Position numbers and translations under genes: made by a program
The notes under the pieces: model-generated
What the model was told of the DNA's origin: nothing
Databases searched by the model: none
What the model saw: only the letters and a program-made list of their open reading frames with translations
Origin: Vampirovibrionaceae bacterium NZW_1234
Lineage (GTDB): Bacteria > Cyanobacteriota > Vampirovibrionia > Vampirovibrionales > JAGQHJ01
Reading direction: 5' to 3'
Length of the DNA: 64,000 bases
NCBI GenBank assembly: GCA_041697335.1
Contig: JBGUGD010000002.1
Location: 96,001 to 160,000, forward strand
Shown: positions 1 through 64,000 of the stretch, piece by piece
Layout: each line of letters opens with the position of its first letter
How positions within the stretch are numbered: the stretch's first letter is position 1

Positions 1-624
1 CTGATCGTCGGGATGGACGTCGTTTAAAAAGGCCTGGAAGGTTCGCTGGTCTTCCGGAATTGTGCGTCCGATGATCTCCAAAAACCGGGCGGACATATAG
101 AGCTCGTTTTTCTGAATATCCCAGTCCCAAATCCCATCGGAGGCGCCCCAAATGGCAAGCTCGTAGCGCTCGGTTAACTGTTGAAGGCGTTGTTGTGCTT
201 CCTGGAGTGCCGTGGTTCTCTCTGCAACTTCCTCTTCCAGTTCCTGTGTTGATTTCAGCTGAAGCGCTCTGGGGACGAGCCAAATCAAGGCAAATACGGT
301 GGACCAGGAGACCAGGGCGGTGATGACATTGGCAACGGTCATCAGGCGATAAGCCGGCCACCAGAAGGCCAGCGCGTCCAGCATGTGGGTGGTGCCGCAG
401 GCGAAGATAAAGGCGGCAAACATCAGGAGAATCCAGGGGTAGGGGAGCTTCTTGCCGCGCTTTCGGAAAAAGTAGACCAGGGTCAGGGGGATGGACATGT
501 AGGCCGACCAGACCGCAAGGTTTGCCAGAATATAGGTCCATCCATGGGTGGGTGTCCACTGGCCGCAGAACCAGCGCGGGGGCCAGCCTTCGGTGTCGAT
601 TAGGAAGTTCCAGAATTCAAACAA
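1..624 (-). CDS. Sensor protein (probably a histidine kinase) with N-terminal ETR1-like ethylene-binding membrane domain and PAS domain; runs off the window's left edge
   Basis: Not in the ORF track. Manual translation from TTG at 624 (AAGGA upstream) gives MFEFWNFLIDTEGWPPRWFCGQW...AYMSIPLTLVYF...FAAFIFACGTTHMLD...ITALVSW, then a coiled coil and the PAS start RYELAIWGASDGIWDWDI...VHPDDQ. Confidence 0.85.
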   Translation of the reverse strand, partial: MFEFWNFLIDTEGWPPRWFCGQWTPTHGWTYILANLAVWSAYMSIPLTLVYFFRKRGKKLPYPWILLMFAAFIFACGTTHMLDALAFWWPAYRLMTVANVITALVSWSTVFALIWLVPRALQLKSTQELEEEVAERTTALQEAQQRLQQLTERYELAIWGASDGIWDWDIQKNELYMSARFLEIIGRTIPEDQRTFQAFLNDVHPDDQ

Positions 625-1054
625 AGCGTGATCCTTTTTCGCTTCTTCTTTGGGACCATCCGGTCTTTATGGATACGTTCGTTATGCGTGGAAATCGAGT
701 TTTAATGAGAGTCTTGTTATGCCCGTCGGGATATAGAGTCCGTTATTCAGTAATAAACTATTTCCGAGGGCAATTGCTATTGGAAGAGTGGTTGAGAGAG
801 CTTATGCCGGGTCTAAATCAAATGCTCTGAAAACGGTTCGTTTTCCCCCCATGCCGTGACGATGTTCATCGGGCTTATTGAGTCTACAATCAACCAAACA
901 CGGTTCCAAGTAAACCCATCTTTACATTTTATTGAGACTTTCTCGGCGTGTTTTTCGGTGGCGATATACTGGGGGACTCTGGAAAAGGGGAGGCCAATCG
1001 GAGCCGGGCCAGGAGTAGGTCTGTTGGCGGGATGACGCGCGTGTTTTTTCACAA

Positions 1055-1139
1055 TTCACGCGTCTTTCACGCGCATTTTACGCGTGATTCACGCGCGTTT
1101 CACGCGTATTTTACGCGTGATTTGCCCCATTCACGCGGG
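1055..1139. repeat. Tandem array of 11-bp units TT(C/T)ACGCGYNN
   Basis: ttcacgcgtct-ttcacgcgcat-tttacgcgtga-ttcacgcgcgt-ttcacgcgtat-tttacgcgtga at 1055-1120, plus a degenerate copy near 1130. Confidence 0.85.
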
Positions 1140-1499
1140 TGTTCCGGGCGTGTGGTGCCCTTGGCACCGGTGTTTATGTGGCAGCCGGGGGCCCGGCGTA
1201 TGTGGAGGGTTTGTGCTGAAAAGCCTCTTGCTGACTGTGTTTTTGGCTTTTGACTCCGGGGCTGCGCCGAGGTCGTCGGTGGCGTCGGGCGGGATGGGGG
1301 AGGGGTGATTGGAAAAAAATGGGTGATTTTCACGCGAATTTCCGCTATTTTCCGCGCTGCACCGGGTTGGGGGTGTGCGTCTGGGCGGCTCAGGTCATGC
1401 CGCGGGCATGGGGGATTGCCTGGCTGAGGCGAGCGCGCTGCGTTCGAGGCTATCCGGGGTTGGGGTTTGCCTTGGGGCCTTTGGGTTTGTTCTTTCATA

Positions 1500-1552
1500 T
1501 CTTCTGTTTCCTGCTTGTCTTCTGTTTCTTGTCTTCTGTTTCTTGTCTTCTT
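1500..1552. repeat. Pyrimidine-rich short tandem repeat (about 14-bp unit tcttctgtttcttg)
   Basis: Several near-identical copies read directly in the sequence. Confidence 0.6.
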
Positions 1553-1705
1553 ATCAAGGTTGTCCGGGCGGGTGGCTGTTGGGAGGAGAGTCTTCAGAGG
1601 GCTGGGAATATGTATATAAATATTATATACTAAAAATGATGAAACCCTGGCTATTTAAGGAAAATTTAATAATTGGATCGTCAAAAGTCTTGTTGGGAAA
1701 AGGAT

Positions 1706-3223
1706 TTAGGCTTGGGAGGGTCGGGTTTTATCGAGCTGGTATAATACCGAGGCCAGGGCATCCACACCAACCCTGATTTTCTCGGGGGAGAAGGCAGCGT
1801 AGCCCAGAAGCAATCCGTTCTGCGGAGGTGCTTTCATGTAAAACCACGACAGCGGCAAGAGATCGATGCCTTGCTGGGCGGCCCGTTTCGTGACAACCTC
1901 ATCCGGGAGCCCCGAGGGCAGATGGCCGATCAGGTGCATGCCAGCCGGATCCGGGACCAGCGCCAGGAGCCCCTCAAGTTTATGCTGGGCCTCACCCAGA
2001 AGACAGGCCTGACGTTCCGCATAAAGGGCTCGCATCTGGCGGATGTGCCGGGAGAAGTGGCCCTGTGCCATGAATTCGGCTAAAACGGCCTGATCCATGA
2101 GGGGGGAATGCTGATCCACCAGGGCACGTGCCGCCGTAAAGGCCTCGACCAAATCGGGCGGGACCACCAGATAGCCTAAACGCAGGGAGGGGAAGAGAAC
2201 CTTGCTGAAGGTGCCCATGTAAATCACCCGGCCATCGGGGTCCAAGCCCTGCAAGGAGGGCAAGGGGCGACCTGAATAGCGAAATTCGCTGTCATAGTCG
2301 TCTTCAATAATCCAGGCATCCGTTTGACTCGCCCAGTGGAGCAACGCCAGACGCCGCTGAAGGCTCATGGTGACGCCCAGAGGGTATTGATGGGACGGGG
2401 TCACAAAGGCCAGTCTGGCATGAGGGCCTGCCTGTTGGCCCCAATGGATGTTGATGCCTTCGTCATCGACAGGGACAGGCACGATATTGGCATGGGCAAC
2501 CATAAATGACGCACGGGCCCCTAAATACCCCGGATCCTCCAACCATACGGTGTCACCGGGTTGCACAAGGACCTGGTTGATGAGCGCCAGGCCCTGCTGG
2601 GATCCGGCAATAATAATAACCTGGTCGCTGCTGCACCGGACGCCCCGGGAGGATTGCAAATATTGGGCAATGGCCTCGCATAGCGGTGTATAGCCCGCCG
2701 ATCTGCCATAACTCAATAAGTGGCCCGGCGAATGCCGCCAGTACTTGTTGAGGAGCTGTCCCCATTTTCGGGTGGGAAAGGCATCCAGCTCGGGAACGCC
2801 AGGACGAAAGGCCCAAGGGGGACGGGTTTCTCGCTTGATGGTGTAGTTTGCCTCCTGAACCCAGGGCTGGCTTAACGAGGCCGGGGGACGGGCTTTCTGT
2901 CGTGCCGGGGTGGTCCCAAGGCGATCGGGCTGATAGGCCAGCAACGTGTCCGGCAGGATTCGGCTGACGTAGGTCCCTGAGCCCTGTGTGCCGCTCAGAT
3001 ACCCTTCTATCGTTAATTGCTCATAGGCCAGCATCACAGTGGTTCGGGAGATGTCCAGTTCTTGAGCCAGCATGCGGCTGGAGGGCAGGCGTGTGCCCGG
3101 CGCCAGGGTTCCGTTGAGAATGGCTGTCCGAACCTCGCGATAGAGCTGCTGGTACAGCGGTTGGTCCGCATGGGCATCCAGGGCCGTGGACAAGTAGGTC
3201 AACCCGCCGGAATGTTTCACCAT
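1706..3223 (-). CDS. MocR/GabR-family GntR regulator with PLP-dependent aminotransferase domain
   Basis: N-terminal GntR wHTH (LYQQLY...LPSSRMLAQELDISRTTV...EGY); VTPSHQYPLG, IIEDDYDSEFRY and GTFSKVLFPSLRLGY motifs. Start set at ATG 3223 (MVKHSGG). Confidence 0.95.
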   Translation of the reverse strand: MVKHSGGLTYLSTALDAHADQPLYQQLYREVRTAILNGTLAPGTRLPSSRMLAQELDISRTTVMLAYEQLTIEGYLSGTQGSGTYVSRILPDTLLAYQPDRLGTTPARQKARPPASLSQPWVQEANYTIKRETRPPWAFRPGVPELDAFPTRKWGQLLNKYWRHSPGHLLSYGRSAGYTPLCEAIAQYLQSSRGVRCSSDQVIIIAGSQQGLALINQVLVQPGDTVWLEDPGYLGARASFMVAHANIVPVPVDDEGINIHWGQQAGPHARLAFVTPSHQYPLGVTMSLQRRLALLHWASQTDAWIIEDDYDSEFRYSGRPLPSLQGLDPDGRVIYMGTFSKVLFPSLRLGYLVVPPDLVEAFTAARALVDQHSPLMDQAVLAEFMAQGHFSRHIRQMRALYAERQACLLGEAQHKLEGLLALVPDPAGMHLIGHLPSGLPDEVVTKRAAQQGIDLLPLSWFYMKAPPQNGLLLGYAAFSPEKIRVGVDALASVLYQLDKTRPSQA

Positions 3224-3366
3224 AACGGCCGGACTCCCAGGGGGGCTGAAATTGGTATTAGGATCATGCTCAATAATGGCTCTTTTGATAAGGCCAATAA
3301 TACCGTAACCTAGCCATGAACACCAGGTGCTCACACGAGATACGGTTATGCTTTGGAAAGGAACCC

Positions 3367-3858
3367 ATGATGCAGATTCAAACCCCACTTGTCCCCCAGG
3401 CCGTTGATGCCATTTCGAATTCACTCCCTGTACCGTTAGAGGTTATCTATCAGACTGAATCGGCCCTGTCTGTGGATGACTATGTGGATGTGCTTCGTCG
3501 CTCCACCTTGGGAGAACGGCGGCCTTTGGACGACCCGGACCGCCTGAAGCGGATGCTGGCCTATGCCAATCTGATGGTGACGGCACGCACCCCCGAGGGG
3601 CGCTTGATTGGCATTGCCCGTTCGGTGACGGATTTTGCCTTTTGCTGCTACGTTTCGGATCTGGCGGTGGATACAGCCTATCAGCGCCAAGGGATTGGAC
3701 GTCGATTGATTGCCCATACCCGCCAAGCCATTGGTCTTCAGACCCAGTTGCTGCTTTTGGCCGCCCCGGCTGCGGAGAAGTATTATCCCCATATTGGGTT
3801 TCGTCACGTGCCTAACGCCTGGAGCATTGATGCCGGGGAGGTGTTTCATGCCGTTTAA
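3367..3858 (+). CDS. GNAT family N-acetyltransferase
   Basis: GIARSVTDFAFCCYVSDLAVDTAYQRQGIGRRLI acetyl-CoA motif; GGAAAGGA RBS before ATG 3367; divergent from the MocR regulator. Confidence 0.9.
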   Translation: MMQIQTPLVPQAVDAISNSLPVPLEVIYQTESALSVDDYVDVLRRSTLGERRPLDDPDRLKRMLAYANLMVTARTPEGRLIGIARSVTDFAFCCYVSDLAVDTAYQRQGIGRRLIAHTRQAIGLQTQLLLLAAPAAEKYYPHIGFRHVPNAWSIDAGEVFHAV

Positions 3859-4555
3859 TCTTTCAGAGTCACCCGTAGACAAGGCTGTCGAGGCGTTTGC
3901 CCGGGAGCAGATTCTTGAGGCGACCCGGCTGGCCAATCAACGCACCGAAGCCATTCTGGCAGACATTGCCGCCCGGCTTCGTCCGGGGATGACAGAATCT
4001 GAGGCCCGGACTCTGGCCAACGAGGTTTTTGAGACCTTTCGTCACCAGGGCCTCGTGAAGCACTGGCACCCGCCCAAGATCTATTTCGGCCATCATACGG
4101 CCCTCAGCATTGAGGCACCCCACCCGAAGGACGACCGGGTGCTGGGGGATCGGGATATGGCCTACCTGGATCTGGGGCCGGTGTTCTCTCTGGAGGGCCG
4201 GGACATTGAAGGCGATGTTGGGCGAACCCTGGTGTTCGGGGACGATCCCGTGCATCGTCATCTGCAAGCCACCTGCGAGAGCCTGTTTCACCAAGGCCTG
4301 GCCTTCTGGAAAGAGACCCGCCCCACTGGGGTTCAGTTGTACCAATATTTGCGCCAGGAAGCGCAGAACAGCGGTGTCGTGTTCAACCTGAACCCGGGCG
4401 GCCACGTCATCGGTGCCTTCCCTCATCACAGGGCTTGGCGCCACGCCCTCAGTGACTATCCTCACATCCCCCAGCCCGGTATCTGGATCCTGGAGGTCCA
4501 GGTCCGTCACCCGGATCTGCCCTACGGGGCCTTTTATGAGGCGCTGCTGGAATAA
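3848..4555 (+). CDS. M24-family (Xaa-Pro aminopeptidase-like) metallopeptidase
   Basis: LRPGMTESE, YLDLGPVF, EGDVGRT, GGHVIGAFPH, WILEVQ, AFYE pita-bread metal-ligand pattern; overlaps the end of the GNAT gene. Confidence 0.8.
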   Translation: MPFNLSESPVDKAVEAFAREQILEATRLANQRTEAILADIAARLRPGMTESEARTLANEVFETFRHQGLVKHWHPPKIYFGHHTALSIEAPHPKDDRVLGDRDMAYLDLGPVFSLEGRDIEGDVGRTLVFGDDPVHRHLQATCESLFHQGLAFWKETRPTGVQLYQYLRQEAQNSGVVFNLNPGGHVIGAFPHHRAWRHALSDYPHIPQPGIWILEVQVRHPDLPYGAFYEALLE

Positions 4556-4785
4556 ATATCGCTCTGCCATAGTATCGTCAAGACTTGCCTCGCTCTGCCG
4601 AAGCAGGTCTTGACGTGATGCCATTCATGTCGAGATCTCGACGCGACAGCGATGAGCGGAACCGATTGCGCGAATAACCCTGCTGTTGACCCTGGAAGGC
4701 CTGCTATTCCTGGCCGGTTTCAAGTGTTTATCTCCCGAACGCAATAGACCGTAGGACATCTATTGGCAGAGGCAGCACCATTCGT

Positions 4786-6441
4786 TCAGCAGCCTATGGG
4801 TAAGCAGAAGGTGAAGGCGGAGCCAACCCCTTCCTCGCTTTCTACGGAAATGTTGCCGCCCTGGACTTCAATCAGGCGTTTGGTCAGGCTTAACCCGATT
4901 CCGGTTCCCTCTTCCGTCTTGCGCTGAAGGATATCCTCAACCCGGTAAAACTCTTCAAAAAGCCGGGTTATCTTTTCCCGGGGAATGCCGACTCCGGTAT
5001 CCTGCACACGACATGCCAACCATTGCCCCTCCTCGGTTTTGTAAAGATGGACATTGACGTGACCCTGAGGGCGGTTGTATTTGATGGCATTGTTGATGAG
5101 GTTAATCAAAATCTGTTGAAACCGCTTGGGATCGGTCTGGATGCCGCCAATGTCGGGTTGAAGGTGGAACTGGAGTTGAATGTTGTTCTGCTCTGCTTTT
5201 CCCAGGACCAGCGGCTTTACTTTTTCGACCAGAAGCTCGATCATGACCCATTCCGGCGATAACTGGATTTTACCCGCCTCGATCTGGGCGATGTCCAAAA
5301 TATCGTTAAGCAGCGACAGCAGATGTTGTCCGCCTGTGTAGATATTACTGACAAAGCGAGCCTGCTTTTCCGTCAACTCCCCGGCCATACCGGTATTGAG
5401 CATTTCGGCATAGCCGTTTATGGCATTGAGCGGTGTCCGTATTTCGTGGGCGACGTAGGACAAGGCCTGGGTTTTGCGTTGGTTTGCCAGTTCAGCTTGT
5501 TTTTTTAAGGCATCCGCCTCTGCTTTGGCTTGTTGTGCATCGGCCTCACGCAGTTTGATCAGGTTTTCGTATTCTTTTTGAGTCGTGATATCGGTAATCA
5601 TCCCGGTCATTCGAAGGGGATGCCCATCCACATCGTCAAATAGAGTCTTTCCTCGAAATAAACAGTAGAGATAGTTGCCTTGTCCGTTTCGAATACGAAA
5701 GGTCCCCTCGAAATGACCCCCATGGCTTACAGCAGTCTCCAGGGTTTCCTGAAAAGAAAGTTTGTCCTCCGGGTGAACCCAGTCCAACAGTTCACTGGAA
5801 GGCCGGGGGGCGTGATCGGTTAAGCCCAGCATCCGGAAAAAACGGCCATTCCAATACACATCGCCGGTGGCAATGTCCCAATCCCAAATGCCGTCATTGG
5901 AACCTTCAATGACCAGGCGATAGCGCTTTTCAGCCATTTCAGCCTTGTTCTGCGCTTCTTTTACATCCCTTAAAGTCTCTTCTGTTTTTTGCAGAATGTG
6001 CTCGACATCCCTTAAAGCCATTTCCGCTTTTTCCTTTGCTAAGCGGGCATCGTTCGCAATGACTTCGGCTTTTATCTGCTCACGAACACTGTGATCTCGG
6101 GCCGATTCTGCGGTACTTCTGGCTTCCTCTGCAACATTTCTGGATTTTTCAGCCCGGTTTCTGGCATCTTCTGCTTTTTTTCGGGCAATTTCCCCGTACT
6201 CAATCGCCTCTCTGGCTTCTTTTAAGGCAAACCCCGCTTGATGAATGGACGACTTGTCCTCGTCGGGTGTGGCCTCTGCTTTTTCATACGCCGATTCCGC
6301 CTCTTTGATGGCTTTATCTGCTTTGCTGGTGGCCTTGTCTACATACTGTTCAGCTTGATCTGCAAGCTCGTTCGCTTTTTGGGCTTCTTTTTCGGCTGTA
6401 TCCGCTTTTTTCTGGGCCACATCGTTCTCAAGTTCAGGCAT
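4786..6441 (-). CDS. Cytoplasmic PAS sensor histidine kinase with long N-terminal coiled coil
   Basis: PAS (DGIWDWDI...VHPED), H-box VAHEIRTPLN, N-box NLINNAIKY, DTGVGI, GTGIGLSL. Alternative GTG start at 6453. Confidence 0.92.
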   Translation of the reverse strand: MPELENDVAQKKADTAEKEAQKANELADQAEQYVDKATSKADKAIKEAESAYEKAEATPDEDKSSIHQAGFALKEAREAIEYGEIARKKAEDARNRAEKSRNVAEEARSTAESARDHSVREQIKAEVIANDARLAKEKAEMALRDVEHILQKTEETLRDVKEAQNKAEMAEKRYRLVIEGSNDGIWDWDIATGDVYWNGRFFRMLGLTDHAPRPSSELLDWVHPEDKLSFQETLETAVSHGGHFEGTFRIRNGQGNYLYCLFRGKTLFDDVDGHPLRMTGMITDITTQKEYENLIKLREADAQQAKAEADALKKQAELANQRKTQALSYVAHEIRTPLNAINGYAEMLNTGMAGELTEKQARFVSNIYTGGQHLLSLLNDILDIAQIEAGKIQLSPEWVMIELLVEKVKPLVLGKAEQNNIQLQFHLQPDIGGIQTDPKRFQQILINLINNAIKYNRPQGHVNVHLYKTEEGQWLACRVQDTGVGIPREKITRLFEEFYRVEDILQRKTEEGTGIGLSLTKRLIEVQGGNISVESEEGVGSAFTFCLPIGC

Positions 6442-6534
6442 TATAAGTCTCACACGGTTGGATGTTAGTCAAGTCTATCTCTATACCAAGTATTTGGAAA
6501 CTGCTTGTCTGTCGAAGAATTGAAAAATAAGGAC

Positions 6535-6637
6535 GCTCTGGCTCGCCCTGGTTAACAGAACGAGCCAGAGCATCGCTACATCGTTTGTGGCCCGAAAAAA
6601 GCAGAGCCCGGCGGCGCTTTTTTCGGGCCCGCTCTGG
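6535..6637. other. Two GC-rich inverted repeats with an alternative pairing
   Basis: gctctggctcg (6535-6545) pairs with cgagccagagc (6561-6571); ggcccgaaaaaagc (6589-6602) pairs with gcttttttcgggcc (6616-6629); gctctgg recurs at 6631-6637. Confidence 0.7.
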
Positions 6638-6694
6638 TTTTGACATGTCGCGGGTCCGATGCCTTGGAGTATTAATAGATGGCAAAACTTAAAA

Positions 6695-6767
6695 TGGAGG
6701 CGACAGGAATCGAACCCGCGACATTCTGCGTGCAAAGCAGACGCTCTACCAACTGAGCTACGCCCCC
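6695..6767 (-). tRNA. tRNA-Ala (TGC)
   Basis: GGGGGCGTAGCTCAGTTGGTAGAGCGTCTGCTTTGCACGCAGAATGTCGCGGGTTCGATTCCTGTCGCCTCCA folds as a cloverleaf with the G3:U70 Ala identity pair; CCA not encoded. Confidence 0.97.
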
Positions 6768-6992
6768 ACGGGTGGTTTGAGATCTTACTCTACATGAAAT
6801 CGGATTTCTTGAAAAGCCCCTTGCCCGAATTTGAACATCCCCTCTCTGCAAGGGGCTCGATAAAGCCCCCTCTTCAGCGCCGGGCCGGATGCAATGCAGA
6901 CGGTACAAATGTATAGGGACTTCTTCTTTATGCTTGTGACTTGGTTCCGGTTGTTTTATCTTGGTGAGATCGTATTGAAGGAGTGAGCCGTT

Positions 6993-7841
6993 ATGATGCC
7001 CGTGAATGCCCAATTATTTCTGTTGAAACCTGCCCGCAGTCGCAGTGTTCGAAACACCCGGCCTATTGGTCCCACTGCAACTCCAAAGCCTGCGGGAACA
7101 CCCGCTTCGGTTCAGTTTGGCGCCAGTAGTGCCAGCAAACGCCTGGCCTGGGGAACGGCTTTGGTAGCTGCACTAGGCCTCTCCAATGCGGTGACGTATA
7201 ACGTCGGCGAAGGGATGGGCCGCCGGCATCAAACCCAGGAAGCCGTCTCCAAGGCCCTGGAAAGCGCAGCCTTGAAAGATGTGAATAATACGATGCACTG
7301 GTGCAAAAGCGATGGGCATACCGCCCCCGGTGTCCATCACGTGGAAGCCGGGATGACCGTTCCCGGGTATTTCGATCATAAAGTCGTGGCGGATTTGCAT
7401 TGGAAGCTGGTGGATGAGAAAAAATTGCCGCCCAACCTGTTTGACGATTTGAAAAACCCCCCGTTTGTCGCCACACCGGCGGATGCGGCTGAAACCCTGG
7501 TGAACAAAATCCTGCCGCAACACATGGCCGGATTGCTTCGGGAAGAATGGTACAAGTTCGATCCCGAGGATCCGAAAGCCTTTGCCGACCGCATGCAGCG
7601 TATCTTAACGGATGGCTATGACAAAGAGGAAAAGCCACGCCTTTATTCTGACGCTGTTACTTCGAACGTGCCTCAGGAAGATAAGAATCGCCTGTTTTTG
7701 GATTACACCGGCAGTCCAACATTTAAGAACACCGATATCTTTAGCCTCCAAAACCGCCTCAGAAACTACGGTATCGACGTGGTGTCCGTCACGGTGTCGG
7801 CACAGAAGCAAGTCCCCTTGCCGCTTGGTGGGCGGGAATAG
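6993..7841 (+). CDS. Hypothetical protein with disordered leader ending in VQFG, then one hydrophobic helix
   Basis: GGAG RBS; 282-aa ORF followed by a terminator. Confidence 0.75.
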   Translation: MMPVNAQLFLLKPARSRSVRNTRPIGPTATPKPAGTPASVQFGASSASKRLAWGTALVAALGLSNAVTYNVGEGMGRRHQTQEAVSKALESAALKDVNNTMHWCKSDGHTAPGVHHVEAGMTVPGYFDHKVVADLHWKLVDEKKLPPNLFDDLKNPPFVATPADAAETLVNKILPQHMAGLLREEWYKFDPEDPKAFADRMQRILTDGYDKEEKPRLYSDAVTSNVPQEDKNRLFLDYTGSPTFKNTDIFSLQNRLRNYGIDVVSVTVSAQKQVPLPLGGRE

Positions 7842-7887
7842 GCCCAAAGGCTTAAATCCCTTATCTCTTTAAATCAGGTATCTATAG

Positions 7888-7927
7888 AAAAACGCCTCAA
7901 TCCAATGTCGTGGTTGAGGCGTTTTTC
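7888..7927. terminator. Bidirectional intrinsic terminator
   Basis: aaaaacgcctcaa...ttgaggcgttttt between convergent genes. Confidence 0.8.
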
Positions 7928-7957
7928 AGGTCGTCAAATTTCGATATGCAAAAAAGA

Positions 7958-8545
7958 TTAATCCAAATAAAAAGCCGTTACGATTTTACGGCTTTCTTCG
8001 GCATATTCAATGGCTTTTAAGAGGGTGTTGCTGGTGTGGGTGAGGAAAATAATGAGCTGCTGGCAGCTGTCGATAATTTCCCGGTTACACAGGCGGCTGG
8101 CATCGGCCAGGGTCATCACGTTCCACTCGGGATGCTCGCTGATGTGGGGTACGCCAATCAGTTGATCCTGAACATCAGAGGGCTGATGCCCAATGGTTTG
8201 GGGTAAAACAACCAGCAAACGCTCGGGATTGGCCCGCATGGCGCCACGGATGGCCGCGGCGTTGGTGCCGCTGGAACCCCCACTGGTGATGATCGTGTTG
8301 TCTTCCTTGGCCAGCATATAGGCCAGCGATTCAATCAACTGCTGGTGAGGCAGAGGGATATTCCGGCTGCCGATAATGGCGATCTGCTTGGCCTGCTGGC
8401 GCAATGCCACCAGCTCGGCGGCCAATTCATCATGCGGATCCGGGACGTCTTGATCGGCTTCCTGTATCCCTAAACTCCCTGCGACGGTAAGGTGTTTCTG
8501 CTCGGATTCGTCGCCTAAACGGCTCATAATGGTTGTTTCGTTCAT
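7958..8545 (-). CDS. Short DprA/Smf-like (SLOG fold) protein of cyanobacterial type
   Basis: IAIIGSRN...ITSGGSSGTNAAAIRGA...LVVLPQ...ASRLCNREII motifs. Confidence 0.75.
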   Translation of the reverse strand: MNETTIMSRLGDESEQKHLTVAGSLGIQEADQDVPDPHDELAAELVALRQQAKQIAIIGSRNIPLPHQQLIESLAYMLAKEDNTIITSGGSSGTNAAAIRGAMRANPERLLVVLPQTIGHQPSDVQDQLIGVPHISEHPEWNVMTLADASRLCNREIIDSCQQLIIFLTHTSNTLLKAIEYAEESRKIVTAFYLD

Positions 8546-8677
8546 GCCAAGGGTCCCGTAACTACTACTCGTGTTTCATTGTAACGCTTTTGTTTCAGAG
8601 CACTGACAGTGCTGTGTTAGAGATTATATTATATTAAAGCTCTTAAGGTGGAAAGAAATTTAATAAGAAAGATAAAC

Positions 8678-11071
8678 ATGACCGCACTCAGCCCATCTCC
8701 GACCATGATACAAAACTTGAATCCCCAACAACAGGAAGCCATTACACACATAGAAGGACCTCTGCTGGTTTTAGCCGGGGCCGGTAGTGGCAAGACGAGA
8801 GTTCTGACCAACAAGATTGCCCACACCATTTCCCAAGGCGTGATGCCCGCCAATATCCTCGCCGTGACCTTTACCAACAAGGCTGCCAAGGAAATGGCCC
8901 ATCGGATTGAATCCATGCTCGGCCATGGCTACGACCCGAGCCTGTGGATTGGGACCTTTCACAGCATCTGTGGCCGGATTTTGCGGCGTGAAATCGGAAA
9001 ATATCTGAGCGATAGCGGCAAGACCTGGAGCAACAACTTCGTTATTTATGACGAGTCGGATTCCATTGCCGCCGTGAAAGAAGCCATTCGGGCCCTGGAG
9101 CTGGATGAAAAGCTCTACAACCCCAAGAACATCAAGTATCAAATCAGCAACCTGAAAAACCAGTTGATCAGCGCACATCAGTACGCCTCCAAGGCCGTGG
9201 ACTTCCGAACGGAGAAACTGTCCCGGATATACGAGGGCTACGAGGCTATTATGTCTCGCAATAACGCCATGGACTTCGATGATTTGCTTCAAAAAGCCGT
9301 CGAGCTGCTCCAGAAAAATCCCGATGTGCGCCAACGCTATCACCAGCAGTTTCGGCATGTGCTGGTGGATGAGTTCCAGGATACCAACGATGCCCAGTAT
9401 GAGCTGGTGCGCCTGATTGTGGAAGGCTGCACCAAGGAAGAGCGGACCAGTCTGGACCCGAGGCTGCAATGGGCCAACCGCAGCTTCACGGTCGTGGGCG
9501 ATGTGGATCAGTCGATTTACAGCTGGCGCGGGGCCAACTTCCGGATCATCCTGAACTTTCAGCATGACTTCCCCGGGGCCAAGCTGATTAAGCTGGAGCA
9601 TAACTATCGCTCCACCGCCAATATCCTGAATACGGCCAATGCCATTATCGAAAACAACAGCGAACGCCTGCCCAAGGCCCTGATTTCGGTTCATGGCGCC
9701 GGTGAAAAAATCTACTGCTACGAAGCCAAAGACGATCGGGATGAAGCCTTTTTTATCGTCGATAAACTGGAAGAAGCCGTGAATAAGGGCAATATTCGCC
9801 CCGGCGACTGCTGCATTCTGTATCGGACCAACTCGCAAAGCCGTTTGTTCGAAGATATCCTGATTAGCCGGGGGCTGTCCTACACCATTGTGGGTGGTAT
9901 CAAGTTCTACGAGCGCCGGGAAATCAAGGATGTTCTGGCCTACCTGAACATTGTCTTTAACGATCAGGATGCCTATAGTGTGAAGCGGGTGCTCAACGTC
10001 CCGAAGCGCAGCATTGGCAAAACCAGCATCGAAAAGCTGGAAGCCTTTGCCAATCACAACGGCATCTCCCTCTATGAGACCCTGCGTCGGGTCAATGAAA
10101 TCGACGAATTTACCCCCAAGCTCAAGAAGGCCGTCAGTGGGTTTGTCGCACTGATTGAGAATCTGAAGGCCCATGCGACCCAGCTGGCCCTCAATGACTT
10201 TATTCTCTTTGCCATCGAAGAGTCCGGGTATTTGAATGAGCTGAAGCAGGAAGATCCCCTGGACAGCGAAGGTCGGATTCAGAACCTGGAAGAGTTTGTG
10301 AGCGTGGCTCGCCACTACTTGCAGGACAATCCGGAAGGGGATCTGGCGGGCTTCCTGACTCAGATGTCCTTGCTGAGTGATATTGATACGGCAGAACCCG
10401 CCGAGAATAAATTTGTGCTGATGACCATGCACGCAGCCAAGGGACTGGAGTTCTCCGTGGTGGCCATTGCCGGGATGGAAGAAGGCTTGTTCCCGCATTC
10501 GCGCTCGCTGTCGGATAATCCGCAGATGGAAGAAGAGCGGCGCCTGATGTATGTGGGCGTGACCCGGGCCAAGGAAAAGCTCTTTCTGACCTATGCCCGC
10601 CGCCGCATGGTGTTTGGCGACCTGCGCTATTCCACACCCAGTCGGTTTCTCAGGGAAATTCCCAATGATCTGATGACCGGTCTGTACTCTCTTGACGGGG
10701 AGTCCCGGTATGACAACAGCTATGCGTCTTCGCCTTCGCGCGAGCGTAAGGTCTATGACCAGGGCCGCTCCAACTATGGGGCCGACCGCTCCTCGTCATC
10801 CACCCGAGGCTACTCGTCCGAGCGCTTTGAAGATGATATGCCCCCCGTGAGCCGGATTCGACCGGCTGCGGAGAGAAAGCCGCAAGCGCCCAAGCCGTCT
10901 TCCATTCGTCTGTTGGAAGTGGGCGATCGGGTTATGCACAGCAAGTTCGGTCAGGGCACCATTCAGCAGGTGATTGGCGAAGGTGATAAGGCGATTTACA
11001 GCATCAAGTTCGACACCATTGCCGGGCGCAAGCTCCTGGATCCCAAGTTTGCGAATCTGGAGCCCTTGTAA
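8678..11071 (+). CDS. pcrA: ATP-dependent DNA helicase PcrA/UvrD
   Basis: LAGAGSGKTRVLT, VDEFQDTN, VGDVDQSIYSWRGA, LEHNYRST, MTMHAAKGLEF, EERRLMYVGVTRA and C-terminal Tudor-like VGDRVMHSKFGQG. Confidence 0.96.
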   Translation: MTALSPSPTMIQNLNPQQQEAITHIEGPLLVLAGAGSGKTRVLTNKIAHTISQGVMPANILAVTFTNKAAKEMAHRIESMLGHGYDPSLWIGTFHSICGRILRREIGKYLSDSGKTWSNNFVIYDESDSIAAVKEAIRALELDEKLYNPKNIKYQISNLKNQLISAHQYASKAVDFRTEKLSRIYEGYEAIMSRNNAMDFDDLLQKAVELLQKNPDVRQRYHQQFRHVLVDEFQDTNDAQYELVRLIVEGCTKEERTSLDPRLQWANRSFTVVGDVDQSIYSWRGANFRIILNFQHDFPGAKLIKLEHNYRSTANILNTANAIIENNSERLPKALISVHGAGEKIYCYEAKDDRDEAFFIVDKLEEAVNKGNIRPGDCCILYRTNSQSRLFEDILISRGLSYTIVGGIKFYERREIKDVLAYLNIVFNDQDAYSVKRVLNVPKRSIGKTSIEKLEAFANHNGISLYETLRRVNEIDEFTPKLKKAVSGFVALIENLKAHATQLALNDFILFAIEESGYLNELKQEDPLDSEGRIQNLEEFVSVARHYLQDNPEGDLAGFLTQMSLLSDIDTAEPAENKFVLMTMHAAKGLEFSVVAIAGMEEGLFPHSRSLSDNPQMEEERRLMYVGVTRAKEKLFLTYARRRMVFGDLRYSTPSRFLREIPNDLMTGLYSLDGESRYDNSYASSPSRERKVYDQGRSNYGADRSSSSTRGYSSERFEDDMPPVSRIRPAAERKPQAPKPSSIRLLEVGDRVMHSKFGQGTIQQVIGEGDKAIYSIKFDTIAGRKLLDPKFANLEPL

Positions 11072-11198
11072 GCATCGTTATCTCAATTATTCTTGGTACC
11101 TATGTTAATGAGCCCGGATCCGGTTTCTGTCGGTGAAGGGGCTCAGGCCCGTGCCATGGGCGCCGTATTGGAAATGGTAAAATAAGAGGATGGGTTCT

Positions 11199-11272
11199 GC
11201 CCTCGTAGTTCAGTAGGATAGAACGGCTCACTCCTAAGGAGCATGTCGGGGGTTCGAATCCCTCCGAGGGCA
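11199..11272 (+). tRNA. tRNA-Arg (CCT)
   Basis: GCCCTCGTAGTTCAGTAGGATAGAACGGCTCACTCCTAAGGAGCATGTCGGGGGTTCGAATCCCTCCGAGGGCA; cloverleaf with an A31-G39 mismatch. Confidence 0.93.
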
Positions 11273-11422
11273 GGTTTATATTTTTGAATTCATCGAATTT
11301 GGGTCTCAAATCCTTTAGCGGTAGGAGGTCGTTTTCGGGTCGGACCGCTACACTGGTGGGGAGTCGCATCAGTCTGTCAGACTGTTGGCGATGAGATGTA
11401 TTCAACCCAGGTACCCTGCTTC

Positions 11423-13174
11423 GTGTCTAAGAAAAAGAAAAAACGCCAGCAAACGCTTCAAAAAGAACGGATGAACCGGTCACAGGCCAACCCCCCTGCG
11501 GCGATTCCCGTGTCGCCCTCGACGGGAATTCCCATGGTACAAAACCCGGGGAGCGCGAATAAACCCAATATCATTGTTCAGATCTTGGAAGAAAATAAAA
11601 AGTTGTCGGAATGTCTTCTGTGGCAGATGCAGGAAGATTTTTACAACAATGCCGGGATTGAGGCGTGGAACCAGGTTCCCTTTTACCCCACCTGTAATGC
11701 GTTTATTGGGCGTACCTACGCTGAGATGATTCTGGCGTTTCTGCTTGACGTGAAAGATCAGCTGAATCCGGATGAGCCTATTTATATCGTGGAAATGGCA
11801 TGCGGTACCGGGGGACTCAGTTTTTATCTGGTGAAGGATTTGTTGAAGCGGATTGCCCATTATCCCTCCCTGGCGTCCTTGCGCTGGGTCTACGTGATGA
11901 CGGACTTTACGGAGAATAACGTCAGTGCCTGGGAGAAAAACCCGAAATTGCTGCCCTTTGTGGAAAAGGGCGTCATGGACTTTGGGGTGTTCCGTCCGGA
12001 AGATCAGCGGGAAGTGTACTTACGCCAGTCGAAAGTGACCTTGTCCCGGGAGACCGTGAAAAACCCCATTATCAGTGTGGCCAATTATTTCTTCGATACC
12101 ATTCGGCATGATCTGTTTCGGATTGCCGATAAAAAGCTTCTGGAAGGGCGTGTGTCGTTTCATCGCGAGTTGGTCGAGGGGCAGGATTCGGAACAGACCC
12201 CGCCTACGTTTGGCGATCTGCGAAAAACCGAGTCGTTTTCGCCGGTGAGTGCCGATTATTATGATGATCCCAAGCTCAATGCCATTCTGAAGTACTACAT
12301 GAATGCCTTTGACAACGCCAGTGTGTTGTTTCCCATCAGTTCCTTCAAGTGCCTCTCCAATCTGCAATACATGTCCAACGATCGGTTGGTGCTGATTTCG
12401 TCGGATAAAGGGTTTACCCAGGCCGAGTATATGCAGGATCACTGGGATCAGAACTTTGCGGTCCATGGATCCTTCTCGTTTATGGTGAATTATCACTCGA
12501 TTGGATTGTTCTTTGAACAGCAGGAAGGGACGTTCTGGTCTACCAAGGAACGCACCGGCTGTTTGGCCACGGTCATGGGTATCATGATGCCCGGCATGGA
12601 CCAATCTCGCTTTGAAAATAGCGGCTATTACTTCTTGGAGCGGGTCGATAACGAGAATCCCATTAACAACCTGTATTTCTGTCAGGACCTGCTTCACGTA
12701 GTGTCGCCCCAGCCTCGCCAGAAGGATGCCATTTTTAAAGCCTCCCTGTCTCTGCTGAAGCTGAGCAACTACGACCCGATTGCCTTCTACTTTATGGGCA
12801 ATAACCTGTATTCGGCCATTACAGAGCTGGATTGGTCGCAGCGCGAATCGCTGTATCACGCGGCGTGCGTTGTGAAAGACAACTTTTACTATATTCGTCG
12901 GGACTTTAATACCTTGTATTGGGTGGCCAAGATGTTTTACGGGTTGGATCGCTTTGAAGAGTGCCGTCAAACGTTTCTGGAATCCATCGAGTTGTTTGGT
13001 GTCGATGATCAGGCGCTCTATTACATTGCTGCGTGTAATGAGGTCCTGGGTGATTCTGAGACAGCGTTACTCTATTATCGTAAAACCCTGGAACTGGATC
13101 CCAATTGCGAATTGACCAAATCCGGTATTCAACGGATGCTTGCAAAGCTTGGTCAGGGGGCGCCGACTCACTAA
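11423..13174 (+). CDS. SAM-methyltransferase-like (MidA/NDUFAF7-type) domain protein with C-terminal TPRs
   Basis: IYIVEMACGTGGL motif I, VMTDF, VANYFFDTI; TPR-like ALYYIAAC...ALLYYRKTLELDP. Start uncertain (11396/11423/11471). Confidence 0.65.
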   Translation: MSKKKKKRQQTLQKERMNRSQANPPAAIPVSPSTGIPMVQNPGSANKPNIIVQILEENKKLSECLLWQMQEDFYNNAGIEAWNQVPFYPTCNAFIGRTYAEMILAFLLDVKDQLNPDEPIYIVEMACGTGGLSFYLVKDLLKRIAHYPSLASLRWVYVMTDFTENNVSAWEKNPKLLPFVEKGVMDFGVFRPEDQREVYLRQSKVTLSRETVKNPIISVANYFFDTIRHDLFRIADKKLLEGRVSFHRELVEGQDSEQTPPTFGDLRKTESFSPVSADYYDDPKLNAILKYYMNAFDNASVLFPISSFKCLSNLQYMSNDRLVLISSDKGFTQAEYMQDHWDQNFAVHGSFSFMVNYHSIGLFFEQQEGTFWSTKERTGCLATVMGIMMPGMDQSRFENSGYYFLERVDNENPINNLYFCQDLLHVVSPQPRQKDAIFKASLSLLKLSNYDPIAFYFMGNNLYSAITELDWSQRESLYHAACVVKDNFYYIRRDFNTLYWVAKMFYGLDRFEECRQTFLESIELFGVDDQALYYIAACNEVLGDSETALLYYRKTLELDPNCELTKSGIQRMLAKLGQGAPTH

Positions 13175-13489
13175 TCGGTTTTTAGAATGACTGTGCTTTG
13201 TTCACTGCCTCTGGATTGTTACGGGCTTGAGTTCCGCTGCCCGGACTTGTGCCATTAAATAGGCACTGAGTGAATCGTTGTTTGTCTTCTTGCGATGGGA
13301 TTGACTTTCCTGGTCAAACAGGGACAATGGAAGTCAATTGAGACTACCCAACAGAGAGCATAATCTAGCGCTGCTTGCGCCTTGTCCTCAAGGGTTTAAT
13401 GCCGGGTTACTGGCTTGGACTGCCCGTATGGCCGGGTTGCTATCTGGATAAGAGAGCAGTTGCCTTTTAAACAAGAGGTTAATGGTATC

Positions 13490-15352
13490 GTGATTGGACG
13501 GATAAAGCGATTTTTACTGGGTGCCCCTTTGGCAACCCATGCCGAAGAGCATCAGCGACTGAACGTGCCATTAGGTTTGGCTGTTTTTTCCTCCGATGCC
13601 TTATCTTCCACCGCCTATGCCACGGATGAAATCTTGCTTGCCTTGGCCGCTTCTACCTTTGCGGCCAGCGGAAATCTGTTGTCTTTGCCTGTGGCCCTGG
13701 CCATTTCAGTTTTGATCGCGATTGTGATTATTTCCTATCGCCAGATTATCCGGGCAAACCCACAGGGCGGTGGGACCTACATGGTGGCCAAAAATAACCT
13801 TGGGGTGGTGCCGAGCCATATCGCTGCCGCTTCTCTGCTGATTGACTATGTGTTGACCGTGTCCGTTAGTATTACGGCAGGGATTGCGGCGATTACTTCT
13901 ACAGGGATCCTGCCCCACGCCCAGGTCACCAGCCTATCCATTATCGCAGCCCTGATTATTATGCTGATGAATTTGCGGGGTTTGAAAGAATCCGGTAAAG
14001 CATTTGCCTTTCCGGCTTACACATTTCTGTTCAGCATGGGGGCGCTTATTTTTACCGGGATTTACAAAGCGGTCACCCAGGAACACGTTAATTTGGGGTC
14101 TTTTACCACCAGTGCTACCCATTTGACAGATACCACCGGCGGGGATCTCATTAATTTGACGTTGATTCTGGTCTTGTTAAAGGCATTTTCCCATGGCTGT
14201 GCCGGTCTTACGGGGATTGAGGCCGTTGCAGACGGGGTCAAAGCGTTTCAAGATCCGGCCCCAGCACGGGCGAATAAGACGATGGCCGTGATGGGGATTT
14301 TGTTGATTTCCATCTTCTTGAGCATTACGTTTTTGGCGTTTTCATTCCATGTGATGCCCAAGGCCGATGAAACGATTATTTCCCAGGTGGCTCGCGCCGT
14401 TTTTGGGGGCGGCACATTTTTCTACATGCTGGTTCAGTTTTCAACCATGATTCTGCTGGTGCTGGCCGCTAACACGGCATTTGCAGATTTCCCGAGGGTC
14501 GCCAGCTTTTTGGCAAATGATGGGTATTTGCCACGCCAGATGATGAACCTGGGCGATCGCCTTGTTTATAACAACGGTATTATGCTGCTCAGCCTCTTGT
14601 CGATTTTCTTAATCTGGTTTTTTCAGGGCAATACACACTCGCTGATTCCGCTATATGCTGTAGGCGTATTTATTTCGTTTACTTTGTCGCAATCCGGTAT
14701 GGTGCTGCACCACCGTCGTGTTCGTGAGCCCGGCTGGAAGCAGGGGGCTTTTATCAATGGCTTTGGTGCTGTGATTACGGCATTTGTTAGCATCATATTA
14801 GCCTTTGAGAAATTCACGGAAGGGGCCTGGATTATCTTTGTGGCTATTCCGTTGATTATGTGGATGTTTCGGGCGATTAAGCGGCACTATCTGTCTGTGG
14901 CTCGCCAGTTGGTATTGCCGGAGGACTCCGCCTACTGCCCAGTTGGTGTCGAGCATACGGTCTTGGTCCTGGTTTCGTCTTTAAATCGTGGCACCATTCC
15001 GGCGTTGCAGTATGCGCAAAGCATTTCCGGCCGAGTGGAAGCGGTTCATGTGAAAGTGAACCCACAAGCGACAGAGCGGCTTCAGAAGGCCTGGGAGAAG
15101 TGGGGCTGTAATATGACCCTGACGATCCTGGATTCACCGTATCGTTCTATTCATGAACCTTTGTTGGACTACATTACCGAGGTTGAAAAACGTCACGAGC
15201 ACGATTTGGTCACGATTGTTATCCCCGAATTTGTTACCAAACGCTGGTGGCACAACCTCATGCACAATCAATCCGCCATTTTTATCAAGACCCTGCTGCG
15301 CCAACAAAAGGGGAAAGTCGTCACGACAGTGCGCTATTATCTCGAAGAGTAG
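13490..15352 (+). CDS. APC-family transporter, KimA/YdaO-like K+ importer
   Basis: FSSDALSSTAYATDEI, GGGTY, LLIDYVLTVSVS, LTGIEAVADGV, DFPRVAS and cytoplasmic tail SPYRS...IPEFVTKRWWHNLMHNQ. Confidence 0.88.
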   Translation: MIGRIKRFLLGAPLATHAEEHQRLNVPLGLAVFSSDALSSTAYATDEILLALAASTFAASGNLLSLPVALAISVLIAIVIISYRQIIRANPQGGGTYMVAKNNLGVVPSHIAAASLLIDYVLTVSVSITAGIAAITSTGILPHAQVTSLSIIAALIIMLMNLRGLKESGKAFAFPAYTFLFSMGALIFTGIYKAVTQEHVNLGSFTTSATHLTDTTGGDLINLTLILVLLKAFSHGCAGLTGIEAVADGVKAFQDPAPARANKTMAVMGILLISIFLSITFLAFSFHVMPKADETIISQVARAVFGGGTFFYMLVQFSTMILLVLAANTAFADFPRVASFLANDGYLPRQMMNLGDRLVYNNGIMLLSLLSIFLIWFFQGNTHSLIPLYAVGVFISFTLSQSGMVLHHRRVREPGWKQGAFINGFGAVITAFVSIILAFEKFTEGAWIIFVAIPLIMWMFRAIKRHYLSVARQLVLPEDSAYCPVGVEHTVLVLVSSLNRGTIPALQYAQSISGRVEAVHVKVNPQATERLQKAWEKWGCNMTLTILDSPYRSIHEPLLDYITEVEKRHEHDLVTIVIPEFVTKRWWHNLMHNQSAIFIKTLLRQQKGKVVTTVRYYLEE

Positions 15353-15606
15353 GTGTTGCCGATGACACTCTTGAAGCCCTGCTTTTCAGGTATCTTTCGG
15401 ATGGTTTACTTGACGGGCGGCATATCATTACAAATGTAAAGTTTTGAAGCACTGCTCCAGGTCTTTTTGAGGGCAACCCGGAAGTTGGCTTGGTTTTCAT
15501 TTAGTATGCTTGTGATATGATTCCCTATACGCCGATGTATAGGCATGCACCAAGTACCCTGACAGGTTACTTATTCCTATAGTCCCTGAGTTGGAGACTT
15601 TCAACG

Positions 15607-16521
15607 ATGCCCCTAGGAAATTGGTTTGCCTCCAAGCGAAAAGCAACGTCCTCGCTAAACCCGGAGAGCATGAATCAGAATCTGACGGATGATGATTTTA
15701 ATCGTTTATGGATTCAGTGCTATAACTGCCAGGAACGATTCCCTCGCAAAGAGATTGAAGACAATATGATGGTCTGCCGGAGCTGCAACTACCACTTCCG
15801 TATTGGAAGCCAGGAGCGCATCGAACAACTGGCCGACGCGTTCGAGGAAATGGATGCAGACATGCGTCCCAAGGACCCCCTTGCCTTCTTTGATACCGAG
15901 CCTTATCCGGATAAGGCCCGCAAGGCAGAGAAGAAAACCGAGTTGACGGAAGCCGTCATCACCGGCCTGGCTCGGATTCGCGAGATTGATTTTGCCCTCG
16001 GCGTAATGGATTTTTCCTACCTCGGTGGCAGCATGGGAAGCGTTGTCGGGGAAAAGTTGACCCGGTTGATTGAAACCGCTCTGGAAAAGAAAATTCCCCT
16101 GGTTATTATCTCGTCTTCCGGTGGTGCCCGGATGCAGGAAGGGACCTTTAGCCTGATGCAAATGGTTAAGACCGGCTCAGCCCTTGCCAGGCTCCACGAA
16201 GCAGGTTTACTGTATGTCTCTATTTTGACGGAGCCTACCTTTGGTGGTGTAACGGCGAGCTACGGAACTTTGGGCGATATTATTATTGCCGAGGAAGGAG
16301 CTCGTATTGGTTTTGCCGGACGTCGGGTCATTGAGCAGACCATTCGTCAAAAGTTGCCTGCCGATTTCCAAACGGCCAATTATTGTATGAAATATGGTCA
16401 GGTGGACATGGTGGTTCCTCGGATTCAGCTGAAAGATACGCTGTTTCGTTTGTTGTACCTGCACAATCAGTCTGTTGCCCTTGCTGGCCCCTACAGCCAG
16501 CGGCAGACTGTGATGGTATAA
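15607..16521 (+). CDS. accD: Acetyl-CoA carboxylase carboxyltransferase beta subunit
   Basis: Zinc finger CYNC...CRSC; GGSMGSVVGEK, SGGARMQEG, PTFGGVTAS, GFAGRRVIEQT. Confidence 0.97.
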   Translation: MPLGNWFASKRKATSSLNPESMNQNLTDDDFNRLWIQCYNCQERFPRKEIEDNMMVCRSCNYHFRIGSQERIEQLADAFEEMDADMRPKDPLAFFDTEPYPDKARKAEKKTELTEAVITGLARIREIDFALGVMDFSYLGGSMGSVVGEKLTRLIETALEKKIPLVIISSSGGARMQEGTFSLMQMVKTGSALARLHEAGLLYVSILTEPTFGGVTASYGTLGDIIIAEEGARIGFAGRRVIEQTIRQKLPADFQTANYCMKYGQVDMVVPRIQLKDTLFRLLYLHNQSVALAGPYSQRQTVMV

Positions 16522-16533
16522 GAGGTGTGACCG

Positions 16534-17523
16534 ATGGGCCAAGCCATTGAACCCTTTGAGTTTGAAAAAACCATTTATGAGTTACAAGACAAAATTGAAG
16601 AGTTGATACGCGTGAGTGAAGAAACTGGAATCGATATGCAACAGGAAGTGGCAAAACTCTCTGAACAGGCCGAGCGCTATCGGTTTCATGTCTACAAGAA
16701 TCTTCAACCCAAGGAAAAGGTGCAAATCGCTCGCCACGCTCAGCGGCCAACAACCACGGATATCGTTAAGCAACTGAGCCCGGATACCTGGTTTGAGATG
16801 CACGGTGATCGGTCTGGGATGGACGATCGGGCTATCGTGGGCGGCATCATTACTTTGGTGGATCGCCCTGTTATGGTGGTCGGGACCCAAAAAGGCCGCA
16901 CCATGAAGGAAAATCTGGTACATAATTTCGGAATGCCCAATCCCGAAGGGTATCGTAAAGCACTGCGTCTTTTTAATCACGCCAATAAGTTCGGCATGCC
17001 GATTGTGACTTTCATTGATACGCCAGGAGCCTATCCCGGCATTGCTGCCGAGGAGCATGGAATTGGTATTGCCATTGCGCAAAATATTCGGGAAATGGCT
17101 CGGATGCGCGTGCCGATTGTTTCCGTGGTTGTTGGCGAAGGCTGCTCGGGTGGAGCTTTAGGCATTGGCGTGGCCAACGAAATCTATATGCTGGAGCATT
17201 CGGTTTATACCGTGATTTCGCCGGAAGGGTGTGCCTCTATTCTGTGGCGCAGTGCCGAGCACGCGGCCAAAGCTGCTGAAGCTTTGAAAATTACAGCCCA
17301 GGACCTTCTGGCCTTCGGTATGATTGAAGGTATTATTCCAGAGCCTTTGGGTGGCGCCCATTATGACCCGCAGCAGGCGATTGAGTCCATTCGGACCACG
17401 CTGACTGCTGCCCTGATTCCGCTCTTGCAACTGTCTCCTCAGGAACTGGTGGAACAGCGCTACGAAAAGTTCCGGAAGATCGGCGCCTTTGAAGAGTCGT
17501 TGCTGGTAGGCAGCAACGCTTAA
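16534..17523 (+). CDS. accA: Acetyl-CoA carboxylase carboxyltransferase alpha subunit
   Basis: ARHAQRP, HGDR, FGMPNPEGYRKALR, DTPGAYPG, VISPEGCASILW. Confidence 0.97.
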   Translation: MGQAIEPFEFEKTIYELQDKIEELIRVSEETGIDMQQEVAKLSEQAERYRFHVYKNLQPKEKVQIARHAQRPTTTDIVKQLSPDTWFEMHGDRSGMDDRAIVGGIITLVDRPVMVVGTQKGRTMKENLVHNFGMPNPEGYRKALRLFNHANKFGMPIVTFIDTPGAYPGIAAEEHGIGIAIAQNIREMARMRVPIVSVVVGEGCSGGALGIGVANEIYMLEHSVYTVISPEGCASILWRSAEHAAKAAEALKITAQDLLAFGMIEGIIPEPLGGAHYDPQQAIESIRTTLTAALIPLLQLSPQELVEQRYEKFRKIGAFEESLLVGSNA

Positions 17524-17530
17524 GCTTGTT

Positions 17531-18073
17531 TTGGGATCGGTTTTTCCCCACAGTATACGTCGCCTGAGGTCCCTCAGCCTGTTTCTGGGTTTATTGCTTT
17601 GTGTGGGTTGTGGCACGACGTCCCGGGAAGGGTTTTCTGAGGGGATGGCTGTTGAACGGGCGCAGAAAGAATTAATGTTCATTCTGCATGAAAGAGAAAT
17701 TCCGTATTATGGATTTATAAGGCCTCGCGTGGTTTCTGCGGGTTCGTGTTATTGGGTTTTGTACAAGCATTCTGTTTACTGGGGACGTTTCTTTGTTTGT
17801 GAAACCCTGATGGATGTTGCCGAGGTCAGCACCCATTCCTCGCTCGATGAGCATGAAATTCTTGAGCGGGCCTATGGGGCCTTGCAGGCAATGTTTCCGA
17901 ATGTGGATGTCAAAAGAGCCTATCCTCGGCATGCGATGACCCGTAAGGCGCTGAATCATCCATCGTTTAAGACGGTCGAGTCTGTGCCTTTGATTGATAT
18001 TCGATTTGGAGGCCAACATGGGGATCTCACGCTTACGATGGACGATTATGGGTGGTTTGATATCCAAAAATAG
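17531..18073 (+). CDS. Hypothetical protein, possible lipoprotein
   Basis: Basic plus hydrophobic N-terminus ending in LLLCVGC (lipobox-like); directly follows accA. Confidence 0.55.
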   Translation: MGSVFPHSIRRLRSLSLFLGLLLCVGCGTTSREGFSEGMAVERAQKELMFILHEREIPYYGFIRPRVVSAGSCYWVLYKHSVYWGRFFVCETLMDVAEVSTHSSLDEHEILERAYGALQAMFPNVDVKRAYPRHAMTRKALNHPSFKTVESVPLIDIRFGGQHGDLTLTMDDYGWFDIQK

Positions 18074-18270
18074 CGGCATGGGCATGGCTTGGATGTCCTT
18101 TTGTTTACAATTCGACATAAAGTATCATCAGACGTCTTAATTGTTTTTTTATACATATACGATATTGAGACGTTAGGAGTCAGGTTCGCCTGCTTCCAGG
18201 ATAGCTTTTATCGATGTATTACTAACGATTGGGAATTGAGAAAAAACCCGGATCGAATAGGAGAAGATAA

Positions 18271-19452
18271 ATGTCATCACTATCGCCTATGGCGGCTACA
18301 GGACAACCAGCATTTTTCACTTCTCTAGGGCCTACCTCGACCCCCGGCGGATTTTCCGGCCGGAGCTTCGGGACCCCCGGTTTGGTCCAAGGGTTTGGCT
18401 TCCCCTCGTTTGGTGATCCGAATTTCTATTTCCAACCCGCAGCCAGTAGCTTTTTCATTAACCGTTTGTTGGGTTATGCCAATGGTTCGGCCGTTAACAT
18501 CAATGTTGGCCCGACACCGTCCACCTTGGGCTTTGGTGGCCTGTTAAATGGTCTGCCTTACTATGGTGATGCCGGTTCGCCGACGGAGGATCCGTTTGCA
18601 GGCTTCGATCAAAGTTTTGGTCAAGGCTTTGGCGGTCCCCAAGGGTTTGGTGGTCCTCAACAAGGCTTCGGTGGTCCTCAAGGATTCGGTGGCGCACCTC
18701 AAGGGTTTGGTGGCGCTCCCCAAGGATTCGGTGGTGCACCCCAAGGATTTGGTGGCGCTCCCCAAGGATTCGGTGGTGCACCTCAAGGGTTTGGTGCTCC
18801 GCAAGGATTCGGTGGCGTACCCCAAGGGTTTGGCGCTCCGCAAGGATTCGGTGGCGTACCCCAAGGGTTTGGCGCTCCTCAAGGATTCGGTGGCGCACCT
18901 CAAGGATTTGGCGCTCCGCAAGGATTTGGTCTCCCTCAAGGCTTCGGTGGCGCACCTCAAGGATTTGGCGCTCCGCAAGGATTTGGTCTCCCTCAAGGCT
19001 TCGGTAGTTCCCCCGCTTTGGGTGGTTTTGGTGCTGCCTCCGCTCTAGGCGGTGTGGGTAGCATTCCCTTTGCCGGTGGTGCTCCGGCAGGCTTTGCCCC
19101 ATCCAGCGCTTTAGGCGGTGTGGGTAGCATTCCCTTTGTGGGTGGTGCTTCAGCAGGTCTTGCCTCATCCAGTGGCCTGGGCAGTGGTATTCTCGGAAGC
19201 CTCGGCTTTGGTAGCGGAATTGCCGGACTCGGAATTAATCCGGCCGCAGGAGCGGCCCCAAGACCATCGGCTCCGATGGGCCCTATGCCCGGCGGAATGG
19301 GATTACCTCCGATGGGTTTAGGCGGTGCTCCTTCGATTGGACAGCCTGCCCCGACGCAGCCTGCGTCCAACTCGGCATCCTTGCTGAATAGCGTGCTAAC
19401 GTTTGTGCTTCTGTTAGCCGTACTGAAGCGCCAGCAAGGCGACGCTGCATAA
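18271..19452 (+). CDS. Gly/Phe/Pro-rich low-complexity protein with (G)GAPQGF repeats and a C-terminal hydrophobic helix
   Basis: AGGAG RBS; repeats vary mainly at third codon positions in this frame; ends [17 protein letters not shown]. Confidence 0.8.
18622..19002 (+). repeat. Coding tandem repeat of 18-21-bp units (ggtggcgcacctcaaggattt type)
   Basis: Roughly 18-20 PQGF-containing units. Confidence 0.9.
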
Positions 19453-19545
19453 GCCACAACAAACTTGCGAATGTGAGATTTGTAAGACAGCTCTATCCGG
19501 GCTGTCTTGCATTGGGGTTTGTCCTCTGACGACTGAGGCTAATGC

Positions 19546-19579
19546 ACAAGCCCCTCAAGAATATTCTTGAGGGGCTTGT
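19546..19579. terminator. Perfect 34-bp palindrome, likely terminator between convergent genes
   Basis: acaagcccctcaagaat|attcttgaggggcttgt; a second hairpin aagacagc...gctgtctt lies near 19484-19508. Confidence 0.7.
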
Positions 19580-19606
19580 AAAATGTTGATTTAAAACGAG
19601 ATCAAC

Positions 19607-21403
19607 CTATCTTTTACGAATCAGAGTGAAGTTAATCAAACCGTCAGTTTCAGAACGGTCGATCCCGTCAAGGCCAGTAGTATTGATGGTATCAGCCCAG
19701 TTGCTGATGGCGGTGGCTTGACCACCTAAGCCTGCAGCACCGCCGCTGAGATCAACGGTAGAGGTGCCTAAACCGGTAGGCATTTTGGTGCCTTGCAGGA
19801 AGAGAGAACCGCCGGAGCCACCGTTACCACCGTTACCGGCAGTAGCGGTTGCTAAATCAGCTTCTGCAAATGCGTTTTGGCCGTTGCCACCATTGCCACC
19901 CTTGCCTTCAATGATACCGTAGTTGTTGAAGTTGGAGACGTAGCTAAAGGATACGGTTCCACCGTTGCCACCGTTACCACCATCTTTACCCACCGAGTCT
20001 TGTGTTGAGGGTGTGGCAGGAACGGCCGCTGTGCCTGTAGTTTGGCTCACGATAACGGTGTTCGAGCTGATGACTTCGGTGAAGTCCAACTCAATGTTAG
20101 TCCCCTGCTGATTGGGGCGAATTTTGACAAGCAACTTGTTGTTGGCCGAAACAGGCTGGGTCCCGACGCTATTCACAAAGTTAGAATCTAGCGTAAAGGC
20201 AACCTGGGCCGTGGTGTTTCCTGAGAAGGTGTAGTTGTAGGTCCCCAGGGTTGTGGTGCCTTGTTTAAAGACCAGTTGCACTGAAGTGGTACCGTTGTAG
20301 GTGGCTGTTACGGTATAGTCACCCAGATTCAGGCTCCCGTTGAGGGCAGAAAACTGAGGGCCGGAAATGGTGATGGGTGTCCCGGATTGGGCCGAGGTAA
20401 TCACAACAGAGGCCACGGTATTTTCATAGGTACCGAGTTGACCGGTGACGTTTTCGCCCGGAACGGCGGGAGACCCTGGTGTTCCGGGGATTAATTCACC
20501 GATGGCGGTGGTGGTGTAGGTACCACCATTGCCACCATTGACTTGAATTTTGGCGCCTTCGGCCACGGTGGTGGTGTTGGCAGAGTTGAATTCAATACGG
20601 CCACCATTGCCGCCGTTTTGTGCCACAGCATTCGCCGGAGAATCAGCATCTACTGTGTAGCCGTTGCCACCGTTAGCGCTAACGAGGGCGTTAGGGCCAA
20701 CATGGAGATTTTGGCGGGCATTGACCCGAATAAAGCCACCATTGCTTGCGGCTGCATCGGCCAAAGTAACGCCATTGGCTTGAACGATCCCGTCGATGTT
20801 CACCACACCGCCGTTAAGTTCGATGTTGGGGTTGGCTGCGACGAGGGCTGGGCCACCGCTTGCATCCAATGTGGCATTTTGTAAGACTTGGATATTGTTG
20901 CCCGTGCCGGCGGCGTTGACAACAATGCGTCCGCCAACACCGTTAGAGCCGGTGGCTTGGGTCAAGGAGCCAGGGCCAAAAGCGACACCACCCACATTAA
21001 AAGCAATAACGCCACCTTCAGTCCCGTTGGCAGTGATGTTTCCGTTTTGGAACACGTAAGCAGCGTTGATATTGACTTGGCCGCCTTTGCCACCAGCACC
21101 ATTGGCATTCAATTCACCAAGAATGGTGAGAACATTGTTGGGCACGGTAAAGTTGATTTGACCGCCATCAACCCCGTTGACGGCACGGTAGGTTACGCCG
21201 GGTTGCAGGGTGATAGGTGCGTTATTGGAGCTGGTCACGTTAATGACAGATGCGGTTACGTTGGAATTCAAGCTCCCGCCGGTGGTGGCAGCATTGATAT
21301 TAATTTCAGAGGCGAATGCCGAAGGCAGCATCACCATGGGCAAGCTGAGGGCAACGACGGCAGAGGCCGCTTTGTACAGAAAATTGATGGGGGAATTTAC
21401 CAT
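19607..21403 (-). CDS. Secreted Gly/Asn-rich beta-helical protein, TpsA/adhesin-like
   Basis: Sec signal peptide ending SAFA; repeated GGxI/VxIxA and GGNGG rungs; AGGAG RBS; adjacent to a TpsB gene. Confidence 0.75.
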   Translation of the reverse strand: MVNSPINFLYKAASAVVALSLPMVMLPSAFASEININAATTGGSLNSNVTASVINVTSSNNAPITLQPGVTYRAVNGVDGGQINFTVPNNVLTILGELNANGAGGKGGQVNINAAYVFQNGNITANGTEGGVIAFNVGGVAFGPGSLTQATGSNGVGGRIVVNAAGTGNNIQVLQNATLDASGGPALVAANPNIELNGGVVNIDGIVQANGVTLADAAASNGGFIRVNARQNLHVGPNALVSANGGNGYTVDADSPANAVAQNGGNGGRIEFNSANTTTVAEGAKIQVNGGNGGTYTTTAIGELIPGTPGSPAVPGENVTGQLGTYENTVASVVITSAQSGTPITISGPQFSALNGSLNLGDYTVTATYNGTTSVQLVFKQGTTTLGTYNYTFSGNTTAQVAFTLDSNFVNSVGTQPVSANNKLLVKIRPNQQGTNIELDFTEVISSNTVIVSQTTGTAAVPATPSTQDSVGKDGGNGGNGGTVSFSYVSNFNNYGIIEGKGGNGGNGQNAFAEADLATATAGNGGNGGSGGSLFLQGTKMPTGLGTSTVDLSGGAAGLGGQATAISNWADTINTTGLDGIDRSETDGLINFTLIRKR

Positions 21404-21800
21404 GAATGAATAACTCCTAGAGGTTGATTCCGTAAGTAATAATGAGGGTAGGGGTCGTCTTGTTTAAAAAAATAAGGGTGAAAAACTGATGGAGAGGTGG
21501 TTAAGACTCCACAACAGTGACTTTTTTGATAGGTACTATCATCTCACTCAGTTAAGCCGAAAGGAAGGCTTATTGCAACCCTGAGAACACTTGTGAATTT
21601 GGGTAATTTGAGCCGCTCTTCGGGATAACGCTCAAAAGAGTGTTGTTAAATATTTTTTTTGTGGATTCTTTGTAGAAAGCTTCCCGGCTTGGTTTTTATT
21701 TCAGTGCATCGAATCGTCTTTGTTGTGACATAAGTCGCTCTTGCATTTTTGGTGAGGCTCCTTCATTCTTTTTAATAATGATGATTTACTGACAATTGCC

Positions 21801-23546
21801 ATGCCTTCTTTTGTAATGCTTTTTAAACCCAAATACCGGTTTATGCTGGTCTCGGGGGTTGTAAGCGCCTCTGTTTTTTTAGTCGCAAACGTGTCGATAT
21901 GGGCACAAGTTCCTACTCAGGCTAATCCGGGTGTTTTGCTGCCTGCACCTACTGTGCAGGTGCGTCAAGAGCAGCAGCAGACCCAATCAAAGTCACTACC
22001 TTCAACACAAAACACGCCAGAAAAAACAACGTTGGATCGGCCGGACGATTTATCTTCCGTGGCCATTCCTGAGGTCCGGTTTTACCTGGACAAACTGATG
22101 GTTGAGGGCAGTACGCTTCTGTCATCAAAAGATTTGGAAGCACTGATGGCGCCCTATGAGAAGCGAGAAGTTACTTTTGACGATCTGAATCAGGCAGCGG
22201 CCAAGTTGCGGGCGTATTATCACGACAAAGGGTATTTCACCACCTATGTATTTATTCCCCCCCAGGACGTGGATGACGGGATCCTTCGTATCAAGGTCCT
22301 GGAAGGCCGCCTTGGGAAGCTATCAGTAGACAAGAATCGATATTATCGGGATTTTGTCGTTACACGACAGTTTCGGGCCAAGGCGGGCCAATTGTTTAAT
22401 TACAAAACCTTTGAAGAGGATATTAATTTAGCCAATCAACTGGCTCCGTACCAGGTGAAGGCTGTTCTGAATAAAGGAGAGCATTCTGGAGAAACCGACA
22501 TTACGCTCAATGTGGTTGATAAGCAGCCATGGCAAATTTCGTTAACCGGCGATAACCAAGGACGCCCCTTTATTGGGATGTATCGCGGCGGCGTTGATGT
22601 TACCAATCAAAGTTTGCTGGGACTGGGTGATCGCCTTTTTACCCGGTATTATGGGGCCTCCGGAACACAAGTGGTGATGGGATCCTACAGTGTTCCAGTT
22701 AACCGTTTTGGTGATGAGGTTAGTGTTAACTACAGTTACAGCCATGTTGATGTTGACTTAGGCTTGAATGTTCCCCAACAACCCATTGTAGGGACCGCGA
22801 AAAGCTATGGCATCGCTTATTCTCACCCTCTCAATAAAAAACGTTCGCTGGTGTCCGATATCGGGCTCAATCTGCGGACGATTGATTCCCGGGTTGATAG
22901 TACACGCGTTAGCCATGACGAAATTCGAACCCTTCAGGCCGGAATCTCGTTTAATGAATCCGATCGCCTGGGCCGAACATCGGGGCGTTTGCAGCAGACG
23001 GTGGGCATCGGGTTTTTGGGCGGAAACCGGCAATTTTTCAAGTCTGAAGCCATGGTCACCCGCTTATTGCGACTTTCTGAATCAAATACCTTGATTTTAA
23101 AAGGCTATGGCCAGCTGACACCCGATGCGCTGCCCACCGCCGAAGCCTTTCAGATTGGCGGCGCTTACAGTGTTCGAGGCTATACAGAGGGGCTGTTGAT
23201 TGCAGATCGGGGATTTTCGTTCAGTGCGGAAGATCGGTTTCCCATTCCATTTTTAAGCCGCATATCCCCCAAGATGAACAATCGGTTACAAGGCGCAGCC
23301 TTTTTTGATGTGGGGCGGGTGTGGCTGGATTCCAGCAACTCCCGTTTCGGTGCAGCATCGAATCAGGCGAAGAATTCACTTCTAATGAGTGTCGGTGTTG
23401 GCGTTCGTGCTCGACTGACCCGCTTTGTTCAGGGCTTTGCCGATTTGGGGGTGGGTTTAGGGGACAGAAACGGCGTAACCCGTCCCAACGGCGATCCGAC
23501 GGTACGGCTTCACTTTGGGCTTCGTTCCAACCTGCTGCCTGAATAA
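21801..23546 (+). CDS. ShlB/FhaC/HecB-family two-partner secretion transporter (TpsB)
   Basis: POTRA (VEGSTLLS...YHDKGYFTTYVFIPPQDVDDGILRIKVLEGRLG), barrel motif FQIGGAYSVRGY, AAFFDVG. Confidence 0.92.
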   Translation: MPSFVMLFKPKYRFMLVSGVVSASVFLVANVSIWAQVPTQANPGVLLPAPTVQVRQEQQQTQSKSLPSTQNTPEKTTLDRPDDLSSVAIPEVRFYLDKLMVEGSTLLSSKDLEALMAPYEKREVTFDDLNQAAAKLRAYYHDKGYFTTYVFIPPQDVDDGILRIKVLEGRLGKLSVDKNRYYRDFVVTRQFRAKAGQLFNYKTFEEDINLANQLAPYQVKAVLNKGEHSGETDITLNVVDKQPWQISLTGDNQGRPFIGMYRGGVDVTNQSLLGLGDRLFTRYYGASGTQVVMGSYSVPVNRFGDEVSVNYSYSHVDVDLGLNVPQQPIVGTAKSYGIAYSHPLNKKRSLVSDIGLNLRTIDSRVDSTRVSHDEIRTLQAGISFNESDRLGRTSGRLQQTVGIGFLGGNRQFFKSEAMVTRLLRLSESNTLILKGYGQLTPDALPTAEAFQIGGAYSVRGYTEGLLIADRGFSFSAEDRFPIPFLSRISPKMNNRLQGAAFFDVGRVWLDSSNSRFGAASNQAKNSLLMSVGVGVRARLTRFVQGFADLGVGLGDRNGVTRPNGDPTVRLHFGLRSNLLPE

Positions 23547-23686
23547 TTCGCGCATCACCCGGTATTTTCTTAAAAAGTGGGTAGCAACATTTTTCTTAAG
23601 ATTGTTTTTATATTTATAAGGTTATATGTGTATCGTTCATGCCCCATAGGATGGGCATGCTGAGTTAGGAGGCATTTGCCGAGCGT

Positions 23687-24166
23687 ATGAATGTGACAGC
23701 CAAGACAACCGATGTGCCGAGAACCAATTCGGCACCGCTGAGCAAGCCGGTCGAATCCAAGTCAACCTCTGCTCAAGGGTCCGGGACGGCCAAGGCGACG
23801 ACCTCAGCAACCACGACTCCGCAAAGTCGGGAAGAGCGCATTAAGGATTTGGAATCTCAAATCGATAAGATGAAGTCGACGCTGGAATCCTTCAAATCCT
23901 TGGCCGCTAAGCAAACACAAGCGCCTAAGCCTGCACAGGGCCAATCATTGCAATCTGGAAATGCACTATCGTCCTTGCTACCATTTTCGAACTTGTCCTT
24001 CTCCTCGAATCAGCGGCAGCCCTCGCTGTTTAATCCGGAGAATGCCGGTGGTTTCCAGGTGGATCCCTTCTTTTTGCAGTCCAAGCCCAATCCTTTTGGG
24101 GCCGGTGAGAGTCTGATTGTTCAGGTTCTGCCCTATGGTGTTGAGCCTTCCGGTGGCGGCGAATAA
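23687..24166 (+). CDS. Hypothetical Ser/Thr-rich protein with short coiled coil
   Basis: Strong AGGAGG RBS; 159-aa ORF. Confidence 0.7.
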   Translation: MNVTAKTTDVPRTNSAPLSKPVESKSTSAQGSGTAKATTSATTTPQSREERIKDLESQIDKMKSTLESFKSLAAKQTQAPKPAQGQSLQSGNALSSLLPFSNLSFSSNQRQPSLFNPENAGGFQVDPFFLQSKPNPFGAGESLIVQVLPYGVEPSGGGE

Positions 24167-24286
24167 TTGGATTGTTGAAACCGCCTGACATGCGCAGCGG
24201 GCAGCGACGTTACAAAGTGTAACAGTTTTTGTACCTGATATCTTCAAGGATAGTCAGGGATGTGTTTTTGCGGTAATCTGCATTTT

Positions 24287-24475
24287 GGTAAGTAGAGGTG
24301 CAGTTTCCAAGAGTATGCTTATCCCAGACGGTTGAACGTCGTAACGAGGGTAAGACGAAAGGGGAAACCTGCCGAAACGATAAGCCCATTCAACGGGGTG
24401 CATCGTTGGTCGATGAGGCTAAATCCTCCCGACTGTCTTGAAAGACTTCCGGGTCTTTCAAGGAGCGCTATTGCC
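24287..24475 (+). ncRNA. Lysine riboswitch (L-box)
   Basis: Conserved elements in order: AGAGGTGC, AAGAGTA, GAAAGG, GCCGAAA, TTGG, GACTGTC, GGAGCGCTA. L2/L3 kissing complement gttgaa/ttcaac; P5 ttgaaagac/gtctttcaa; P1 ggtaa-tag/ctattgcc. Confidence 0.9.
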
Positions 24476-24572
24476 ACCGGTAGGACTTTTTCTCAGGGTC
24501 CTTGTGAACGGTGAAGGCGTTTTACTTGCCTTCAGAGTCCCCCCTCAACCGTTCCCCTGATAGGTCCCGCTG

Positions 24573-26510
24573 ATGTCCCTCGACATTTCTCCAGCACCAA
24601 TCCGAATGACTCCCCCTCGGGTGTCGGGTGTTGTGGTGCCACCGCAACATTCAGGGCAACAGCATCGCCAGGTGTCTTCGCCGCGTTTTGGCAACGGGCT
24701 GATGAACGGGGCGGATCGCTTTGTCAGTTGGTTTGTGCGGAATTTATACGATCGGGGGGAAGGGTTTCGGTATCTCGTTGAGCAGACCTTGGGCTATACG
24801 GCTCCCCGCACGATTCAGCAATTAAACCGCACTCGCTCCATTACGGGTAAAGGCAATGAAATGGCTGCCCAGGAAATGTTGATTCGGGACTTGGCTGCCG
24901 ATTTCACCGATACCATCCTGCCAGGACTGATTGCCACGTTCGGTGTTGGCTGGGTCATGGATCGGATGGGTAAAACTCTGTTGCAACGTAATATGGGGCA
25001 TGATGCGCTGGCTTTTTATCAGCATATGGCCCGGGGTGCCAAAGGCGCCGCTGTCAGCCAAGCCGAGTTTTATCAGGGCATTGAAACCCGACTCACCGAC
25101 TTTGCCAAAGCCTCGAAGGCCACACCGGCAAAAGCGTTGAATTTGAAAGCGCTCATCAACGAGATGCGCAGCAGCAAGCATATTGAGGATGTGGAAAAAA
25201 CCATCGCCACGCGTTTAGGCCTGAGCCACTATGACGTTAAACTGGCCTATGGCAATAAGAAGCATTTGGAATTGCCCTTGCGGGATTTGGTCAAAGATCT
25301 GTGGCATATTCGCCAAGGCGTAAAAACGTCCAATGTCGGCAATGCCTGGGGCAAAGAAGCGCTCGCCATGGTCCAAAAAACGGCCGGTAAAATGAAGTGG
25401 CAAATGCTTGGCAATGTGGCGGCATTGGTGGCCAGTATCAGCATTCCCTTTGTTGTGCGACTCATTACAAAACGCGTCTATGGCAAAGATGCATTTCCGG
25501 GGACCAAGGAATTGGAAGAGCACTTTAAAACCCCTGAGGCAAAGAAAGCCCAGGATTCCAAGCGATTTGTCTGGTTTCCCTATCTTCAGGAGACCCTGAA
25601 AAACGGTAACTGGACACCGCTGGCCATCACGGCTGGGTTTTTTGCCGTTCTGGGTGGTGTGGTGCTGCGCCGGTTTCATTTGGCCAAAGGCAGCATCTTC
25701 CGATTTAAAGACTGGGTCAAAGTCTATGAGTTTCAGCGTCACTTTCCGTTTACCACCGTGACCCAGATGGAGCTGACCTATGGACTGTTATGCGGCATGC
25801 GTCTTGCAGCCAGCCGGGATCAGGCCGAGTTTCGTGAAACGGCAATCCGTGACTGTCTCCTGGGTTGGCCCACGTTGACCTACTTCTTCCCGATGTTTCG
25901 CAAGTTCTTAAGCCAGCAGTTTAACCAGCGCTTTTTGACCAAAAAGTTTCGCACCCCCAATTTGCTCATCAAGCCTAATGGCGAGGTTCGAGGCAGTCAT
26001 GAAATGACCCCGGAATTATTTAAAACCATGGGGCTGGGAGCAAAAGCAAGCACTGCCGTTCAGTCTGCCAAAAAATATCAATCCTGGATTACGTTTATTT
26101 CAGCGCTGACATCGTGGGTGATGTTGGCCTTTGCGGAGCCTCAGTTGGGTATTTGGCTCACCAACTCATTGGAGTTGCGGCGCTTAAAAGGGCTGTCGCA
26201 GCAGAAAGGGCAGGAAGCATCAACAGCAACTTCCCAGAGCCAAGAGAATCAGGAACCGCTTGAAGGATCAAAGCCATCTCATGCATCCCAACGTTGGGCG
26301 ACCGAATCACTGGCTGAGCTGGACCACCATCAGCCCGCAGTGATGTCCATGCCTGCCATAACGCCACTTCAGTCTGCTTATGAAGCCAACACAAATGGCT
26401 ATTCGATTTATCCTGCAGGTAATTGGGCTTCTGCCTGGAATGGTTGGCAGCCCATTCCTTATACCCCTGCAGCATATTCCCAGGCCTCGTATCCACATTA
26501 CGCATCATAA
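24573..26510 (+). CDS. Hypothetical multi-pass membrane protein downstream of the lysine riboswitch; N-terminal PRFG motif
   Basis: 645-aa ORF with several hydrophobic helices and disordered termini. Confidence 0.85.
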   Translation: MSLDISPAPIRMTPPRVSGVVVPPQHSGQQHRQVSSPRFGNGLMNGADRFVSWFVRNLYDRGEGFRYLVEQTLGYTAPRTIQQLNRTRSITGKGNEMAAQEMLIRDLAADFTDTILPGLIATFGVGWVMDRMGKTLLQRNMGHDALAFYQHMARGAKGAAVSQAEFYQGIETRLTDFAKASKATPAKALNLKALINEMRSSKHIEDVEKTIATRLGLSHYDVKLAYGNKKHLELPLRDLVKDLWHIRQGVKTSNVGNAWGKEALAMVQKTAGKMKWQMLGNVAALVASISIPFVVRLITKRVYGKDAFPGTKELEEHFKTPEAKKAQDSKRFVWFPYLQETLKNGNWTPLAITAGFFAVLGGVVLRRFHLAKGSIFRFKDWVKVYEFQRHFPFTTVTQMELTYGLLCGMRLAASRDQAEFRETAIRDCLLGWPTLTYFFPMFRKFLSQQFNQRFLTKKFRTPNLLIKPNGEVRGSHEMTPELFKTMGLGAKASTAVQSAKKYQSWITFISALTSWVMLAFAEPQLGIWLTNSLELRRLKGLSQQKGQEASTATSQSQENQEPLEGSKPSHASQRWATESLAELDHHQPAVMSMPAITPLQSAYEANTNGYSIYPAGNWASAWNGWQPIPYTPAAYSQASYPHYAS

Positions 26511-26787
26511 AGGTTTCTAACGAATGCGTTGATTCAAAAACTCTTGCTTCAATTGGATTAAGATTAGGAGCAAGCTCAAGAATATGGTCACATCATCCTA
26601 TTGGGAATTGTATGCCATAACAAACATTTTAAATTCGGGCAAGCCCCTCCGGTCTAGGTTCAAGATTCAGACTGGAGTTTGATCCAAGACACCGATTTGA
26701 AGTGTTACAGTATTAACATACAAGCCCAACCCCCCTGGCCCCGTGCCTAAGATAGAGAAGAAGACGTAAGAGAAGGGAGAGGAATCA

Positions 26788-27000
26788 ATGACACCTGCTG
26801 CTTTTTCACAGTACCAAACGAATCGTGATCTGGAACGCCAGGTCTATGACTGTGTCATGCAAGGCCTCACCTGTGATGGTATTGCCCAAAGGCTTCAATT
26901 GGACCCCGTTTTAACCCGTCAGCTGGTCAACCATATCCTGGCCAAACTGTGCCTGGATACGGGTGTGAAACAAGCGTTGACATCCCTTTGGGCCTATTAA
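26788..27000 (+). CDS. Small stand-alone LuxR-like HTH protein
   Basis: ERQVYDCVMQGLTCDGIAQRLQL...VNHILAKL fits the LuxR HTH pattern; GGAGAGG RBS. Confidence 0.65.
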   Translation: MTPAAFSQYQTNRDLERQVYDCVMQGLTCDGIAQRLQLDPVLTRQLVNHILAKLCLDTGVKQALTSLWAY

Positions 27001-27065
27001 CTTTAAACCCGGTAGACACACAACACTCATTCTCTCAGTAGACACATCAACCTCATCCAGAATCC

Positions 27066-27097
27066 CGCAAAGACCTGACCGTCTTTGCGTTTTTTTT
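27066..27097 (+). terminator. Intrinsic terminator
   Basis: cgcaaagac-ctgacc-gtctttgcg followed by a T run. Confidence 0.85.
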
Positions 27098-27271
27098 GGA
27101 AGGCCTTTAAATTGGGGGGCTTTAAAAATGCGTCAAGGCTGTCGTTGTTTTTAGCTGTTAATGATTCTTTAACGCACCGATCTTTTAGATTTTGACTTTA
27201 TATACATGTGTGTGTAGTCCTTCGATGTAGCTGCCTGAGGTGGCTACGGTGATTCGCTATGGAGTTGTGGT

Positions 27272-30200
27272 ATGTTGAATGATTTTCTGGCGTCGACGTT
27301 GCCCTTGAAAACGGAAAAGCGGAGTCGGGATGGCGTGGTGGATCTGTCGATCCGCCCGAGAAAAGATTCTTCAACACTCGATTTATTAGCGCTGGGTATG
27401 GATTCCCCTATGGATGAAGCTGACACGGGCTTTTCCGGTGGTGGTATTCCCACTCTGCCGGAGGATAAACCGCGTACTTCACGTCGAGGTGTAATGCCCT
27501 GGGTGGCTCGTAATTATAATAATGCCTTGGTGTCGAATGGGCCGGTCATGTTTGTTAATAATGTTCCTGCCGATGACAAACCCCAGAAAACCAAGCCGCA
27601 AGTGCAACGGGAATTTCTGCAAAACATTTATCAGGTTATTGGTATCTGGAATCGGCGGATTGCTGCTCTTGAAAATCATATTGAGACAGTGATGCCTGGA
27701 AAAATTAAGGTAGCACAGGCCAGAGTAACTGAACTATCAAAAGATGCCGACTTTGTGGCGTTTCCTGCACGTATGAAAAAACTGCAGGACATTGATGAGC
27801 AGATTGCAGCTCTCATGGAAGAGGCCTCTGGGCTTCGAGAGAAACAGGTCACCGATGGCCTTGGGTCGGGTAAAAGTAAAAATCAGATCCGTCGCGAAGA
27901 GATTCAAAAAGAAGTTCTGGAGCTTCAGGTAAAGCGCCGTAAGCTTTGGCCAGATGTCATTAAAAGCCAACAGGCCATGATCAATGTTGAAAAAGCAAAA
28001 CAGGATGTTAAAGATTTGGAATCCCAGATTCCCTATTTTAAAAAGGATCTGGAGGTTTACAAGAAAGCCGTTGAGGAATTAGGTACAGCTGAAAAAGGCA
28101 AGCTCAAGCTCAAGGGTAATCCATTTAAGATGGATAAAGTGGATCAGGAGGTCCTGGATGTCATCAATAATTTTGCCAAGAACAGCAAACGCTATGATCC
28201 CAGTGAACTCCTTGAAGCCTTGGCTGGCAAAGGAATTCTGAGCGATTCTCACAATCTTTATGTTCGCTATCTGCGAGGAAGCACGATTTCAGATCGTGAT
28301 ATTGCGTTAAACGGTGTTCACGATCACAAACGGGCAGGTGAGCTGCGTATCCGTAGCTTGGAAGCCGATTTGAAAACCTTGCAGCGGCGTCAGGCTAATG
28401 ACGAAACAGATTTGGCGATTCCCAAGGGCATTAAAAAAGACGGCTCCATTCCCATGACGGAAGCTGAGCTAGAGGCACTTGAGGAGATGGCCAGTGTTTA
28501 TGTGAACTTGATTGCTCTCTATAAGTTCAATCCCATCCACGGCAGTATCCTGATGGCGGACTTGTGGGATATGAACAGCCGTATGATGAATGGGAACCCT
28601 TCAACCAATATGCTCAAGCTTTTTGGTGAAGCGGTGAAAGACTATGCCAAATCCGGTAAGGTCGTGGAAGATGCGGCCGAAGGATTCATTATGGGGTTGG
28701 TCTTTCGCGGTGCGGCTGCCGTTGTCGGCGGTCCTGTTGTGGCGGTTGTGGGTGCCATTATGATGGCGGTTATGGCGGGTGGCCTCCGTAACAAGCTTGA
28801 ATCCATTATCAATATGACCCGAAACGTGGATGACACGATTCTGGATGGCGATAGTGACGAGGTTAAAAAGAAGAAAAACGACCTCTTTACCCAACGCCAG
28901 GCCAAGGCTATGAAAGAGTTTATGCAGCACGATGTGATTCCGATTCTGCCGCAGTTGCTGGGTGGCCTGGGTGCCGGAAAGATTGGTGCCAAAGGAAAAA
29001 GCCCGGTTCTTGCCGATGCGAGCCGTCGTGCCAACTTTGCAGGCGAGAAAGCCAAAATTGCTCGGGGGCGGGCAACAGCGCTTGAGGCTGAGGCCGCTCG
29101 TGCAAAACGACTGGCTGATACCTCGAAAAGTCCGCAGGATATTGCTCGTGCCAACCGACTCGCTGAAATTGCCGAACGTCTGAAAAAGGCTGCCACGGAA
29201 GCAGAAACCAAGGCGGCGGATGCCAAGTCCAAGTTGCCGGAATTGGCGGAAGCTGTTAAAGAAGCTGAAAAGGCTACAAAAGAATATATGCGGGCCAAAA
29301 AATCGGGCAACAGGCCTGCCCTGGAAGCGGCTGAAGCCAAGCTGAAAGCGGCTATGGAAAAGGTGCAGCGTCTCCAGGATACGGTCGGCAGAAACAATAA
29401 AGTGCGGGCAATTGACGAAGCCCAACTTTCCGAGGGCAATATTGATATTCGTGCCAAAAACCAGAAACCGATGAGTTTATCCGAGGCGCCGCCCGATTCT
29501 CCGATGCGGACGGCCATGGAAAAAGCCGGTTTGTCTGAAGAGCAGGCCAAATTGATTGATCTCGAGTTTATTAGCTCAAACGAATCACCTTCATGCCAAA
29601 TGAAAAGTGATCGAATCAAAATCAAGCTGCCCAAGAACCCTGATGGAACGGTTCGGATTACGGATCTGGCGCATGAGCTGGCGGAAGCCAAAATGCGGCT
29701 TGAGGCTAAGACAAATCCCAAACTTGCGACGCAATTGGCTGAGGCTGAGCGCTTGGCGAAACGATACCAGGATGCTCAAAAAGCTTACCGGGAGGCCTTA
29801 GAAGAAGTGGGCAATCCAGAGGCTGTTCCTGAAAATATTCGTCAACAACTGGCGGAGGCTCGTTTTGCTTATGAAAACAGCCCCACGGAACTTCGGGCCA
29901 GAGCCGTCGAAATGGAGGCCTTGTCCAAACATGCTGAAAAATCATTTGATGCCACAGGGGGTGTCGATGAAAATCTACTCAACCTAACGGCCGAAGCCGG
30001 TGAGCAGGCTGCCAATTTAAAAACACGCCAACGGGCCATGGAACGATTCCGAGACGCCAGATCCGTTGAGGCTTTAGAAGCCGCTGAAGCCGAATTAACC
30101 AATGCCGGATACACGGATACGGAATTAGGGTTGCTCAGGACCTTAAAGGGCCTGCGCTCGGGTCTGATGTTCCCTGCCAATGCTACCGGGCCTCAAATTG

Positions 30201-30679
30201 CGTCTGCGCTAGGCGGTGAGTACGTAAAAACCGAATGGGGCGTTCACCAGATAAAAATGCCGGATGGCTCCTATCGTTTATATCCGGCATCCGAGGTGAC
30301 CGCAAGCAATCCGAAACGGGCGCCTAAATTGAAAACGGTCGATGCCAAAACCGCTAGTAATAGCGAAGCATTAGCCAAGGCTGCGAAGGATTGCCTGCGT
30401 GAAGCCTTGCCCACGGAGGCGGAGATCATCAGCTATTTGGAATCGCAAGGTTGGGAAGTCCGTGTGCATAGTGCGGGGAAGCATGGGAAGAACTATATTG
30501 CCACACGAGACGGTAAAACCAAGTATTTCTCCGTAGATAAAGGTAATCAGGGCAGTGGCGGTGATGCCGGTATTCCGCACCAGGGGACCAAGGGCGGAGT
30601 CGTTAAACTGTTTCCCGATGATTCGTATAATTTTGATAAACGCAAATATGGGACCGTTGATTTGGATCCGCTTAAATAA
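27272..30679 (+). CDS. Large polymorphic-toxin-like protein: coiled coils, hydrophobic hairpin, degenerate zincin motif, C-terminal Ntox21/colicin E3-like RNase domain
   Basis: GGAG RBS; GFIMGLVFRGAAAVVGGPVVAVVGAIMMAVMAGG; LAHELAE...PTELRAR; C-terminus YFSVD...H...GGVVKLF...KRKYGTVD. Confidence 0.65.
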   Translation: MLNDFLASTLPLKTEKRSRDGVVDLSIRPRKDSSTLDLLALGMDSPMDEADTGFSGGGIPTLPEDKPRTSRRGVMPWVARNYNNALVSNGPVMFVNNVPADDKPQKTKPQVQREFLQNIYQVIGIWNRRIAALENHIETVMPGKIKVAQARVTELSKDADFVAFPARMKKLQDIDEQIAALMEEASGLREKQVTDGLGSGKSKNQIRREEIQKEVLELQVKRRKLWPDVIKSQQAMINVEKAKQDVKDLESQIPYFKKDLEVYKKAVEELGTAEKGKLKLKGNPFKMDKVDQEVLDVINNFAKNSKRYDPSELLEALAGKGILSDSHNLYVRYLRGSTISDRDIALNGVHDHKRAGELRIRSLEADLKTLQRRQANDETDLAIPKGIKKDGSIPMTEAELEALEEMASVYVNLIALYKFNPIHGSILMADLWDMNSRMMNGNPSTNMLKLFGEAVKDYAKSGKVVEDAAEGFIMGLVFRGAAAVVGGPVVAVVGAIMMAVMAGGLRNKLESIINMTRNVDDTILDGDSDEVKKKKNDLFTQRQAKAMKEFMQHDVIPILPQLLGGLGAGKIGAKGKSPVLADASRRANFAGEKAKIARGRATALEAEAARAKRLADTSKSPQDIARANRLAEIAERLKKAATEAETKAADAKSKLPELAEAVKEAEKATKEYMRAKKSGNRPALEAAEAKLKAAMEKVQRLQDTVGRNNKVRAIDEAQLSEGNIDIRAKNQKPMSLSEAPPDSPMRTAMEKAGLSEEQAKLIDLEFISSNESPSCQMKSDRIKIKLPKNPDGTVRITDLAHELAEAKMRLEAKTNPKLATQLAEAERLAKRYQDAQKAYREALEEVGNPEAVPENIRQQLAEARFAYENSPTELRARAVEMEALSKHAEKSFDATGGVDENLLNLTAEAGEQAANLKTRQRAMERFRDARSVEALEAAEAELTNAGYTDTELGLLRTLKGLRSGLMFPANATGPQIASALGGEYVKTEWGVHQIKMPDGSYRLYPASEVTASNPKRAPKLKTVDAKTASNSEALAKAAKDCLREALPTEAEIISYLESQGWEVRVHSAGKHGKNYIATRDGKTKYFSVDKGNQGSGGDAGIPHQGTKGGVVKLFPDDSYNFDKRKYGTVDLDPLK

Positions 30680-30705
30680 TTGAATTCCAGTGTTAAAGCG
30701 ATTCG

Positions 30706-31101
30706 CTAAAAGCTTTGTTCATGAAACTGATAGGGGACGTTTCGTTTGGCAAAGCGTTTGAATAAGTAGGCGTCGACTTTCTTGCTTAGTTCCAATTCTT
30801 TTGTGGTGTGGGTGGCTCCCACGGTGGTGTCGATGCCGGCCCAGTGGTTGTTGGGCTGGGCTTTAATGGGTGTGACCCGGATGCGAGCCTTGGGAAAACG
30901 TTTCATAATATCTCGAACAAGTGCTTTCAGTTTTTTCATCGACGATGGTGGCCACTCGATATAATCAAAGCCTGTATTGGTCATGACAATGCGTCTGTCG
31001 AGTTTACGCTGGTGATGCCGGATGGGAATCCCCAGGAAAAGCCCAGCGGAAAATCGGGGCGCCGAGGATGAGGAGTAGGAGAGGATTGGGCGGATGTTCA
31101 T
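30706..31101 (-). CDS. Hypothetical protein with N-terminal PRFS motif
   Basis: 131-aa ORF starting MNIRPILSYSSSSAPRFSA; convergent with the toxin-like gene. Confidence 0.65.
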   Translation of the reverse strand: MNIRPILSYSSSSAPRFSAGLFLGIPIRHHQRKLDRRIVMTNTGFDYIEWPPSSMKKLKALVRDIMKRFPKARIRVTPIKAQPNNHWAGIDTTVGATHTTKELELSKKVDAYLFKRFAKRNVPYQFHEQSF

Positions 31102-31270
31102 GAAGAGCGGCCTATGTTGTCCCTTATTATCGAGCTAGCACAATAAAAGGCATCAACATCCAAAATTGCCTAAATGGCCTTGAACACGTGAAGCCGTGTT
31201 TACACACGGCTCTCTTATACCAAGGCGCGACACCAAGGCAAGCCCTTGCGCTCAACGGGTTTTGTGTTGC

Positions 31271-32338
31271 CTACACCATTTGGGATGGATCAAACAGGAC
31301 CTGCTGCCCCAAGGCTTGGGGAAGGGGCTTGTTCGGGTACAGGTGGCGAAAGGCCTTGGGTGAAATGACCCGCCCTCGGGGGGTGCGTTGAATCATCCCG
31401 GCCTGAAGCAGGAAGGGTTCATAGACGTCTTCCAGCGTGCGGATATCTTCCCCAATGGCGGCTGCCAGGGATTCAATCCCCACCGGGCCGCCGGAAAAAC
31501 TCTCGATGATCGTGTTCAGAAGCAGGCGATCGGTGGGATCGAGCCCCAATGGATCAATTTCAAACAGATCCAGTGCTTCTCGGGCGTTAGCAGCGTCGAT
31601 GACGTTGACCTTGTGGCGCACCTGAACAAAGTCTCTGACGCGGCGCAGCAGGCGGTTGGCAATTCGAGGGGTGCCCCGGCTGCGTTGGGCAATGGCCTCG
31701 GCGCCACCGCCATCAATCTCGATGTTGAGGATTTTGGCGGTGCGTTGGACGATTTGAATCAATTCTTCAGTGGTGTAGAAATTCAACCGGTAAACAATGC
31801 CGAACCGGTCCCGAAGCGGACTGGAAATGGAGCCCGCCTTGGTGGTGGCGCCCACCAAGGTAAAGCGAGGTAGTGGCACCCGCAAGGTCTTAGACATATG
31901 GCCCTTGCCCAGGGTTCGGTCCAGGGCAAAGTCTTCCATGGCGGGATACAGAATCTCCTCGGTAACTTTGTTCAGGCGGTGAATTTCGTCAATAAAAATA
32001 ATGTCGCCGAGCTTCAACGCCATTAGCAGGCCCACAATGTCTCGGGGGCGCTCCAAGGCCGGGGCGGAGGTAATATGAACATCGGCACCCATTTCCTGGG
32101 CCAGGACCAAGGCCATGGTGGTCTTGCCCAATCCGGGAGGGCCGTAGAGCAAAATATGATCGAGCGGCTCCTGGCGGTGTTTAGCTGCTTCAAGGCTGAT
32201 GTGAATGGTTTCTTTTAGCTGGCTTTGGCCAATATAGTCTGCCAGCGAATGAGGACGAATGGTTTGCTCTTCTCGCAAATCAAATTCGGTTTGCTTGGAA
32301 TCGGTGATGCCATGGCGCTGGCGGACAATTTCGGCCAT
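31271..32338 (-). CDS. ruvB: Holliday junction helicase RuvB
   Basis: [55 protein letters not shown]. Confidence 0.98.
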
Positions 32339-32368
32339 GATGGTCTGCCTCCTCGGGAAATGCTGCCG

Positions 32369-33562
32369 CTAGGACATTGTAACAGTGGGAGTATTATTGC
32401 GGAAATAGCCGGCTCGTTCCAGGACTCGCTGAAGGGCAATCAAGATGGTTTCAACATCCTGAAGGGTGTTTTGTCGCCCAAAGGAGAAACGGAGCGAGCT
32501 TTTGGCTTCATCTGTCGAAGCCCCCATTGCGTGAAGCACATACGAGCCTTCTAACTGGGCACTATGGCAGGCTGAACCGCTGGAAACACTGATGCCTTGA
32601 AGGTCCATGCGGAGGACCAGCGCTTCGCCTTCCAGTGGCGCAAAAGAAACATTGATATTGCCAGGGACACGGTACTCCAGGTTCTTGGGGCCATTAATAC
32701 GTGCTCCCGGGAAACGGTGGACGATGCCGGTCATCAGCTTATCCTGCAAGGTCTTCAGGTGATGCGTGGTTTGGCGCATATCGGTTGCTGCCAAAACCAG
32801 GGCTGTGCTTAGGCCCACGATACCTGGAATATTTTCAGTGCCGGAACGAAGTTCATTTTGCTGTCCTCCGCCGTGAAGCCAAGGGGCAAGGGCTTTTTGC
32901 GCCTTGGAGTTTGTATAGAGAAAGCCGATTCCTTTGGGGCCGTAGAATTTGTGGCCTGAGGCGGAAAGCAGATCAATCGGCATCGTGCGAACATCTATCG
33001 CTAGCTTGCCGATGGTTTGCACGGCATCGGTATGAAACAGAACATCATGTTCGTGGGCAATAGCCCCCAAATTTTCAATGGGCTGCAGTGTGCCCACCTC
33101 GTTATTGCCATGCATAATCGATACCAGCACCGTATCTTTTCGCAGGGCTGCTTTTAAGTCTTCCGGAGCCACAAATCCGTCGGTATCGACCGGTAACCTC
33201 GTAATCTCCCAACCCTGGGATTCCAGCCAGGCACAAGGCTCAAGGATGGCCGAATGTTCAATGCTGGAGGTGATGATATGGCGGCCTTTTTGTTGTAAAC
33301 CGAAAGCCAGGCCCTTCAATGCAAAATTGTTGGACTCCGTCCCACCACTGGTAAAGATAATCCCGTCTGCTCCATCGGCGTTTAAGATTTGTGCAATCTG
33401 GTCTTTTGCCTGTTTGAGTGCCTTGGCAGTTGCTCGGCCATGACTATGAAGGCTGGAGGGGTTTCCAAATTGCTCTGAATAGAAGGGAAGCATTGCTTCA
33501 AGCACTTCGGGGCGGGTCGGAGTGGTGGCTGCGTGATCCACATAAACAGCGGGTTTTGTCAC
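32369..33562 (-). CDS. iscS: Cysteine desulfurase (NifS/IscS family)
   Basis: YVDHAATTP, FTSGGTESNN, HTDAVQ, SGHKFYGPKG, RSGTEN, SSGSAC. Confidence 0.93.
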   Translation of the reverse strand: MTKPAVYVDHAATTPTRPEVLEAMLPFYSEQFGNPSSLHSHGRATAKALKQAKDQIAQILNADGADGIIFTSGGTESNNFALKGLAFGLQQKGRHIITSSIEHSAILEPCAWLESQGWEITRLPVDTDGFVAPEDLKAALRKDTVLVSIMHGNNEVGTLQPIENLGAIAHEHDVLFHTDAVQTIGKLAIDVRTMPIDLLSASGHKFYGPKGIGFLYTNSKAQKALAPWLHGGGQQNELRSGTENIPGIVGLSTALVLAATDMRQTTHHLKTLQDKLMTGIVHRFPGARINGPKNLEYRVPGNINVSFAPLEGEALVLRMDLQGISVSSGSACHSAQLEGSYVLHAMGASTDEAKSSLRFSFGRQNTLQDVETILIALQRVLERAGYFRNNTPTVTMS

Positions 33563-33640
33563 GGGAGCTCCTCAATATTGCACCGGCTTTGGGACATGAT
33601 TATAATAGAAATTCGTTCGGAATTCTTCTTTTGGTCTGTT

Positions 33641-34606
33641 ATGAAGACAATTCTCATTGCTGTTGGGGGTAACGCTCTTTTTGATCTTGAAAACGGGAAC
33701 AATGTGGATCCCTATAAAATTGGGGCCGTCTGTTCCGAGTTGGTCAAAGCGGTTCAATTGGGCTATCAGCCAGTCGTTACCTTTGGTAATGGTCCTCAGG
33801 TGGGTAACTTGCTGGAGATGTCCGAAAAGTATACGCACCCCCCAAAGTGGCCTATTCCGTTAGATGTGTGCGTATCCTGGACCCAGGGCGAGTTGGGCTA
33901 TGTGCTCAGCAAGGAACTTCAGAACCAGCTTCGCCAGAATAATTTGCCTGGAAATGTGATTGCCGTAAACACTACCGTGATTGTGGATGCCGATGATCCG
34001 GCCTTCTGGAATGCGACGAAGCCGGTGGGTAACTTTTTTTCGGCAGCGGATGCCGAAATTCTGTCCAACGAGCGTGGCTGGCAGATGAAGCCGGATAGTA
34101 ACCGCGGCTATCGCCGAGTGGTGCCTTCGCCTAAACCGGTGCGTGTCCTGGAAGAGGAAGCCATTGGACACCTAGTTCGCGGAGGCAGTATTGTGATGGC
34201 TGGAGGTGGTGGTGGCATTCCGATTATTGAAGAAGATGGGGTTTACCGTGGGGTTGAGGCGGTGATTGACAAGGACTACACCGCCTGTATGCTGGCCATG
34301 CGGCTTAAGATTCAGGAGCTGCTGATTTGTACCGCAGTGGATCAGGTGTATCTGCATTACGGCACGCCCGAGCAGGAAGCCCTGGGAACTGTCGATCTGG
34401 TTTCGGCAAAGGCCTATCTCGCTGAAGGTCATTTCCCGCCTGGAAGTATGGGACCCAAGGTGGAAGCCTTGATTCAATTTATTGAGCAAGGTGGCGAACG
34501 TGCCACGCTAACTCGTCTTGAAAGTCTCAGCAAAGCCTTAATCGGGAAGGCCGGCACCCGCTTTGTGCGAGCTTCCGAAGGACAGGATGCTCAATTGGCG
34601 ATGTAA
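33641..34606 (+). CDS. arcC: Carbamate kinase
   Basis: IAVGGNAL, GNGPQVG, TKPVG, RRVVPSP, GGGGIP, EAVIDKD, GSMGPK. Confidence 0.95.
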   Translation: MKTILIAVGGNALFDLENGNNVDPYKIGAVCSELVKAVQLGYQPVVTFGNGPQVGNLLEMSEKYTHPPKWPIPLDVCVSWTQGELGYVLSKELQNQLRQNNLPGNVIAVNTTVIVDADDPAFWNATKPVGNFFSAADAEILSNERGWQMKPDSNRGYRRVVPSPKPVRVLEEEAIGHLVRGGSIVMAGGGGGIPIIEEDGVYRGVEAVIDKDYTACMLAMRLKIQELLICTAVDQVYLHYGTPEQEALGTVDLVSAKAYLAEGHFPPGSMGPKVEALIQFIEQGGERATLTRLESLSKALIGKAGTRFVRASEGQDAQLAM

Positions 34607-34672
34607 CAGTATAATAGTGTCTAAGGCAGTTACTGGCGATAGACTCGCACATTGGAAAAGGGAGCTTGCACT

Positions 34673-34804
34673 GTGAGTGAATATATTTTCAAACTCAAAA
34701 AAGGTGATTTAGAGCTTGAATTGCGAAGCGATGACGCGAAGTTCATCGAAATGCAAATGGAAAACTGGCGTAATACTCTTGTCAATCAACAAGAACGTCA
34801 CTAG
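34673..34804 (+). CDS. 43-aa small protein paralogous to the N-terminal domain of the next gene
   Basis: Not in the ORF track. GTG start after AAGGGAG; MSEYIFKLKKGDLELELRSDDAKFIEMQMENWRNTLVNQQERH. Confidence 0.8.
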   Translation: MSEYIFKLKKGDLELELRSDDAKFIEMQMENWRNTLVNQQERH

Positions 34805-34819
34805 ACCTGCTGGTTGGCC

Positions 34820-36565
34820 ATGGATCTGACTGAGACCCACTACTATCAACTGGATCTGATTCAAGGCGATTTATGTCTTGAACTCGAATCAGATGATCGG
34901 GAATTTATTGCACATCACATGCAGCGCTGGTACGAGATGTTCGGCTACGGAGACGTTCCGGTGAAGACCCGAACAACCACCCCGGAAACCTCTATGGTGT
35001 CCATGTCAGGGCCTGCACCAGTACTGGCATCTGGGTTAGCTCCTGCTGCCGACACGCCTCTGCCCAGTCAAACTCAGTCTCAGGCAACTGATCCGGTGAA
35101 CCAGATGTTGTTGGAGCAGATCACTCAACTTCAGCAACAGGTACAGGTCCTCACGCAACAGCAGCAACTTCAAGTTCAATCAGGGACCGTGCTGCAGACA
35201 CAGGCGGCTTCGATTACGTCCTACTCTTCTATTGCTGCTATTTCTTCCATATCAAGTGCCATCAAACCTTCTCCCGAGGCCAGTGTAGATGTATTTGTCG
35301 CACCGGCACATGAGGAGATGCAAGGTGATTTTGACTCCTTTCTCTCCGTGAAGCCAGAACCGGAGGAAGCCGGGCCAACTTTTGAACACCCTGTCGAAAA
35401 CCCGACAATTACTGTCGAAAATGAAGTAACAATCGTTCCTGAATTTGTACCTGAACCCCAGGAAGCACAAGACTCTTCTGAAAACTTAATGAACTTTCGA
35501 CAGCCTGTTGAAAACATGTCAACTGTTGTCGAATCGTTACAGAGCGAGCCTCCTGATCAAGCCGTATTGGAAGCCCTGCCTGCGCAATCTGTGCCCGAAC
35601 ATTCCGAAGAAGAAGATCTGGATTTGATTTTGGATTCTCTGGCGTCGGATCTGGAAGCACCTTCTGATAACGACCAGCCACCTCCTTCTGTTGAGTTGTC
35701 TGCTGAATCGGTGGAGGGTCCTGTTATTGATTCAGAGTCTCCTGTTGACGACATTTTGGGGGTGCTTGCTCAAGACTTGGAATCCCCCCACATTGATAAA
35801 GAGCCGTCCCGGGTTGCGGAATCGGTTCAGACACTTCCTGATCTCTCAGAATTTATGCCTTCTTCACCCACGCCGGACCTTCAAAACAATAATGAACAAG
35901 CCTTTGATGAGGCTCTGGCAAGTGCGTTTGATCAACAAGGCAGCCCCCCGTCCCTCCCTGAGAAAAATGATGATGAGGAGGAGAAACCGCCTTATTCAAG
36001 ACCGGAAGTGGACTATGATTTTGGTATTCCGCTTCCGGATCCTCCAACGGATCCGGCTGTTCAGAACTTGAGCCTTGAAGTGCTTGAAAACCAAGAGGCC
36101 CAGCCTTTTGAATCTCCCTTCCCCAAGCTTTCTGAAGATGGAGAGGAACTGATAACGCCTGAGCCTGTCAAGGTGGCTCCGCCTCCTCCTATCCCAACGC
36201 CTGAACCCGTGATGATCCCACAGGCCGATCCTCAAAAAATCGCGAGTCTGAATTCCCTTCAAGTGGAGACCTTGGCCGATTTGTATGAAATGGCCCCAGG
36301 AGCTTCACCAGGGTTGGATTATCTGTTGTTATCCGCTTATTATCTTTCCTCGTTCAAGCAAATGGAACGCTATGCACTGAAAAACCTGAATTCGCAGTTA
36401 CTGGTGGCGGGCCTTACCCCTGTTAACCATGGCACTGTGGAAACAGCCGTTTCAAAGGGTTTCATTGAGCTAATCCCCGATACGGTTGGAACAGCACCGG
36501 CTGCTGAATACGCTTTGACGGAAACCGGTATTAATTACGCCTGCTCGCTGATTAAGATGTCTTGA
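34820..36565 (+). CDS. Acidic Pro-rich, largely disordered protein with small N-terminal domain and probable C-terminal winged helix
   Basis: N-terminus YYQLDLIQGDLCLELESDDREFIAHHMQRW; C-terminus AVSKGFIELI...EYALTETGINY. Confidence 0.75.
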   Translation: MDLTETHYYQLDLIQGDLCLELESDDREFIAHHMQRWYEMFGYGDVPVKTRTTTPETSMVSMSGPAPVLASGLAPAADTPLPSQTQSQATDPVNQMLLEQITQLQQQVQVLTQQQQLQVQSGTVLQTQAASITSYSSIAAISSISSAIKPSPEASVDVFVAPAHEEMQGDFDSFLSVKPEPEEAGPTFEHPVENPTITVENEVTIVPEFVPEPQEAQDSSENLMNFRQPVENMSTVVESLQSEPPDQAVLEALPAQSVPEHSEEEDLDLILDSLASDLEAPSDNDQPPPSVELSAESVEGPVIDSESPVDDILGVLAQDLESPHIDKEPSRVAESVQTLPDLSEFMPSSPTPDLQNNNEQAFDEALASAFDQQGSPPSLPEKNDDEEEKPPYSRPEVDYDFGIPLPDPPTDPAVQNLSLEVLENQEAQPFESPFPKLSEDGEELITPEPVKVAPPPPIPTPEPVMIPQADPQKIASLNSLQVETLADLYEMAPGASPGLDYLLLSAYYLSSFKQMERYALKNLNSQLLVAGLTPVNHGTVETAVSKGFIELIPDTVGTAPAAEYALTETGINYACSLIKMS

Positions 36566-37440
36566 TCTTTGGGTAACGGTTCCACATGGATTGTGATGAG
36601 GGAATTGGGGAAGGCATTTTCGAGAGCAGCTTCCAACTGATCGCAATATTCATGGGCTTTTGCCACAGTCATTTCGGGAGAAACCTGTAAGTTAAAAACG
36701 ATCAGTCGATGAGATCCGGAGCGTCGGGTGCGGAGAGAGTCAATCCGGATGGTTTCGTGCTGAGGCATGGTGTGGTGAACAATATCAATGATTTTTTGCA
36801 TTTCCTGTTGAGGTAGGGCCGTATCCATGAGGTGGCTGAACACCTTGCGAATAATATTCACACCGATAGAGAGGATAAGGCCTGCGACGACCAAGGCCGT
36901 GAGGGGATCAAAGATACTATTGCCGGTCACCTTCACCAGAATTAATCCAATGATTACCGCAACGGAACTGAAAACATCAGTACTCAAATGGTGGGCATCG
37001 GCCTCCAGTGCTGTCGACTCTGTTTCTCGAGCAATTCGAAAAAGAACTTGACTCACGATGAAGTCCAGAATCAGCGAAACCACCATAACAATGATGCCGG
37101 CCATCGGTTCCACTGTGATGTGTTGGGGCACGATAAACTTTTGGACCGCCTCCCAGATAATGAAACAGGCGCCGACAATGATGAGCACCGCTTCACAGAG
37201 CCCGGCAAAGTCTTCAAACTTACCGTGACCAAAGGGGTGCTCGGCATCCGGCGGCTCTTCTGCAGCTTGGATCCCGTAAAAGGCGAATAGTGAGGCAACC
37301 AAATCCACAATGGAGTCAATGGCCGAGGCAAGGACACTAATGGAGCCACTAATAATGCCAACCGCCAGTTTCATGGCAATCAAAAAGCAATTCAGGCCAA
37401 CAGAGAGAATAGCACCGAATTGCTTTTTGGAAAGAGTCAT
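36535..37440 (-). CDS. Cation diffusion facilitator (FieF-like)
   Basis: PPDAEHPFGHGKFE, ALEADAHHLSTD, ITIHVEP. Confidence 0.92.
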   Translation of the reverse strand: MTLSKKQFGAILSVGLNCFLIAMKLAVGIISGSISVLASAIDSIVDLVASLFAFYGIQAAEEPPDAEHPFGHGKFEDFAGLCEAVLIIVGACFIIWEAVQKFIVPQHITVEPMAGIIVMVVSLILDFIVSQVLFRIARETESTALEADAHHLSTDVFSSVAVIIGLILVKVTGNSIFDPLTALVVAGLILSIGVNIIRKVFSHLMDTALPQQEMQKIIDIVHHTMPQHETIRIDSLRTRRSGSHRLIVFNLQVSPEMTVAKAHEYCDQLEAALENAFPNSLITIHVEPLPKDQDILISEQA

Positions 37441-37455
37441 TGCTTGAATGCCTTT

Positions 37456-38634
37456 TTAGGCGGTTTGTGGTCGTGCCGAGGAGGACGAACCTTGGTTGGA
37501 CCCTTCTTTTCGGCGACGCCACCAGGCCAGGAGCGAACTGGCCACAAAGATGCTGGAGTAGGTTCCCGTGACAATCCCCAGAATCATGGCCAAAACAAAG
37601 TTTCGGGTAGATTCTCCGCCAAAAAAGTAGAGTGCCAGAAGGGTGAGTAAGGCTGTCATGGATGTATTAATACTTCTGGCCAGGGTTTGATTGAGGCTGA
37701 TATTGACAATCTCAGCAAAGGGCAGCTTCTTAGTGTACAAGATCCGCATATTCTCACGAATCCGGTCGAAAACAACGATGGTGTCGTGAACACTAAAGCC
37801 AACAACCGTCAAAATGGCCGTCACGAACATGCTGTCCACTTCAATGTGGAAGTAATAGCCCAGAATGGAGAAGGCACCCAACATAAACAGCGTGTCATGT
37901 ACCAACGCCACAATGGCCATCATTGCAAAGTCCAGCTGGAACCGGAACGTGAGGTAGATAACAATAAGAGCGTAAGCCAGCAAAAGGCCCCAGGCGGCTT
38001 TAATGAACAATTCTTTGGCAAGGGTCGGGCCAACTCGATTTTTTTGCAACAAAGCAAAGTCGCCAAATTGATTCTTCAAGGCCTTCTGCATGGACACGGT
38101 TTGTTCGGTACTGAGGTCTTGGGTTCTGATGGAAACAATCGACTTAATGTCGGCTTCTTTAGGCGCATTGGCTTCAGAAGCGGCTTTACTGGCTTCTTCT
38201 TTGAACATATCCCGGACGGATTGCGCCTGCTCGGTCGCAGATCCATTTGCTGTTACAGCTTTTGCCGGTGCTGTGTCTTCCTCAGGCTTCAGCTCAGTGG
38301 AAACATTCGCGACGCCTTTCATGCCTACTTCGGCTTTTTGGAGTTGGATAATCGGATTGCTGATACCGGACTTTTCCAGAATGCTGCGCATGGTGGGAAT
38401 GTCTTTTTCCTGATCCAGCTCTTGCATAAAGCCATACTGCAACAGAGTTCCTCCCGTGAAGTCCAGTCCGAGGCGCAGCGGGGCATGGTTGGGGTACTCG
38501 GCCATGGACATCCCCATGACAATTAGGCCAGGAATGGTGACGACCAGAGAAAGAATGATGTAGAGCCAAAACTGTTTGACGACATCAATGGGACCTTTCG
38601 TGTGGACAGTGGCGGTTGATTTTTCTTCAGACAT
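37456..38634 (-). CDS. secF: Protein translocase subunit SecF
   Basis: LGLDFTGGT, VGPTLAKEL, ALVHD, GFSVHDTIVVFDRIREN, GTYSSIFVAS. Confidence 0.96.
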   Translation of the reverse strand: MSEEKSTATVHTKGPIDVVKQFWLYIILSLVVTIPGLIVMGMSMAEYPNHAPLRLGLDFTGGTLLQYGFMQELDQEKDIPTMRSILEKSGISNPIIQLQKAEVGMKGVANVSTELKPEEDTAPAKAVTANGSATEQAQSVRDMFKEEASKAASEANAPKEADIKSIVSIRTQDLSTEQTVSMQKALKNQFGDFALLQKNRVGPTLAKELFIKAAWGLLLAYALIVIYLTFRFQLDFAMMAIVALVHDTLFMLGAFSILGYYFHIEVDSMFVTAILTVVGFSVHDTIVVFDRIRENMRILYTKKLPFAEIVNISLNQTLARSINTSMTALLTLLALYFFGGESTRNFVLAMILGIVTGTYSSIFVASSLLAWWRRRKEGSNQGSSSSARPQTA

Positions 38635-38651
38635 AGTCGGTCCTTTCTCCC

Positions 38652-39905
38652 TTAAGCCGTTTGTTGGGGAATATCACGATGACGAAGGCCAAACAGGCCG
38701 GGATGTTCCAGTTTGCCGTGTTCGGGCATGAAGTTTTTCATCAGGGTTCGAGTGACCACGATGGCGGTAAAGAAGCTGACGATGACCCCCAGCGCCAAAC
38801 TGAAGGCAAAGCCTTTTACCAACCCTGTGCCCATCACGTACAGAATCACACAGGTGATGAGCGTGGTCATGTTGCTATCGAAGATACTGGAGAACGCTCG
38901 CTCAAAGCCCAATTCGATAGCTTTGTCGACGCTACGACCCAATTTGAGCTCCTCTTTGGTTCGTTCAAAGATGAGGATGTTTGCGTCCACGGCCATCCCG
39001 ACACTAAGAATCAGACCGGCAATCCCGGCAAGAGACAACGCTGTCGGGGTTAATTTCAATACGCCGAACAACAGTACGGCGTAGATAATCAGAGCAATGT
39101 CAGCAAAGAGCCCAGGGAGGCGATAGTAGATGATCATAAAGAGCATAACAATCACAATGCCGACCAAACCCGCCTGGATACTCTTTTCAAGAGAAGCCTT
39201 ACCCAGAAGAGGACCGATGCTGCTTTCTTCAATGATGGCAATATTGACAGGCAAGGCCCCCGCATTCAGGATATCCACGGTGGCTTGAGCCTTTTCTCGG
39301 GTAAAGTCTCCGGTGATTTCGGCATGCCCTCCGGCAATGGCGTCGTTTACATGGGGGGCCGACTGGAGAGCGCCATCAAAGAAGATACCTAAGACGCCGC
39401 GAGACGGGGCAAGCTTACGGGTGATTTCAAAGAATTTATCTGCACCTTGGGCGTTGAAATTCAACAGAATCTTCCACCGGTTGTTCATATCTGGAACCGC
39501 CTTGGCGCTGGCCAGGTCCTTGCCGGACAGGCCTGTAAAGACATATTCCTGGGTTTGCGGATCCAACGCACGAAATTCCAGATTTCCGGTTTTCCCAATA
39601 CGTTGCTTGGCCTCTTCAGGGTCTCGGGCACCTGGGATCTCTACCAGAATTCGGTTGCTGCCTACTTTTTGAACCAGGTTTTCTTCAGTCCCGGTTGGAT
39701 TGACCCGGCGATCGATAACGGCATGCAGGGTATCCATAACTTCCGGGGTAATTTTAGGCACTGCGGGGTTGGTTTCGGCCTGCAACAGGAACCGCACGCC
39801 GCCGCTTAAATCCAAGCCAAGCTTGGTGGGACGGTTGCCGATAACCCAACCTGCTGCAACCACGAGAACCAAAACCACAATCAACCAAATTCGGTGTGAT
39901 TTCAT
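38652..39905 (-). CDS. secD: Protein translocase subunit SecD
   Basis: LGLDLSGG, LNAGALP, IGPLLG, GMAVDANILIFER, IFDSNMTT, VKGFA. Confidence 0.96.
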   Translation of the reverse strand: MKSHRIWLIVVLVLVVAAGWVIGNRPTKLGLDLSGGVRFLLQAETNPAVPKITPEVMDTLHAVIDRRVNPTGTEENLVQKVGSNRILVEIPGARDPEEAKQRIGKTGNLEFRALDPQTQEYVFTGLSGKDLASAKAVPDMNNRWKILLNFNAQGADKFFEITRKLAPSRGVLGIFFDGALQSAPHVNDAIAGGHAEITGDFTREKAQATVDILNAGALPVNIAIIEESSIGPLLGKASLEKSIQAGLVGIVIVMLFMIIYYRLPGLFADIALIIYAVLLFGVLKLTPTALSLAGIAGLILSVGMAVDANILIFERTKEELKLGRSVDKAIELGFERAFSSIFDSNMTTLITCVILYVMGTGLVKGFAFSLALGVIVSFFTAIVVTRTLMKNFMPEHGKLEHPGLFGLRHRDIPQQTA

Positions 39906-39912
39906 GTACTTA

Positions 39913-40794
39913 TTATCCTTCTCGCATAACAACTAAAGCTGATTTAATAGGCCGTTTGACACGATTCTGAGACTTGTCAAGCTTGCCGTAAAAGGTTTCA
40001 CCACCAACCCAAAGTGTTGAAGAACTTCCTCCATCCAAAGACAGGGCCTTTGTTGCACCCAGCTTGGACATGATTTCACTCATCTCACTCAAGGAAACGC
40101 CGGATACCTTATTTTCAGTGGGGATCATAGAGACCATCGCCAGAATTGCGTCGCCCTCGGGAGTAATGCCAATGGCGCTGCGGGCGTTTTTTCGGTCCAC
40201 TCCGATGGGATCCCGAACCCGTTGCTTACCTTTATAGGCCACAAAGGCTTCTCCTTCCATGGCTGTTGGGTCAAACAAATTGGGCCCGGCTTGAAGGGCA
40301 TGGACAAGTTTGCAGCGGTTGGGCACCTTGGTGAGGTGGGTGGTAATGTCGTAGGTCCGTTTGCCATTGCATTCCAGGACCCGAAATTCGGAGCGATTCA
40401 GCATTTTTTCGATGTAGGGAAAGAGATCGGGGTTTTCAACAAAGCGCTGATTGTTGACTGGGTTTGCCACGGTTTTGTTGTTGATAATGACATAGGATGT
40501 GGTCAGCTTGTTGGAAGGGTCAAAAAAACCGGCATTAATGGCGGCCACGGCTTTGTCTTTGACCGGGGTCATCATCTCCGGCAATAAATCCAGCTTATGC
40601 GATAGAACAGGTTGAATACGATAAAGGGAATTGGCTGGTACATGAATATAAAGAACTTCGTAATTAGGGGTTTCTAGTTTTTGAAGGGGTAAATCGCTAC
40701 TTTGAGCTTGCGATTTAACGCTCATAATGGATAAGACTGTTGCTAAAAGCGTCATTAGGATGGTTGCCCAATGGATTGGTAAACGAACGTGCAT
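39913..40794 (-). CDS. Phosphodiester glycosidase (NAGPA-like) family exported protein
   Basis: AAINAGFF, ARSAIGI, ALSLDGGSSSTL; N-terminal signal-like helix. Confidence 0.85.
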   Translation of the reverse strand: MHVRLPIHWATILMTLLATVLSIMSVKSQAQSSDLPLQKLETPNYEVLYIHVPANSLYRIQPVLSHKLDLLPEMMTPVKDKAVAAINAGFFDPSNKLTTSYVIINNKTVANPVNNQRFVENPDLFPYIEKMLNRSEFRVLECNGKRTYDITTHLTKVPNRCKLVHALQAGPNLFDPTAMEGEAFVAYKGKQRVRDPIGVDRKNARSAIGITPEGDAILAMVSMIPTENKVSGVSLSEMSEIMSKLGATKALSLDGGSSSTLWVGGETFYGKLDKSQNRVKRPIKSALVVMREG

Positions 40795-41239
40795 CTCTGT
40801 ACCCGCTATCGATATGTGACTGCATTTTAGGTGAAAGATACTCACCAATCAAACCTGACGCTGCAATGTGATCCAGAGTTCCTTGCCAAAGCATGTAATC
40901 GACATCATTCAATCGAGATGTATAATGCTCTTTGGCATTGGCACTGTGTCGAAAGAGCAAGGCGAGCACTTTATTTTTCCGGTTGCAACTAGTTGAGAGT
41001 TACTCTCAATAAGAGGATCAGGGAAACAGGTTCTTAACAATTCTTTGTACTCCCTACGCCAAAACCATCGAACCGCTACAATAAATTTTGGAGTCCTCGT
41101 GTTCATCCCCATTAAAACACGAGGATGCTGTCATATTGGGTCTTTAGGGAATAGCACAAAAAGTTATGTTTGGGTTTTATATAGCTGTTAGCATTCACTT
41201 ATGGGCAAAGTCTGCCGTACCAGGGGATGGGGGATTGCC

Positions 41240-42019
41240 TTGAACATAGCACCACAACACAATCTGCGCTTTAAATCGTCGCTGCCCATAGCCAGCCGAC
41301 TGCTAAGCCCCCGTGAGCTTCTGATTGCCGGAATTGTTACCCGCATGGCCAGTGGTCTGCTTCGGATTGAAGAAAATGTGCCTACAGAAAACCGCAAGCC
41401 TCAACTATCCAAAGAGCAAAAATGGGCTTCCTTGTGTGAGCGAATCTTTATGGAGGCTATCGGAGTCCCCTTTCATGTGCTGACCTTGTACTTTTTGCAG
41501 GAGCCGGTGTCAAAACTTTTTGAACGCTCCCCTTTTCTCAAGCCTCCTAAGGTCACAGGGCTGCTGGGTGAAGCCAAAGTCCATCAAAAAGCTATCAATA
41601 CTATTCTGCGTCGTGCCTACGCACCGAACTTGGCTTCTATCCCCCACGGCATCGTAGCCAAGCAGATCTATAATCGGGCCGATCTGGTTCAAAAAGTTGC
41701 CAATGTTCGCTCGTTAATTGCAGAAAAGCTCGGTTCTGCCTTTACACCTCAGGTTAAGGCTGCTGTGAATGCCAGTCTTATGAACTATCAGCGACGCTTA
41801 TGGGTTGCCGCCGCCGCTACCATTGGTGTGGGTGTTGTTGGCGCTGCTTGGTTGTCAGGATATGTGCTGCAATTGCTCAATGACACCCTGGTGTCCAAAA
41901 AAGTCATTCCGGCCATTTTGGATTGGTGCGGGTTGTCATCCGGGAAAAAGCCAAAGACTGAAGCCTTTATTCCAGGCCCTCCTCCCAGTGAAATGCAAGA
42001 CAAGACGTTTCGGATGTGA
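41240..42019 (+). CDS. Hypothetical membrane protein with N-terminal LRFK motif
   Basis: TTG start MNIAPQHNLRFKS; three hydrophobic segments; TGATG overlap with the next gene. Confidence 0.7.
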   Translation: MNIAPQHNLRFKSSLPIASRLLSPRELLIAGIVTRMASGLLRIEENVPTENRKPQLSKEQKWASLCERIFMEAIGVPFHVLTLYFLQEPVSKLFERSPFLKPPKVTGLLGEAKVHQKAINTILRRAYAPNLASIPHGIVAKQIYNRADLVQKVANVRSLIAEKLGSAFTPQVKAAVNASLMNYQRRLWVAAAATIGVGVVGAAWLSGYVLQLLNDTLVSKKVIPAILDWCGLSSGKKPKTEAFIPGPPPSEMQDKTFRM

Positions 42020-43077
42020 TGCTTATGAGAGTGCCTGTGACGCCACGTTTTGCCGCAACACCCATGAGTTCTTCCGTAAGACTTCTGGTCAAAAACTCGG
42101 GTACGTTGCTGTCTGACTTCGCATATGGACGCATTCATAACATTCAAAGCTTTCGAGATAATGCCTTTATTTTTTCCTCGCTGATTCAAGTCTTATCCCG
42201 AATTTTTGTCGCCAATCGCTCAGCTCAACAGACCCGGAACACCCCTGAAGGACCCTACCGTTACTTGGAAGCGGTGAAAACCACTTTTAGAGAGGCCATG
42301 GGCTTTTGCCTCAGCTATCTGGTGCTTCGGGCTTTCCAGCGGGGAGCCATTGATTTCTTTCGTAATTTTCTTCATGTGCGTTCCGGCCTCTCGGCAGCGC
42401 CCACCCTCTTTAATGGTTTGTTCCGTCGCATGTTCAATGCTCCGGCTTATGTGTCCTCGAGCAAAGGTTATTTCCCTTCCTTCTTTGGGACACTGAAGCA
42501 GATTGGTCAGGAGGTGGGTCATTACTTCCGCGGCACTCAAAAGTCTTTGTCCTTGAAACCCATTGATCACCTCTTCCCTGATGTAGTCAAAAATCAGGAA
42601 ATTGTCTTTAATCCGGCGCGTTACAAGAAGCTCTCCAGTCTGGTTGAGGTGGTCAATCGGGTTACATTCAGCGATATGAAGGCTTCTCCGGCACAAAAAT
42701 TAAAGGTCTTTTTTGATTGGGTGCCCGTTCTTTTAGGGTCCATCCCGACGATTCTGCTGAGTGGGTTGTGGTTGGAGCGCTTCAGTCAAACCAAGGCTGA
42801 GCCCTTGGCTAAGAAAATAGCCAATTTTATGCAGCCGGTTTCCGCTCAACAGAAGCCTGCTCAGGTTATTGACGTAGAACCGCCCCAATTGTCCAATTCC
42901 GATGCCCCGCTTGGCGCGCTTGATCCCAGCGACTCTGTTGCGTATGCTAATAATGCTCCCGTTCCGGTAATTCAAACCCCTGTTGCGAGTTTTCAATATG
43001 GCCCAGCCTTTCGAACCGGATTCCCTTATCCTCCCGCTCTCTGGGCGTGGGGGCAACGTTATTTGTCTCGGCGCTGA
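42019..43077 (+). CDS. Hypothetical membrane protein with N-terminal PRFA motif
   Basis: MLMRVPVTPRFAA start; layout resembles the upstream gene. Confidence 0.75.
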   Translation: MLMRVPVTPRFAATPMSSSVRLLVKNSGTLLSDFAYGRIHNIQSFRDNAFIFSSLIQVLSRIFVANRSAQQTRNTPEGPYRYLEAVKTTFREAMGFCLSYLVLRAFQRGAIDFFRNFLHVRSGLSAAPTLFNGLFRRMFNAPAYVSSSKGYFPSFFGTLKQIGQEVGHYFRGTQKSLSLKPIDHLFPDVVKNQEIVFNPARYKKLSSLVEVVNRVTFSDMKASPAQKLKVFFDWVPVLLGSIPTILLSGLWLERFSQTKAEPLAKKIANFMQPVSAQQKPAQVIDVEPPQLSNSDAPLGALDPSDSVAYANNAPVPVIQTPVASFQYGPAFRTGFPYPPALWAWGQRYLSRR

Positions 43078-43462
43078 TCTGGTTCACATTCCCCGAATAG
43101 AGGCCATCTTATCGCGCTTTGGGGATCGGTTCTTAGAAAAGGTCCTGACAAATCAGGAGCAAGCGTTCTGCAACACTGCCAAGGACTCTAAAACACGAGT
43201 GAATCGAGTCGCCAGTCGGGTAGCGGCCAAGGAGGCTGTGTTAAAGGCTCTGGGGACGGGGGTGGCTATGCTGGGGCATGCGGAGAAAGGGGCATGGTGG
43301 ACCAATGTCGAAGTTGTTCGCGAGGAAAAAGAAGCTCCCCGGATTCAGCTATATGGTCGTGCGCAAGCTGTCGCTCAGCAGGCTGGGATTGGGCACTGGT
43401 TGATTACCTTGACGCACGACGGTGACTACGCCATGGCTGTCACAATGGGGCTTGCTCCCTAG
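42998..43462 (+). CDS. acpS: Holo-ACP synthase
   Basis: LGADLVHIPRI, RVAAKEAVLKALGTG, ITLTHDGDYAMA; start overlaps the upstream gene and is uncertain. Confidence 0.9.
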   Translation: MAQPFEPDSLILPLSGRGGNVICLGADLVHIPRIEAILSRFGDRFLEKVLTNQEQAFCNTAKDSKTRVNRVASRVAAKEAVLKALGTGVAMLGHAEKGAWWTNVEVVREEKEAPRIQLYGRAQAVAQQAGIGHWLITLTHDGDYAMAVTMGLAP

Positions 43463-43484
43463 ATTTATAAAATAGACTCTTCAA

Positions 43485-43518
43485 AAGAAAGCCTCCTAGC
43501 AATCTAGGAGGCTTTCTT
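43485..43518. terminator. Bidirectional intrinsic terminator
   Basis: aagaaagcctcctag-caat-ctaggaggctttctt. Confidence 0.85.
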
Positions 43519-43543
43519 CATCTTTTTCCTGCGAAGAAGAGGG

Positions 43544-43885
43544 TTATTCCTCAACGGCGGCTTTTTTCTTGTTAGCCTTTTTCAAGGCATCCAGTTCCGC
43601 TTTCAGGGAATCGTATTCTTCACGGGTGACCAAGCCCAGGTTTTTGACAGCGGCTTTGGTGTAGGTTTCCACGGAATCGCGGACCTTGGATTCAAACTGT
43701 TCTTTTTCTTTAACGGCCCGGTTTTTCAGATCTTCGGTGAAACCCATGGCATCCTTTTGGGTCATTTCACCCCGCTCAACCAGTTCGTTGGCCAGGTCCT
43801 GAATTTTTTCAACGGTCACCGCTGTGGCGCCGATACCGATTAAAAAGGCTTTCTTCCACATTTCAAAGGGATCTTTTTCCGCCAT
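43544..43885 (-). CDS. Phasin-like (PhaI/PhaF-type) protein
   Basis: KKAFLIGIGATAVTVEKI...ELVERGEMT...LGLVTREEYDSLKAEL; AAAGGA RBS. Confidence 0.7.
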   Translation of the reverse strand: MAEKDPFEMWKKAFLIGIGATAVTVEKIQDLANELVERGEMTQKDAMGFTEDLKNRAVKEKEQFESKVRDSVETYTKAAVKNLGLVTREEYDSLKAELDALKKANKKKAAVEE

Positions 43886-44058
43886 GTTGAGAGTTCCTTT
43901 CAAACTAAATGCAAGCAAACACGGTTGTACTTTATTGTGACATATTCTTCCGGTTCCGGCCTCAGGTTTCAGAAGGAGCTGTTGTCTGATTTTTTTATGG
44001 GGTCTATGAAAGTTATCCGTGACAATACTGCTCTTCAAGGAAAAACCTGGGGGCGGAT

Positions 44059-44643
44059 TTACATGTCAACCTCGGGCGCACGCTGGCTTTCCTGGGGCGG
44101 ATTATAATAGGCCCTGGGTTTGGCCTGAAACGCCATGGCGGTCAGGTTGGTCGGAAAGCGTCGAATCAGGCCGTTATAGTCTCTTACCGCATTGTTGTAA
44201 TCCATGCGTGACACCGCAATACGGTTTTCTGTGCCTGCCAGTTCGTCAATCAATCGAGTGTATTGTTCGTTCGCCTTCAGGTTGGGGTAGTTCTCCGCCA
44301 CGACCAGTAATCGTCCCAAGGCACTGTTAAATGCGCCAGATGCTTCGGCCACCCGGTTGGGATCGTTGCTCCCCAAGGCGCCACTCATCCGGGCGCGGGC
44401 ATCAGCAATGTCTGAAAAAACGGTTTGTTCATGGCTGGCGTAGGATTTCACGACTTTCACCAGGTTCGGAATCAGATCGGAACGGCGTTGTAACTGGCTT
44501 TCGACCTGGGCCCACTTGTTATTGATGTCTTCGTCCATGGTCTGGATTTGGTTATACCCGCAGCCTGAGAACATCAGGGTCATCATTAGGGCACAGGACA
44601 TTAGGGCCAACGTGAAATAACGAGAGATTATATTGTGCTTCAT
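44059..44643 (-). CDS. lemA: LemA family protein
   Basis: GCGYN, WAQVESQLQRRSDLIPNLV, ENYPNLKAN, ELAGTENRIAVSRMDYN. Confidence 0.95.
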   Translation of the reverse strand: MKHNIISRYFTLALMSCALMMTLMFSGCGYNQIQTMDEDINNKWAQVESQLQRRSDLIPNLVKVVKSYASHEQTVFSDIADARARMSGALGSNDPNRVAEASGAFNSALGRLLVVAENYPNLKANEQYTRLIDELAGTENRIAVSRMDYNNAVRDYNGLIRRFPTNLTAMAFQAKPRAYYNPPQESQRAPEVDM

Positions 44644-44656
44644 CGGGGACGTCTCC

Positions 44657-45418
44657 TTAGGCTTTCGATACAGCAAATTCGTGGCATTGATCCACGAAGT
44701 GGGTCACTAAATCCAATTGTTCCAAGACGTCATGGCAGATGGTCATAACCTCGGCCGAAGCAATGTGGCCTTTGACTTCCTTGGAATGCAGAATTTTTTC
44801 AAAGGAGCTTTCGTTAAAGCCCGGGACAATGTCTTTTAGCATGGTGAGCGTATCCAGGGCCGTTTGTGGGACCTCGTTGTGAGATCGCTTTAATCGGATT
44901 ATTCCCCGAAACAAAGCCGTGTAGCTGCTGACATGATGCTGGAGCATATCCAGAATAACTTCAGGCTTGTCCCGATACAGGAGTAAGCGCTGGCGCAGAT
45001 AAACCAGTTTTCGGTGCAACTCAAGCTCACAGACCAAGCGCAGGGACTGGACATCCAACTGGGTCTCGGAATACAGATCTTTACCGAAGGCGACATGGTG
45101 ATTATCCCGAATGTCGGCATATTCCAGGGCAAAGGCATCGGCAGAACGCCCCCATTCTTCTTCGGACATAAACACGGGCAGGGCGTGTGCTGTTTTCTCC
45201 CACCACTTGGAAATTGAAGAGGCTTTTTCCAGATCTTTGTAATCAATCTCGCTCAAGATCACGAGGACATTGATATCCTGAAGGTGTTTTTTCTGGGCCG
45301 GTTGAGCGTCTCGTTGCAGTGCGGAGCCATAAACACAAACTGAGACGAGGTGAGTGTCAAAGAGATGTTGGAGTTCATAGACCAAGCGTTGAACTTTGGT
45401 TTGGACGTCTGGGTGCAT
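44657..45418 (-). CDS. Nucleotidyltransferase-fold protein
   Basis: LVSVCVYGSA...DINVLVIL pol-beta-like motif; SADAFALEYADI...FGKD. Confidence 0.75.
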   Translation of the reverse strand: MHPDVQTKVQRLVYELQHLFDTHLVSVCVYGSALQRDAQPAQKKHLQDINVLVILSEIDYKDLEKASSISKWWEKTAHALPVFMSEEEWGRSADAFALEYADIRDNHHVAFGKDLYSETQLDVQSLRLVCELELHRKLVYLRQRLLLYRDKPEVILDMLQHHVSSYTALFRGIIRLKRSHNEVPQTALDTLTMLKDIVPGFNESSFEKILHSKEVKGHIASAEVMTICHDVLEQLDLVTHFVDQCHEFAVSKA

Positions 45419-45449
45419 TGTTTCATCACTCCTTTGTGCTTAAAAGCTA

Positions 45450-46208
45450 TTACCAGCTTCGGGAAGAACCCCCGCCGCCGAAACTACCGCCACCGAAGCC
45501 GCCAAAATCGATGCCGCCGCCTCGGCCGCCATAGTAACCTCCGCCAAAGCCACCGCCTCCGCCCCAATAACCACGAGGACGAAAGAGAGACAGCAGGATA
45601 AAGAAGCCCAGAAACATCAAGATGACCCAAAAGGGTAATTCAGGCTTTTCCGGTTCTGTTGGGGCAGGTGTCTGGACGGTAACCCCATCGAGACTGGTGA
45701 GCGTAATTTGGCGATCTTTGGCAATGGTGTCGGCGTAGGCCACCATGCCGTTGTAGATACCGGTGTTGTAGTCACCTTGCCTGAAAAAAGGCAGCATATA
45801 GCGGTCTTGAATCGCACCGGATAGCCCGTCCGGGATGATGCCTTCCAGGCCATAGCCCACCTCGGTCCGGAGCTTTCGATCCTGGACCGCAAGCAGGATC
45901 AACAGGCCCGTGTTTTCTTTTTTCGAACCAATGCCCCATTGGCGGGCCACTTGAAGCGAGGCTGTTTCCAGAGGGGTGCCATCCAACGTCGTCACTGTTA
46001 ACAGGGCCATCTGGGCACCTGTTTTTTGATCGACTTCCTGGGCCAACTGGGTCAGCCCGGCTTCGACCTCGGGTGAAAGAACATCTGCCGTATCGTTAAT
46101 GTATCCGGTATAGCGGGGAACTTGGAAAGCTGCATGGACCGGTAGGCTCAGGAGGGTCAAAAGACAAGCCAACAATCCGAACATGAACCATTGCGTGCGT
46201 CGAGCCAT
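45450..46208 (-). CDS. TPM domain protein (YgcG-like)
   Basis: YINDTADVLS, WGIGSK, RTEVGYGLEG, C-terminal GGGSFGGGGSSRSW. Confidence 0.93.
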   Translation of the reverse strand: MARRTQWFMFGLLACLLTLLSLPVHAAFQVPRYTGYINDTADVLSPEVEAGLTQLAQEVDQKTGAQMALLTVTTLDGTPLETASLQVARQWGIGSKKENTGLLILLAVQDRKLRTEVGYGLEGIIPDGLSGAIQDRYMLPFFRQGDYNTGIYNGMVAYADTIAKDRQITLTSLDGVTVQTPAPTEPEKPELPFWVILMFLGFFILLSLFRPRGYWGGGGGFGGGYYGGRGGGIDFGGFGGGSFGGGGSSRSW

Positions 46209-46340
46209 GGGTGAGCCTCTCCAAATTTGCTGGCATGGTTATAGCACAAAGTCGCTTGAATAAAATGAGGCACCGGGACACTGAGTCACCGGTGCAATGT
46301 TCATCCCCACATTTATCCTGCTAAATGCTTTTTATGCTGG

Positions 46341-47105
46341 TTACCACCCCGGGTAGGCGCTCATCAAGGAGCCGGGAAAGCCAAACCCCATCTGGGGAGG
46401 TAATCCTCCGAACGCAGAGATGCTGCGGCTATGGTAGCGAGAAAAAGAGTAGTCGCTCGGGATACCACCGCTTCCAAAGCCAGGAGTGTTAAAGCCTCCA
46501 AATCCATAGGGGTTTGTTCCAAAGCCGTTGCCCCAGGAAGAATTATAGAAAGGCGAACCTCCGAAGCCCCCGAAGGGGTTATTAAAGGCTCCGCCAAAAC
46601 CACCAAAGGGGCTACCAAAAGCTCCGCCAAAACCAGGGCTGCCAAACCCACCGAAAGGTCTATTAAAGCCTCCCCCGAAGCCAGGACCGCCAAACCCACC
46701 GAAGGGGCTATTAAAGCCTCCGCCAAAACCAGGGCCGCCAAACCCACCGAAGGGGTTATTAAAGGCTCCGCCAAACCCACCCAAGGGGCTATTAAAGCCT
46801 CCCCCGAAGCCAGGGCTGCCAAACCCGCCGAAGGGGCTACCAAAAGCTCCGCCCAAACCAGGGCCCCCAAACCCGCCAAAAGGTCCATTGAATGGCCCTC
46901 CGAAGCCGGGGCTGAAGGAAGTGAAACTGCTGGAACTCAGGGGGATACCTCGTCCGCTGAAGTTGCCGTAGCTGAATCCGCCATAGGGGGTTCCAATATA
47001 ACCACCGAACTCCGGGCGAATTTGAGGCAATACCCGGATCGAGCCACTGCGGAAGCCCGGATCAAAAACCGTGCGGCTTGTACGACTGTTTACGGAAAAC
47101 GCCAT
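46341..47105 (-). CDS. Gly/Phe-rich low-complexity repeat protein (GGFGGPGFGGGFNSPF units)
   Basis: Repeats of about 16 aa are most coherent in this frame. Confidence 0.7.
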   Translation of the reverse strand: MAFSVNSRTSRTVFDPGFRSGSIRVLPQIRPEFGGYIGTPYGGFSYGNFSGRGIPLSSSSFTSFSPGFGGPFNGPFGGFGGPGLGGAFGSPFGGFGSPGFGGGFNSPLGGFGGAFNNPFGGFGGPGFGGGFNSPFGGFGGPGFGGGFNRPFGGFGSPGFGGAFGSPFGGFGGAFNNPFGGFGGSPFYNSSWGNGFGTNPYGFGGFNTPGFGSGGIPSDYSFSRYHSRSISAFGGLPPQMGFGFPGSLMSAYPGW

Positions 47106-47559
47106 GCGTAGAATACCCCCAACCAAACGTCTTTTCTATGTCTGTCCTGTGTCCAACTGCATAAAAACCAGGAATCTAAATTTTTTGTTAATGTTTTTAT
47201 TTTTTTACGAAAAAAATTTATATAGACGTCAGTTTTGTATGCTTTTTCTACGCTCTGGGCTTATTTTGAGACAATGAGGGTGTATTGTGAGCTTTTATAC
47301 TTGTCTCTGAAGGGGTGTGCTGGTATCCGAAGTTAGAGGAACGGAAAACTTTTCCGTTCCTCTTGAGGGATCTGCTGACTAGAACGCGGGTTGGCAAAAC
47401 AAGAATGGCAAATCCACCAGAGATCCCACTCGCAATAGGACTCGGTCGCTTGGGGGGCGATTGGGGTGTCAAAGGATGTTTTACTTTTGATTCCAGTTTC
47501 AGTACAGTATCAGTACTCAATTCGTTTTTTATGGCCTGCTACGAAAGGGATGATGTGTG

Positions 47560-48549
47560 ATGATGGCTGCCGAAACAATGCTTCCCCCTGCATTTGGCTC
47601 GATTGAACAGAAACAGAGCCGACTGGAACGCCAACGTCAGCTGGAAACTGAAATTCAGCAACTCAAAAAAGAACGAAACGCCGTAATTCTGGCCCACTTG
47701 TATGAGCGCCTGGAAATTCAGCTGGTGGCCGATCACGTGGGCGACTCCCTGGGGTTAAGCCAGGAAGCTGCCAAGACGGATGCCGATATGATTATTTTTT
47801 GCGGCGTCCATTTTATGGCCGAAACCGCCAAGCTGCTGTCTCCTCAAAAGAAAGTGTTCCTGGGCAATAAAAACGCCGGCTGCCCGATGGCCGATATGAT
47901 TACCCGGGATGACCTGATCAAGTTCAAAGCCCAGCATCCCGGTGTCCCCGTGGTGGCCTATGTGAATACCACGGCGGAGGTCAAGGCTGAAAGCGACGTC
48001 TGCTGCACCAGTGCCAACGCCGTGAACGTGGTGCGAGCCTTGGGCTCTGATAAGATTTTATGTGTGCCCGATCAGCATCTGGCCAAGTACATCCAATCCC
48101 AGGTTCCCGAAGTCGAGGTGATCTGGTGGAACGGCTTCTGCCCCACCCATTTACGCATGCTTCCGGAAGATGTGATTGCCTTGAAGCAGGAATACCCGGA
48201 AGCCATGATTCTGGCCCATCCGGAGTGCGATGATCCCATTAAAGATCTGGCTGATTTTATCGGAAGCACTACCAAAATTCGGGAAACCGCCATGAAGAGC
48301 AACAAGCGGGTCTTTATTGTCTGTACCGAGGACGGGGTGCGTCAGCGCCTCAGTTATGACTGTCCAGACAAGCTGTTTTTAACGCCGACCCGGGCTTGTG
48401 CCGTTTGTCCCAACATGAAGCTGACCCGGCTTGAAAACATTCGCAATACCCTGCGGGATATGGATCCGGCCGATGAGATTATTATTCCGGACGACATTGC
48501 CGTCAGGGCTCGCAAAACTCTTGATATGATGATGGCCATCCACGGCTAA
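47560..48549 (+). CDS. nadA: Quinolinate synthase
   Basis: ILAHLYE, GDSL, FCGVHFMAETAK, AGCPMAD, YVNT, CCTSAN, FCPTH, AHPEC, CPNMK. Confidence 0.96.
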   Translation: MMAAETMLPPAFGSIEQKQSRLERQRQLETEIQQLKKERNAVILAHLYERLEIQLVADHVGDSLGLSQEAAKTDADMIIFCGVHFMAETAKLLSPQKKVFLGNKNAGCPMADMITRDDLIKFKAQHPGVPVVAYVNTTAEVKAESDVCCTSANAVNVVRALGSDKILCVPDQHLAKYIQSQVPEVEVIWWNGFCPTHLRMLPEDVIALKQEYPEAMILAHPECDDPIKDLADFIGSTTKIRETAMKSNKRVFIVCTEDGVRQRLSYDCPDKLFLTPTRACAVCPNMKLTRLENIRNTLRDMDPADEIIIPDDIAVRARKTLDMMMAIHG

Positions 48550-48563
48550 AAGGACACGTTTTG

Positions 48564-49838
48564 ATGTCTGACACCCCTCGTATTGCTGCCTCGGAGCCCC
48601 AGTCTCGTGTTCTTCTGGAGCCGAAAGTAGACAGTCGGTTTCAGGTGCGCCAGATCATTCCGGAGGCCTCCGGCTTGGAATTGCAACGGGTGCAGTTTGA
48701 TGAAAGCTACCGGCAGGTGGCTGAAAAGAAGTTTCACCATCTCGTTATCAAGGCATCCGCTTTATCGGCTCCCGGGGCCAATATCCTGAAGCAGACCTGC
48801 CTGACTCTGGGGGCTGAAGCCGGTGTGCATCGCGGTGCAATAAACTGTACGGTGGATCGGGAGGCCGTCCTGATTACGGCAACCCAGGCTCAGCTGGAAC
48901 GCCTGATTTTGAAGTTACGACCTCAGCCTTTTGGGTTGAAGCTTTTGGCGGAAAGTATCAGTCGCATGCTCCAGCGGCAAAGGCATCTTGGCCAGAAACA
49001 GCTGGAAGTGATGGCCATTTTGAATATGACCCCGGATTCCTTTTCCGATGGCGGACGTCTCGCTTCCATAGACGCCGTGATTCAAGCGGCACAGACCGCA
49101 TTGGATGCCGGGGCAAAGATTTTGGATGTCGGAGGCGAGTCGACTCGTCCCGGTGCCTCTTGTGTGCCGGTCGAGGAAGAGCTGGCACGGGTTATTCCCG
49201 TGGTTCAAGCCTTACGGCAAACCTTCCCCCAAGCGAAAATCAGCATCGATACCCGGAAGGCCATGGTGGCGCTGCGAGCCGTGGAGGCCGGGGCAAATTG
49301 GGTGAACGATGTTTCCGGGTGCACCTTTGATCCGGACATGATGCTTACCGTCATTGAAACAGGGGCTTCCGTCGTGATGATGCACAGCCAGGGGACACCG
49401 GAAACCATGCAGCAGAATCCCCACTATGACGATGTGGTCGGGGAGATTGCCCGCTTTTTTTACCAGCAATTGGATGCTTTTGTCTCACTTGGGGGCTCGC
49501 CCAACCAAGTCATCCTGGATCCGGGCTTTGGCTTCGGTAAAACCCTGGACCATAACCTGGAAGTGATGCGGCGATTGCCGGAGTTGGTCTCGATTGGCTT
49601 TCCCGTGCTGGTCGGGACATCCCGAAAATCATTTTTGACCCTGGGCCGTCCCGATGACATTCCCGTAACCGAGCGGGAAGCCCTGACGGCAGCGTCACTG
49701 GCTCTTGCCATTCAGTCTGGGGCGTCTATCCTGCGTGTCCATGATGTTTCGGTATTGATGCCTGTTATTCAATGGGTGCAGCAGGTCCAGACGTTTCCTC
49801 TGCCGTTAGTGGTGCCGGAGGAAGATACCCAGGACTAG
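48564..49838 (+). CDS. folP: Dihydropteroate synthase with N-terminal extension
   Basis: ILNMTPDSFSDGG, DVGGESTRPG, SIDT, LDPGFGFGK, GTSRKSF, LRVHDV. Confidence 0.95.
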   Translation: MSDTPRIAASEPQSRVLLEPKVDSRFQVRQIIPEASGLELQRVQFDESYRQVAEKKFHHLVIKASALSAPGANILKQTCLTLGAEAGVHRGAINCTVDREAVLITATQAQLERLILKLRPQPFGLKLLAESISRMLQRQRHLGQKQLEVMAILNMTPDSFSDGGRLASIDAVIQAAQTALDAGAKILDVGGESTRPGASCVPVEEELARVIPVVQALRQTFPQAKISIDTRKAMVALRAVEAGANWVNDVSGCTFDPDMMLTVIETGASVVMMHSQGTPETMQQNPHYDDVVGEIARFFYQQLDAFVSLGGSPNQVILDPGFGFGKTLDHNLEVMRRLPELVSIGFPVLVGTSRKSFLTLGRPDDIPVTEREALTAASLALAIQSGASILRVHDVSVLMPVIQWVQQVQTFPLPLVVPEEDTQD

Positions 49839-50705
49839 TCCGGCAGTGGCCAGATTCATCAGGGCCGTGATGATAGGCTGAGGAGACCCGATACGCTTAC
49901 CAAACGGGTAGGTTAGTGCACAGAGCACCCCTGCAAGGGCTCCTCCCAGATGACCGAAGAGATTGAGTGGATAAGGGCTGCTAATATTCAGTACAACCAT
50001 GACCAGAATATAGCCGATGAGGCTTTGCAGAGTTTTTCCAAAGCTTTGCGACCGATAAACAAGGGCAGCTCTGGCTGATAGGATGATATAGGCCGTTTGG
50101 AAACCATACAGGATTCCAGAGGCGCCTACGGAGTGAGGCACTTGAAAATATAATGTCAGCCAGTCACTGCCCACCATTGCGGTGAGTCCCCACAGCACCA
50201 TAACCCGCCAGCCAATGAGGGACTCTAATAAGTAGCCGAAAATCAGCAACGCAAAGGTGTTGAAGAACAGGTGCTCCCAAGAAGCATGTGAAAAATTGGC
50301 GGTGACAAGACGCCAGTACTCCTGCCGGGTTATCACGCCCGTGAAGTCAAGGTTTGACCATTGGAGAAAGGTCTCTGTGGGCTGACCAAACTGGGGATAA
50401 CTACCGGCCAGATACACCAACACCAGGACAAGCGCAAAGATCATGGTGAACGGCGTATGGATTAACCCTCGAAAGAGGTTTTCATCTTCCCCTGAAAGAG
50501 CCTGATTCGGGGTATTTGATAGATCGGAAACAGGACCAGAAGCGTCGGTCAAGGGGATAACGGCATCCGGGTCCTTTAAGCAGCTGCGGCAAATCATGGT
50601 GCCGTCACTCATAATCAGGCCTAAATCGCCTTGAAGGGGTTTATGGCACCGGGCGCATTGAAATGAGGTTGGGGGGATACTGCTCATCAGTCCGATTTCG
50701 ATCAT
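49806..50705 (-). CDS. Rhomboid protease with N-terminal Cys-rich finger
   Basis: YWRLVTANFSH...HLFFN, VGASG, HLGGALAG; CARC...CRSC. Confidence 0.9.
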   Translation of the reverse strand: MIEIGLMSSIPPTSFQCARCHKPLQGDLGLIMSDGTMICRSCLKDPDAVIPLTDASGPVSDLSNTPNQALSGEDENLFRGLIHTPFTMIFALVLVLVYLAGSYPQFGQPTETFLQWSNLDFTGVITRQEYWRLVTANFSHASWEHLFFNTFALLIFGYLLESLIGWRVMVLWGLTAMVGSDWLTLYFQVPHSVGASGILYGFQTAYIILSARAALVYRSQSFGKTLQSLIGYILVMVVLNISSPYPLNLFGHLGGALAGVLCALTYPFGKRIGSPQPIITALMNLATAGLVLGIFLRHH

Positions 50706-50733
50706 TGTCTTGTCTATGGGACATTCTTAACGC

Positions 50734-50763
50734 AAAAAGCACCATTTTCAAACAATGGTGCTT
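50734..50763 (-). terminator. Intrinsic terminator after rpmJ
   Basis: Minus strand aagcaccatt-gtttgaa-aatggtgcttttt. Confidence 0.75.
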
Positions 50764-50862
50764 CGATAAATATCCGGCCATGGCGGTCAACACAAAAGAT
50801 CGGGAGTGAAGGACCATCCCCGTTGATGATGTGTCTATCGCTGTCGACAGTGTATCGTCAGA

Positions 50863-50976
50863 CTACCCTTGGCGTTGCTTGTGCTTGGGGTTCTCGCAAA
50901 TAACAGCCACACGGCCGCGACGACGAATGACTTTACATTTGTCGCAAATGCGCTTCACCGAGGTTCTGCATTTCAT
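50863..50976 (-). CDS. rpmJ: 50S ribosomal protein L36
   Basis: Manual translation: [37 protein letters not shown]. Confidence 0.97.
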
Positions 50977-50997
50977 GGGCTTCTTTCCTTCTTCGTT

Positions 50998-51216
50998 TTA
51001 TTTCATCCGGTAAGTGATTCGGCCCCGGGTGAGGTCGTAAGGTGTCAATTCCACTTTGACACGATCGCCGGGCAAAATCCGGATAAAGTTCTTACGTATC
51101 TTACCAGAAATATGAGCCAAAATCGAAACCCCATTTTCCAACTCGACGCGAAACATGGCATTGGGCAAGGATTCTTGAATGGTGCCTTCAATTTCAATGA
51201 CGTCTTTGCTGCTCAT
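50998..51216 (-). CDS. infA: Translation initiation factor IF-1
   Basis: [13 protein letters not shown]...[24 protein letters not shown]. Confidence 0.98.
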
Positions 51217-51983
51217 GAAAATTTTGTCCGATCCGTAGTAATGAGGGGGCCATCTTCTGTGACTATAACTGTATGCTCAAAATGCGCCGATGGCAAGCCA
51301 TCTTGTGTGACAACGGTCCAATTGTCGTCAAGGGTGTAAACATCTTCGGTGCCCATATTAAACATGGGTTCAATGGCAAGAACAACCCCAGGTCGCAATT
51401 CCGGACCTTTGTTACCAGTGCGGTAGTTGTGAACAAAGGGTTCTTCATGGAGCTTTTTGCCAATGCCATGACCGCCATACATCCGTACCAGGCCATAGCC
51501 ATATTTCAGACAGACATCTTCCACAGCCCCGGAAACATCTTCCAGATAATTGCCGGCAACCATCTTATCAATGGCTGCATACAGGGACTCGTTGGTGGCG
51601 TCGAGCAGCTTTTGGGCGTCTTCGGAAATCTTGCCGACACCAATGGTAATGGCGGAATCGCCACACATGCCCTTGTACGTGGCACCACAGTCCAGGCTGA
51701 TCACATCGCCTTCTTTCAGAATCTTGTCGGCACGGGGAATCCCGTGTACCACCTCGTCATTCACCGAGGTGCATAAGGTCCCGGTGAATCCGTGGTAACC
51801 CTTAAATGTGGGCACGGCACCGGCCTTGCGGATCTGCTGTTCGGCAATCTGGTCCAGGTCCAATGTGGACATCCCCGGCTCAATGACCTTAATCAGGTGG
51901 AGCAGGGTTTGAGCAACGATTTGGCCGGCCTCTTGCATCAAGGCGAGTTCATGGCGACTTTTACGTTCGATGGGCTTGTTCAT
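51213..51983 (-). CDS. map: Methionine aminopeptidase type I
   Basis: [34 protein letters not shown]. Confidence 0.97.
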
Positions 51984-52672
51984 ACCACCATTGTATCTGA
52001 GGTTTTGAAGAATTTATCGACGTGTTGACGGATATCTTCAAATACGACATCGATAGCTTGGTCAGCATTAATGCGCTGAAGCAGGCTTTTCTTGTCGTAA
52101 TAGTCCACCAAGGGCGACGTTTCTTCCTGATACGCTTTGAGTCGGTTTTCGATGACCTCGGGACGATCGTCCTTGCGAGTAACCAGCTCACTTTGGCACG
52201 CGTCGCAGGTGTTTTCCTGCTTCGGCGGCTTAAGCTTAAGGTTGTACTTGGCATCGCACTTCGGACAGGTCACACGGTAGGCCAGGCGATCCATTAAAAT
52301 CTCATAGGGTGTTTCCAGATACAATACGGAATCCAAGGTCAAACGCAGTTCCATCAGGACTGCATCCAAGCCGTCCACCTGGCTCAGGTTACGGGGGAAA
52401 CCGTCAAATAAATACCCGGCTTTATTTTCAGGAATGCGAACCATGGCAGCCTTAATTACTTTCATAACCAGTTCAAAAGGAACCAATTCGCCTTTATCCA
52501 CGTAAGCCTTGGCTTCTTTGCCCAAGTCAGACTCAGAGGCAATTTCCTGACGTAAGCTTTGACCGGTATCAATGTGAAAGAGTTTGTAATGCTCTGCCAT
52601 TCGCTGAGCTTGGGTGCCTTTACCGACACCGGGCATCCCCAGAAGAATAAGGACTCGCTTTTGCTGTGTCAT
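51980..52672 (-). CDS. adk: Adenylate kinase
   Basis: GMPGVGKGTQA, FDGFPRN, zinc LID CPKC...CDAC, RKDD. Confidence 0.97.
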   Translation of the reverse strand: MTQQKRVLILLGMPGVGKGTQAQRMAEHYKLFHIDTGQSLRQEIASESDLGKEAKAYVDKGELVPFELVMKVIKAAMVRIPENKAGYLFDGFPRNLSQVDGLDAVLMELRLTLDSVLYLETPYEILMDRLAYRVTCPKCDAKYNLKLKPPKQENTCDACQSELVTRKDDRPEVIENRLKAYQEETSPLVDYYDKKSLLQRINADQAIDVVFEDIRQHVDKFFKTSDTMVV

Positions 52673-54021
52673 GGTTTCAAGAACCCTTCATACTGCCGTG
52701 CTAACAAATTGACTTTGATCTGATTCACGAAGTCCAAGGCAACCCCCACCATAATAATGAGCGATGTGGCCCCAAGCCCTCGAAAGACCATGACACCCGA
52801 AGCTTGACCCAAGGCCGATTCGATACTGTTCGGAACCAAGGCCAGAAAAGCCATAAAGGCGGCACCAATAAAGACAATTCGAGACAACATGGTCTGCAGG
52901 AATTCGGAGGTGGGACGCCCCGGCTTAATTCCCGGAATGGAACTGCCGTATTTCTTCAGGTTGTCGGCAATGTCTTTGGGTTGCATGTTGGGCATGATGG
53001 ATGCGTAGAAAAAGGTGAAAAAGAAGATCAACAGCACTTCCAAGCCGATATAGAGCCACCCGCCCTGAGACAGATATTTGCTCAAAAACAACACGACCGG
53101 CTCAAAGCTCCCCATCTTGGCGTTACTGCGAACCAACATATTCAGCAAGGTAACGGGGAAGGCCAAAACCGAGAATGCGAAGATGATGGGCAATACCCCG
53201 CCCGGATTGATTTTAAACGGAATATGGGTGCTCTGACCGCCATAGACTTTGTTCCCGACCTGACGCTTGGCACTCACAATAAAGACCTTGCGGGTAGCCT
53301 CCTGTAACACAACAACAAAACCAATGGTGGCAAAGAAAACCAGCAGGGTTAAGAGCAACATAAAGGCATCGGCTGGGGTTCCAGAGGCAGCAGCGGCTCC
53401 AATCTGAGAAAAAGTCACCGGCAGACGGGAGATGATCCCGATAAAGATCAGCAATGAGCCACCATTCCCGACACCGCGATCGGTGATGAGTTCGGCCACC
53501 CATAAACTGAGAATAGCGCCCGCTGTCATCGAGAGAACGCCGACGACGGCAAAGACCGCAGGATTGACGCCGGGCAACATGCCCCCGAAACGCATTACGA
53601 AGTTAATAATGATGAACGACTGCATAATCCCCAGAAACACCGTTAAGTAGCGGGTGTATTGGGCAATTTTACGGCGTCCTTGCTCACCTTCTTCCTTTTG
53701 CAAGGATTCCAGGTGGGGAATAACCACGGTGAGCAACTGAATGATAATCGAGGCGGTAATATAGGGGCCGATACCCAACCCCACGATAGAGAGCTTACCC
53801 AGCGCCCCGCCGGAAAACATATCCAGAAAACCGATGAACTGGGCCGCTGCACTGTTGGCAAACACCTGGGGATCAACTCCCCAGATAGGTATGTGAGCGG
53901 CGAATCGGTACACGACAATCATCATCGCCGTGAAAATCAGTTTTTCTTTCAGCCCGGAGGCATTCCAAATCGCCAATAAATCATCTTTATTGGGAAGTCG
54001 TCGAGGTGCTGTTTTTGCCAA
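52669..54021 (-). CDS. secY: Preprotein translocase SecY
   Basis: LGIGPYITASIIIQLL, GVGNGGSLLIFIGI, GVLPIIFA, IPGIKPG, GATSLIIMVGV; TTG start. Confidence 0.97.
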   Translation of the reverse strand: MAKTAPRRLPNKDDLLAIWNASGLKEKLIFTAMMIVVYRFAAHIPIWGVDPQVFANSAAAQFIGFLDMFSGGALGKLSIVGLGIGPYITASIIIQLLTVVIPHLESLQKEEGEQGRRKIAQYTRYLTVFLGIMQSFIIINFVMRFGGMLPGVNPAVFAVVGVLSMTAGAILSLWVAELITDRGVGNGGSLLIFIGIISRLPVTFSQIGAAAASGTPADAFMLLLTLLVFFATIGFVVVLQEATRKVFIVSAKRQVGNKVYGGQSTHIPFKINPGGVLPIIFAFSVLAFPVTLLNMLVRSNAKMGSFEPVVLFLSKYLSQGGWLYIGLEVLLIFFFTFFYASIMPNMQPKDIADNLKKYGSSIPGIKPGRPTSEFLQTMLSRIVFIGAAFMAFLALVPNSIESALGQASGVMVFRGLGATSLIIMVGVALDFVNQIKVNLLARQYEGFLKP

Positions 54022-54040
54022 TTGTCTCTACCCTTACCGG

Positions 54041-54559
54041 TTATGCGTCACACTGTTGACCCAAAAGTTTTACCTGGCCACCTGCGGCTTCAATCTTTTG
54101 ACGGGCCGAAGGGGTTACGTGATGCGCTTCAACCACGATTTTTGCTTTGATCTCGCCGTTGCCCAAAATGCGGACACCGTCAAAGCGATTGGGGTTGAAA
54201 CGACCGACCAGTTGAAGTTTTTCATAGGTCAACTCGGACTCACCCGGAATTAGGCAATCTTCCAAATCACCGACGTTGAGCTCAACCCATTGCTTGCGGT
54301 TGATGAGCTCAAAGCCATCGATGTGAGGCAAACGACGGTACAGGGGCATTTGACCGCCTTCAAAACCTCTTTTCTTGCTCAAGCCAGAACGCTGGCCTTC
54401 ACCGTTGTGACCCCGATTACTGGTTTTACCAGCACCGGAGGCCCGGCCGCGACCAACCCGAAGTTTATTCTTGGTAGCGCCTTTGGCGGGCTTCAAATCC
54501 CCAAGGGTCAGTCTTTTTTCAGGGGCTTGAGCGGTAGCTTCTTTTTTTGCACGAGCCAT
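54041..54559 (-). CDS. rplO: 50S ribosomal protein L15
   Basis: RVGRG, GFEGGQMPLYRRLP, KIEAAGG. Confidence 0.97.
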   Translation of the reverse strand: MARAKKEATAQAPEKRLTLGDLKPAKGATKNKLRVGRGRASGAGKTSNRGHNGEGQRSGLSKKRGFEGGQMPLYRRLPHIDGFELINRKQWVELNVGDLEDCLIPGESELTYEKLQLVGRFNPNRFDGVRILGNGEIKAKIVVEAHHVTPSARQKIEAAGGQVKLLGQQCDA

Positions 54560-54561
54560 GG

Positions 54562-54750
54562 TTATGCAGCCTCCACTTTCACGAGGTAAGACACTTTGTG
54601 CAGCATACCCAGGATGATGGGGGTTTCAAAGTGCTGTACCACTTGGTTCGTTTTATATAAACCCAACGCACGAACAATTTTTTTGTGCTGTTCGGGACGC
54701 CCGATGACACTTTTCACCAGGGTCACTTTAATTTTTCTTGGTTCTGCCAT
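54562..54750 (-). CDS. rpmD: 50S ribosomal protein L30
   Basis: KIKVTLVKSVIGR...ALGL...GMLHKVSYLVKVE. Confidence 0.95.
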   Translation of the reverse strand: MAEPRKIKVTLVKSVIGRPEQHKKIVRALGLYKTNQVVQHFETPIILGMLHKVSYLVKVEAA

Positions 54751-54763
54751 GGTTGGTAGACTC

Positions 54764-55399
54764 CTAACTGATCATTTCTTTCACGGTCAACCCGCGAGCT
54801 TGCGCCACTTCCTTAAACGTCCGCAATTGGGACAGGCCTTTGATGGTTGCCCGGGCAACGTTCAAGGGCGAGTTGGACCCCAGGGACTTGGAGAGAATGT
54901 TGTGAACCCCGGCCAATTCGAGAACGGCACGAGCAGCACCACCGGCAATAACACCGGTACCTTCAGAGGCTGGACGCATGACAACAAAGCTGCTACCGGC
55001 TTTGGCCTGGATAGAATGAGGAATGGTCATGGCATGGATGGGAACGTTGATTAAGCTCTTCTTGGCGGCGGCAACACCTTTTTGGATGGCACCGATAACT
55101 TCGCTGGATTTGCCAATCCCAAGACCAACTTGACCTTCGCCATTGCCAACAACAACAACGGCACGGAAACTGAGCTTCTTACCGCCTTTAACAACCTTGG
55201 TTACCCGACGGATTTGAATAACTTTTTCTTTCCATTCGCTACTTAACGCTTCGGTAGCGGCTTTATCAGTCTCAAGGCGTTGCATTGCACGTTGGTTCTG
55301 AGGAGATCCTGCTCCAGCATCACCACCCTGTTTGGGACCTTGGCCACCAGGACCGCGACGTCTTTGTTGGTTGTCTCGTTTTTCCATTTGTTCATCCAT
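54764..55399 (-). CDS. rpsE: 30S ribosomal protein S5 with N-terminal extension
   Basis: [33 protein letters not shown]. Confidence 0.97.
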
Positions 55400-55760
55400 T
55401 CCACTGATTACTGCTGAACTTGTTTACTCGGGGTTGGTGCGGGTGCTCCTTCCAGTCTATCCAGGAAAGGGAGCCTCCGAGAGGAAAATTTTTAAGCTGG
55501 CACACTGTGGTATCCAATTTTGAGGGAGGTTCGGGGCTGAAAGCGAGGACTTAACCCTTTCTGGACACATACAATTGTGCTCTATAGATTGTTGCAGAAA
55601 GGTAGTTGAAAGATCAAGCATGTCATCATTTTTTACCCATTGGTGGGATCATAGCCGGTTTTAGCCTTGTCGACAACTGACTCGTCTCGGGACCAGTGTT
55701 GTATTCCGTGAGGGGGCCCAGGTGTGATAGTGAGAGATAAACAGATGTGTCGGGTGTGAA

Positions 55761-56927
55761 TTACCGTAAGAAGCCAAGAGGGTTTACTGGGCGACCGTTT
55801 AAACGTACTTCAAAGTGTAAGTGAGCACCCGTAGAGAAACCTGTTGATCCGACATAGCCAACCACTTGTCCTTTGGAAACTTGCTGTCCGTTTCCAACAG
55901 CAATAGAAGACATATGGCCATATAAGGTACTCAGGTTCTGTCCGCCTCGGCTGCCATGGTTGATGATAACCACTTTTCCGTACCCACCTTGCCATCCGGC
56001 AGTAATAATCCGTCCACCATCAGCTGCCCGAATAGGGGTGCCATAGCCGACACCAAAATCGATGCCGCTATGAAATCGCATCGAGCGGAAGATGGGGTGA
56101 ACTCGATATCCAAACCCCGACGTAACACGCCCGCCAACAGGAGCCATGAATCGGCCTGTACTTCCGAGAACGGCACCTCCCCCGGAGGTCATTGACATAA
56201 TTTGGCGCTCAATGGTCATAGACTCTCGCTCAAGCTGGTTTTCTGCCATTTCATAGGCTTCCCGGCTTGTCTTGAGCTTCTCAACCAGCATCTTATCCAG
56301 GTGCATGGCCTCGTTGAGTTGCTCCTGATAAGACTCAATACGTTGTATCGTCCCTGCGAGTCTCGCTTTTTCCTGTATCAACGCACCTTTCTTTTTTTCA
56401 AGCAGCTGGGTTTTTGTAATGAACGAGGCATACAGTTCTTTGTCTTTGGCAAAGATCCGCTTCTTATAGTAGAACCTATCCAACATGGTGGAAATATCGC
56501 CGGCATCCAGGAGCAGATGGAGAAAGCTCATGCGCTCACCCATATAAAGGCTCCTTAATCGTTTCCCCACTTGTTGGGCGAGCCGTTGTTGCTGGGCTAA
56601 GAGGATGTCCAGAGATGCTTCCAGATCTTTAAGCTGGGATTTGGTTTGAACTAAAAGCTCCTGCTGGGCACTCATGGAGGTTTTACTGGATTCCAGACGC
56701 TTTTGGTTTTGAAGAATGTTATAGGTGACGTATTTCTCTTTCAAGAGAATCTGGTGTTTGAGCTGTTTGATCCGTTGAATTTCTTGTTGGGTACGTTTTT
56801 TCTTTTGCTCAAGGTGTTTAAGGCTAACAGCTTGAGCTTCAGGCATGAAAAATCCTAATGGCTCCCATGAAAACGTCAGAGCCACGAAAATAATTCCTAT
56901 TATCCATTGTCGGAGAAGGATGTTCAT
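55761..56927 (-). CDS. Coiled-coil M23 peptidase (EnvC/NlpD-like)
   Basis: HSGIDF, TLYGHMS, GSTGFSTGAHLHFEVR. Confidence 0.93.
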   Translation of the reverse strand: MNILLRQWIIGIIFVALTFSWEPLGFFMPEAQAVSLKHLEQKKKRTQQEIQRIKQLKHQILLKEKYVTYNILQNQKRLESSKTSMSAQQELLVQTKSQLKDLEASLDILLAQQQRLAQQVGKRLRSLYMGERMSFLHLLLDAGDISTMLDRFYYKKRIFAKDKELYASFITKTQLLEKKKGALIQEKARLAGTIQRIESYQEQLNEAMHLDKMLVEKLKTSREAYEMAENQLERESMTIERQIMSMTSGGGAVLGSTGRFMAPVGGRVTSGFGYRVHPIFRSMRFHSGIDFGVGYGTPIRAADGGRIITAGWQGGYGKVVIINHGSRGGQNLSTLYGHMSSIAVGNGQQVSKGQVVGYVGSTGFSTGAHLHFEVRLNGRPVNPLGFLR

Positions 56928-57381
56928 TGAATTCGGTCTAGAACATCGACATCAAAAAAGGGATCAAGGCAGAAGCAATAAAAAGGACTGCAATCAATCC
57001 AGCAATCCACCGGGCCTGTTGCCGCAAAAAATCCATCATCACGTCATTTACTCTCGCTTTGGGCTGTGTCCACTCTCAAAAGACATTATGCATTATTTTA
57101 GCGCAGGAATGATATAGACAAAACCGGAACCCAGGCTGAGGGAAAAATGTATCTTCGTGTAAACCATTGTAACGTCTTATGTAAGGCTTAAGCCTAGAGG
57201 GTTTTGCCGACTTGGCCTAGTCAGTTGGGTCTCTTGAATGTAACAAAAGTTGCCTATTTTAGAAACTAAAACACACTGCAATTAAAGCTTTGTATCAATC
57301 AACCGATATCCCATTCATAAGCAATACGTTCCCCATTAATGACCCCCACGGATGAGGGAGCGGAAGTTGAGAGGTAAGAGT

Positions 57382-57549
57382 ATGCCCCCCAAAGATTTGT
57401 CCCAAGAGCGTATGCCAAGCCGTAACATCGCTCAACCCGTGTACTTTATCCTCAAAGGCGCTGAAAAAAGACGAACCATGGCCACCCGCAAAGCCAAGCA
57501 TTTGCAGCGGGAGCTCGGTGTCATTCCTAAACTGACCAGCGTCAAATAG
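57382..57549 (+). CDS. Small basic hypothetical protein
   Basis: GAGGT RBS; 55 aa; no recognised motif. Confidence 0.35.
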   Translation: MPPKDLSQERMPSRNIAQPVYFILKGAEKRRTMATRKAKHLQRELGVIPKLTSVK

Positions 57550-57794
57550 AGTACGCTTCAAGCAGAATTATCTTTTCTTACTCGTTTTTCTTTTTCTTAT
57601 TTTTTAACCACCTAACTCAAAACAAATGTGAGACCAATGCCTCACAGCGCCCACCGGCCCTCCGGCCGACGGCGCATCCTTAGGGTGTGGAAGACCGGGT
57701 TTTACGACTTTCGGTCTTCTATTTTTTTTGTTTGCATATCTCATTTCGTTTGACTGCCTTGGCAGGTCGAGTGGGTTTATGCCATCATATCGGC

Positions 57795-59072
57795 ATGATG
57801 ACCCCTGAGCGAATTGCCTCGCTGATTGAGGCCGCCGAAGATGCACTCGAGCCCTATTGGGCTGAGCTGGAATCCAGGTGCCATACTAACCTGGAGCGTA
57901 TTTTAGATGCGTTTTTACAGCATGGCTTAAGTGAAGAGCACTTTTTTTCCGTGACCGGTTACGGGCACCATGATCGGGGCCGTGAGGTTACGGATGCAAT
58001 TTTTGCCCATGCACTTCATGCCGAAGCGGCTCTTGTTCGATTGCAGTTTGTGTCAGGGACTCATGCCATTGCCTGTGCCTTGCGTGGCTGTATCGTCCCC
58101 GGAGAAGATTCTCTGCTGACGGTGACGGGCAGCCCCTATGACACGTTGGAAGAGGTCTTGGGCCTTCGGGGGGAGAGCCCTTTGAGCTTGAGGCGCCAGG
58201 GGATTCCATGTGATCAGATTGATCTTTTGAATGATGGTCACCTCCGTACGACATTTACCGATGAGGAGTTTGCCGCAATTCAAAGTGCCACGACGATTTT
58301 TATTCAGCGCTCCCGAGGATATGGCTTACGGCCTTCACTTTCGTTGGCCGATGTTCGGGATTTGATTGCAGCGCTTCGTTCTGTAAAGCCGGTACTCAAG
58401 ATTGTGGTGGACAATTGCTACGGTGAGTTTGTAGACACCCTGGAGCCCCCGGCGGTTGGAGCGGACCTGATTGCCGGGTCCCTGATCAAGAATCCCGGCG
58501 GGGGGATTGTTCCCACCGGAGCCTATGTTGCTGGGAAAAAACAATGGGTCGCCGCTGCGGCAGATGCCTTAACGGCACCCGGCATTGGGGCTAAAGGTGG
58601 CTATACATTTGATTCAACCCGATTAATCCTTCAAGGGCTTTATTTTGCGCCTACGGTCACCAAGGAATCGTTAAAAGGAATGAGCCTTCTGTCTCATGTG
58701 TTTGAAGCCCTAGGATATGACGTCAGTCCCAGGGTGAGTGAAGGACAGGCGGATATTATTCAGGTGATTAAGCTGGGTGAAGAAGACAAGGTTTTGAAGT
58801 TCTGCAAGGCTCTTCAGTCCGTGAGCCCGGTTGATGCCCGGTTGACCCCGATTCCCTATGCAACACCCGGTTATGCTGACCCGGTCGTTATGGCCGGTGG
58901 AACATTTATTTTTGGCTCTACCATTGAGTTGTCAGCAGATGCACCTATGCGGCCCCCGTATGCTGTGTTTCTGCAAGGCGGCTTGACCTACAGTCATGTT
59001 CGCTATGCGGTCAAACGGATTCTGGAGTCGCTGTATGCGGATACGGCTGATGCGATGAGCTTGGCCTTGTAG
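57795..59072 (+). CDS. YnbB-like methionine gamma-lyase family (aluminium resistance) protein
   Basis: FVSGTHAI, PYDTLEEV, IQRSRGY, VDNCYGEF, AGSLIKNPGGG, MAGGTFIFGSTIELSAD. Confidence 0.92.
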   Translation: MMTPERIASLIEAAEDALEPYWAELESRCHTNLERILDAFLQHGLSEEHFFSVTGYGHHDRGREVTDAIFAHALHAEAALVRLQFVSGTHAIACALRGCIVPGEDSLLTVTGSPYDTLEEVLGLRGESPLSLRRQGIPCDQIDLLNDGHLRTTFTDEEFAAIQSATTIFIQRSRGYGLRPSLSLADVRDLIAALRSVKPVLKIVVDNCYGEFVDTLEPPAVGADLIAGSLIKNPGGGIVPTGAYVAGKKQWVAAAADALTAPGIGAKGGYTFDSTRLILQGLYFAPTVTKESLKGMSLLSHVFEALGYDVSPRVSEGQADIIQVIKLGEEDKVLKFCKALQSVSPVDARLTPIPYATPGYADPVVMAGGTFIFGSTIELSADAPMRPPYAVFLQGGLTYSHVRYAVKRILESLYADTADAMSLAL

Positions 59073-59111
59073 GTGTTGAACACGGGTGGTTTGAACAAAC
59101 TAATCAAACTA

Positions 59112-60080
59112 TTAGGGTGCGTTTTTGACGAGTTCCGCATTCAGTTGGCGTTCGGCTTCTTCCAAAATTCGAACCACTTCGAGCCCATTCACGCCATCGC
59201 TTTTGGGTTTTCGGCCGGAACGAATGCAATTGATGAAATGTTGGCACTCCAGCTTCAAGGGTTCCAGGGTCAAGTATTCCGGTGTTATTTGCTCAGGAGG
59301 AGATGTGTTGTTATGAAACACCTTGAGTTTATCACTGCCGGTTAGGGTGTCATCCATCACCACAGTGCGCTCGGAGCCACGGACTACCAGCTTAACTTGT
59401 TTGACCGGGTGAACCCAGCTGTTGTGGATGTGGCCGGGAACTCCATTGGGAAATTCGATTTCAATGTGGGCAATGTCAACCAGGCCGTCGTTACTGGTGC
59501 GAGACCCTTGGACGGAAACGAGGCGTCTTGGCTCTTGGCCGAGAAGATACATCATCATGGAGAGATCATGAGGTGCCAGATCCCAGAAAACACTTCGGTC
59601 TGCTCGGTAAGGGTTGTGGTTAAGACGATCGCTTTCAATATAGCGAATTTCACCTAAATAACCCTCTTCAATCAGTTGCTTGAGACGAGTAATGGCCGGG
59701 TGGTACATCAGTAGGTGCCCGACCATCAAGGTTTTTTCCACACGCTCGGAAAGAGCATACAAGTCTTGGGTCTCCGTCAGACTGGTGGCAATCGGTTTTT
59801 CCACGTAAACGTGCTTGTCGGACAAGAGGGCTGCTTTGGCCAGGCGGTAATGGGTGTGGCTGGGCGTGGAGATAACAATGGCGGTAATGCTGGGATCGAC
59901 CAATAGGTCTTCGAAGCGGGACGTTGTCGTAATGCCGGGATACTGCTTCTTCAGCTTGCTAAGCATGTCTTTGTCCAGATCACAGATACTGGCCAGAAAT
60001 TCCAGGTTATAAAAGTTGCGAACCAGGTTTCGGCCCCAGTTTCCGCATCCTACGACGGCGACTTTAATGGGTGTTTCCAC
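59112..60080 (-). CDS. Gfo/Idh/MocA-family oxidoreductase
   Basis: VAVVGCGNWG, HVYVEKP, WDLAPHD. Confidence 0.92.
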   Translation of the reverse strand: METPIKVAVVGCGNWGRNLVRNFYNLEFLASICDLDKDMLSKLKKQYPGITTTSRFEDLLVDPSITAIVISTPSHTHYRLAKAALLSDKHVYVEKPIATSLTETQDLYALSERVEKTLMVGHLLMYHPAITRLKQLIEEGYLGEIRYIESDRLNHNPYRADRSVFWDLAPHDLSMMMYLLGQEPRRLVSVQGSRTSNDGLVDIAHIEIEFPNGVPGHIHNSWVHPVKQVKLVVRGSERTVVMDDTLTGSDKLKVFHNNTSPPEQITPEYLTLEPLKLECQHFINCIRSGRKPKSDGVNGLEVVRILEEAERQLNAELVKNAP

Positions 60081-60158
60081 GATTCATGTATCCACAAACG
60101 AGCGCTTCACAATACAATGTTAAAACATACCCTTACTCTACTACACGGTGATTCAAAG

Positions 60159-61292
60159 ATGAAGTCTTCGAGGCATTTGACCTTTCATACCCGTCGAGAT
60201 GCTTGGGTGGAGGTTAACCTGTCTGCCATTGAACAAAATACCTTGGCGCTTCGTCGTCATGTACCTGAGGGAATTGAGATTATGGCTGTCATTAAGGCCG
60301 ATGCTTATGGGCATGGGGCTGTGATGGTCCTACCTACCCTGGAAGCATCCGGAATTTCCATGGTTGGGGTGGCTTCGATGGATGAGGCTGTTCAAATTCG
60401 CGAGTCCGGCCTTCCTCTGTCGGTGATGGTCTTGGGAGTGACGCCTGATTGGGCCATGCACTATGCCTTGGAACACAATATTGAATTAACGGTTTTTTCG
60501 GAGCAGCACTTGGCTTCGCTGCAGCGGCTGTTTGAAACAACCCAAACCCCCGTTAAAATTCACATCAAGGTAGACACCGGGATGCATCGGATTGGAATTT
60601 CCTGGGACAAGGCTGCTGCCTTTATCAATCATTGCTTCACCCTGCCTTATGTTACGGTAGAAGGGGTGTTCAGTCACTTTGCACATACATCGGATTCCTC
60701 ATTTACTGATCTTCAGGTGTCTCGCTGGGAGCAGGTGCTTAGCCAGCTTAATCGCAGGCCTCAACGATGCCATTTGGCTAACAGTGCGGGAACCTGGCAT
60801 GGGCACTTTGGAGCGGGCAATATGATTCGTAGCGGCTTGACCCTGTTTGGATACACTGGTGATGACTCCCTGCAGGTGGAGGACTTGGAGCCCGCGATGA
60901 GTTTGAAAGCTCGCATTGTGCATCTGTTTGAATTGCCACCGGGTGAAGGAATCAGCTATGGGCAGACGTTTCACAATAACACAAGTGCACCTCGGCTCAT
61001 TGCAACCTTACCCTTGGGCTATGCCGATGGGGTCCCCCGAGGGCTATCCGGCAAAATTCATGCCCTCTATGCCGGGCAGCGCATTCCTCAGGTGGGAGTG
61101 ATTACCATGGATCAGCTGATGGTAGATGTGACGGGCGTCGACGACCCTCGGGTGGGTGATGTGGTTACGCTTATCGGCAAGTCTGGAGAAGAGCGGGTTA
61201 CATTGACCGATTGGGCGTCTTGTATTCAAACCATCGAGTATGAATTGATGTGCGGTCTGCGGGTTCGTCTGCCCAAGACCTATATTCGGTAG
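60159..61292 (+). CDS. alr: Alanine racemase
   Basis: AVIKADAYGHG, HIKVDTGMHRIG, GYADG, ITMDQ, TIEYEL. Confidence 0.97.
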   Translation: MKSSRHLTFHTRRDAWVEVNLSAIEQNTLALRRHVPEGIEIMAVIKADAYGHGAVMVLPTLEASGISMVGVASMDEAVQIRESGLPLSVMVLGVTPDWAMHYALEHNIELTVFSEQHLASLQRLFETTQTPVKIHIKVDTGMHRIGISWDKAAAFINHCFTLPYVTVEGVFSHFAHTSDSSFTDLQVSRWEQVLSQLNRRPQRCHLANSAGTWHGHFGAGNMIRSGLTLFGYTGDDSLQVEDLEPAMSLKARIVHLFELPPGEGISYGQTFHNNTSAPRLIATLPLGYADGVPRGLSGKIHALYAGQRIPQVGVITMDQLMVDVTGVDDPRVGDVVTLIGKSGEERVTLTDWASCIQTIEYELMCGLRVRLPKTYIR

Positions 61293-61318
61293 ATCTTCTT
61301 CGGGTGTAAAATACCCCT

Positions 61319-62038
61319 ATGACGACTTTGATTTTACGCCATTCATCAGACAATAGCTTGGGGCATCTGGTCGAGGTACTGGAACGACGCAATTTGCCCT
61401 ATCTCTATTGGAATGTCCATGAAATGGCCTTTGGAGACTTTGTTTTGCCCGACAATACGTCGATGTTGGTGGTCCTGGGGGGCATGATGAATGTCGATCA
61501 GACTCGTAAATATGATTTTTTGCTCCCGGAGCGGGCTTTTATCCGCCAATGCTTTTTAGATGGGATGCCCATCTTTGGCATTTGCCTCGGGGCACAACTC
61601 CTTGCTCGTAGTCTTGAGGCACCCGTGACCAAAAATCCCACCAAGGAGGTGGGTTGGACCCCGATTCAGCTTACGACCGAGGGGTACTCAGACCCGGTTT
61701 TGTCCCGGTTGGGCGATGGGATAGCTCAGTTTCAATGGCATGAAGATACTTTTGCCTTGCCTCATGGGGCTTCTCATTTGGCTTGGAATGCCGACTGTCA
61801 AAATCAGGCGTTTCGCTTGACCCCCTACGTGTATGGGGTTCAATTCCATCCCGAAGTTGATTTCGATACGATCCGAGGTTGGTTGAACAGCTCGAAAAGT
61901 CTTTCACCCGAGCGTGCGGACGAAATTTGGTCTGAAACCCTGGCTCATTTTGAAACCAGGAAGAGGGCAAGCCAGGCAATGTTTGACGCGTTCTGCCAAC
62001 AGGCGTCACTTGCGCCATCCGTTTGTCAGGCAAAATGA
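61319..62038 (+). CDS. Type 1 glutamine amidotransferase
   Basis: GICLGAQLLA, QWHED, GVQFHPE. Confidence 0.9.
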   Translation: MTTLILRHSSDNSLGHLVEVLERRNLPYLYWNVHEMAFGDFVLPDNTSMLVVLGGMMNVDQTRKYDFLLPERAFIRQCFLDGMPIFGICLGAQLLARSLEAPVTKNPTKEVGWTPIQLTTEGYSDPVLSRLGDGIAQFQWHEDTFALPHGASHLAWNADCQNQAFRLTPYVYGVQFHPEVDFDTIRGWLNSSKSLSPERADEIWSETLAHFETRKRASQAMFDAFCQQASLAPSVCQAK

Positions 62039-62051
62039 TTTTTTAAACTCC

Positions 62052-63581
62052 TTATACGGCAGCTTGCTCCCGATCTCGAGGATTTGGACGGTCCGCCTGA
62101 GCCACAAAGGCTCCGGAATGACAAGCGGTCATAAACAACTTTGCAGAGTGGAAGTCGGCCATATAGGTATTAAAGTAAGCTTTGAGCTGATCTTCGGTCA
62201 GATTGACGGGGCGTTGTCCGCCTCGACCATCCGGGACGTTTCCGATATGGACGTACCCTCGGAGGGCGCCTTGACGATGAGCCTCTTGCTGCGGTAATCC
62301 GGCTTCGACCCCATCGGTACTCCCATGCCCTAACACGGCGACTAAGGCTTCTGCACCGGGATTTCGAGATGAAAACTCCCGCATTCTTTGGAAAGCCTGC
62401 TGCATGGCTTCTGGCGTGCAATTTTCAACGACTTCAATATTGTCATCGGTAACCCCGTAGCGATCCTTGGTCATTTGTACTAGGCGTTGCCGATGATCTT
62501 GTAAAACGGCACCGTCACTATGGGGATCTCTGCTGGAGGTGGGGCCAATGAAGACGAGCACTCGCCGAGGGCGTCTCTCTCGCTGGTCCCACCCTTGGGT
62601 TCCCTGGCTCGACTGGACCGGGTGTTCGCAGGGCTGATGCCCCATTAAGGGTCTGGCAATAGTGCCTTGGCTTGCGGCACGATGTGCTTCATCGATGGTA
62701 TTGCAACGTCCGAGGGCATCCAGGAACATGGTCATACGATCCTGATTGCGTTCGGCTTGAACGTAGGTGACCTGGTCCTGGCCTGAGCTGGCTAAGACTT
62801 GGGTATTCCGAGGCCAACGATTTGTTAATCTGGAATCTTGTGTGTCCAGCTGGGTACGTTGTCCAACAAGCCCATATCGGCGCTGCAAAGAACCCATTGT
62901 GCTAATATTTGCCTGCTCTGATTGACGTGCGTCTTGAAGTGCTTCTGCTGCTTTGTTTCTGAATAGACCAATTCCCCAACGGAACAGGCCAGCCAACGGT
63001 TTTAGTAAGAGTGGTGGATTTTTCCACCAGTTTAAACGATTGTCCCACTTATTAAAGCGCTGTTCACAACTGCGCCGATGTTCACGCAATTGGGGGTATT
63101 CACTTCGAACACGGATTATTTCTTGATTCAGCCGTGCCGATTCCTGAACGAAGACATTTTCTGAGGTGTTGGCTTGCCGACCTTCCAGTTCTGCAAGATA
63201 GGCTTGATCAAAGTCACGATTGGCGAGTTGTGATTGTTGCATCGCTAAATCTGATGTCTGGCGCTGCTCAATGATTCTTTGAGCCAATGACGGGTTGTGG
63301 CTGAGTCGGGCTCGTATTTGCTCGGGTGAATAATAACGTGAAAAATCCAGTATGCTTTCTCCCGGAGCCAGACGCATTTGACCAGCTTCAATAGAGCGGA
63401 TGATGTCCTCATTCAGTCGGTTATAGCGGCTGGACCAATTTTGTTGGTTTTGAGCCAGATAACGTTCAATGGCATCCACGCGGGGGCCTACATCGCTTAC
63501 GGATCTGAGAGGATTCCCAAACGATGGATAGGGTTGCGATACTCGGCTGTGAAAGCTTGGATTAACCGTTCCCACACTCAT
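62052..63581 (-). CDS. Hypothetical protein with N-terminal PSFG motif, coiled coil and C-terminal caspase-like (clan CD) peptidase domain
   Basis: RRVLVFIG...ALVAVLGHGS...KLFMTACHSGAFV, the His-Gly and Cys dyad pattern. Confidence 0.7.
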   Translation of the reverse strand: MSVGTVNPSFHSRVSQPYPSFGNPLRSVSDVGPRVDAIERYLAQNQQNWSSRYNRLNEDIIRSIEAGQMRLAPGESILDFSRYYSPEQIRARLSHNPSLAQRIIEQRQTSDLAMQQSQLANRDFDQAYLAELEGRQANTSENVFVQESARLNQEIIRVRSEYPQLREHRRSCEQRFNKWDNRLNWWKNPPLLLKPLAGLFRWGIGLFRNKAAEALQDARQSEQANISTMGSLQRRYGLVGQRTQLDTQDSRLTNRWPRNTQVLASSGQDQVTYVQAERNQDRMTMFLDALGRCNTIDEAHRAASQGTIARPLMGHQPCEHPVQSSQGTQGWDQRERRPRRVLVFIGPTSSRDPHSDGAVLQDHRQRLVQMTKDRYGVTDDNIEVVENCTPEAMQQAFQRMREFSSRNPGAEALVAVLGHGSTDGVEAGLPQQEAHRQGALRGYVHIGNVPDGRGGQRPVNLTEDQLKAYFNTYMADFHSAKLFMTACHSGAFVAQADRPNPRDREQAAV

Positions 63582-63889
63582 GTACTGTACATCCCTCTTG
63601 TGTTTCTCTCTCGTGATCCATGCAATGCATGGAGCCTAGTCCCTCACATGTGCTTAAAAACCATGAATCTGAATTTTTTGTTAGGGGAGCAGAACAATAC
63701 TGATATGAGGCTAAATTCGGATTTTAGGAGGCTGAAATATTGAACTGCGTAATTGTTCAGTCTGGATTGTGGGTTCTCTTGGCTGGTTGCCTAATTTATC
63801 TTTCCATCAGGAGTGCTACGCTAGTTTCCAATGTACAGTTTACATACCTAACTTATGTGTAAGAAGACATTAATCAGGAGGATTCAGCA

Positions 63890-64000
63890 ATGGCAGTAAC
63901 TGAAAAACTGCAGTCCATGGGTGTGCAGGATACAGAAATGAAGGTCGGTGTCGATAAACCCAGCAATCACCTGGTGTACTGGACTTCGCTCGGCTTTATT
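63890..64000 (+). CDS. Start of a CDS truncated by the window edge; product unknown
   Basis: AGGAGG RBS; MAVTEKLQSMGVQDTEMKVGVDKPSNHLVYWTSLGFI. Confidence 0.6.
   Translation, partial: MAVTEKLQSMGVQDTEMKVGVDKPSNHLVYWTSLGFI

Follow-up and report, generated by a model that had tools for sequence, protein, structure and literature searches.

A short N-terminal tag on about 300 proteins of a Vampirovibrionia bacterium and a flagellum-derived export machine as its candidate reader

Whether proteins with nothing else in common are sent to one destination by a common N-terminus is the question raised by the window, a 64,000-nucleotide stretch of contig JBGUGD010000002.1. The preliminary description had noted six dissimilar orphan ORFs here, whose leaders end in a similar tetrapeptide, and proposed a secretion signal. 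All six ORFs and the words quoted for them were found at their positions, and none had a Pfam or NCBIfam match above cut-off, in agreement with their description as orphans. They are listed below together with two ordinary genes of the window.

6993..7841, + strand: 282-aa orphan ORF with a leader; VQFG at 7110-7121, Phe at residue 42, posterior 0.98
24573..26510, + strand: 645-aa helical orphan with hydrophobic helices; PRFG at 24681-24692, posterior 0.99
30706..31101, - strand: 131-aa orphan ORF; PRFS at 31048-31059, posterior 0.99
36535-37440: cation transporter, an ordinary gene; partial tag score 0.72
41240..42019, + strand: 259-aa orphan with hydrophobic helices; LRFK at 41264-41275, posterior 0.92
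42019..43077, + strand: orphan of about 350 aa; PRFA at 42043-42054, posterior 0.99
47560: NadA-like, an ordinary gene; partial tag score 0.37
62052..63581, - strand: 509-aa orphan; PSFG at 63516-63527 with PSFH just upstream, posterior 0.23

The tag in the window and in the genome

The motif model and its posteriors were trained on our own genome-wide gene calls, made with a home-made gene caller. The consensus at the leader end was [VPLI]-R-F-[GSA], with Arg at -1 in 72%, which replaces the P-x-F-G form first suggested. About 300 of the 2,859 proteins of this genome, or about one in ten, were tagged. When the N-termini were compared with shuffled controls, as the preliminary description had proposed, 236 of the 2,859 proteins reached a posterior of at least 0.9, versus 3-11 in each of 20 N-terminal shuffles and 2-3 proteins at four internal offsets. 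Genome-wide, [VPL]RFG occurred 103 times at N-termini versus 4 times internally, and permuted or substituted words were found there only 0-12 times. The motif is genuine and genome-wide. An origin by chance, by a start-calling artefact or by a DNA-level repeat has a negligible probability: although the gene caller was home-made and chance would account for about 40 of the 350 matches at posterior 0.5, the signal held with longest-ORF starts (193 of 2,178 proteins tagged, versus 21 at internal positions and 32 on average in shuffles), and the tag was kept in homologs. The shuffles, the permuted words and the free variation of the motif's synonymous codons among tagged genes refute this origin. 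Because the codons are free to vary, the motif is a label at the protein level. No description of it was found in the literature searched, which comprised main texts, largely outside the subscription journals.

Five of the six ORFs belonged to the motif set with posteriors of at least 0.92, and the sixth, 63581, was a weak member because its posterior was 0.23. The latter protein matched Pfam Peptidase_C14 at E=0.048, below cut-off, and carries the words GHG and ACHSG near its C-terminus, a His/Cys pattern that we take to be caspase-like; a PDB sequence search with its C-terminal part returned nothing below E 0.16. The gene at 41240 starts with TTG, and an in-frame ATG at 41201 is possible instead. 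The next gene overlaps its stop and starts with ATG at either 42019 or 42025. Homologs of this second gene were found in 31 of 200 other genomes of the class, with the same gene order in all; the tag was clear in two of three same-family homologs and missing from most distant ones, and most homologs in families f2 and f3 (42025 start) had none. Among the sequencing runs listed as containing the 31101 gene, there was no RNA run.

Leaders of tagged proteins were acid-poor and Ser/Pro/Arg-rich, with Asp plus Glu at 3% versus 10%. Signal-peptide-like starts, defined by a hydropathy rule as a hydrophobic core within the first 35 residues, were seen in 3.5% of 289 tagged proteins versus 19% of 2,351, which bears out the reported lack of Sec peptides and sets the tag apart from Sec/Tat signals. 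The tag Phe had a median position of residue 17 in the 236 proteins, lying at or before residue 19 in 133 and at or beyond residue 30 in 61. A disordered leader running up to the fold start, as had been described, was confirmed for the 24573 protein, in which residues 1-39 were disordered and the fold began at residue 42. In its family, the tag stood just ahead of the core in 30 of 34 members; leader length and sequence turned over while the tag stayed, with Phe between residues 8 and about 80. For the 24573 model, Foldseek returned nothing at E 0.001, VIA-align gave a best Z of 5.9 over 82 residues, and atlas searches yielded Melainabacteria clusters only, plus a weak MTP18 lead at 0.82. We regard the leader plus [V/P/L/I]-R-F-[G/S/A] as a protein address tag on about 300 proteins.

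Contrary to what had been supposed, the tag was not confined to orphans, nor was it wholly absent from the ordinary genes of the window, two of which (listed above) scored partly. Proteins without a Pfam match made up 53 of 86 tagged proteins versus 22 of 70, an orphan excess, and the remaining 33 of the 86 tested had Pfam matches. Citrate synthase, amylomaltase, AAA proteases and several dehydrogenases have second copies that carried the tag, and the paralogs of these copies did not; several tagged proteins were Lon, Clp-like or FtsH-like. Altogether, 50 of 310 tagged proteins had an untagged paralog, and in 36 of these 50 pairs the tagged copy began at least 10 residues earlier. Catalytic words, searched as sequence patterns, were present in the tagged enzyme copies. 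A eukaryotic origin of these enzymes was rejected: judged by family scores rather than trees, they best match bacterial families and are therefore not captured host genes.

Many tagged genes had in common a promoter-like element (GCAA, T-run, TTGA, TTTTAT), whose function is putative. It was found before 32-36 of 131 held-out tagged genes versus 33-46 of 1,600 untagged genes, and before 19 of 45 tagged orphans versus 3 of 28 tagged proteins with Pfam matches. Among the amylomaltase-like genes of relatives, which come in tagged and untagged copies in families f7, f4 and f3, it preceded 15 of the 21 tagged copies and none of the 7 untagged ones. With the same element model, none was found before the structural genes of the second machine described below. 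Two putative elements lie in the window.

31143..31170, - strand: promoter-like element, 68 bases before the 31101 start; element-model score 15.0
41152..41180, + strand: weaker promoter-like element before the 41240/42019 pair; element-model score 7.4

A second flagellar-type export machine

The survey of secretion loci that had been proposed revealed two flagellar-type export cores. The genome encodes two sets of FlhA, FlhB, FliP/Q/R, FliI, FliF, FliE and FlgB/C/F/G; set 1 is the ordinary flagellum, and set 2 has an export gate, ATPase, MS ring and rod genes. A plasmid type IV system was reportedly proposed in 2015 for Vampirovibrio-like predation. In this genome (94.75% complete), VirB4 was not found, nor were a T6SS sheath or a microcompartment shell; targeting to a microcompartment by the tag was rejected, as no shell gene was found. 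A search for the nucleotide translocase TLC gave no match, and the control likewise had none.

In a quick tree, the second FlhA formed one clade of 18 rows with an SH-aLRT of 100, and the set-2 export core kept 64% identity between distant families. Set-2 FlhA and FliI scored higher with flagellar than with injectisome models, below both cut-offs: FlhA had 586 bits against the SctV cut-off of 692 and 678 against the FlhA cut-off of 772, and FliI had 545 bits against the SctN cut-off of 605. The SctV and SctN cut-offs that would mark a non-flagellar injectisome were thus missed. The two secretins of the genome sit in pilus-type gene clusters.

An FlhA-family match was present in 176 of 261 genomes of the class (f7 84/84, f8 9/9, f9 11/11, f5 1/83, f10 0/2). 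The gene of a sigma-28-like factor adjoins the second FlhB, and this factor was matched in all 93 genomes examined from families with FlhA, in none of 25 from f5 and in neither of 2 from f10. Set 2 and the sigma-28-like factor were kept in relatives without flagellin, stator and torque ring: in genomes picked by hand, flagellin was found in 4 of 17 (f7), 0 of 5 (f8) and 0 of 7 (f9), and in set-2-only genomes the MotB plug was seen in 0 of 4, FlgI in 0 of 4 and FliG_C in 0 of 3. The genome studied here has a single FliG_C and a single FlgI, both of set 1, and no P ring or outer-membrane ring was found for set 2. It also has two MotB genes, and a set-2 stator is therefore possible there. Set 2 is predicted from its gene content not to rotate.

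The set-2 lytic transglycosylase was tagged (0.98) and its set-1 paralog was not (0.01); this tag was kept in 14 of the 16 nearest homologs and in few of 103 more distant ones. Most set-2 rod proteins were untagged. Several further candidates failed. The set-2 gene in the FliG position had a profile probability of 0.7% as FliG, and PDB sequence and fold searches gave no clear link. Two small orphans after the set-2 ATPase were rejected as chaperones, occurring in 3 of 121 genomes with two marginal foreign matches. The predicted complex of the set-2 FlhA cytoplasmic domain and the 24573 leader (residues 16-58) scored 0.00.

To follow the tag across the class, random samples of 100-400 kb were used, a size at which a tag on a few percent of proteins can be neither demonstrated nor excluded. 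In families other than that of this genome, the motif was for the most part no commoner than expected by chance (f2 1/83, f3 4/71, f4 1/58, f7 11/358 with 10.6 expected, f8 4/59, f9 4/104); f6 was borderline with 7/88, and one variant motif in f7 gave 20 versus 11.5 +/- 3. Families f6, f8 and f9 keep set 2, with the motif borderline in f6 and at chance in f8 and f9. The zero in f5 (0/95) says little, because families bearing set 2 were also near chance; with samples mostly at chance, it is a few gene families that tie the tag to the machine. Tagged genes were found in the flagellin-less f7 genomes G005, G030, G070, G147 and G231; in G147 and G231, those checked, the set-2 FlhA was the only FlhA seen. 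In a Gastranaerophilaceae-type orphan family, Phe was kept in 120 of 120 members, and gut-type relatives had Ser or Asn in place of the tag Arg. As variants also occur in other families of the class, the signal is not lineage-specific in the narrow sense once proposed.

Comparison with known systems

The gate recognition motif of early flagellar subunits has a Phe and, at +4 from it, a hydrophobic residue. According to the available text of Bryant et al. 2022 (PMC8983047), these subunits carry a two-part export signal, an N-terminal hydrophobic signal plus the gate recognition motif, with at least 19 residues needed between the two. The tag resembles this signal as a short, hydrophobic and chaperone-free motif that lies in an unfolded N-terminal stretch, and in having a hydrophobic residue 3 (51% of tagged proteins versus 29%). 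However, its median Phe position leaves too little spacing, the position +4 from Phe was hydrophobic in 20% versus a background of 29%, and the tagged cargo is non-structural.

CesT-family class I chaperones bind the beta-motif of injectisome effectors. Like class I effectors, tagged proteins are otherwise unrelated to each other, have no signal peptides and begin with a disordered stretch poor in acidic residues. Unlike them, they are not enriched in the beta-motif, which, searched as a sequence pattern, was present in 2 of 236 tagged and 23 of 2,261 untagged proteins; the chaperone-binding motif suggested earlier did not hold. No CesT-family chaperone was matched in the genome, and the control genomes were equally without a match. 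Set 2 also differs from an injectisome by its flagellar rod genes.

The basal body of Buchnera reportedly keeps a flagellar export core without a filament. In Lysobacter enzymogenes OH11, a filament-less flagellar export core secretes enzymes against another microbe, as stated in the available text (PMC7688988). Set 2 is similar in retaining the core without a filament. However, it is a second, paralogous set in a genome that also encodes a complete flagellum, forms one clade over most of the class, and goes with a sequence tag common to hundreds of proteins. Within the class, the scaffold order of ACD20, flgG, flgG, flgC, fliF, fliH, flhA, fliI, as given in the consulted part of Di Rienzi 2013 (PMC3787301), is the set-2 order. 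Partial flagellar sets of Melainabacteria were there, and in Soo 2014 (PMC4040986), read as genome reduction or motility loss, and a 2026 preprint postulates secretion in one sentence (bioRxiv 10.64898/2026.04.24.720558). As far as their main texts were available, none of the three distinguishes between two sets of paralogs or points to a signal on the substrates.

What the tag may do

Apart from chance, four readings compete with export by set 2. N-terminal basic-hydrophobic protease signals exist, and the tag might mark the proteins of a single life stage for docking or degradation in the cytoplasm: expressed with the help of an alternative sigma factor, they would be recognised there by an AAA+ protease or an adaptor and would stay in the cell. 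The common promoter-like element, the mostly single tagged genes (operon-internal in 7% versus 24%) and the tagged Lon, Clp-like and FtsH-like proteins favour this reading; we hold it to be unlikely, as the acid-poor leader, the scarce signal peptides, the orphan excess and the conservation of a motor-less export core are left unexplained. Alternatively, set 2 might be a channel to a compartment of the bacterium itself, a spore-like or daughter cell or the periplasm, which the tag stocks with a second enzyme set. The missing rings, a cargo resembling a whole second metabolism and a sigma-28-like factor travelling with the machine would fit. However, ATP, NAD and CoA, on which these enzymes depend, are absent from the periplasm, and the literature on these bacteria, in the parts available, mentions no other such compartment, which makes this quite improbable.

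The fate of the leader could also lie in the recipient. An acid-poor, Ser/Arg/Pro-rich leader with an Arg-Phe-Ser-like end appears to resemble organelle presequences; the leader may thus mimic a mitochondrial or plastid transit peptide, with the tag as host processing site and the export signal elsewhere. The leaders are indeed acid-poor and Ser/Thr/Arg-rich, and many cargo enzymes have organelle-matrix counterparts. Usual transit peptides, however, are longer than the 19 residues within which more than half of the tags lie, Arg is replaced in the gut-type relatives and the enzymes fit bacterial families best, so we give this reading a similarly small chance. Export of the tagged proteins by set 1, the ordinary flagellum, is likewise quite improbable: both FliD caps match the tag (0.84 and 0.97), some other set-1 subunits match weakly, and flagellar export of non-flagellar proteins is known (PMC7688988, available text), but tagged genes occur in the flagellin-less f7 genomes, two of which show the set-2 FlhA only.

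We infer from the sequences that tagged proteins are probably exported with set 2 as the reader, and consider it fairly probable that the tag is a chaperone-free type III export tag, with delivery probably into a host or prey cell. The sigma-28-like factor would transcribe much of the cargo from the common element. The acid-poor N-terminus would go into the second FlhA/FlhB/FliPQR gate, and Arg-Phe would dock on a cytoplasmic part of the machine, replacing a chaperone. Cargo would then travel a rod-like conduit, the cluster's own lytic transglycosylase opening the wall, and end in a cytoplasm, most likely that of the host or prey, since many of the enzymes in the cargo depend on ATP, NAD(P) or CoA. 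There the enzymes would convert the recipient's contents, and the hydrophobic orphans would sit in membranes.

By analogy with its kin, the organism is presumably a predator or parasite. To our knowledge, type III export signals are famously without a consensus, and a tag of four residues shared by about 300 substrates would, if true, be an unusually clear and testable one. It would also offer a second candidate, beside the type IV system, for how Vampirovibrio-like predators empty algal cells. More tentatively, and with doubt somewhat the stronger, most Vampirovibrionia, gut members included, may possess an injection machine that evolved independently from a flagellum, does not rotate and has a sigma factor, a promoter and a chaperone-free tag of its own. 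In this genome it would ship a tenth of the proteome, among it a second set of proteases and of enzymes of core metabolism, into a host or prey cell that then serves as an external metabolic reactor. In that case protein-injection machines would have arisen from the flagellum once more, and the 'degenerate flagella' of the uncultured gut Gastranaerophilales would be a working secretion system, which hints at dependence on host cells and may explain their uncultured state.

The N-terminal tag and its leader

The genome under study (G000; 3.70 Mb, 41 contigs, completeness 94.75%), in which the window spans C34:96001-160000, yielded 3,067 genes with a home-made gene-calling model; for 2,859 of its proteins, a motif was fitted to the N-terminal 70 residues. 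The fitted consensus was [S/P/A]-[V/P/L/I]-R-F-[G/S/A]-[G/S/A], hereafter the tag. At a posterior of at least 0.9, 236 proteins carried it, whereas 20 shuffles gave 3-11 and internal offsets 2-3. At a posterior of at least 0.5, 350 proteins matched against 30-56 in shuffles, indicating approximately 300 genuine tagged proteins. The count for the word [VPL]RFG was 103 N-termini as against 4 internal windows, and substituted or permuted words were found in 0-12 N-termini. The excess persisted with longest-ORF starts (193/2,178, versus 21 internally and a shuffle mean of 32). Codon use at the tag varied like that of the remaining genome, indicating selection at the protein level.

Six window ORFs, starting at 6993, 24573, 31101, 41240, 42019, and 63581, had been proposed to share such a word. 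The ORFs and their words were located as described; five of them scored 0.92-0.99, but 63581 scored 0.23.

Ser, Pro, Thr, and Arg were abundant in tagged leaders, whose Asp plus Glu share was 3%, compared with 10% in other N-termini. This composition is that of type III N-termini. Of 289 tagged proteins, 3.5% had a signal-peptide-like start, compared with 19% of 2,351 untagged ones. The tag Phe lay at residues 4-66 (median 17). The model of the 24573 protein shows a disordered stretch over residues 1-39 and a fold that begins at residue 42. Leaders in the 24573 family ranged from 8 to ~80 residues, and the tag was kept in 30 of 34 members (27 by pattern, 3 by eye), 22-32 residues ahead of one fixed core position; the other four sequences start at or within the core. 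In this family the residue preceding Phe was variable (Arg, Thr, Gln, Lys, Gly, or His).

Tagged cargo and its distribution among relatives

The Pfam scan covered 86 of the 289 tagged proteins (those within fetched loci) and 70 of 110 untagged proteins drawn at random, one drawn gene being left out as a mis-started form of 41240. At E 1e-8, 33/86 tagged and 48/70 untagged proteins had a match (p = 0.0002). Orphans therefore dominate the tagged set, but the tag does not mark orphans exclusively. The tagged enzymes included citrate synthase, isocitrate, malate, glutamate, and aldehyde dehydrogenases, thiolase, enoyl-CoA hydratase, amylomaltase, guanylate kinase, and nicotinate/nicotinamide phosphoribosyltransferase, together with Lon, Clp-like and FtsH-like ATPases, a subtilase, and a calpain-like protease. 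A few tagged matches (LptA-like, DegT-like, and uracil-DNA glycosylase) were plain false positives.

An untagged paralog was present for 50 of 310 tagged proteins, and in 36 of these 50 pairs the tagged copy began at least 10 residues earlier. Identity to the untagged paralog was, for example, 55% for citrate synthase and 42% for malate dehydrogenase; by eye, the pairs could be seen to include adenylosuccinate synthetase, inositol monophosphatase, and HtrA. The tagged enzymes mostly retained their catalytic words, and their best family scores were to bacterial families.

Homologs of window proteins bear the names Vampirovibrionales, Melainabacteria, or Cyanobacteria HKST-UBA03, which places G000 in the class Vampirovibrionia. 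Families of this class are coded f1-f11, f1 being that of G000 and f7 being Gastranaerophilaceae-like, going by the name of a homolog with 68% identity; f5 may be Obscuribacterales, given its genome size and its lack of flagella. Applied to three f1 relatives, the G000 model gave 9/83, 4/95, and 4/53 matches, against ~1 by shuffle. Random samples outside f1 were mostly at chance level (f2 1/83, f3 4/71, f4 1/58, f8 4/59, f9 4/104, f5 0/95); f6 gave 7/88, and f7 gave 11/358 against 10.6 expected, or 20 against 11.5 in the first variant of the motif test. A Ser/Asn form occurs outside f1: in one orphan family of f7, I-x-F-S is retained, and Phe is present in 120/120 listed members. In f7, f4, and f3, amylomaltase-like genes come both with and without the tag. 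Most f2/f3 homologs of the window protein 42025 (the 42019 ORF, counted from a second ATG) lack the tag, and that of the set-2 transglycosylase (see below) is kept in its nearest homologs only. The Ser/Asn form and the tagged amylomaltase-like copies argue against a narrow lineage-specific signal; the tag would thus be class-wide in origin, present also in f7, f4, and f3, and much expanded in f1. Two further proteins, a thioredoxin and a flavin oxidoreductase from f3 and f2 (L063:8910-9368, genome G017; L061:8494-10029, genome G004), have an extra leader that ends with a tag-like word.

A second export gene set and a shared promoter-like element

G000 has two FlhA-family genes. One belongs to an ordinary flagellum (set 1: rings, hook, caps, and flagellins), and the other to a second flagellar-type export gene set (set 2).

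Parts of set 2 by contig of G000
C32: FlgF, FlgG, FlgB, FlgC, lytic transglycosylase, FliE, FliF, an unrecognised gene in the FliG position, FliH, FlhA, FliI
C29: FlhB and a sigma-28-like gene
C8: FliM/N-like, FliO, FliP, FliQ, FliR
C30: FliJ, FliK-like, a short FlgE/G-like gene

For set-2 FlhA and FliI, flagellar models outscored injectisome models, yet the scores fell below both cut-offs. FlhA-family genes were found in 176/261 class genomes, including nearly all of f1-f4, f6-f9, and f11, but 1/83 in f5 (a partial match) and 0/2 in f10. In a quick tree (midpoint root, no outgroup), set-2 FlhA formed a single clade of 18 rows, separate from 11 set-1 rows. Among 62 hand-picked genomes, flagellin was present in 4/17 of f7, 0/5 of f8, and 0/7 of f9. 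The MotB plug and FlgI were absent from four flagellin-less genomes and FliG_C from three, while rod genes were kept in three of the four checked. Passages of Di Rienzi 2013 (PMC3787301) and Soo 2014 (PMC4040986) take partial flagellar sets as loss, as does one of Utami 2018. Because these rotation-related parts are absent from flagellin-less genomes, and set-2 FlhA of G000 is 64% identical to that of flagellin-less f7 genomes, the prediction for set 2 is an export device that does not rotate rather than a flagellum in decay.

G000 also has two MotAB pairs (G000:C10:135779-137695 and C4:11627-13225) and two FliD caps (C5:100662-102452 and C5:141547-143340). Both caps have N-termini that match the tag, which hints at a possible origin of the tag in a flagellar signal. 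A free-standing protein (L052:1920-3398, genome G147; also G231, G243, and G001), seen in f7 and f4 and not in G000, has a C-terminal part similar to the cytoplasmic domain of FlhA (25-34% identity); it is a possible extra substrate receptor.

Upstream of tagged genes, mostly 55-120 bases ahead of the start, lies the element [A/G]GCAA-T-run-N5-TTGAGG-N2-3-TTTAT. An element model built from one half of the tagged genes recovered it ahead of 32-36/131 held-out tagged and 33-46/1,600 untagged genes (p < 1e-17). With a model trained on all, it preceded 19/45 tagged orphans, 3/28 tagged genes with a Pfam match, and 2/20 untagged orphans. The window scan gave a strong site for 31101, a weaker one for 41240, and none before 6993, 24573, 42019, or 63581; set-2 structural genes lack it. 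Among relatives' amylomaltase-like genes, a similar element preceded 15/21 tagged and 0/7 untagged copies, counted on related sequences with a pattern picked after window scores and two f3 rows of unclear start excluded. The sigma-28-like gene adjoining the second FlhB had matches in 93/93 genomes of FlhA-bearing families and none in f5 (n=25) or f10 (n=2); its product would read the shared element.

Beyond an ordinary FliA-like factor, G000 has two paralogous sigma-28-like factors (G000:C16:18950-19630 and C29:179899-180600). The element exists in two variants, which might match the two paralogs. Acid-poor N-termini were also found in 38 untagged genes with strong elements, so the regulon may exceed the tagged set. 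Other window genes are as follows.

11423-13174 (+): weak methyltransferase-like N-terminal part, C-terminal TPR repeats
18271-19452 (+) and 46341-47126 (-): Gly/Phe/Pro-rich low-complexity ORFs with GFGG-like repeats, the latter with a weak promoter-like element (score 7.6); G000:C12:35402 has a similar N-terminus
19607-21403 (-) / 21801-23546 (+): divergent pair made up of a repeat protein rich in Gly and Asn that has a signal peptide, and an outer-membrane transporter of the ShlB/FhaC type (Pfam); looks like two-partner secretion
23687-24166 (+): Ser/Thr-rich orphan directly ahead of 24573, element 8.0, untagged
27272-30679 (+): orphan of 1,135 aa that combines long coiled coils, a hydrophobic patch in the middle, and a separate C-terminal domain, without tag or family match; looks like a polymorphic-toxin layout

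Export and its alternatives

The tag is probably a signal for chaperone-free type III export that set 2 reads, a judgement that includes its reader and destination. This reading is favoured by the type III-like leader, the lack of Sec signals on the cargo, and the failure to find another one-step secretion system. VirB4, a T6SS sheath, and a microcompartment shell were not found in G000 at its 94.75% completeness. Genes with the tag were found where the only type III gate seen is that of set 2, which again favours set 2; export by the ordinary flagellum is very improbable. Since ATP, NAD(P), or CoA is required by many of the cargo enzymes, these should work in a cytoplasm. A docking or degradation signal acting in the cytoplasm is unlikely, and it is decidedly improbable that set 2 is a channel to a second compartment of the organism itself. 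Equally doubtful is a leader that targets a host organelle; such targeting could be an additional property of the longer leaders.

The preliminary secretion-signal reading is partly supported, by the acid-poor leader, the rarity of Sec signals, and a candidate type III machine; the tag is not orphan-only. Its likening to a chaperone-binding beta motif is not supported, since the tag differs from the motif of class I chaperones. The tag also lacks two of the features that define the early flagellar export signal. For V. chlorellavorus, a passage of an earlier paper (PMC4451040) describes attachment-pad spikes into Chlorella and emptied prey cells, and assigns this to a plasmid type IV system. 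A 2026 preprint (bioRxiv 10.64898/2026.04.24.720558) postulates secretion in a single sentence. No published description of the tag motif was found in a literature search covering mainly open-access papers, and look-ups for the promoter and the enzyme duplicates gave no result. New here are the size of the tagged set, the leader-bearing enzyme duplicates, the distinction of two export cores, and the promoter and sigma factor. We infer that the tag represents type III export addressing.

Follow-up and report, generated by a model that had tools for sequence, protein, structure and literature searches.

A lysine riboswitch placed ahead of a gene that resembles no lysine gene raises the question of what the regulated protein does with lysine, and on which side of the cell. 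Such an arrangement was encountered in a 64,000-nucleotide stretch of contig JBGUGD010000002.1 from Vampirovibrionaceae bacterium NZW_1234 (hereafter the window, meaning the whole stretch that was analyzed). A first-pass annotation, made from the letters alone, had proposed that the regulated 645-aa protein is either a new type of lysine transporter or a protein exported during lysine starvation that inserts into a host or prey membrane and releases lysine. Here, we examined the aptamer, its leader, the protein and its relatives, and weighed these readings against others.

Table 1. Features of the riboswitch locus, with positions numbered from the first letter of the window.
Feature	Position	Strand	Basis
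Lysine riboswitch aptamer RF00168, P1-P5, full length	24285..24478	+	Rfam Lysine covariance model
Putative expression platform, 94-nt leader from aptamer to start codon	24479..24572	+	Hairpin scan and folding
645-aa riboswitch-controlled ORF, all-helical membrane-type protein	24573..26510	+	ORF, AlphaFold2, homolog searches
Disordered N-terminal leader, aa 1-40, ending S36-P-R-F-G40	24573..24692	+	pLDDT <50
Conserved core, aa 41-555	24693..26237	+	Alignment, hydropathy, AlphaFold2
Low-complexity, poorly conserved C-terminal tail, aa 556-645	26238..26507	+	Alignment, pLDDT
70-aa ORF	26788-27000		Precedes the hairpin at 27066..27089
Strong intrinsic-terminator-like hairpin, 9 bp then T8	27066..27089	+	Terminator scan

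A complete lysine aptamer and its gene form a conserved module

The Rfam Lysine model (RF00168) matched the aptamer with 81.7 bits (E 8e-20), far above the gathering score of 30 bits, and the match ran over model positions 1-182 of 182, without truncation. It was the sole RF00168 match in the host genome (3.7 Mb), and it ends 94 nt before the ORF start. Across eight related aptamers (that of locus L005, which is cut at the contig start, was excluded), 22 of the 37 predicted pairs showed a compensatory double change that kept the pair in at least one sequence. By these measures the aptamer is a genuine and complete lysine riboswitch, as had been annotated, and is predicted to bind lysine.

A close ortholog of the 645-aa protein was present in eight of the 49 genomes searched from the order, with ortholog-level scores of at least 472 bits and the next best at 209 bits. 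RF00168 was detected in seven of these eight, and the eighth, G017, had it too (48.9 bits), its DNA being the same as that of locus L003. Each ortholog genome had one copy, immediately 5′ of the gene and in its orientation; searches of the remaining 41 genomes found no copy. Aptamer and ortholog thus co-occurred in 8/8 cases, across three families of the order, which settles in the affirmative whether homologs at this level keep the riboswitch. Additionally, among 151 genomes sampled across the class, five had an RF00168 match, and all five encoded the ortholog. At the level of individual loci, the riboswitch immediately preceded the gene, in the same orientation, in 4/4 genome loci and in one of the three metagenome loci with upstream DNA; the homolog loci L006 and L007 (38-40% identity) had no riboswitch even at E≤1, and none of 20 paralog loci had a riboswitch of any kind. 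In a quick tree of the orthogroup, rooted with a paralog, riboswitch-bearing members were spread over the whole group including its deepest branches, and the riboswitch-less clade was nested within. Judged by this conservation, aptamer and gene are one two-part regulatory module, in line with the annotated control of the 645-aa gene by the riboswitch. That the aptamer is instead a leftover, or acts on another target, and plays no part in expression of the gene is very improbable: the pairing holds across three families with the two always adjacent and in the same orientation, compensatory changes keep the aptamer folded, and no other gene stands between aptamer and ORF in the window, such that on sequence grounds chance adjacency is close to refuted.

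Conserved operon partners of the gene were not found among the loci compared. The hairpin listed last in Table 1 was the only good terminator-like site on the + strand 3′ of the 645-aa gene, and may end the transcription unit, after the 70-aa ORF. An APC-type amino-acid permease was located convergently downstream in L003 and L004, and one was also present ~9 kb upstream in the window; its proximity is suggestive at most.

Leader architecture and predicted switching

Neither a hairpin followed by a U-run, as expected of an intrinsic terminator, nor a clear Shine-Dalgarno sequence was recognized in the 94-nt window leader. With no such terminator, regulation would act on translation or mRNA stability. 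In the minimum free energy fold, the last 20 nt ahead of the start codon base-pair with the stretch directly after P1. The idea of a Rho site in the leader was dropped because it contains 28 C versus 24 G. Modeling of accessibility with P1 locked and with P1 free gave no difference in six leaders, that of the window included, and in the duplex tests on the window leader 156/200 and 31/200 shuffles were as good. A search for three-element switch duplexes beat the shuffles, modestly, in L002 alone, a relative from the same family. There, the 3′ strand of P1 pairs with a downstream element at -21.8 kcal/mol (14/200 shuffles as good), and this element alternatively pairs with a stretch over the start codon at -23.2 kcal/mol (6/200 shuffles as good), which gives modest support to a predicted OFF-type architecture with a sequestor over the start codon. 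By eye, the elements ACCGU, AACGGU and ACCGUU are common to the window and L001, a likeness that was not significant.

To our knowledge, validated lysine riboswitches are OFF switches. Applied to the window, lysine binding would stabilize the closing helix P1, upon which the leader would most likely refold and the start-codon region would be masked. The gene is thus probably repressed by lysine, and the protein would be produced chiefly under lysine scarcity.

The regulated protein belongs to an undescribed superfamily

No significant match to the 645-aa protein was found in Pfam or NCBIfam (best E 0.03-0.1, falling far short of the cut-offs), in PADLOC or PHROGs, or among PDB sequences. Profiles of lysine biosynthesis enzymes (lysC, dapA, lysA, and others) left it unmatched, as did Pfam and NCBIfam profiles of the known lysine transporters and exporters (APC/LysP, NhaC/LysW, LysE, ABC), so that the earlier impression of a protein unlike any known lysine gene held. 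Homolog searches recovered 38 close homologs and 330 representative clusters at E≤1e-3. The family is expanded, with several paralogs per genome, none of 30 distant superfamily members had a Pfam domain, and matches in the ESM Atlas were to unnamed Melainabacteria clusters only. On the basis of these searches, the protein belongs to an undescribed superfamily restricted to the Melainabacteria, the non-photosynthetic relatives of cyanobacteria. The nearest named cluster in the ESM Atlas, MTP18 (33% of members, score 0.78), was treated as a chance match.

The AlphaFold2 model was confident overall (pLDDT 81.6, pTM 0.75), with pLDDT <50 at aa 1-40 and aa 564-645. With the whole model, the best Foldseek match had E 0.09 at a TM-score of 0.10, and the best VIA-wide match had Z 5.8; with the C-terminal half (pLDDT 90.9) the corresponding values were E 1.0 and Z 6.3. 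No solved fold stood above background in either search with either input, known transporter folds included. A homodimer prediction for two copies of aa 45-540, run without controls, scored 0.00, a value that speaks neither for nor against self-association.

Kyte-Doolittle profiles of the protein and of the family average agreed on four robust hydrophobic helices (aa 107-129, 280-298, 347-365, and 503-529), which bears out the several hydrophobic helices initially described, and there were two weaker ones (aa 396-412 and 427-445) and a soluble insert of about 120 aa (~aa 134-256). The top four hydrophobicity peaks averaged 1.56. Among 205 polytopic proteins of the host genome, a set that is itself defined by strong hydrophobic peaks, the median was 2.25 and the 5th percentile 1.90. 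The positive-inside rule gave no clear topology. The protein would be classed as helical and membrane-type, presumably located in the inner membrane. Its most conserved block, aa 396-445 (QMELTYGLLCG...RD...GWPTLTY), contains invariant charged residues common to the paralogs (R410, R415, E419, R421, E422, and D427). Specific to the orthogroup, on the other hand, are polar or acidic residues within the hydrophobic helices (D110, T114, E400, T402, Y403, T434, T436, and Y437), at which positions the paralogs have Ile, Leu, Ala or Phe; for example, the counterpart of D110 is Ile in 32/38, that of E400 is Ala in 34/38, that of T436 is Ile in 34/38, and that of Y437 is Leu in 28/38.

An N-terminal motif common to many host proteins

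The first-pass annotation had also drawn attention to a disordered leader ending in SPRFG as a candidate export motif. Residues 36-40 do read S-P-R-F-G, at the end of the low-pLDDT N-terminus, and 31 of the 38 members of the family retain the aligned motif, x-F-[G/Q/A/K/S]; in a paralog of 30% identity the leader reads SLRFGSG. The motif recurs throughout the host genome, with the consensus [S/A/P]-[L/P/V/I]-R-F-[G/Q]. Specifically, 91 of 122 occurrences of [PL]RF[GQ] fell within the first 80 residues, versus 23% expected and 11-30% for control motifs, and 256 crude ORFs had RF[GQ] in this region; about 6-8% of the host's crude ORFs bear the leader motif. All synonymous codons are used for it, and the corresponding DNA word near gene starts was enriched only in frame 0 (199, versus 52 and 77), features by which the motif is seen to be selected at the protein level.

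The motif-bearers were mostly non-membrane proteins without signal peptides. Of those that satisfied the strict motif, 114/133 had no hydrophobic segment, and three or more such segments occurred in 2/133, as compared with 232/2669 in the background. Orphans accounted for 10 of 20 drawn at random from 146 motif-bearers, and the other sampled bearers included long N-extended versions of glutamate dehydrogenase, NAPRTase-like proteins, M16 and trypsin-like peptidases, and AAA+ proteins. The 645-aa protein falls within this set, having a disordered leader that ends S36-P-R-F-G40 and no signal peptide. The motif is a candidate lineage-specific sorting or export tag, as far as its distribution and sequence indicate.

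Host lineage and lysine supply

The first-pass annotation had pointed to a predatory Vampirovibrio-like lifestyle; of this, the lineage was borne out, as the host is Vampirovibrionales-like and a genome of the same order is that of a Vampirovibrionales bacterium. Lysine auxotrophy, which had been raised as a point to check, was not evident: lysA, dapA, and dapF were all above cut-offs elsewhere in the host genome, and lysA was present in 49/49 genomes of the order. Auxotrophy therefore does not explain the module.

Lysine transport weighed against other functions

Among the functions considered, we favor, tentatively and at a little short of an even chance, a new lysine transport or permeation protein made at low lysine. 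It would most likely move lysine across the membrane, with uptake or scavenging as the preferred direction. This reading draws on a full-length aptamer that is the only one of its kind in the host genome, on its unfailing association with the ortholog and its absence from paralog loci, on the riboswitch-bearing members in the deepest branches of the orthogroup, on the replacement of aliphatic by polar or acidic residues in the hydrophobic segments of that group, and on the OFF-type architecture seen in the L002 leader. There is also precedent, in that an orphan membrane protein encoded behind an amino-acid riboswitch usually turns out to be a transporter. LysW and YvsH were reportedly assigned as lysine transporters on such grounds by Rodionov and colleagues in 2003. 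Several results nevertheless sit uneasily with it, namely the lack of likeness to any transporter family or fold, hydrophobic segments of only moderate strength, and the lack of a clear topology, of a riboswitch at L006 and L007, and of a conserved operon partner, as well as window leader duplexes that did no better than many shuffles. Moreover, the other proteins with this leader are mostly soluble and lack signal peptides, and a resident inner-membrane transporter therefore fits poorly with it. The same membrane protein might serve a lysine-linked function other than transport, as an enzyme or sensor engaged in, for example, envelope or lipid modification or signaling. This we regard as rather unlikely: the invariant charged residues of aa 396-445 do resemble an active site (or a gating network), there are only four robust helices next to a sizeable soluble insert, and the fold matches no known transporter, but no catalytic motif or domain was recognized in Pfam, NCBIfam or PDB sequences, no enzyme genes are conserved nearby, and the precedent just given points to transport.

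The second option of the first-pass annotation turns on the leader. If the RFG leader were an export tag, the protein, switched on at low lysine, could be delivered to the envelope or to the membrane of a prey or host and there, as a pore or carrier, let out lysine or other nutrients. Its conservation across the family and in a distant paralog, its N-terminal enrichment, its maintenance at the protein level in one frame, its occurrence on orphans and N-extended enzymes that are largely non-membrane and signal-less, and the expansion of the family all speak for such a role, as does the moderate hydrophobicity of the helices, which is said, after work by Krampen and colleagues in 2018, to be typical of transmembrane effectors that must avoid inner-membrane targeting. 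Still, we consider it unlikely. Export by way of the leader, and a machine that reads it, would both have to be postulated; invariant charged and polar residues over 330 clusters suggest a housekeeping-type activity rather than a fast-evolving effector; a lysine-harvesting weapon is not obviously needed because all 49 genomes make lysine; and predation is not established for the host. The narrower scenario, in which low lysine triggers export of this new-fold helical protein through an RFG-leader pathway and its insertion into a prey or host membrane lets lysine out, is correspondingly quite improbable. Flux in the opposite sense, that is, a lysine exporter under an ON-type riboswitch induced at lysine excess (e.g., during growth on peptides), is more doubtful still. 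Since the host and the whole order synthesize lysine, control of an overflow is plausible, the helix residues with acidic or hydroxyl groups would suit any carrier of a cationic substrate in either direction, and tests on the window leader favored no switch direction; however, an ON switch would depart from the validated lysine riboswitches known to us, the only statistically supported alternative pairing, in L002, is of OFF type, and Pfam and NCBIfam searches revealed no likeness to the LysE or LysO families. We thus rank the lysine transporter above the exported prey-membrane protein; of the transporter proposal, the part that places the protein outside all known lysine families stands, while the movement of lysine is what we infer from the regulation and the residues.

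The module is of interest under either option. A lysine transporter of this kind would open a transporter family of its own, together with a novel fold. If the protein were exported, a metabolite sensor would be linked to a candidate lineage-specific export tag present on hundreds of proteins, and if it also released lysine, it would be the first riboswitch-controlled effector of predation or parasitism and, within the leader-tagged set, the first protein for which a physiological cue is known. Few features of a sequence reveal a ligand as directly as a riboswitch does, and this one provides the first functional clue for an unannotated superfamily of 330 clusters that has neither a Pfam entry nor a solved fold. 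Made up of a single gene and an aptamer of 194 nt, the module is small, lends itself to tests in E. coli, and gives a way into the physiology of Vampirovibrionales that are uncultured. Full-text literature searches turned up nothing on the module: no work on a lysine riboswitch in Melainabacteria, only unrelated works for Vampirovibrio together with riboswitches, and, for lysine riboswitches with uncharacterized membrane proteins or transporters, only works on other organisms.

Comparison with known systems

In structural comparisons, the C-terminal half bore some likeness to the pore domains of tetrameric P-loop cation channels (NaK, NavRh, Kv, and TRP), which made up ~14 of the top 50 VIA-align rows; in these, aa 437-521 took the places of the outer, the short, and the inner helix. 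However, the Z scores of 5-6.3 are below the level that is meaningful for helical proteins with this tool, and the would-be selectivity filter loop shows some of the lowest conservation in the 645-aa family, so that the likeness is a weak lead rather than membership. LysE and LysO (YbjE), basic amino-acid exporters, are likewise helical membrane proteins, of small to medium size and dedicated to lysine flux, without a sequence match to the 645-aa protein; they are lysine-induced and run by protein regulators rather than riboswitches, whereas the gene studied here lies behind one.

With respect to mechanism, the closest parallel is the E. coli lysC riboswitch, which, according to Caron and colleagues in 2012, reportedly acts through translation initiation and RNase E cleavage and not through an intrinsic terminator. 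The window also lacks an intrinsic terminator after the aptamer, and its pre-start region is likewise base-paired in the predicted fold. It differs in having no recognizable Shine-Dalgarno sequence and another target gene, and its mechanism is a prediction from folding only. With respect to genetic context, the transporter genes that L-boxes precede in Firmicutes, Gammaproteobacteria, and Thermotogae include lysP/yvsH, of the APC family, and lysW, of the NhaC family, as reportedly described in 2003 by Rodionov and colleagues and by Sudarsan and colleagues. The protein regulated in the window is outside the APC and NhaC families and has no solved structural relative, and the riboswitch of the Vampirovibrionales was found with no biosynthesis gene, only with the 645-aa ortholog. 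The aptamer itself is of the same Rfam family (RF00168), is full length, and lies in the 5′ untranslated region of one membrane-type gene, and the window module thus shares with the known L-box transporter modules the combination of one sensor and one membrane protein.

Conservation of the aptamer and its genomic setting

The first-pass annotation had described a complete lysine riboswitch about 100 nt ahead of a gene for a 645-aa protein whose leader ends in SPRFG, and this description was accurate: the Rfam Lysine model (RF00168, gathering score 30) matched at 81.7 bits (E 8e-20), untruncated and over model positions 1-182 of 182, the ORF started 94 nt past the aptamer, and its residues 36-40 were S-P-R-F-G. 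The core strings AGAGGUGC, GAGUA, GAAAGGGG, GCCGAA, CUGUC, and GGAGCGCUA were all found in the aptamer alignment, and upon joint alignment and folding of eight aptamers, double changes preserved 22 of 37 predicted pairs. Searches of the whole source genome (3.70 Mb, 41 contigs, 94.75% complete) returned this single RF00168 match and no lysine biosynthesis gene with a riboswitch.

Features of the riboswitch region (positions in the window)
Feature	Position	Strand	Basis or remark
APC-family permease, 645 aa, unusually long	13415-15352	+	about 9 kb upstream
ShlB/FhaC-type two-partner-secretion outer-membrane transporter	21801-23546	+	POTRA_2 plus ShlB, E 1e-28
159-aa Ser/Thr/Gln-rich ORF, following the ShlB/FhaC-type gene	23687-24166		no family
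Lysine riboswitch aptamer	24285-24478	+	RF00168 match
645-aa ORF, next on strand after aptamer	24573-26510	+	ORF call
Leader motif example of 645-aa ORF, S-P-R-F-G	24678-24692
70-aa ORF	26788-27000	+	faint LuxR/GerE-like match, E 0.07
Strong terminator-like hairpin	27066-27089		9 bp then T8
1135-aa Lys/Glu/Ala-rich coiled-coil-like protein	27272-30679	+	no Pfam or NCBIfam family

The module of riboswitch and gene was located just downstream of the ShlB/FhaC-type transporter gene, which had no recognisable TpsA passenger adjoining it, and directly upstream of the gene for the 1135-aa protein. The 70-aa ORF lies between the riboswitch-controlled 645-aa gene and the terminator-like hairpin and may share a transcript with that gene. 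At two loci from relatives, convergent APC-family amino-acid permeases were present downstream of the orthologue (L003:7931-9316 and L004:8556-9968, both minus strand). Public runs with most of 24200-26600 carried the labels of hot springs or microbial mat metagenomes (share 0.82); these may be the source sample itself and thus give no independent evidence of habitat.

The riboswitch follows one orthogroup

A word-indexed search recovered 38 homologues of the 645-aa protein, all hypothetical and without Pfam domains, one of them labelled as from a "Cyanobacteria bacterium" MAG. RF00168 was immediately upstream, on the same strand, at all four loci from the species-representative genome collection, where protein identity to the query was 49, 41, 35, and 33% and the riboswitches scored 93.7, 58, 48.9, and 73.5 bits. 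Among five metagenome loci, one had the riboswitch (68.4 bits), two were cut without upstream DNA, and two (L006 and L007) were without it even at E<=1.

We then considered all 49 genomes of the order, the source genome included. A family profile gave orthologue-level scores (472-797 bits) in eight of these, the next best score anywhere being 209 bits, and a large-batch search placed RF00168 in seven genomes, every one among the eight orthologue carriers. The eighth carrier, G017, is identical in DNA to locus L003 (riboswitch score 48.9 bits) and was lost to the stricter filters of the large-batch search, from which weak matches can drop out. The retention of the riboswitch by homologues, proposed as a check at first pass, held in all eight orthologue-bearing genomes of the order, each with a single same-strand riboswitch a short way ahead of the orthologue, the metagenome loci L006 and L007 being without it. 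RF00168 was not found in the other 41 genomes of the order under these strict filters, to which weak matches may be lost; across the class, five of 151 sampled genomes had it, all orthologue carriers. At 20 paralogue loci no riboswitch of any kind was found.

A maximum-likelihood tree was quickly built from 38 homologues, 11 locus translations, and, as outgroup, one paralogue (50 rows in all). Riboswitch bearers were on the deepest as well as the shallow branches of the orthogroup, and a fully supported riboswitch-less clade, which included a tandem duplicate in L006, was nested within it. The simplest reading would be that the common ancestor of the orthogroup already had the module and that the riboswitch was lost once, tentatively so because the tree root sits on a very long branch. 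The tandem pair occupies L006:1825-3651 and 3869-5659, and a dual-specificity phosphatase-like gene precedes the riboswitch-less homologues in L006 and L007 (L007:3860-5641).

Lysine genes scored over their cut-offs in the source genome (lysA 451 bits, dapA 304 bits, dapF 290 bits), so the organism is not an evident lysine auxotroph, and the auxotrophy raised for checking at first pass was not borne out; lysA was present in all 49 genomes of the order (46 over the cut-off, three as contig-edge fragments). The module is an accessory trait, found in 8 of 49 lysine-prototrophic genomes.

Mode of regulation

No terminator-like hairpin was present between aptamer and start codon, nor a clear Shine-Dalgarno sequence ahead of the 645-aa ORF. 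The 20 nt before the ATG were paired, in the minimum-free-energy fold, with the stretch right after P1, the closing helix of the aptamer, and simple models of the leader gave no P1-dependent change. A search for mutually exclusive pairings did better than shuffles only in relative L002, where a downstream element is a possible partner for the 3' strand of P1 (14 of 200 shuffles did as well) and, alternatively, for a stretch over the start codon (6 of 200). This predicted pairing would have the classical layout of an OFF switch and thereby weakly favours lysine-repressed translation. Leaders of relatives were between about 35 and about 700 nt long; aptamer-to-orthologue gaps of 300-700 nt in L025 (G035, 820-1512), L024 (G053, minus strand), and L026 (G122, minus strand) were unusually long for an expression platform.

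Protein family and predicted fold

Nothing significant was returned for the 645-aa protein by Pfam, NCBIfam, PADLOC, or PHROGs, in keeping with the earlier view that it resembles no known lysine gene family; PDB sequences had no match to the family profile at E<=1, and the ESM Atlas returned only unnamed Melainabacteria clusters. In profile searches of 1.84 billion representative proteins, the number of clusters was 330 at E<=1e-3, falling to 146 at 1e-10 and 73 at 1e-30, with a score gap parting the orthogroup (above 440 bits) from the remaining clusters; none of 30 distant members of this Melainabacteria-restricted superfamily had Pfam domains. The source genome encoded one paralogue (563 aa, 30% identity), without a riboswitch. 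In f7, another family of the class with genomes of 1.6-2.2 Mb, 13 of 32 genomes had weak matches (L038-L050; E 1e-6 to 1e-17) confined to the profile's C-terminal half, at positions about 360-560, which suggests that the conserved TM4-TM6 block is the superfamily's ancient core.

The AlphaFold2 model (38-row alignment; pLDDT 81.6, pTM 0.75) had a core, aa 41-555, mostly above 90 pLDDT and all-helical but for one beta hairpin, between disordered ends (aa 1-40 and 564-645); the C-terminal half modelled alone reached pLDDT 90.9. Fold searches gave nothing above background for either the whole protein (Foldseek best E 0.09, TM-score 0.10; VIA-align wide best Z 5.8) or the C-terminal half, aa 257-560 (Foldseek best E 1.0; VIA-align wide best Z 6.3). 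With the C-terminal half as query, pore domains of tetrameric cation channels accounted for about 14 of the 50 best VIA rows, at aa 437-521, but such scores carry no meaning for helical proteins and the would-be selectivity-filter loop is poorly conserved in the family, so we treat this possible resemblance as a lead only.

Several hydrophobic helices had been noted at first pass, and the family-averaged profile agreed, with four robust segments (aa 107-129, 280-298, 347-365, and 503-521) and two weaker ones (aa 396-412 and 427-445) flanking the family's most conserved block. Their hydrophobicity was below that of typical polytopic proteins: the mean of the top four hydrophobic peaks was 1.56 versus a median of 2.25 for 205 polytopic proteins of the same genome, a set chosen for strong peaks.

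Comparing 44 orthogroup members with 38 paralogues, we found E70, R79, R86, N95, E101, D113, Q398, R410, R415, E419, R421, E422, D427, E522, P523, and T530 among the residues common to both groups. Orthogroup-specific residues were mostly polar in place of aliphatic, inside or beside hydrophobic helices: D110 (usually Ile in paralogues), T114 (Asn), E400 (Ala), T402 (Leu), Y403 (Phe), G404 (Ala), C407 (Ile), T434 (Leu), T436 (Ile), Y437 (Leu), Y59 (Ile, Leu, or Val), and Y67 (Met or Leu). Two added acidic side chains and several hydroxyls within membrane-type helices would meet the needs of a protein that binds or conducts a cationic amino acid. D110 and D113 were lost in most members of the riboswitch-less clade, three of four riboswitch-less homologues in the alignment having AAGFTNT versus AADFxDT.

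The N-terminal leader motif

The leader had been called a candidate export motif. In a crude set of 3082 non-overlapping ORFs from the source genome, 91 of 122 occurrences of [PL]RF[GQ] were in the first 80 residues, which comprise 23% of the total, compared with 11-30% for control motifs, and RF[GQ] was within the first 80 residues of 256 ORFs; the leader consensus was [S/A/P]-[L/P/V/I]-R-F-[G/Q]-[A/S/G]. All synonymous codons were in use at roughly genomic proportions, and CGN-TTY-GGN was enriched near gene starts, not elsewhere, and in frame 0 only (199 vs 52 and 77), so selection acts on the peptide. A Sec signal peptide could be ruled out, since a hydrophobic stretch followed the motif within 70 residues in only 9 of 146 bearers; 114 of 133 were without hydrophobic segments, and at least three such segments occurred in two of 133 versus 232 of 2669 background proteins, one of the two being the paralogue of the 645-aa protein.

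Ten of 20 strict bearers drawn at random from 146 had no Pfam domain; the others were a glutamate dehydrogenase and an NAPRTase-like protein, both with long N-terminal extensions, M16 and trypsin-like peptidases, DUF885, an adenosine-deaminase-like domain, SNF2, an FtsH-like protein, and an AAA+ protein. Peptidases and AAA+ proteins among the bearers likewise had long N-terminal extensions. Within the riboswitch-linked family, 31 of 38 members carried the motif at the aligned position; four of the seven others were N-terminally truncated gene models, and for two of these four the upstream DNA encodes the motif in frame. The motif is thus a genuine peptide-level feature of the genome, with export as a candidate role only, and [S/A/P]-[L/P/V/I]-R-F-[G/Q] is a candidate lineage-specific sorting tag.

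Function of the 645-aa protein

The first-pass observation is confirmed and strengthened, and its interpretation is supported in part. Both the link to lysine and the family's novelty are solid, and the two functional proposals made at first pass, transport and export, stand as readings. Transport is the best-supported function, if held at a little under even chances, on account of the regulatory logic, precedent, and the pattern of acidic and hydroxyl residues. The leader motif and the mild hydrophobicity of the segments keep alive a role as an exported, membrane-inserting protein, which we consider unlikely. A role other than transport seems about as unlikely, and an exporter under an ON switch, with lysine inducing the gene, less likely still.

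The module offers good experimental tractability. Lysine riboswitches are already known as a kind; what is new is that this one, otherwise absent from the lineage, is coupled exclusively to an undescribed family without a known fold.
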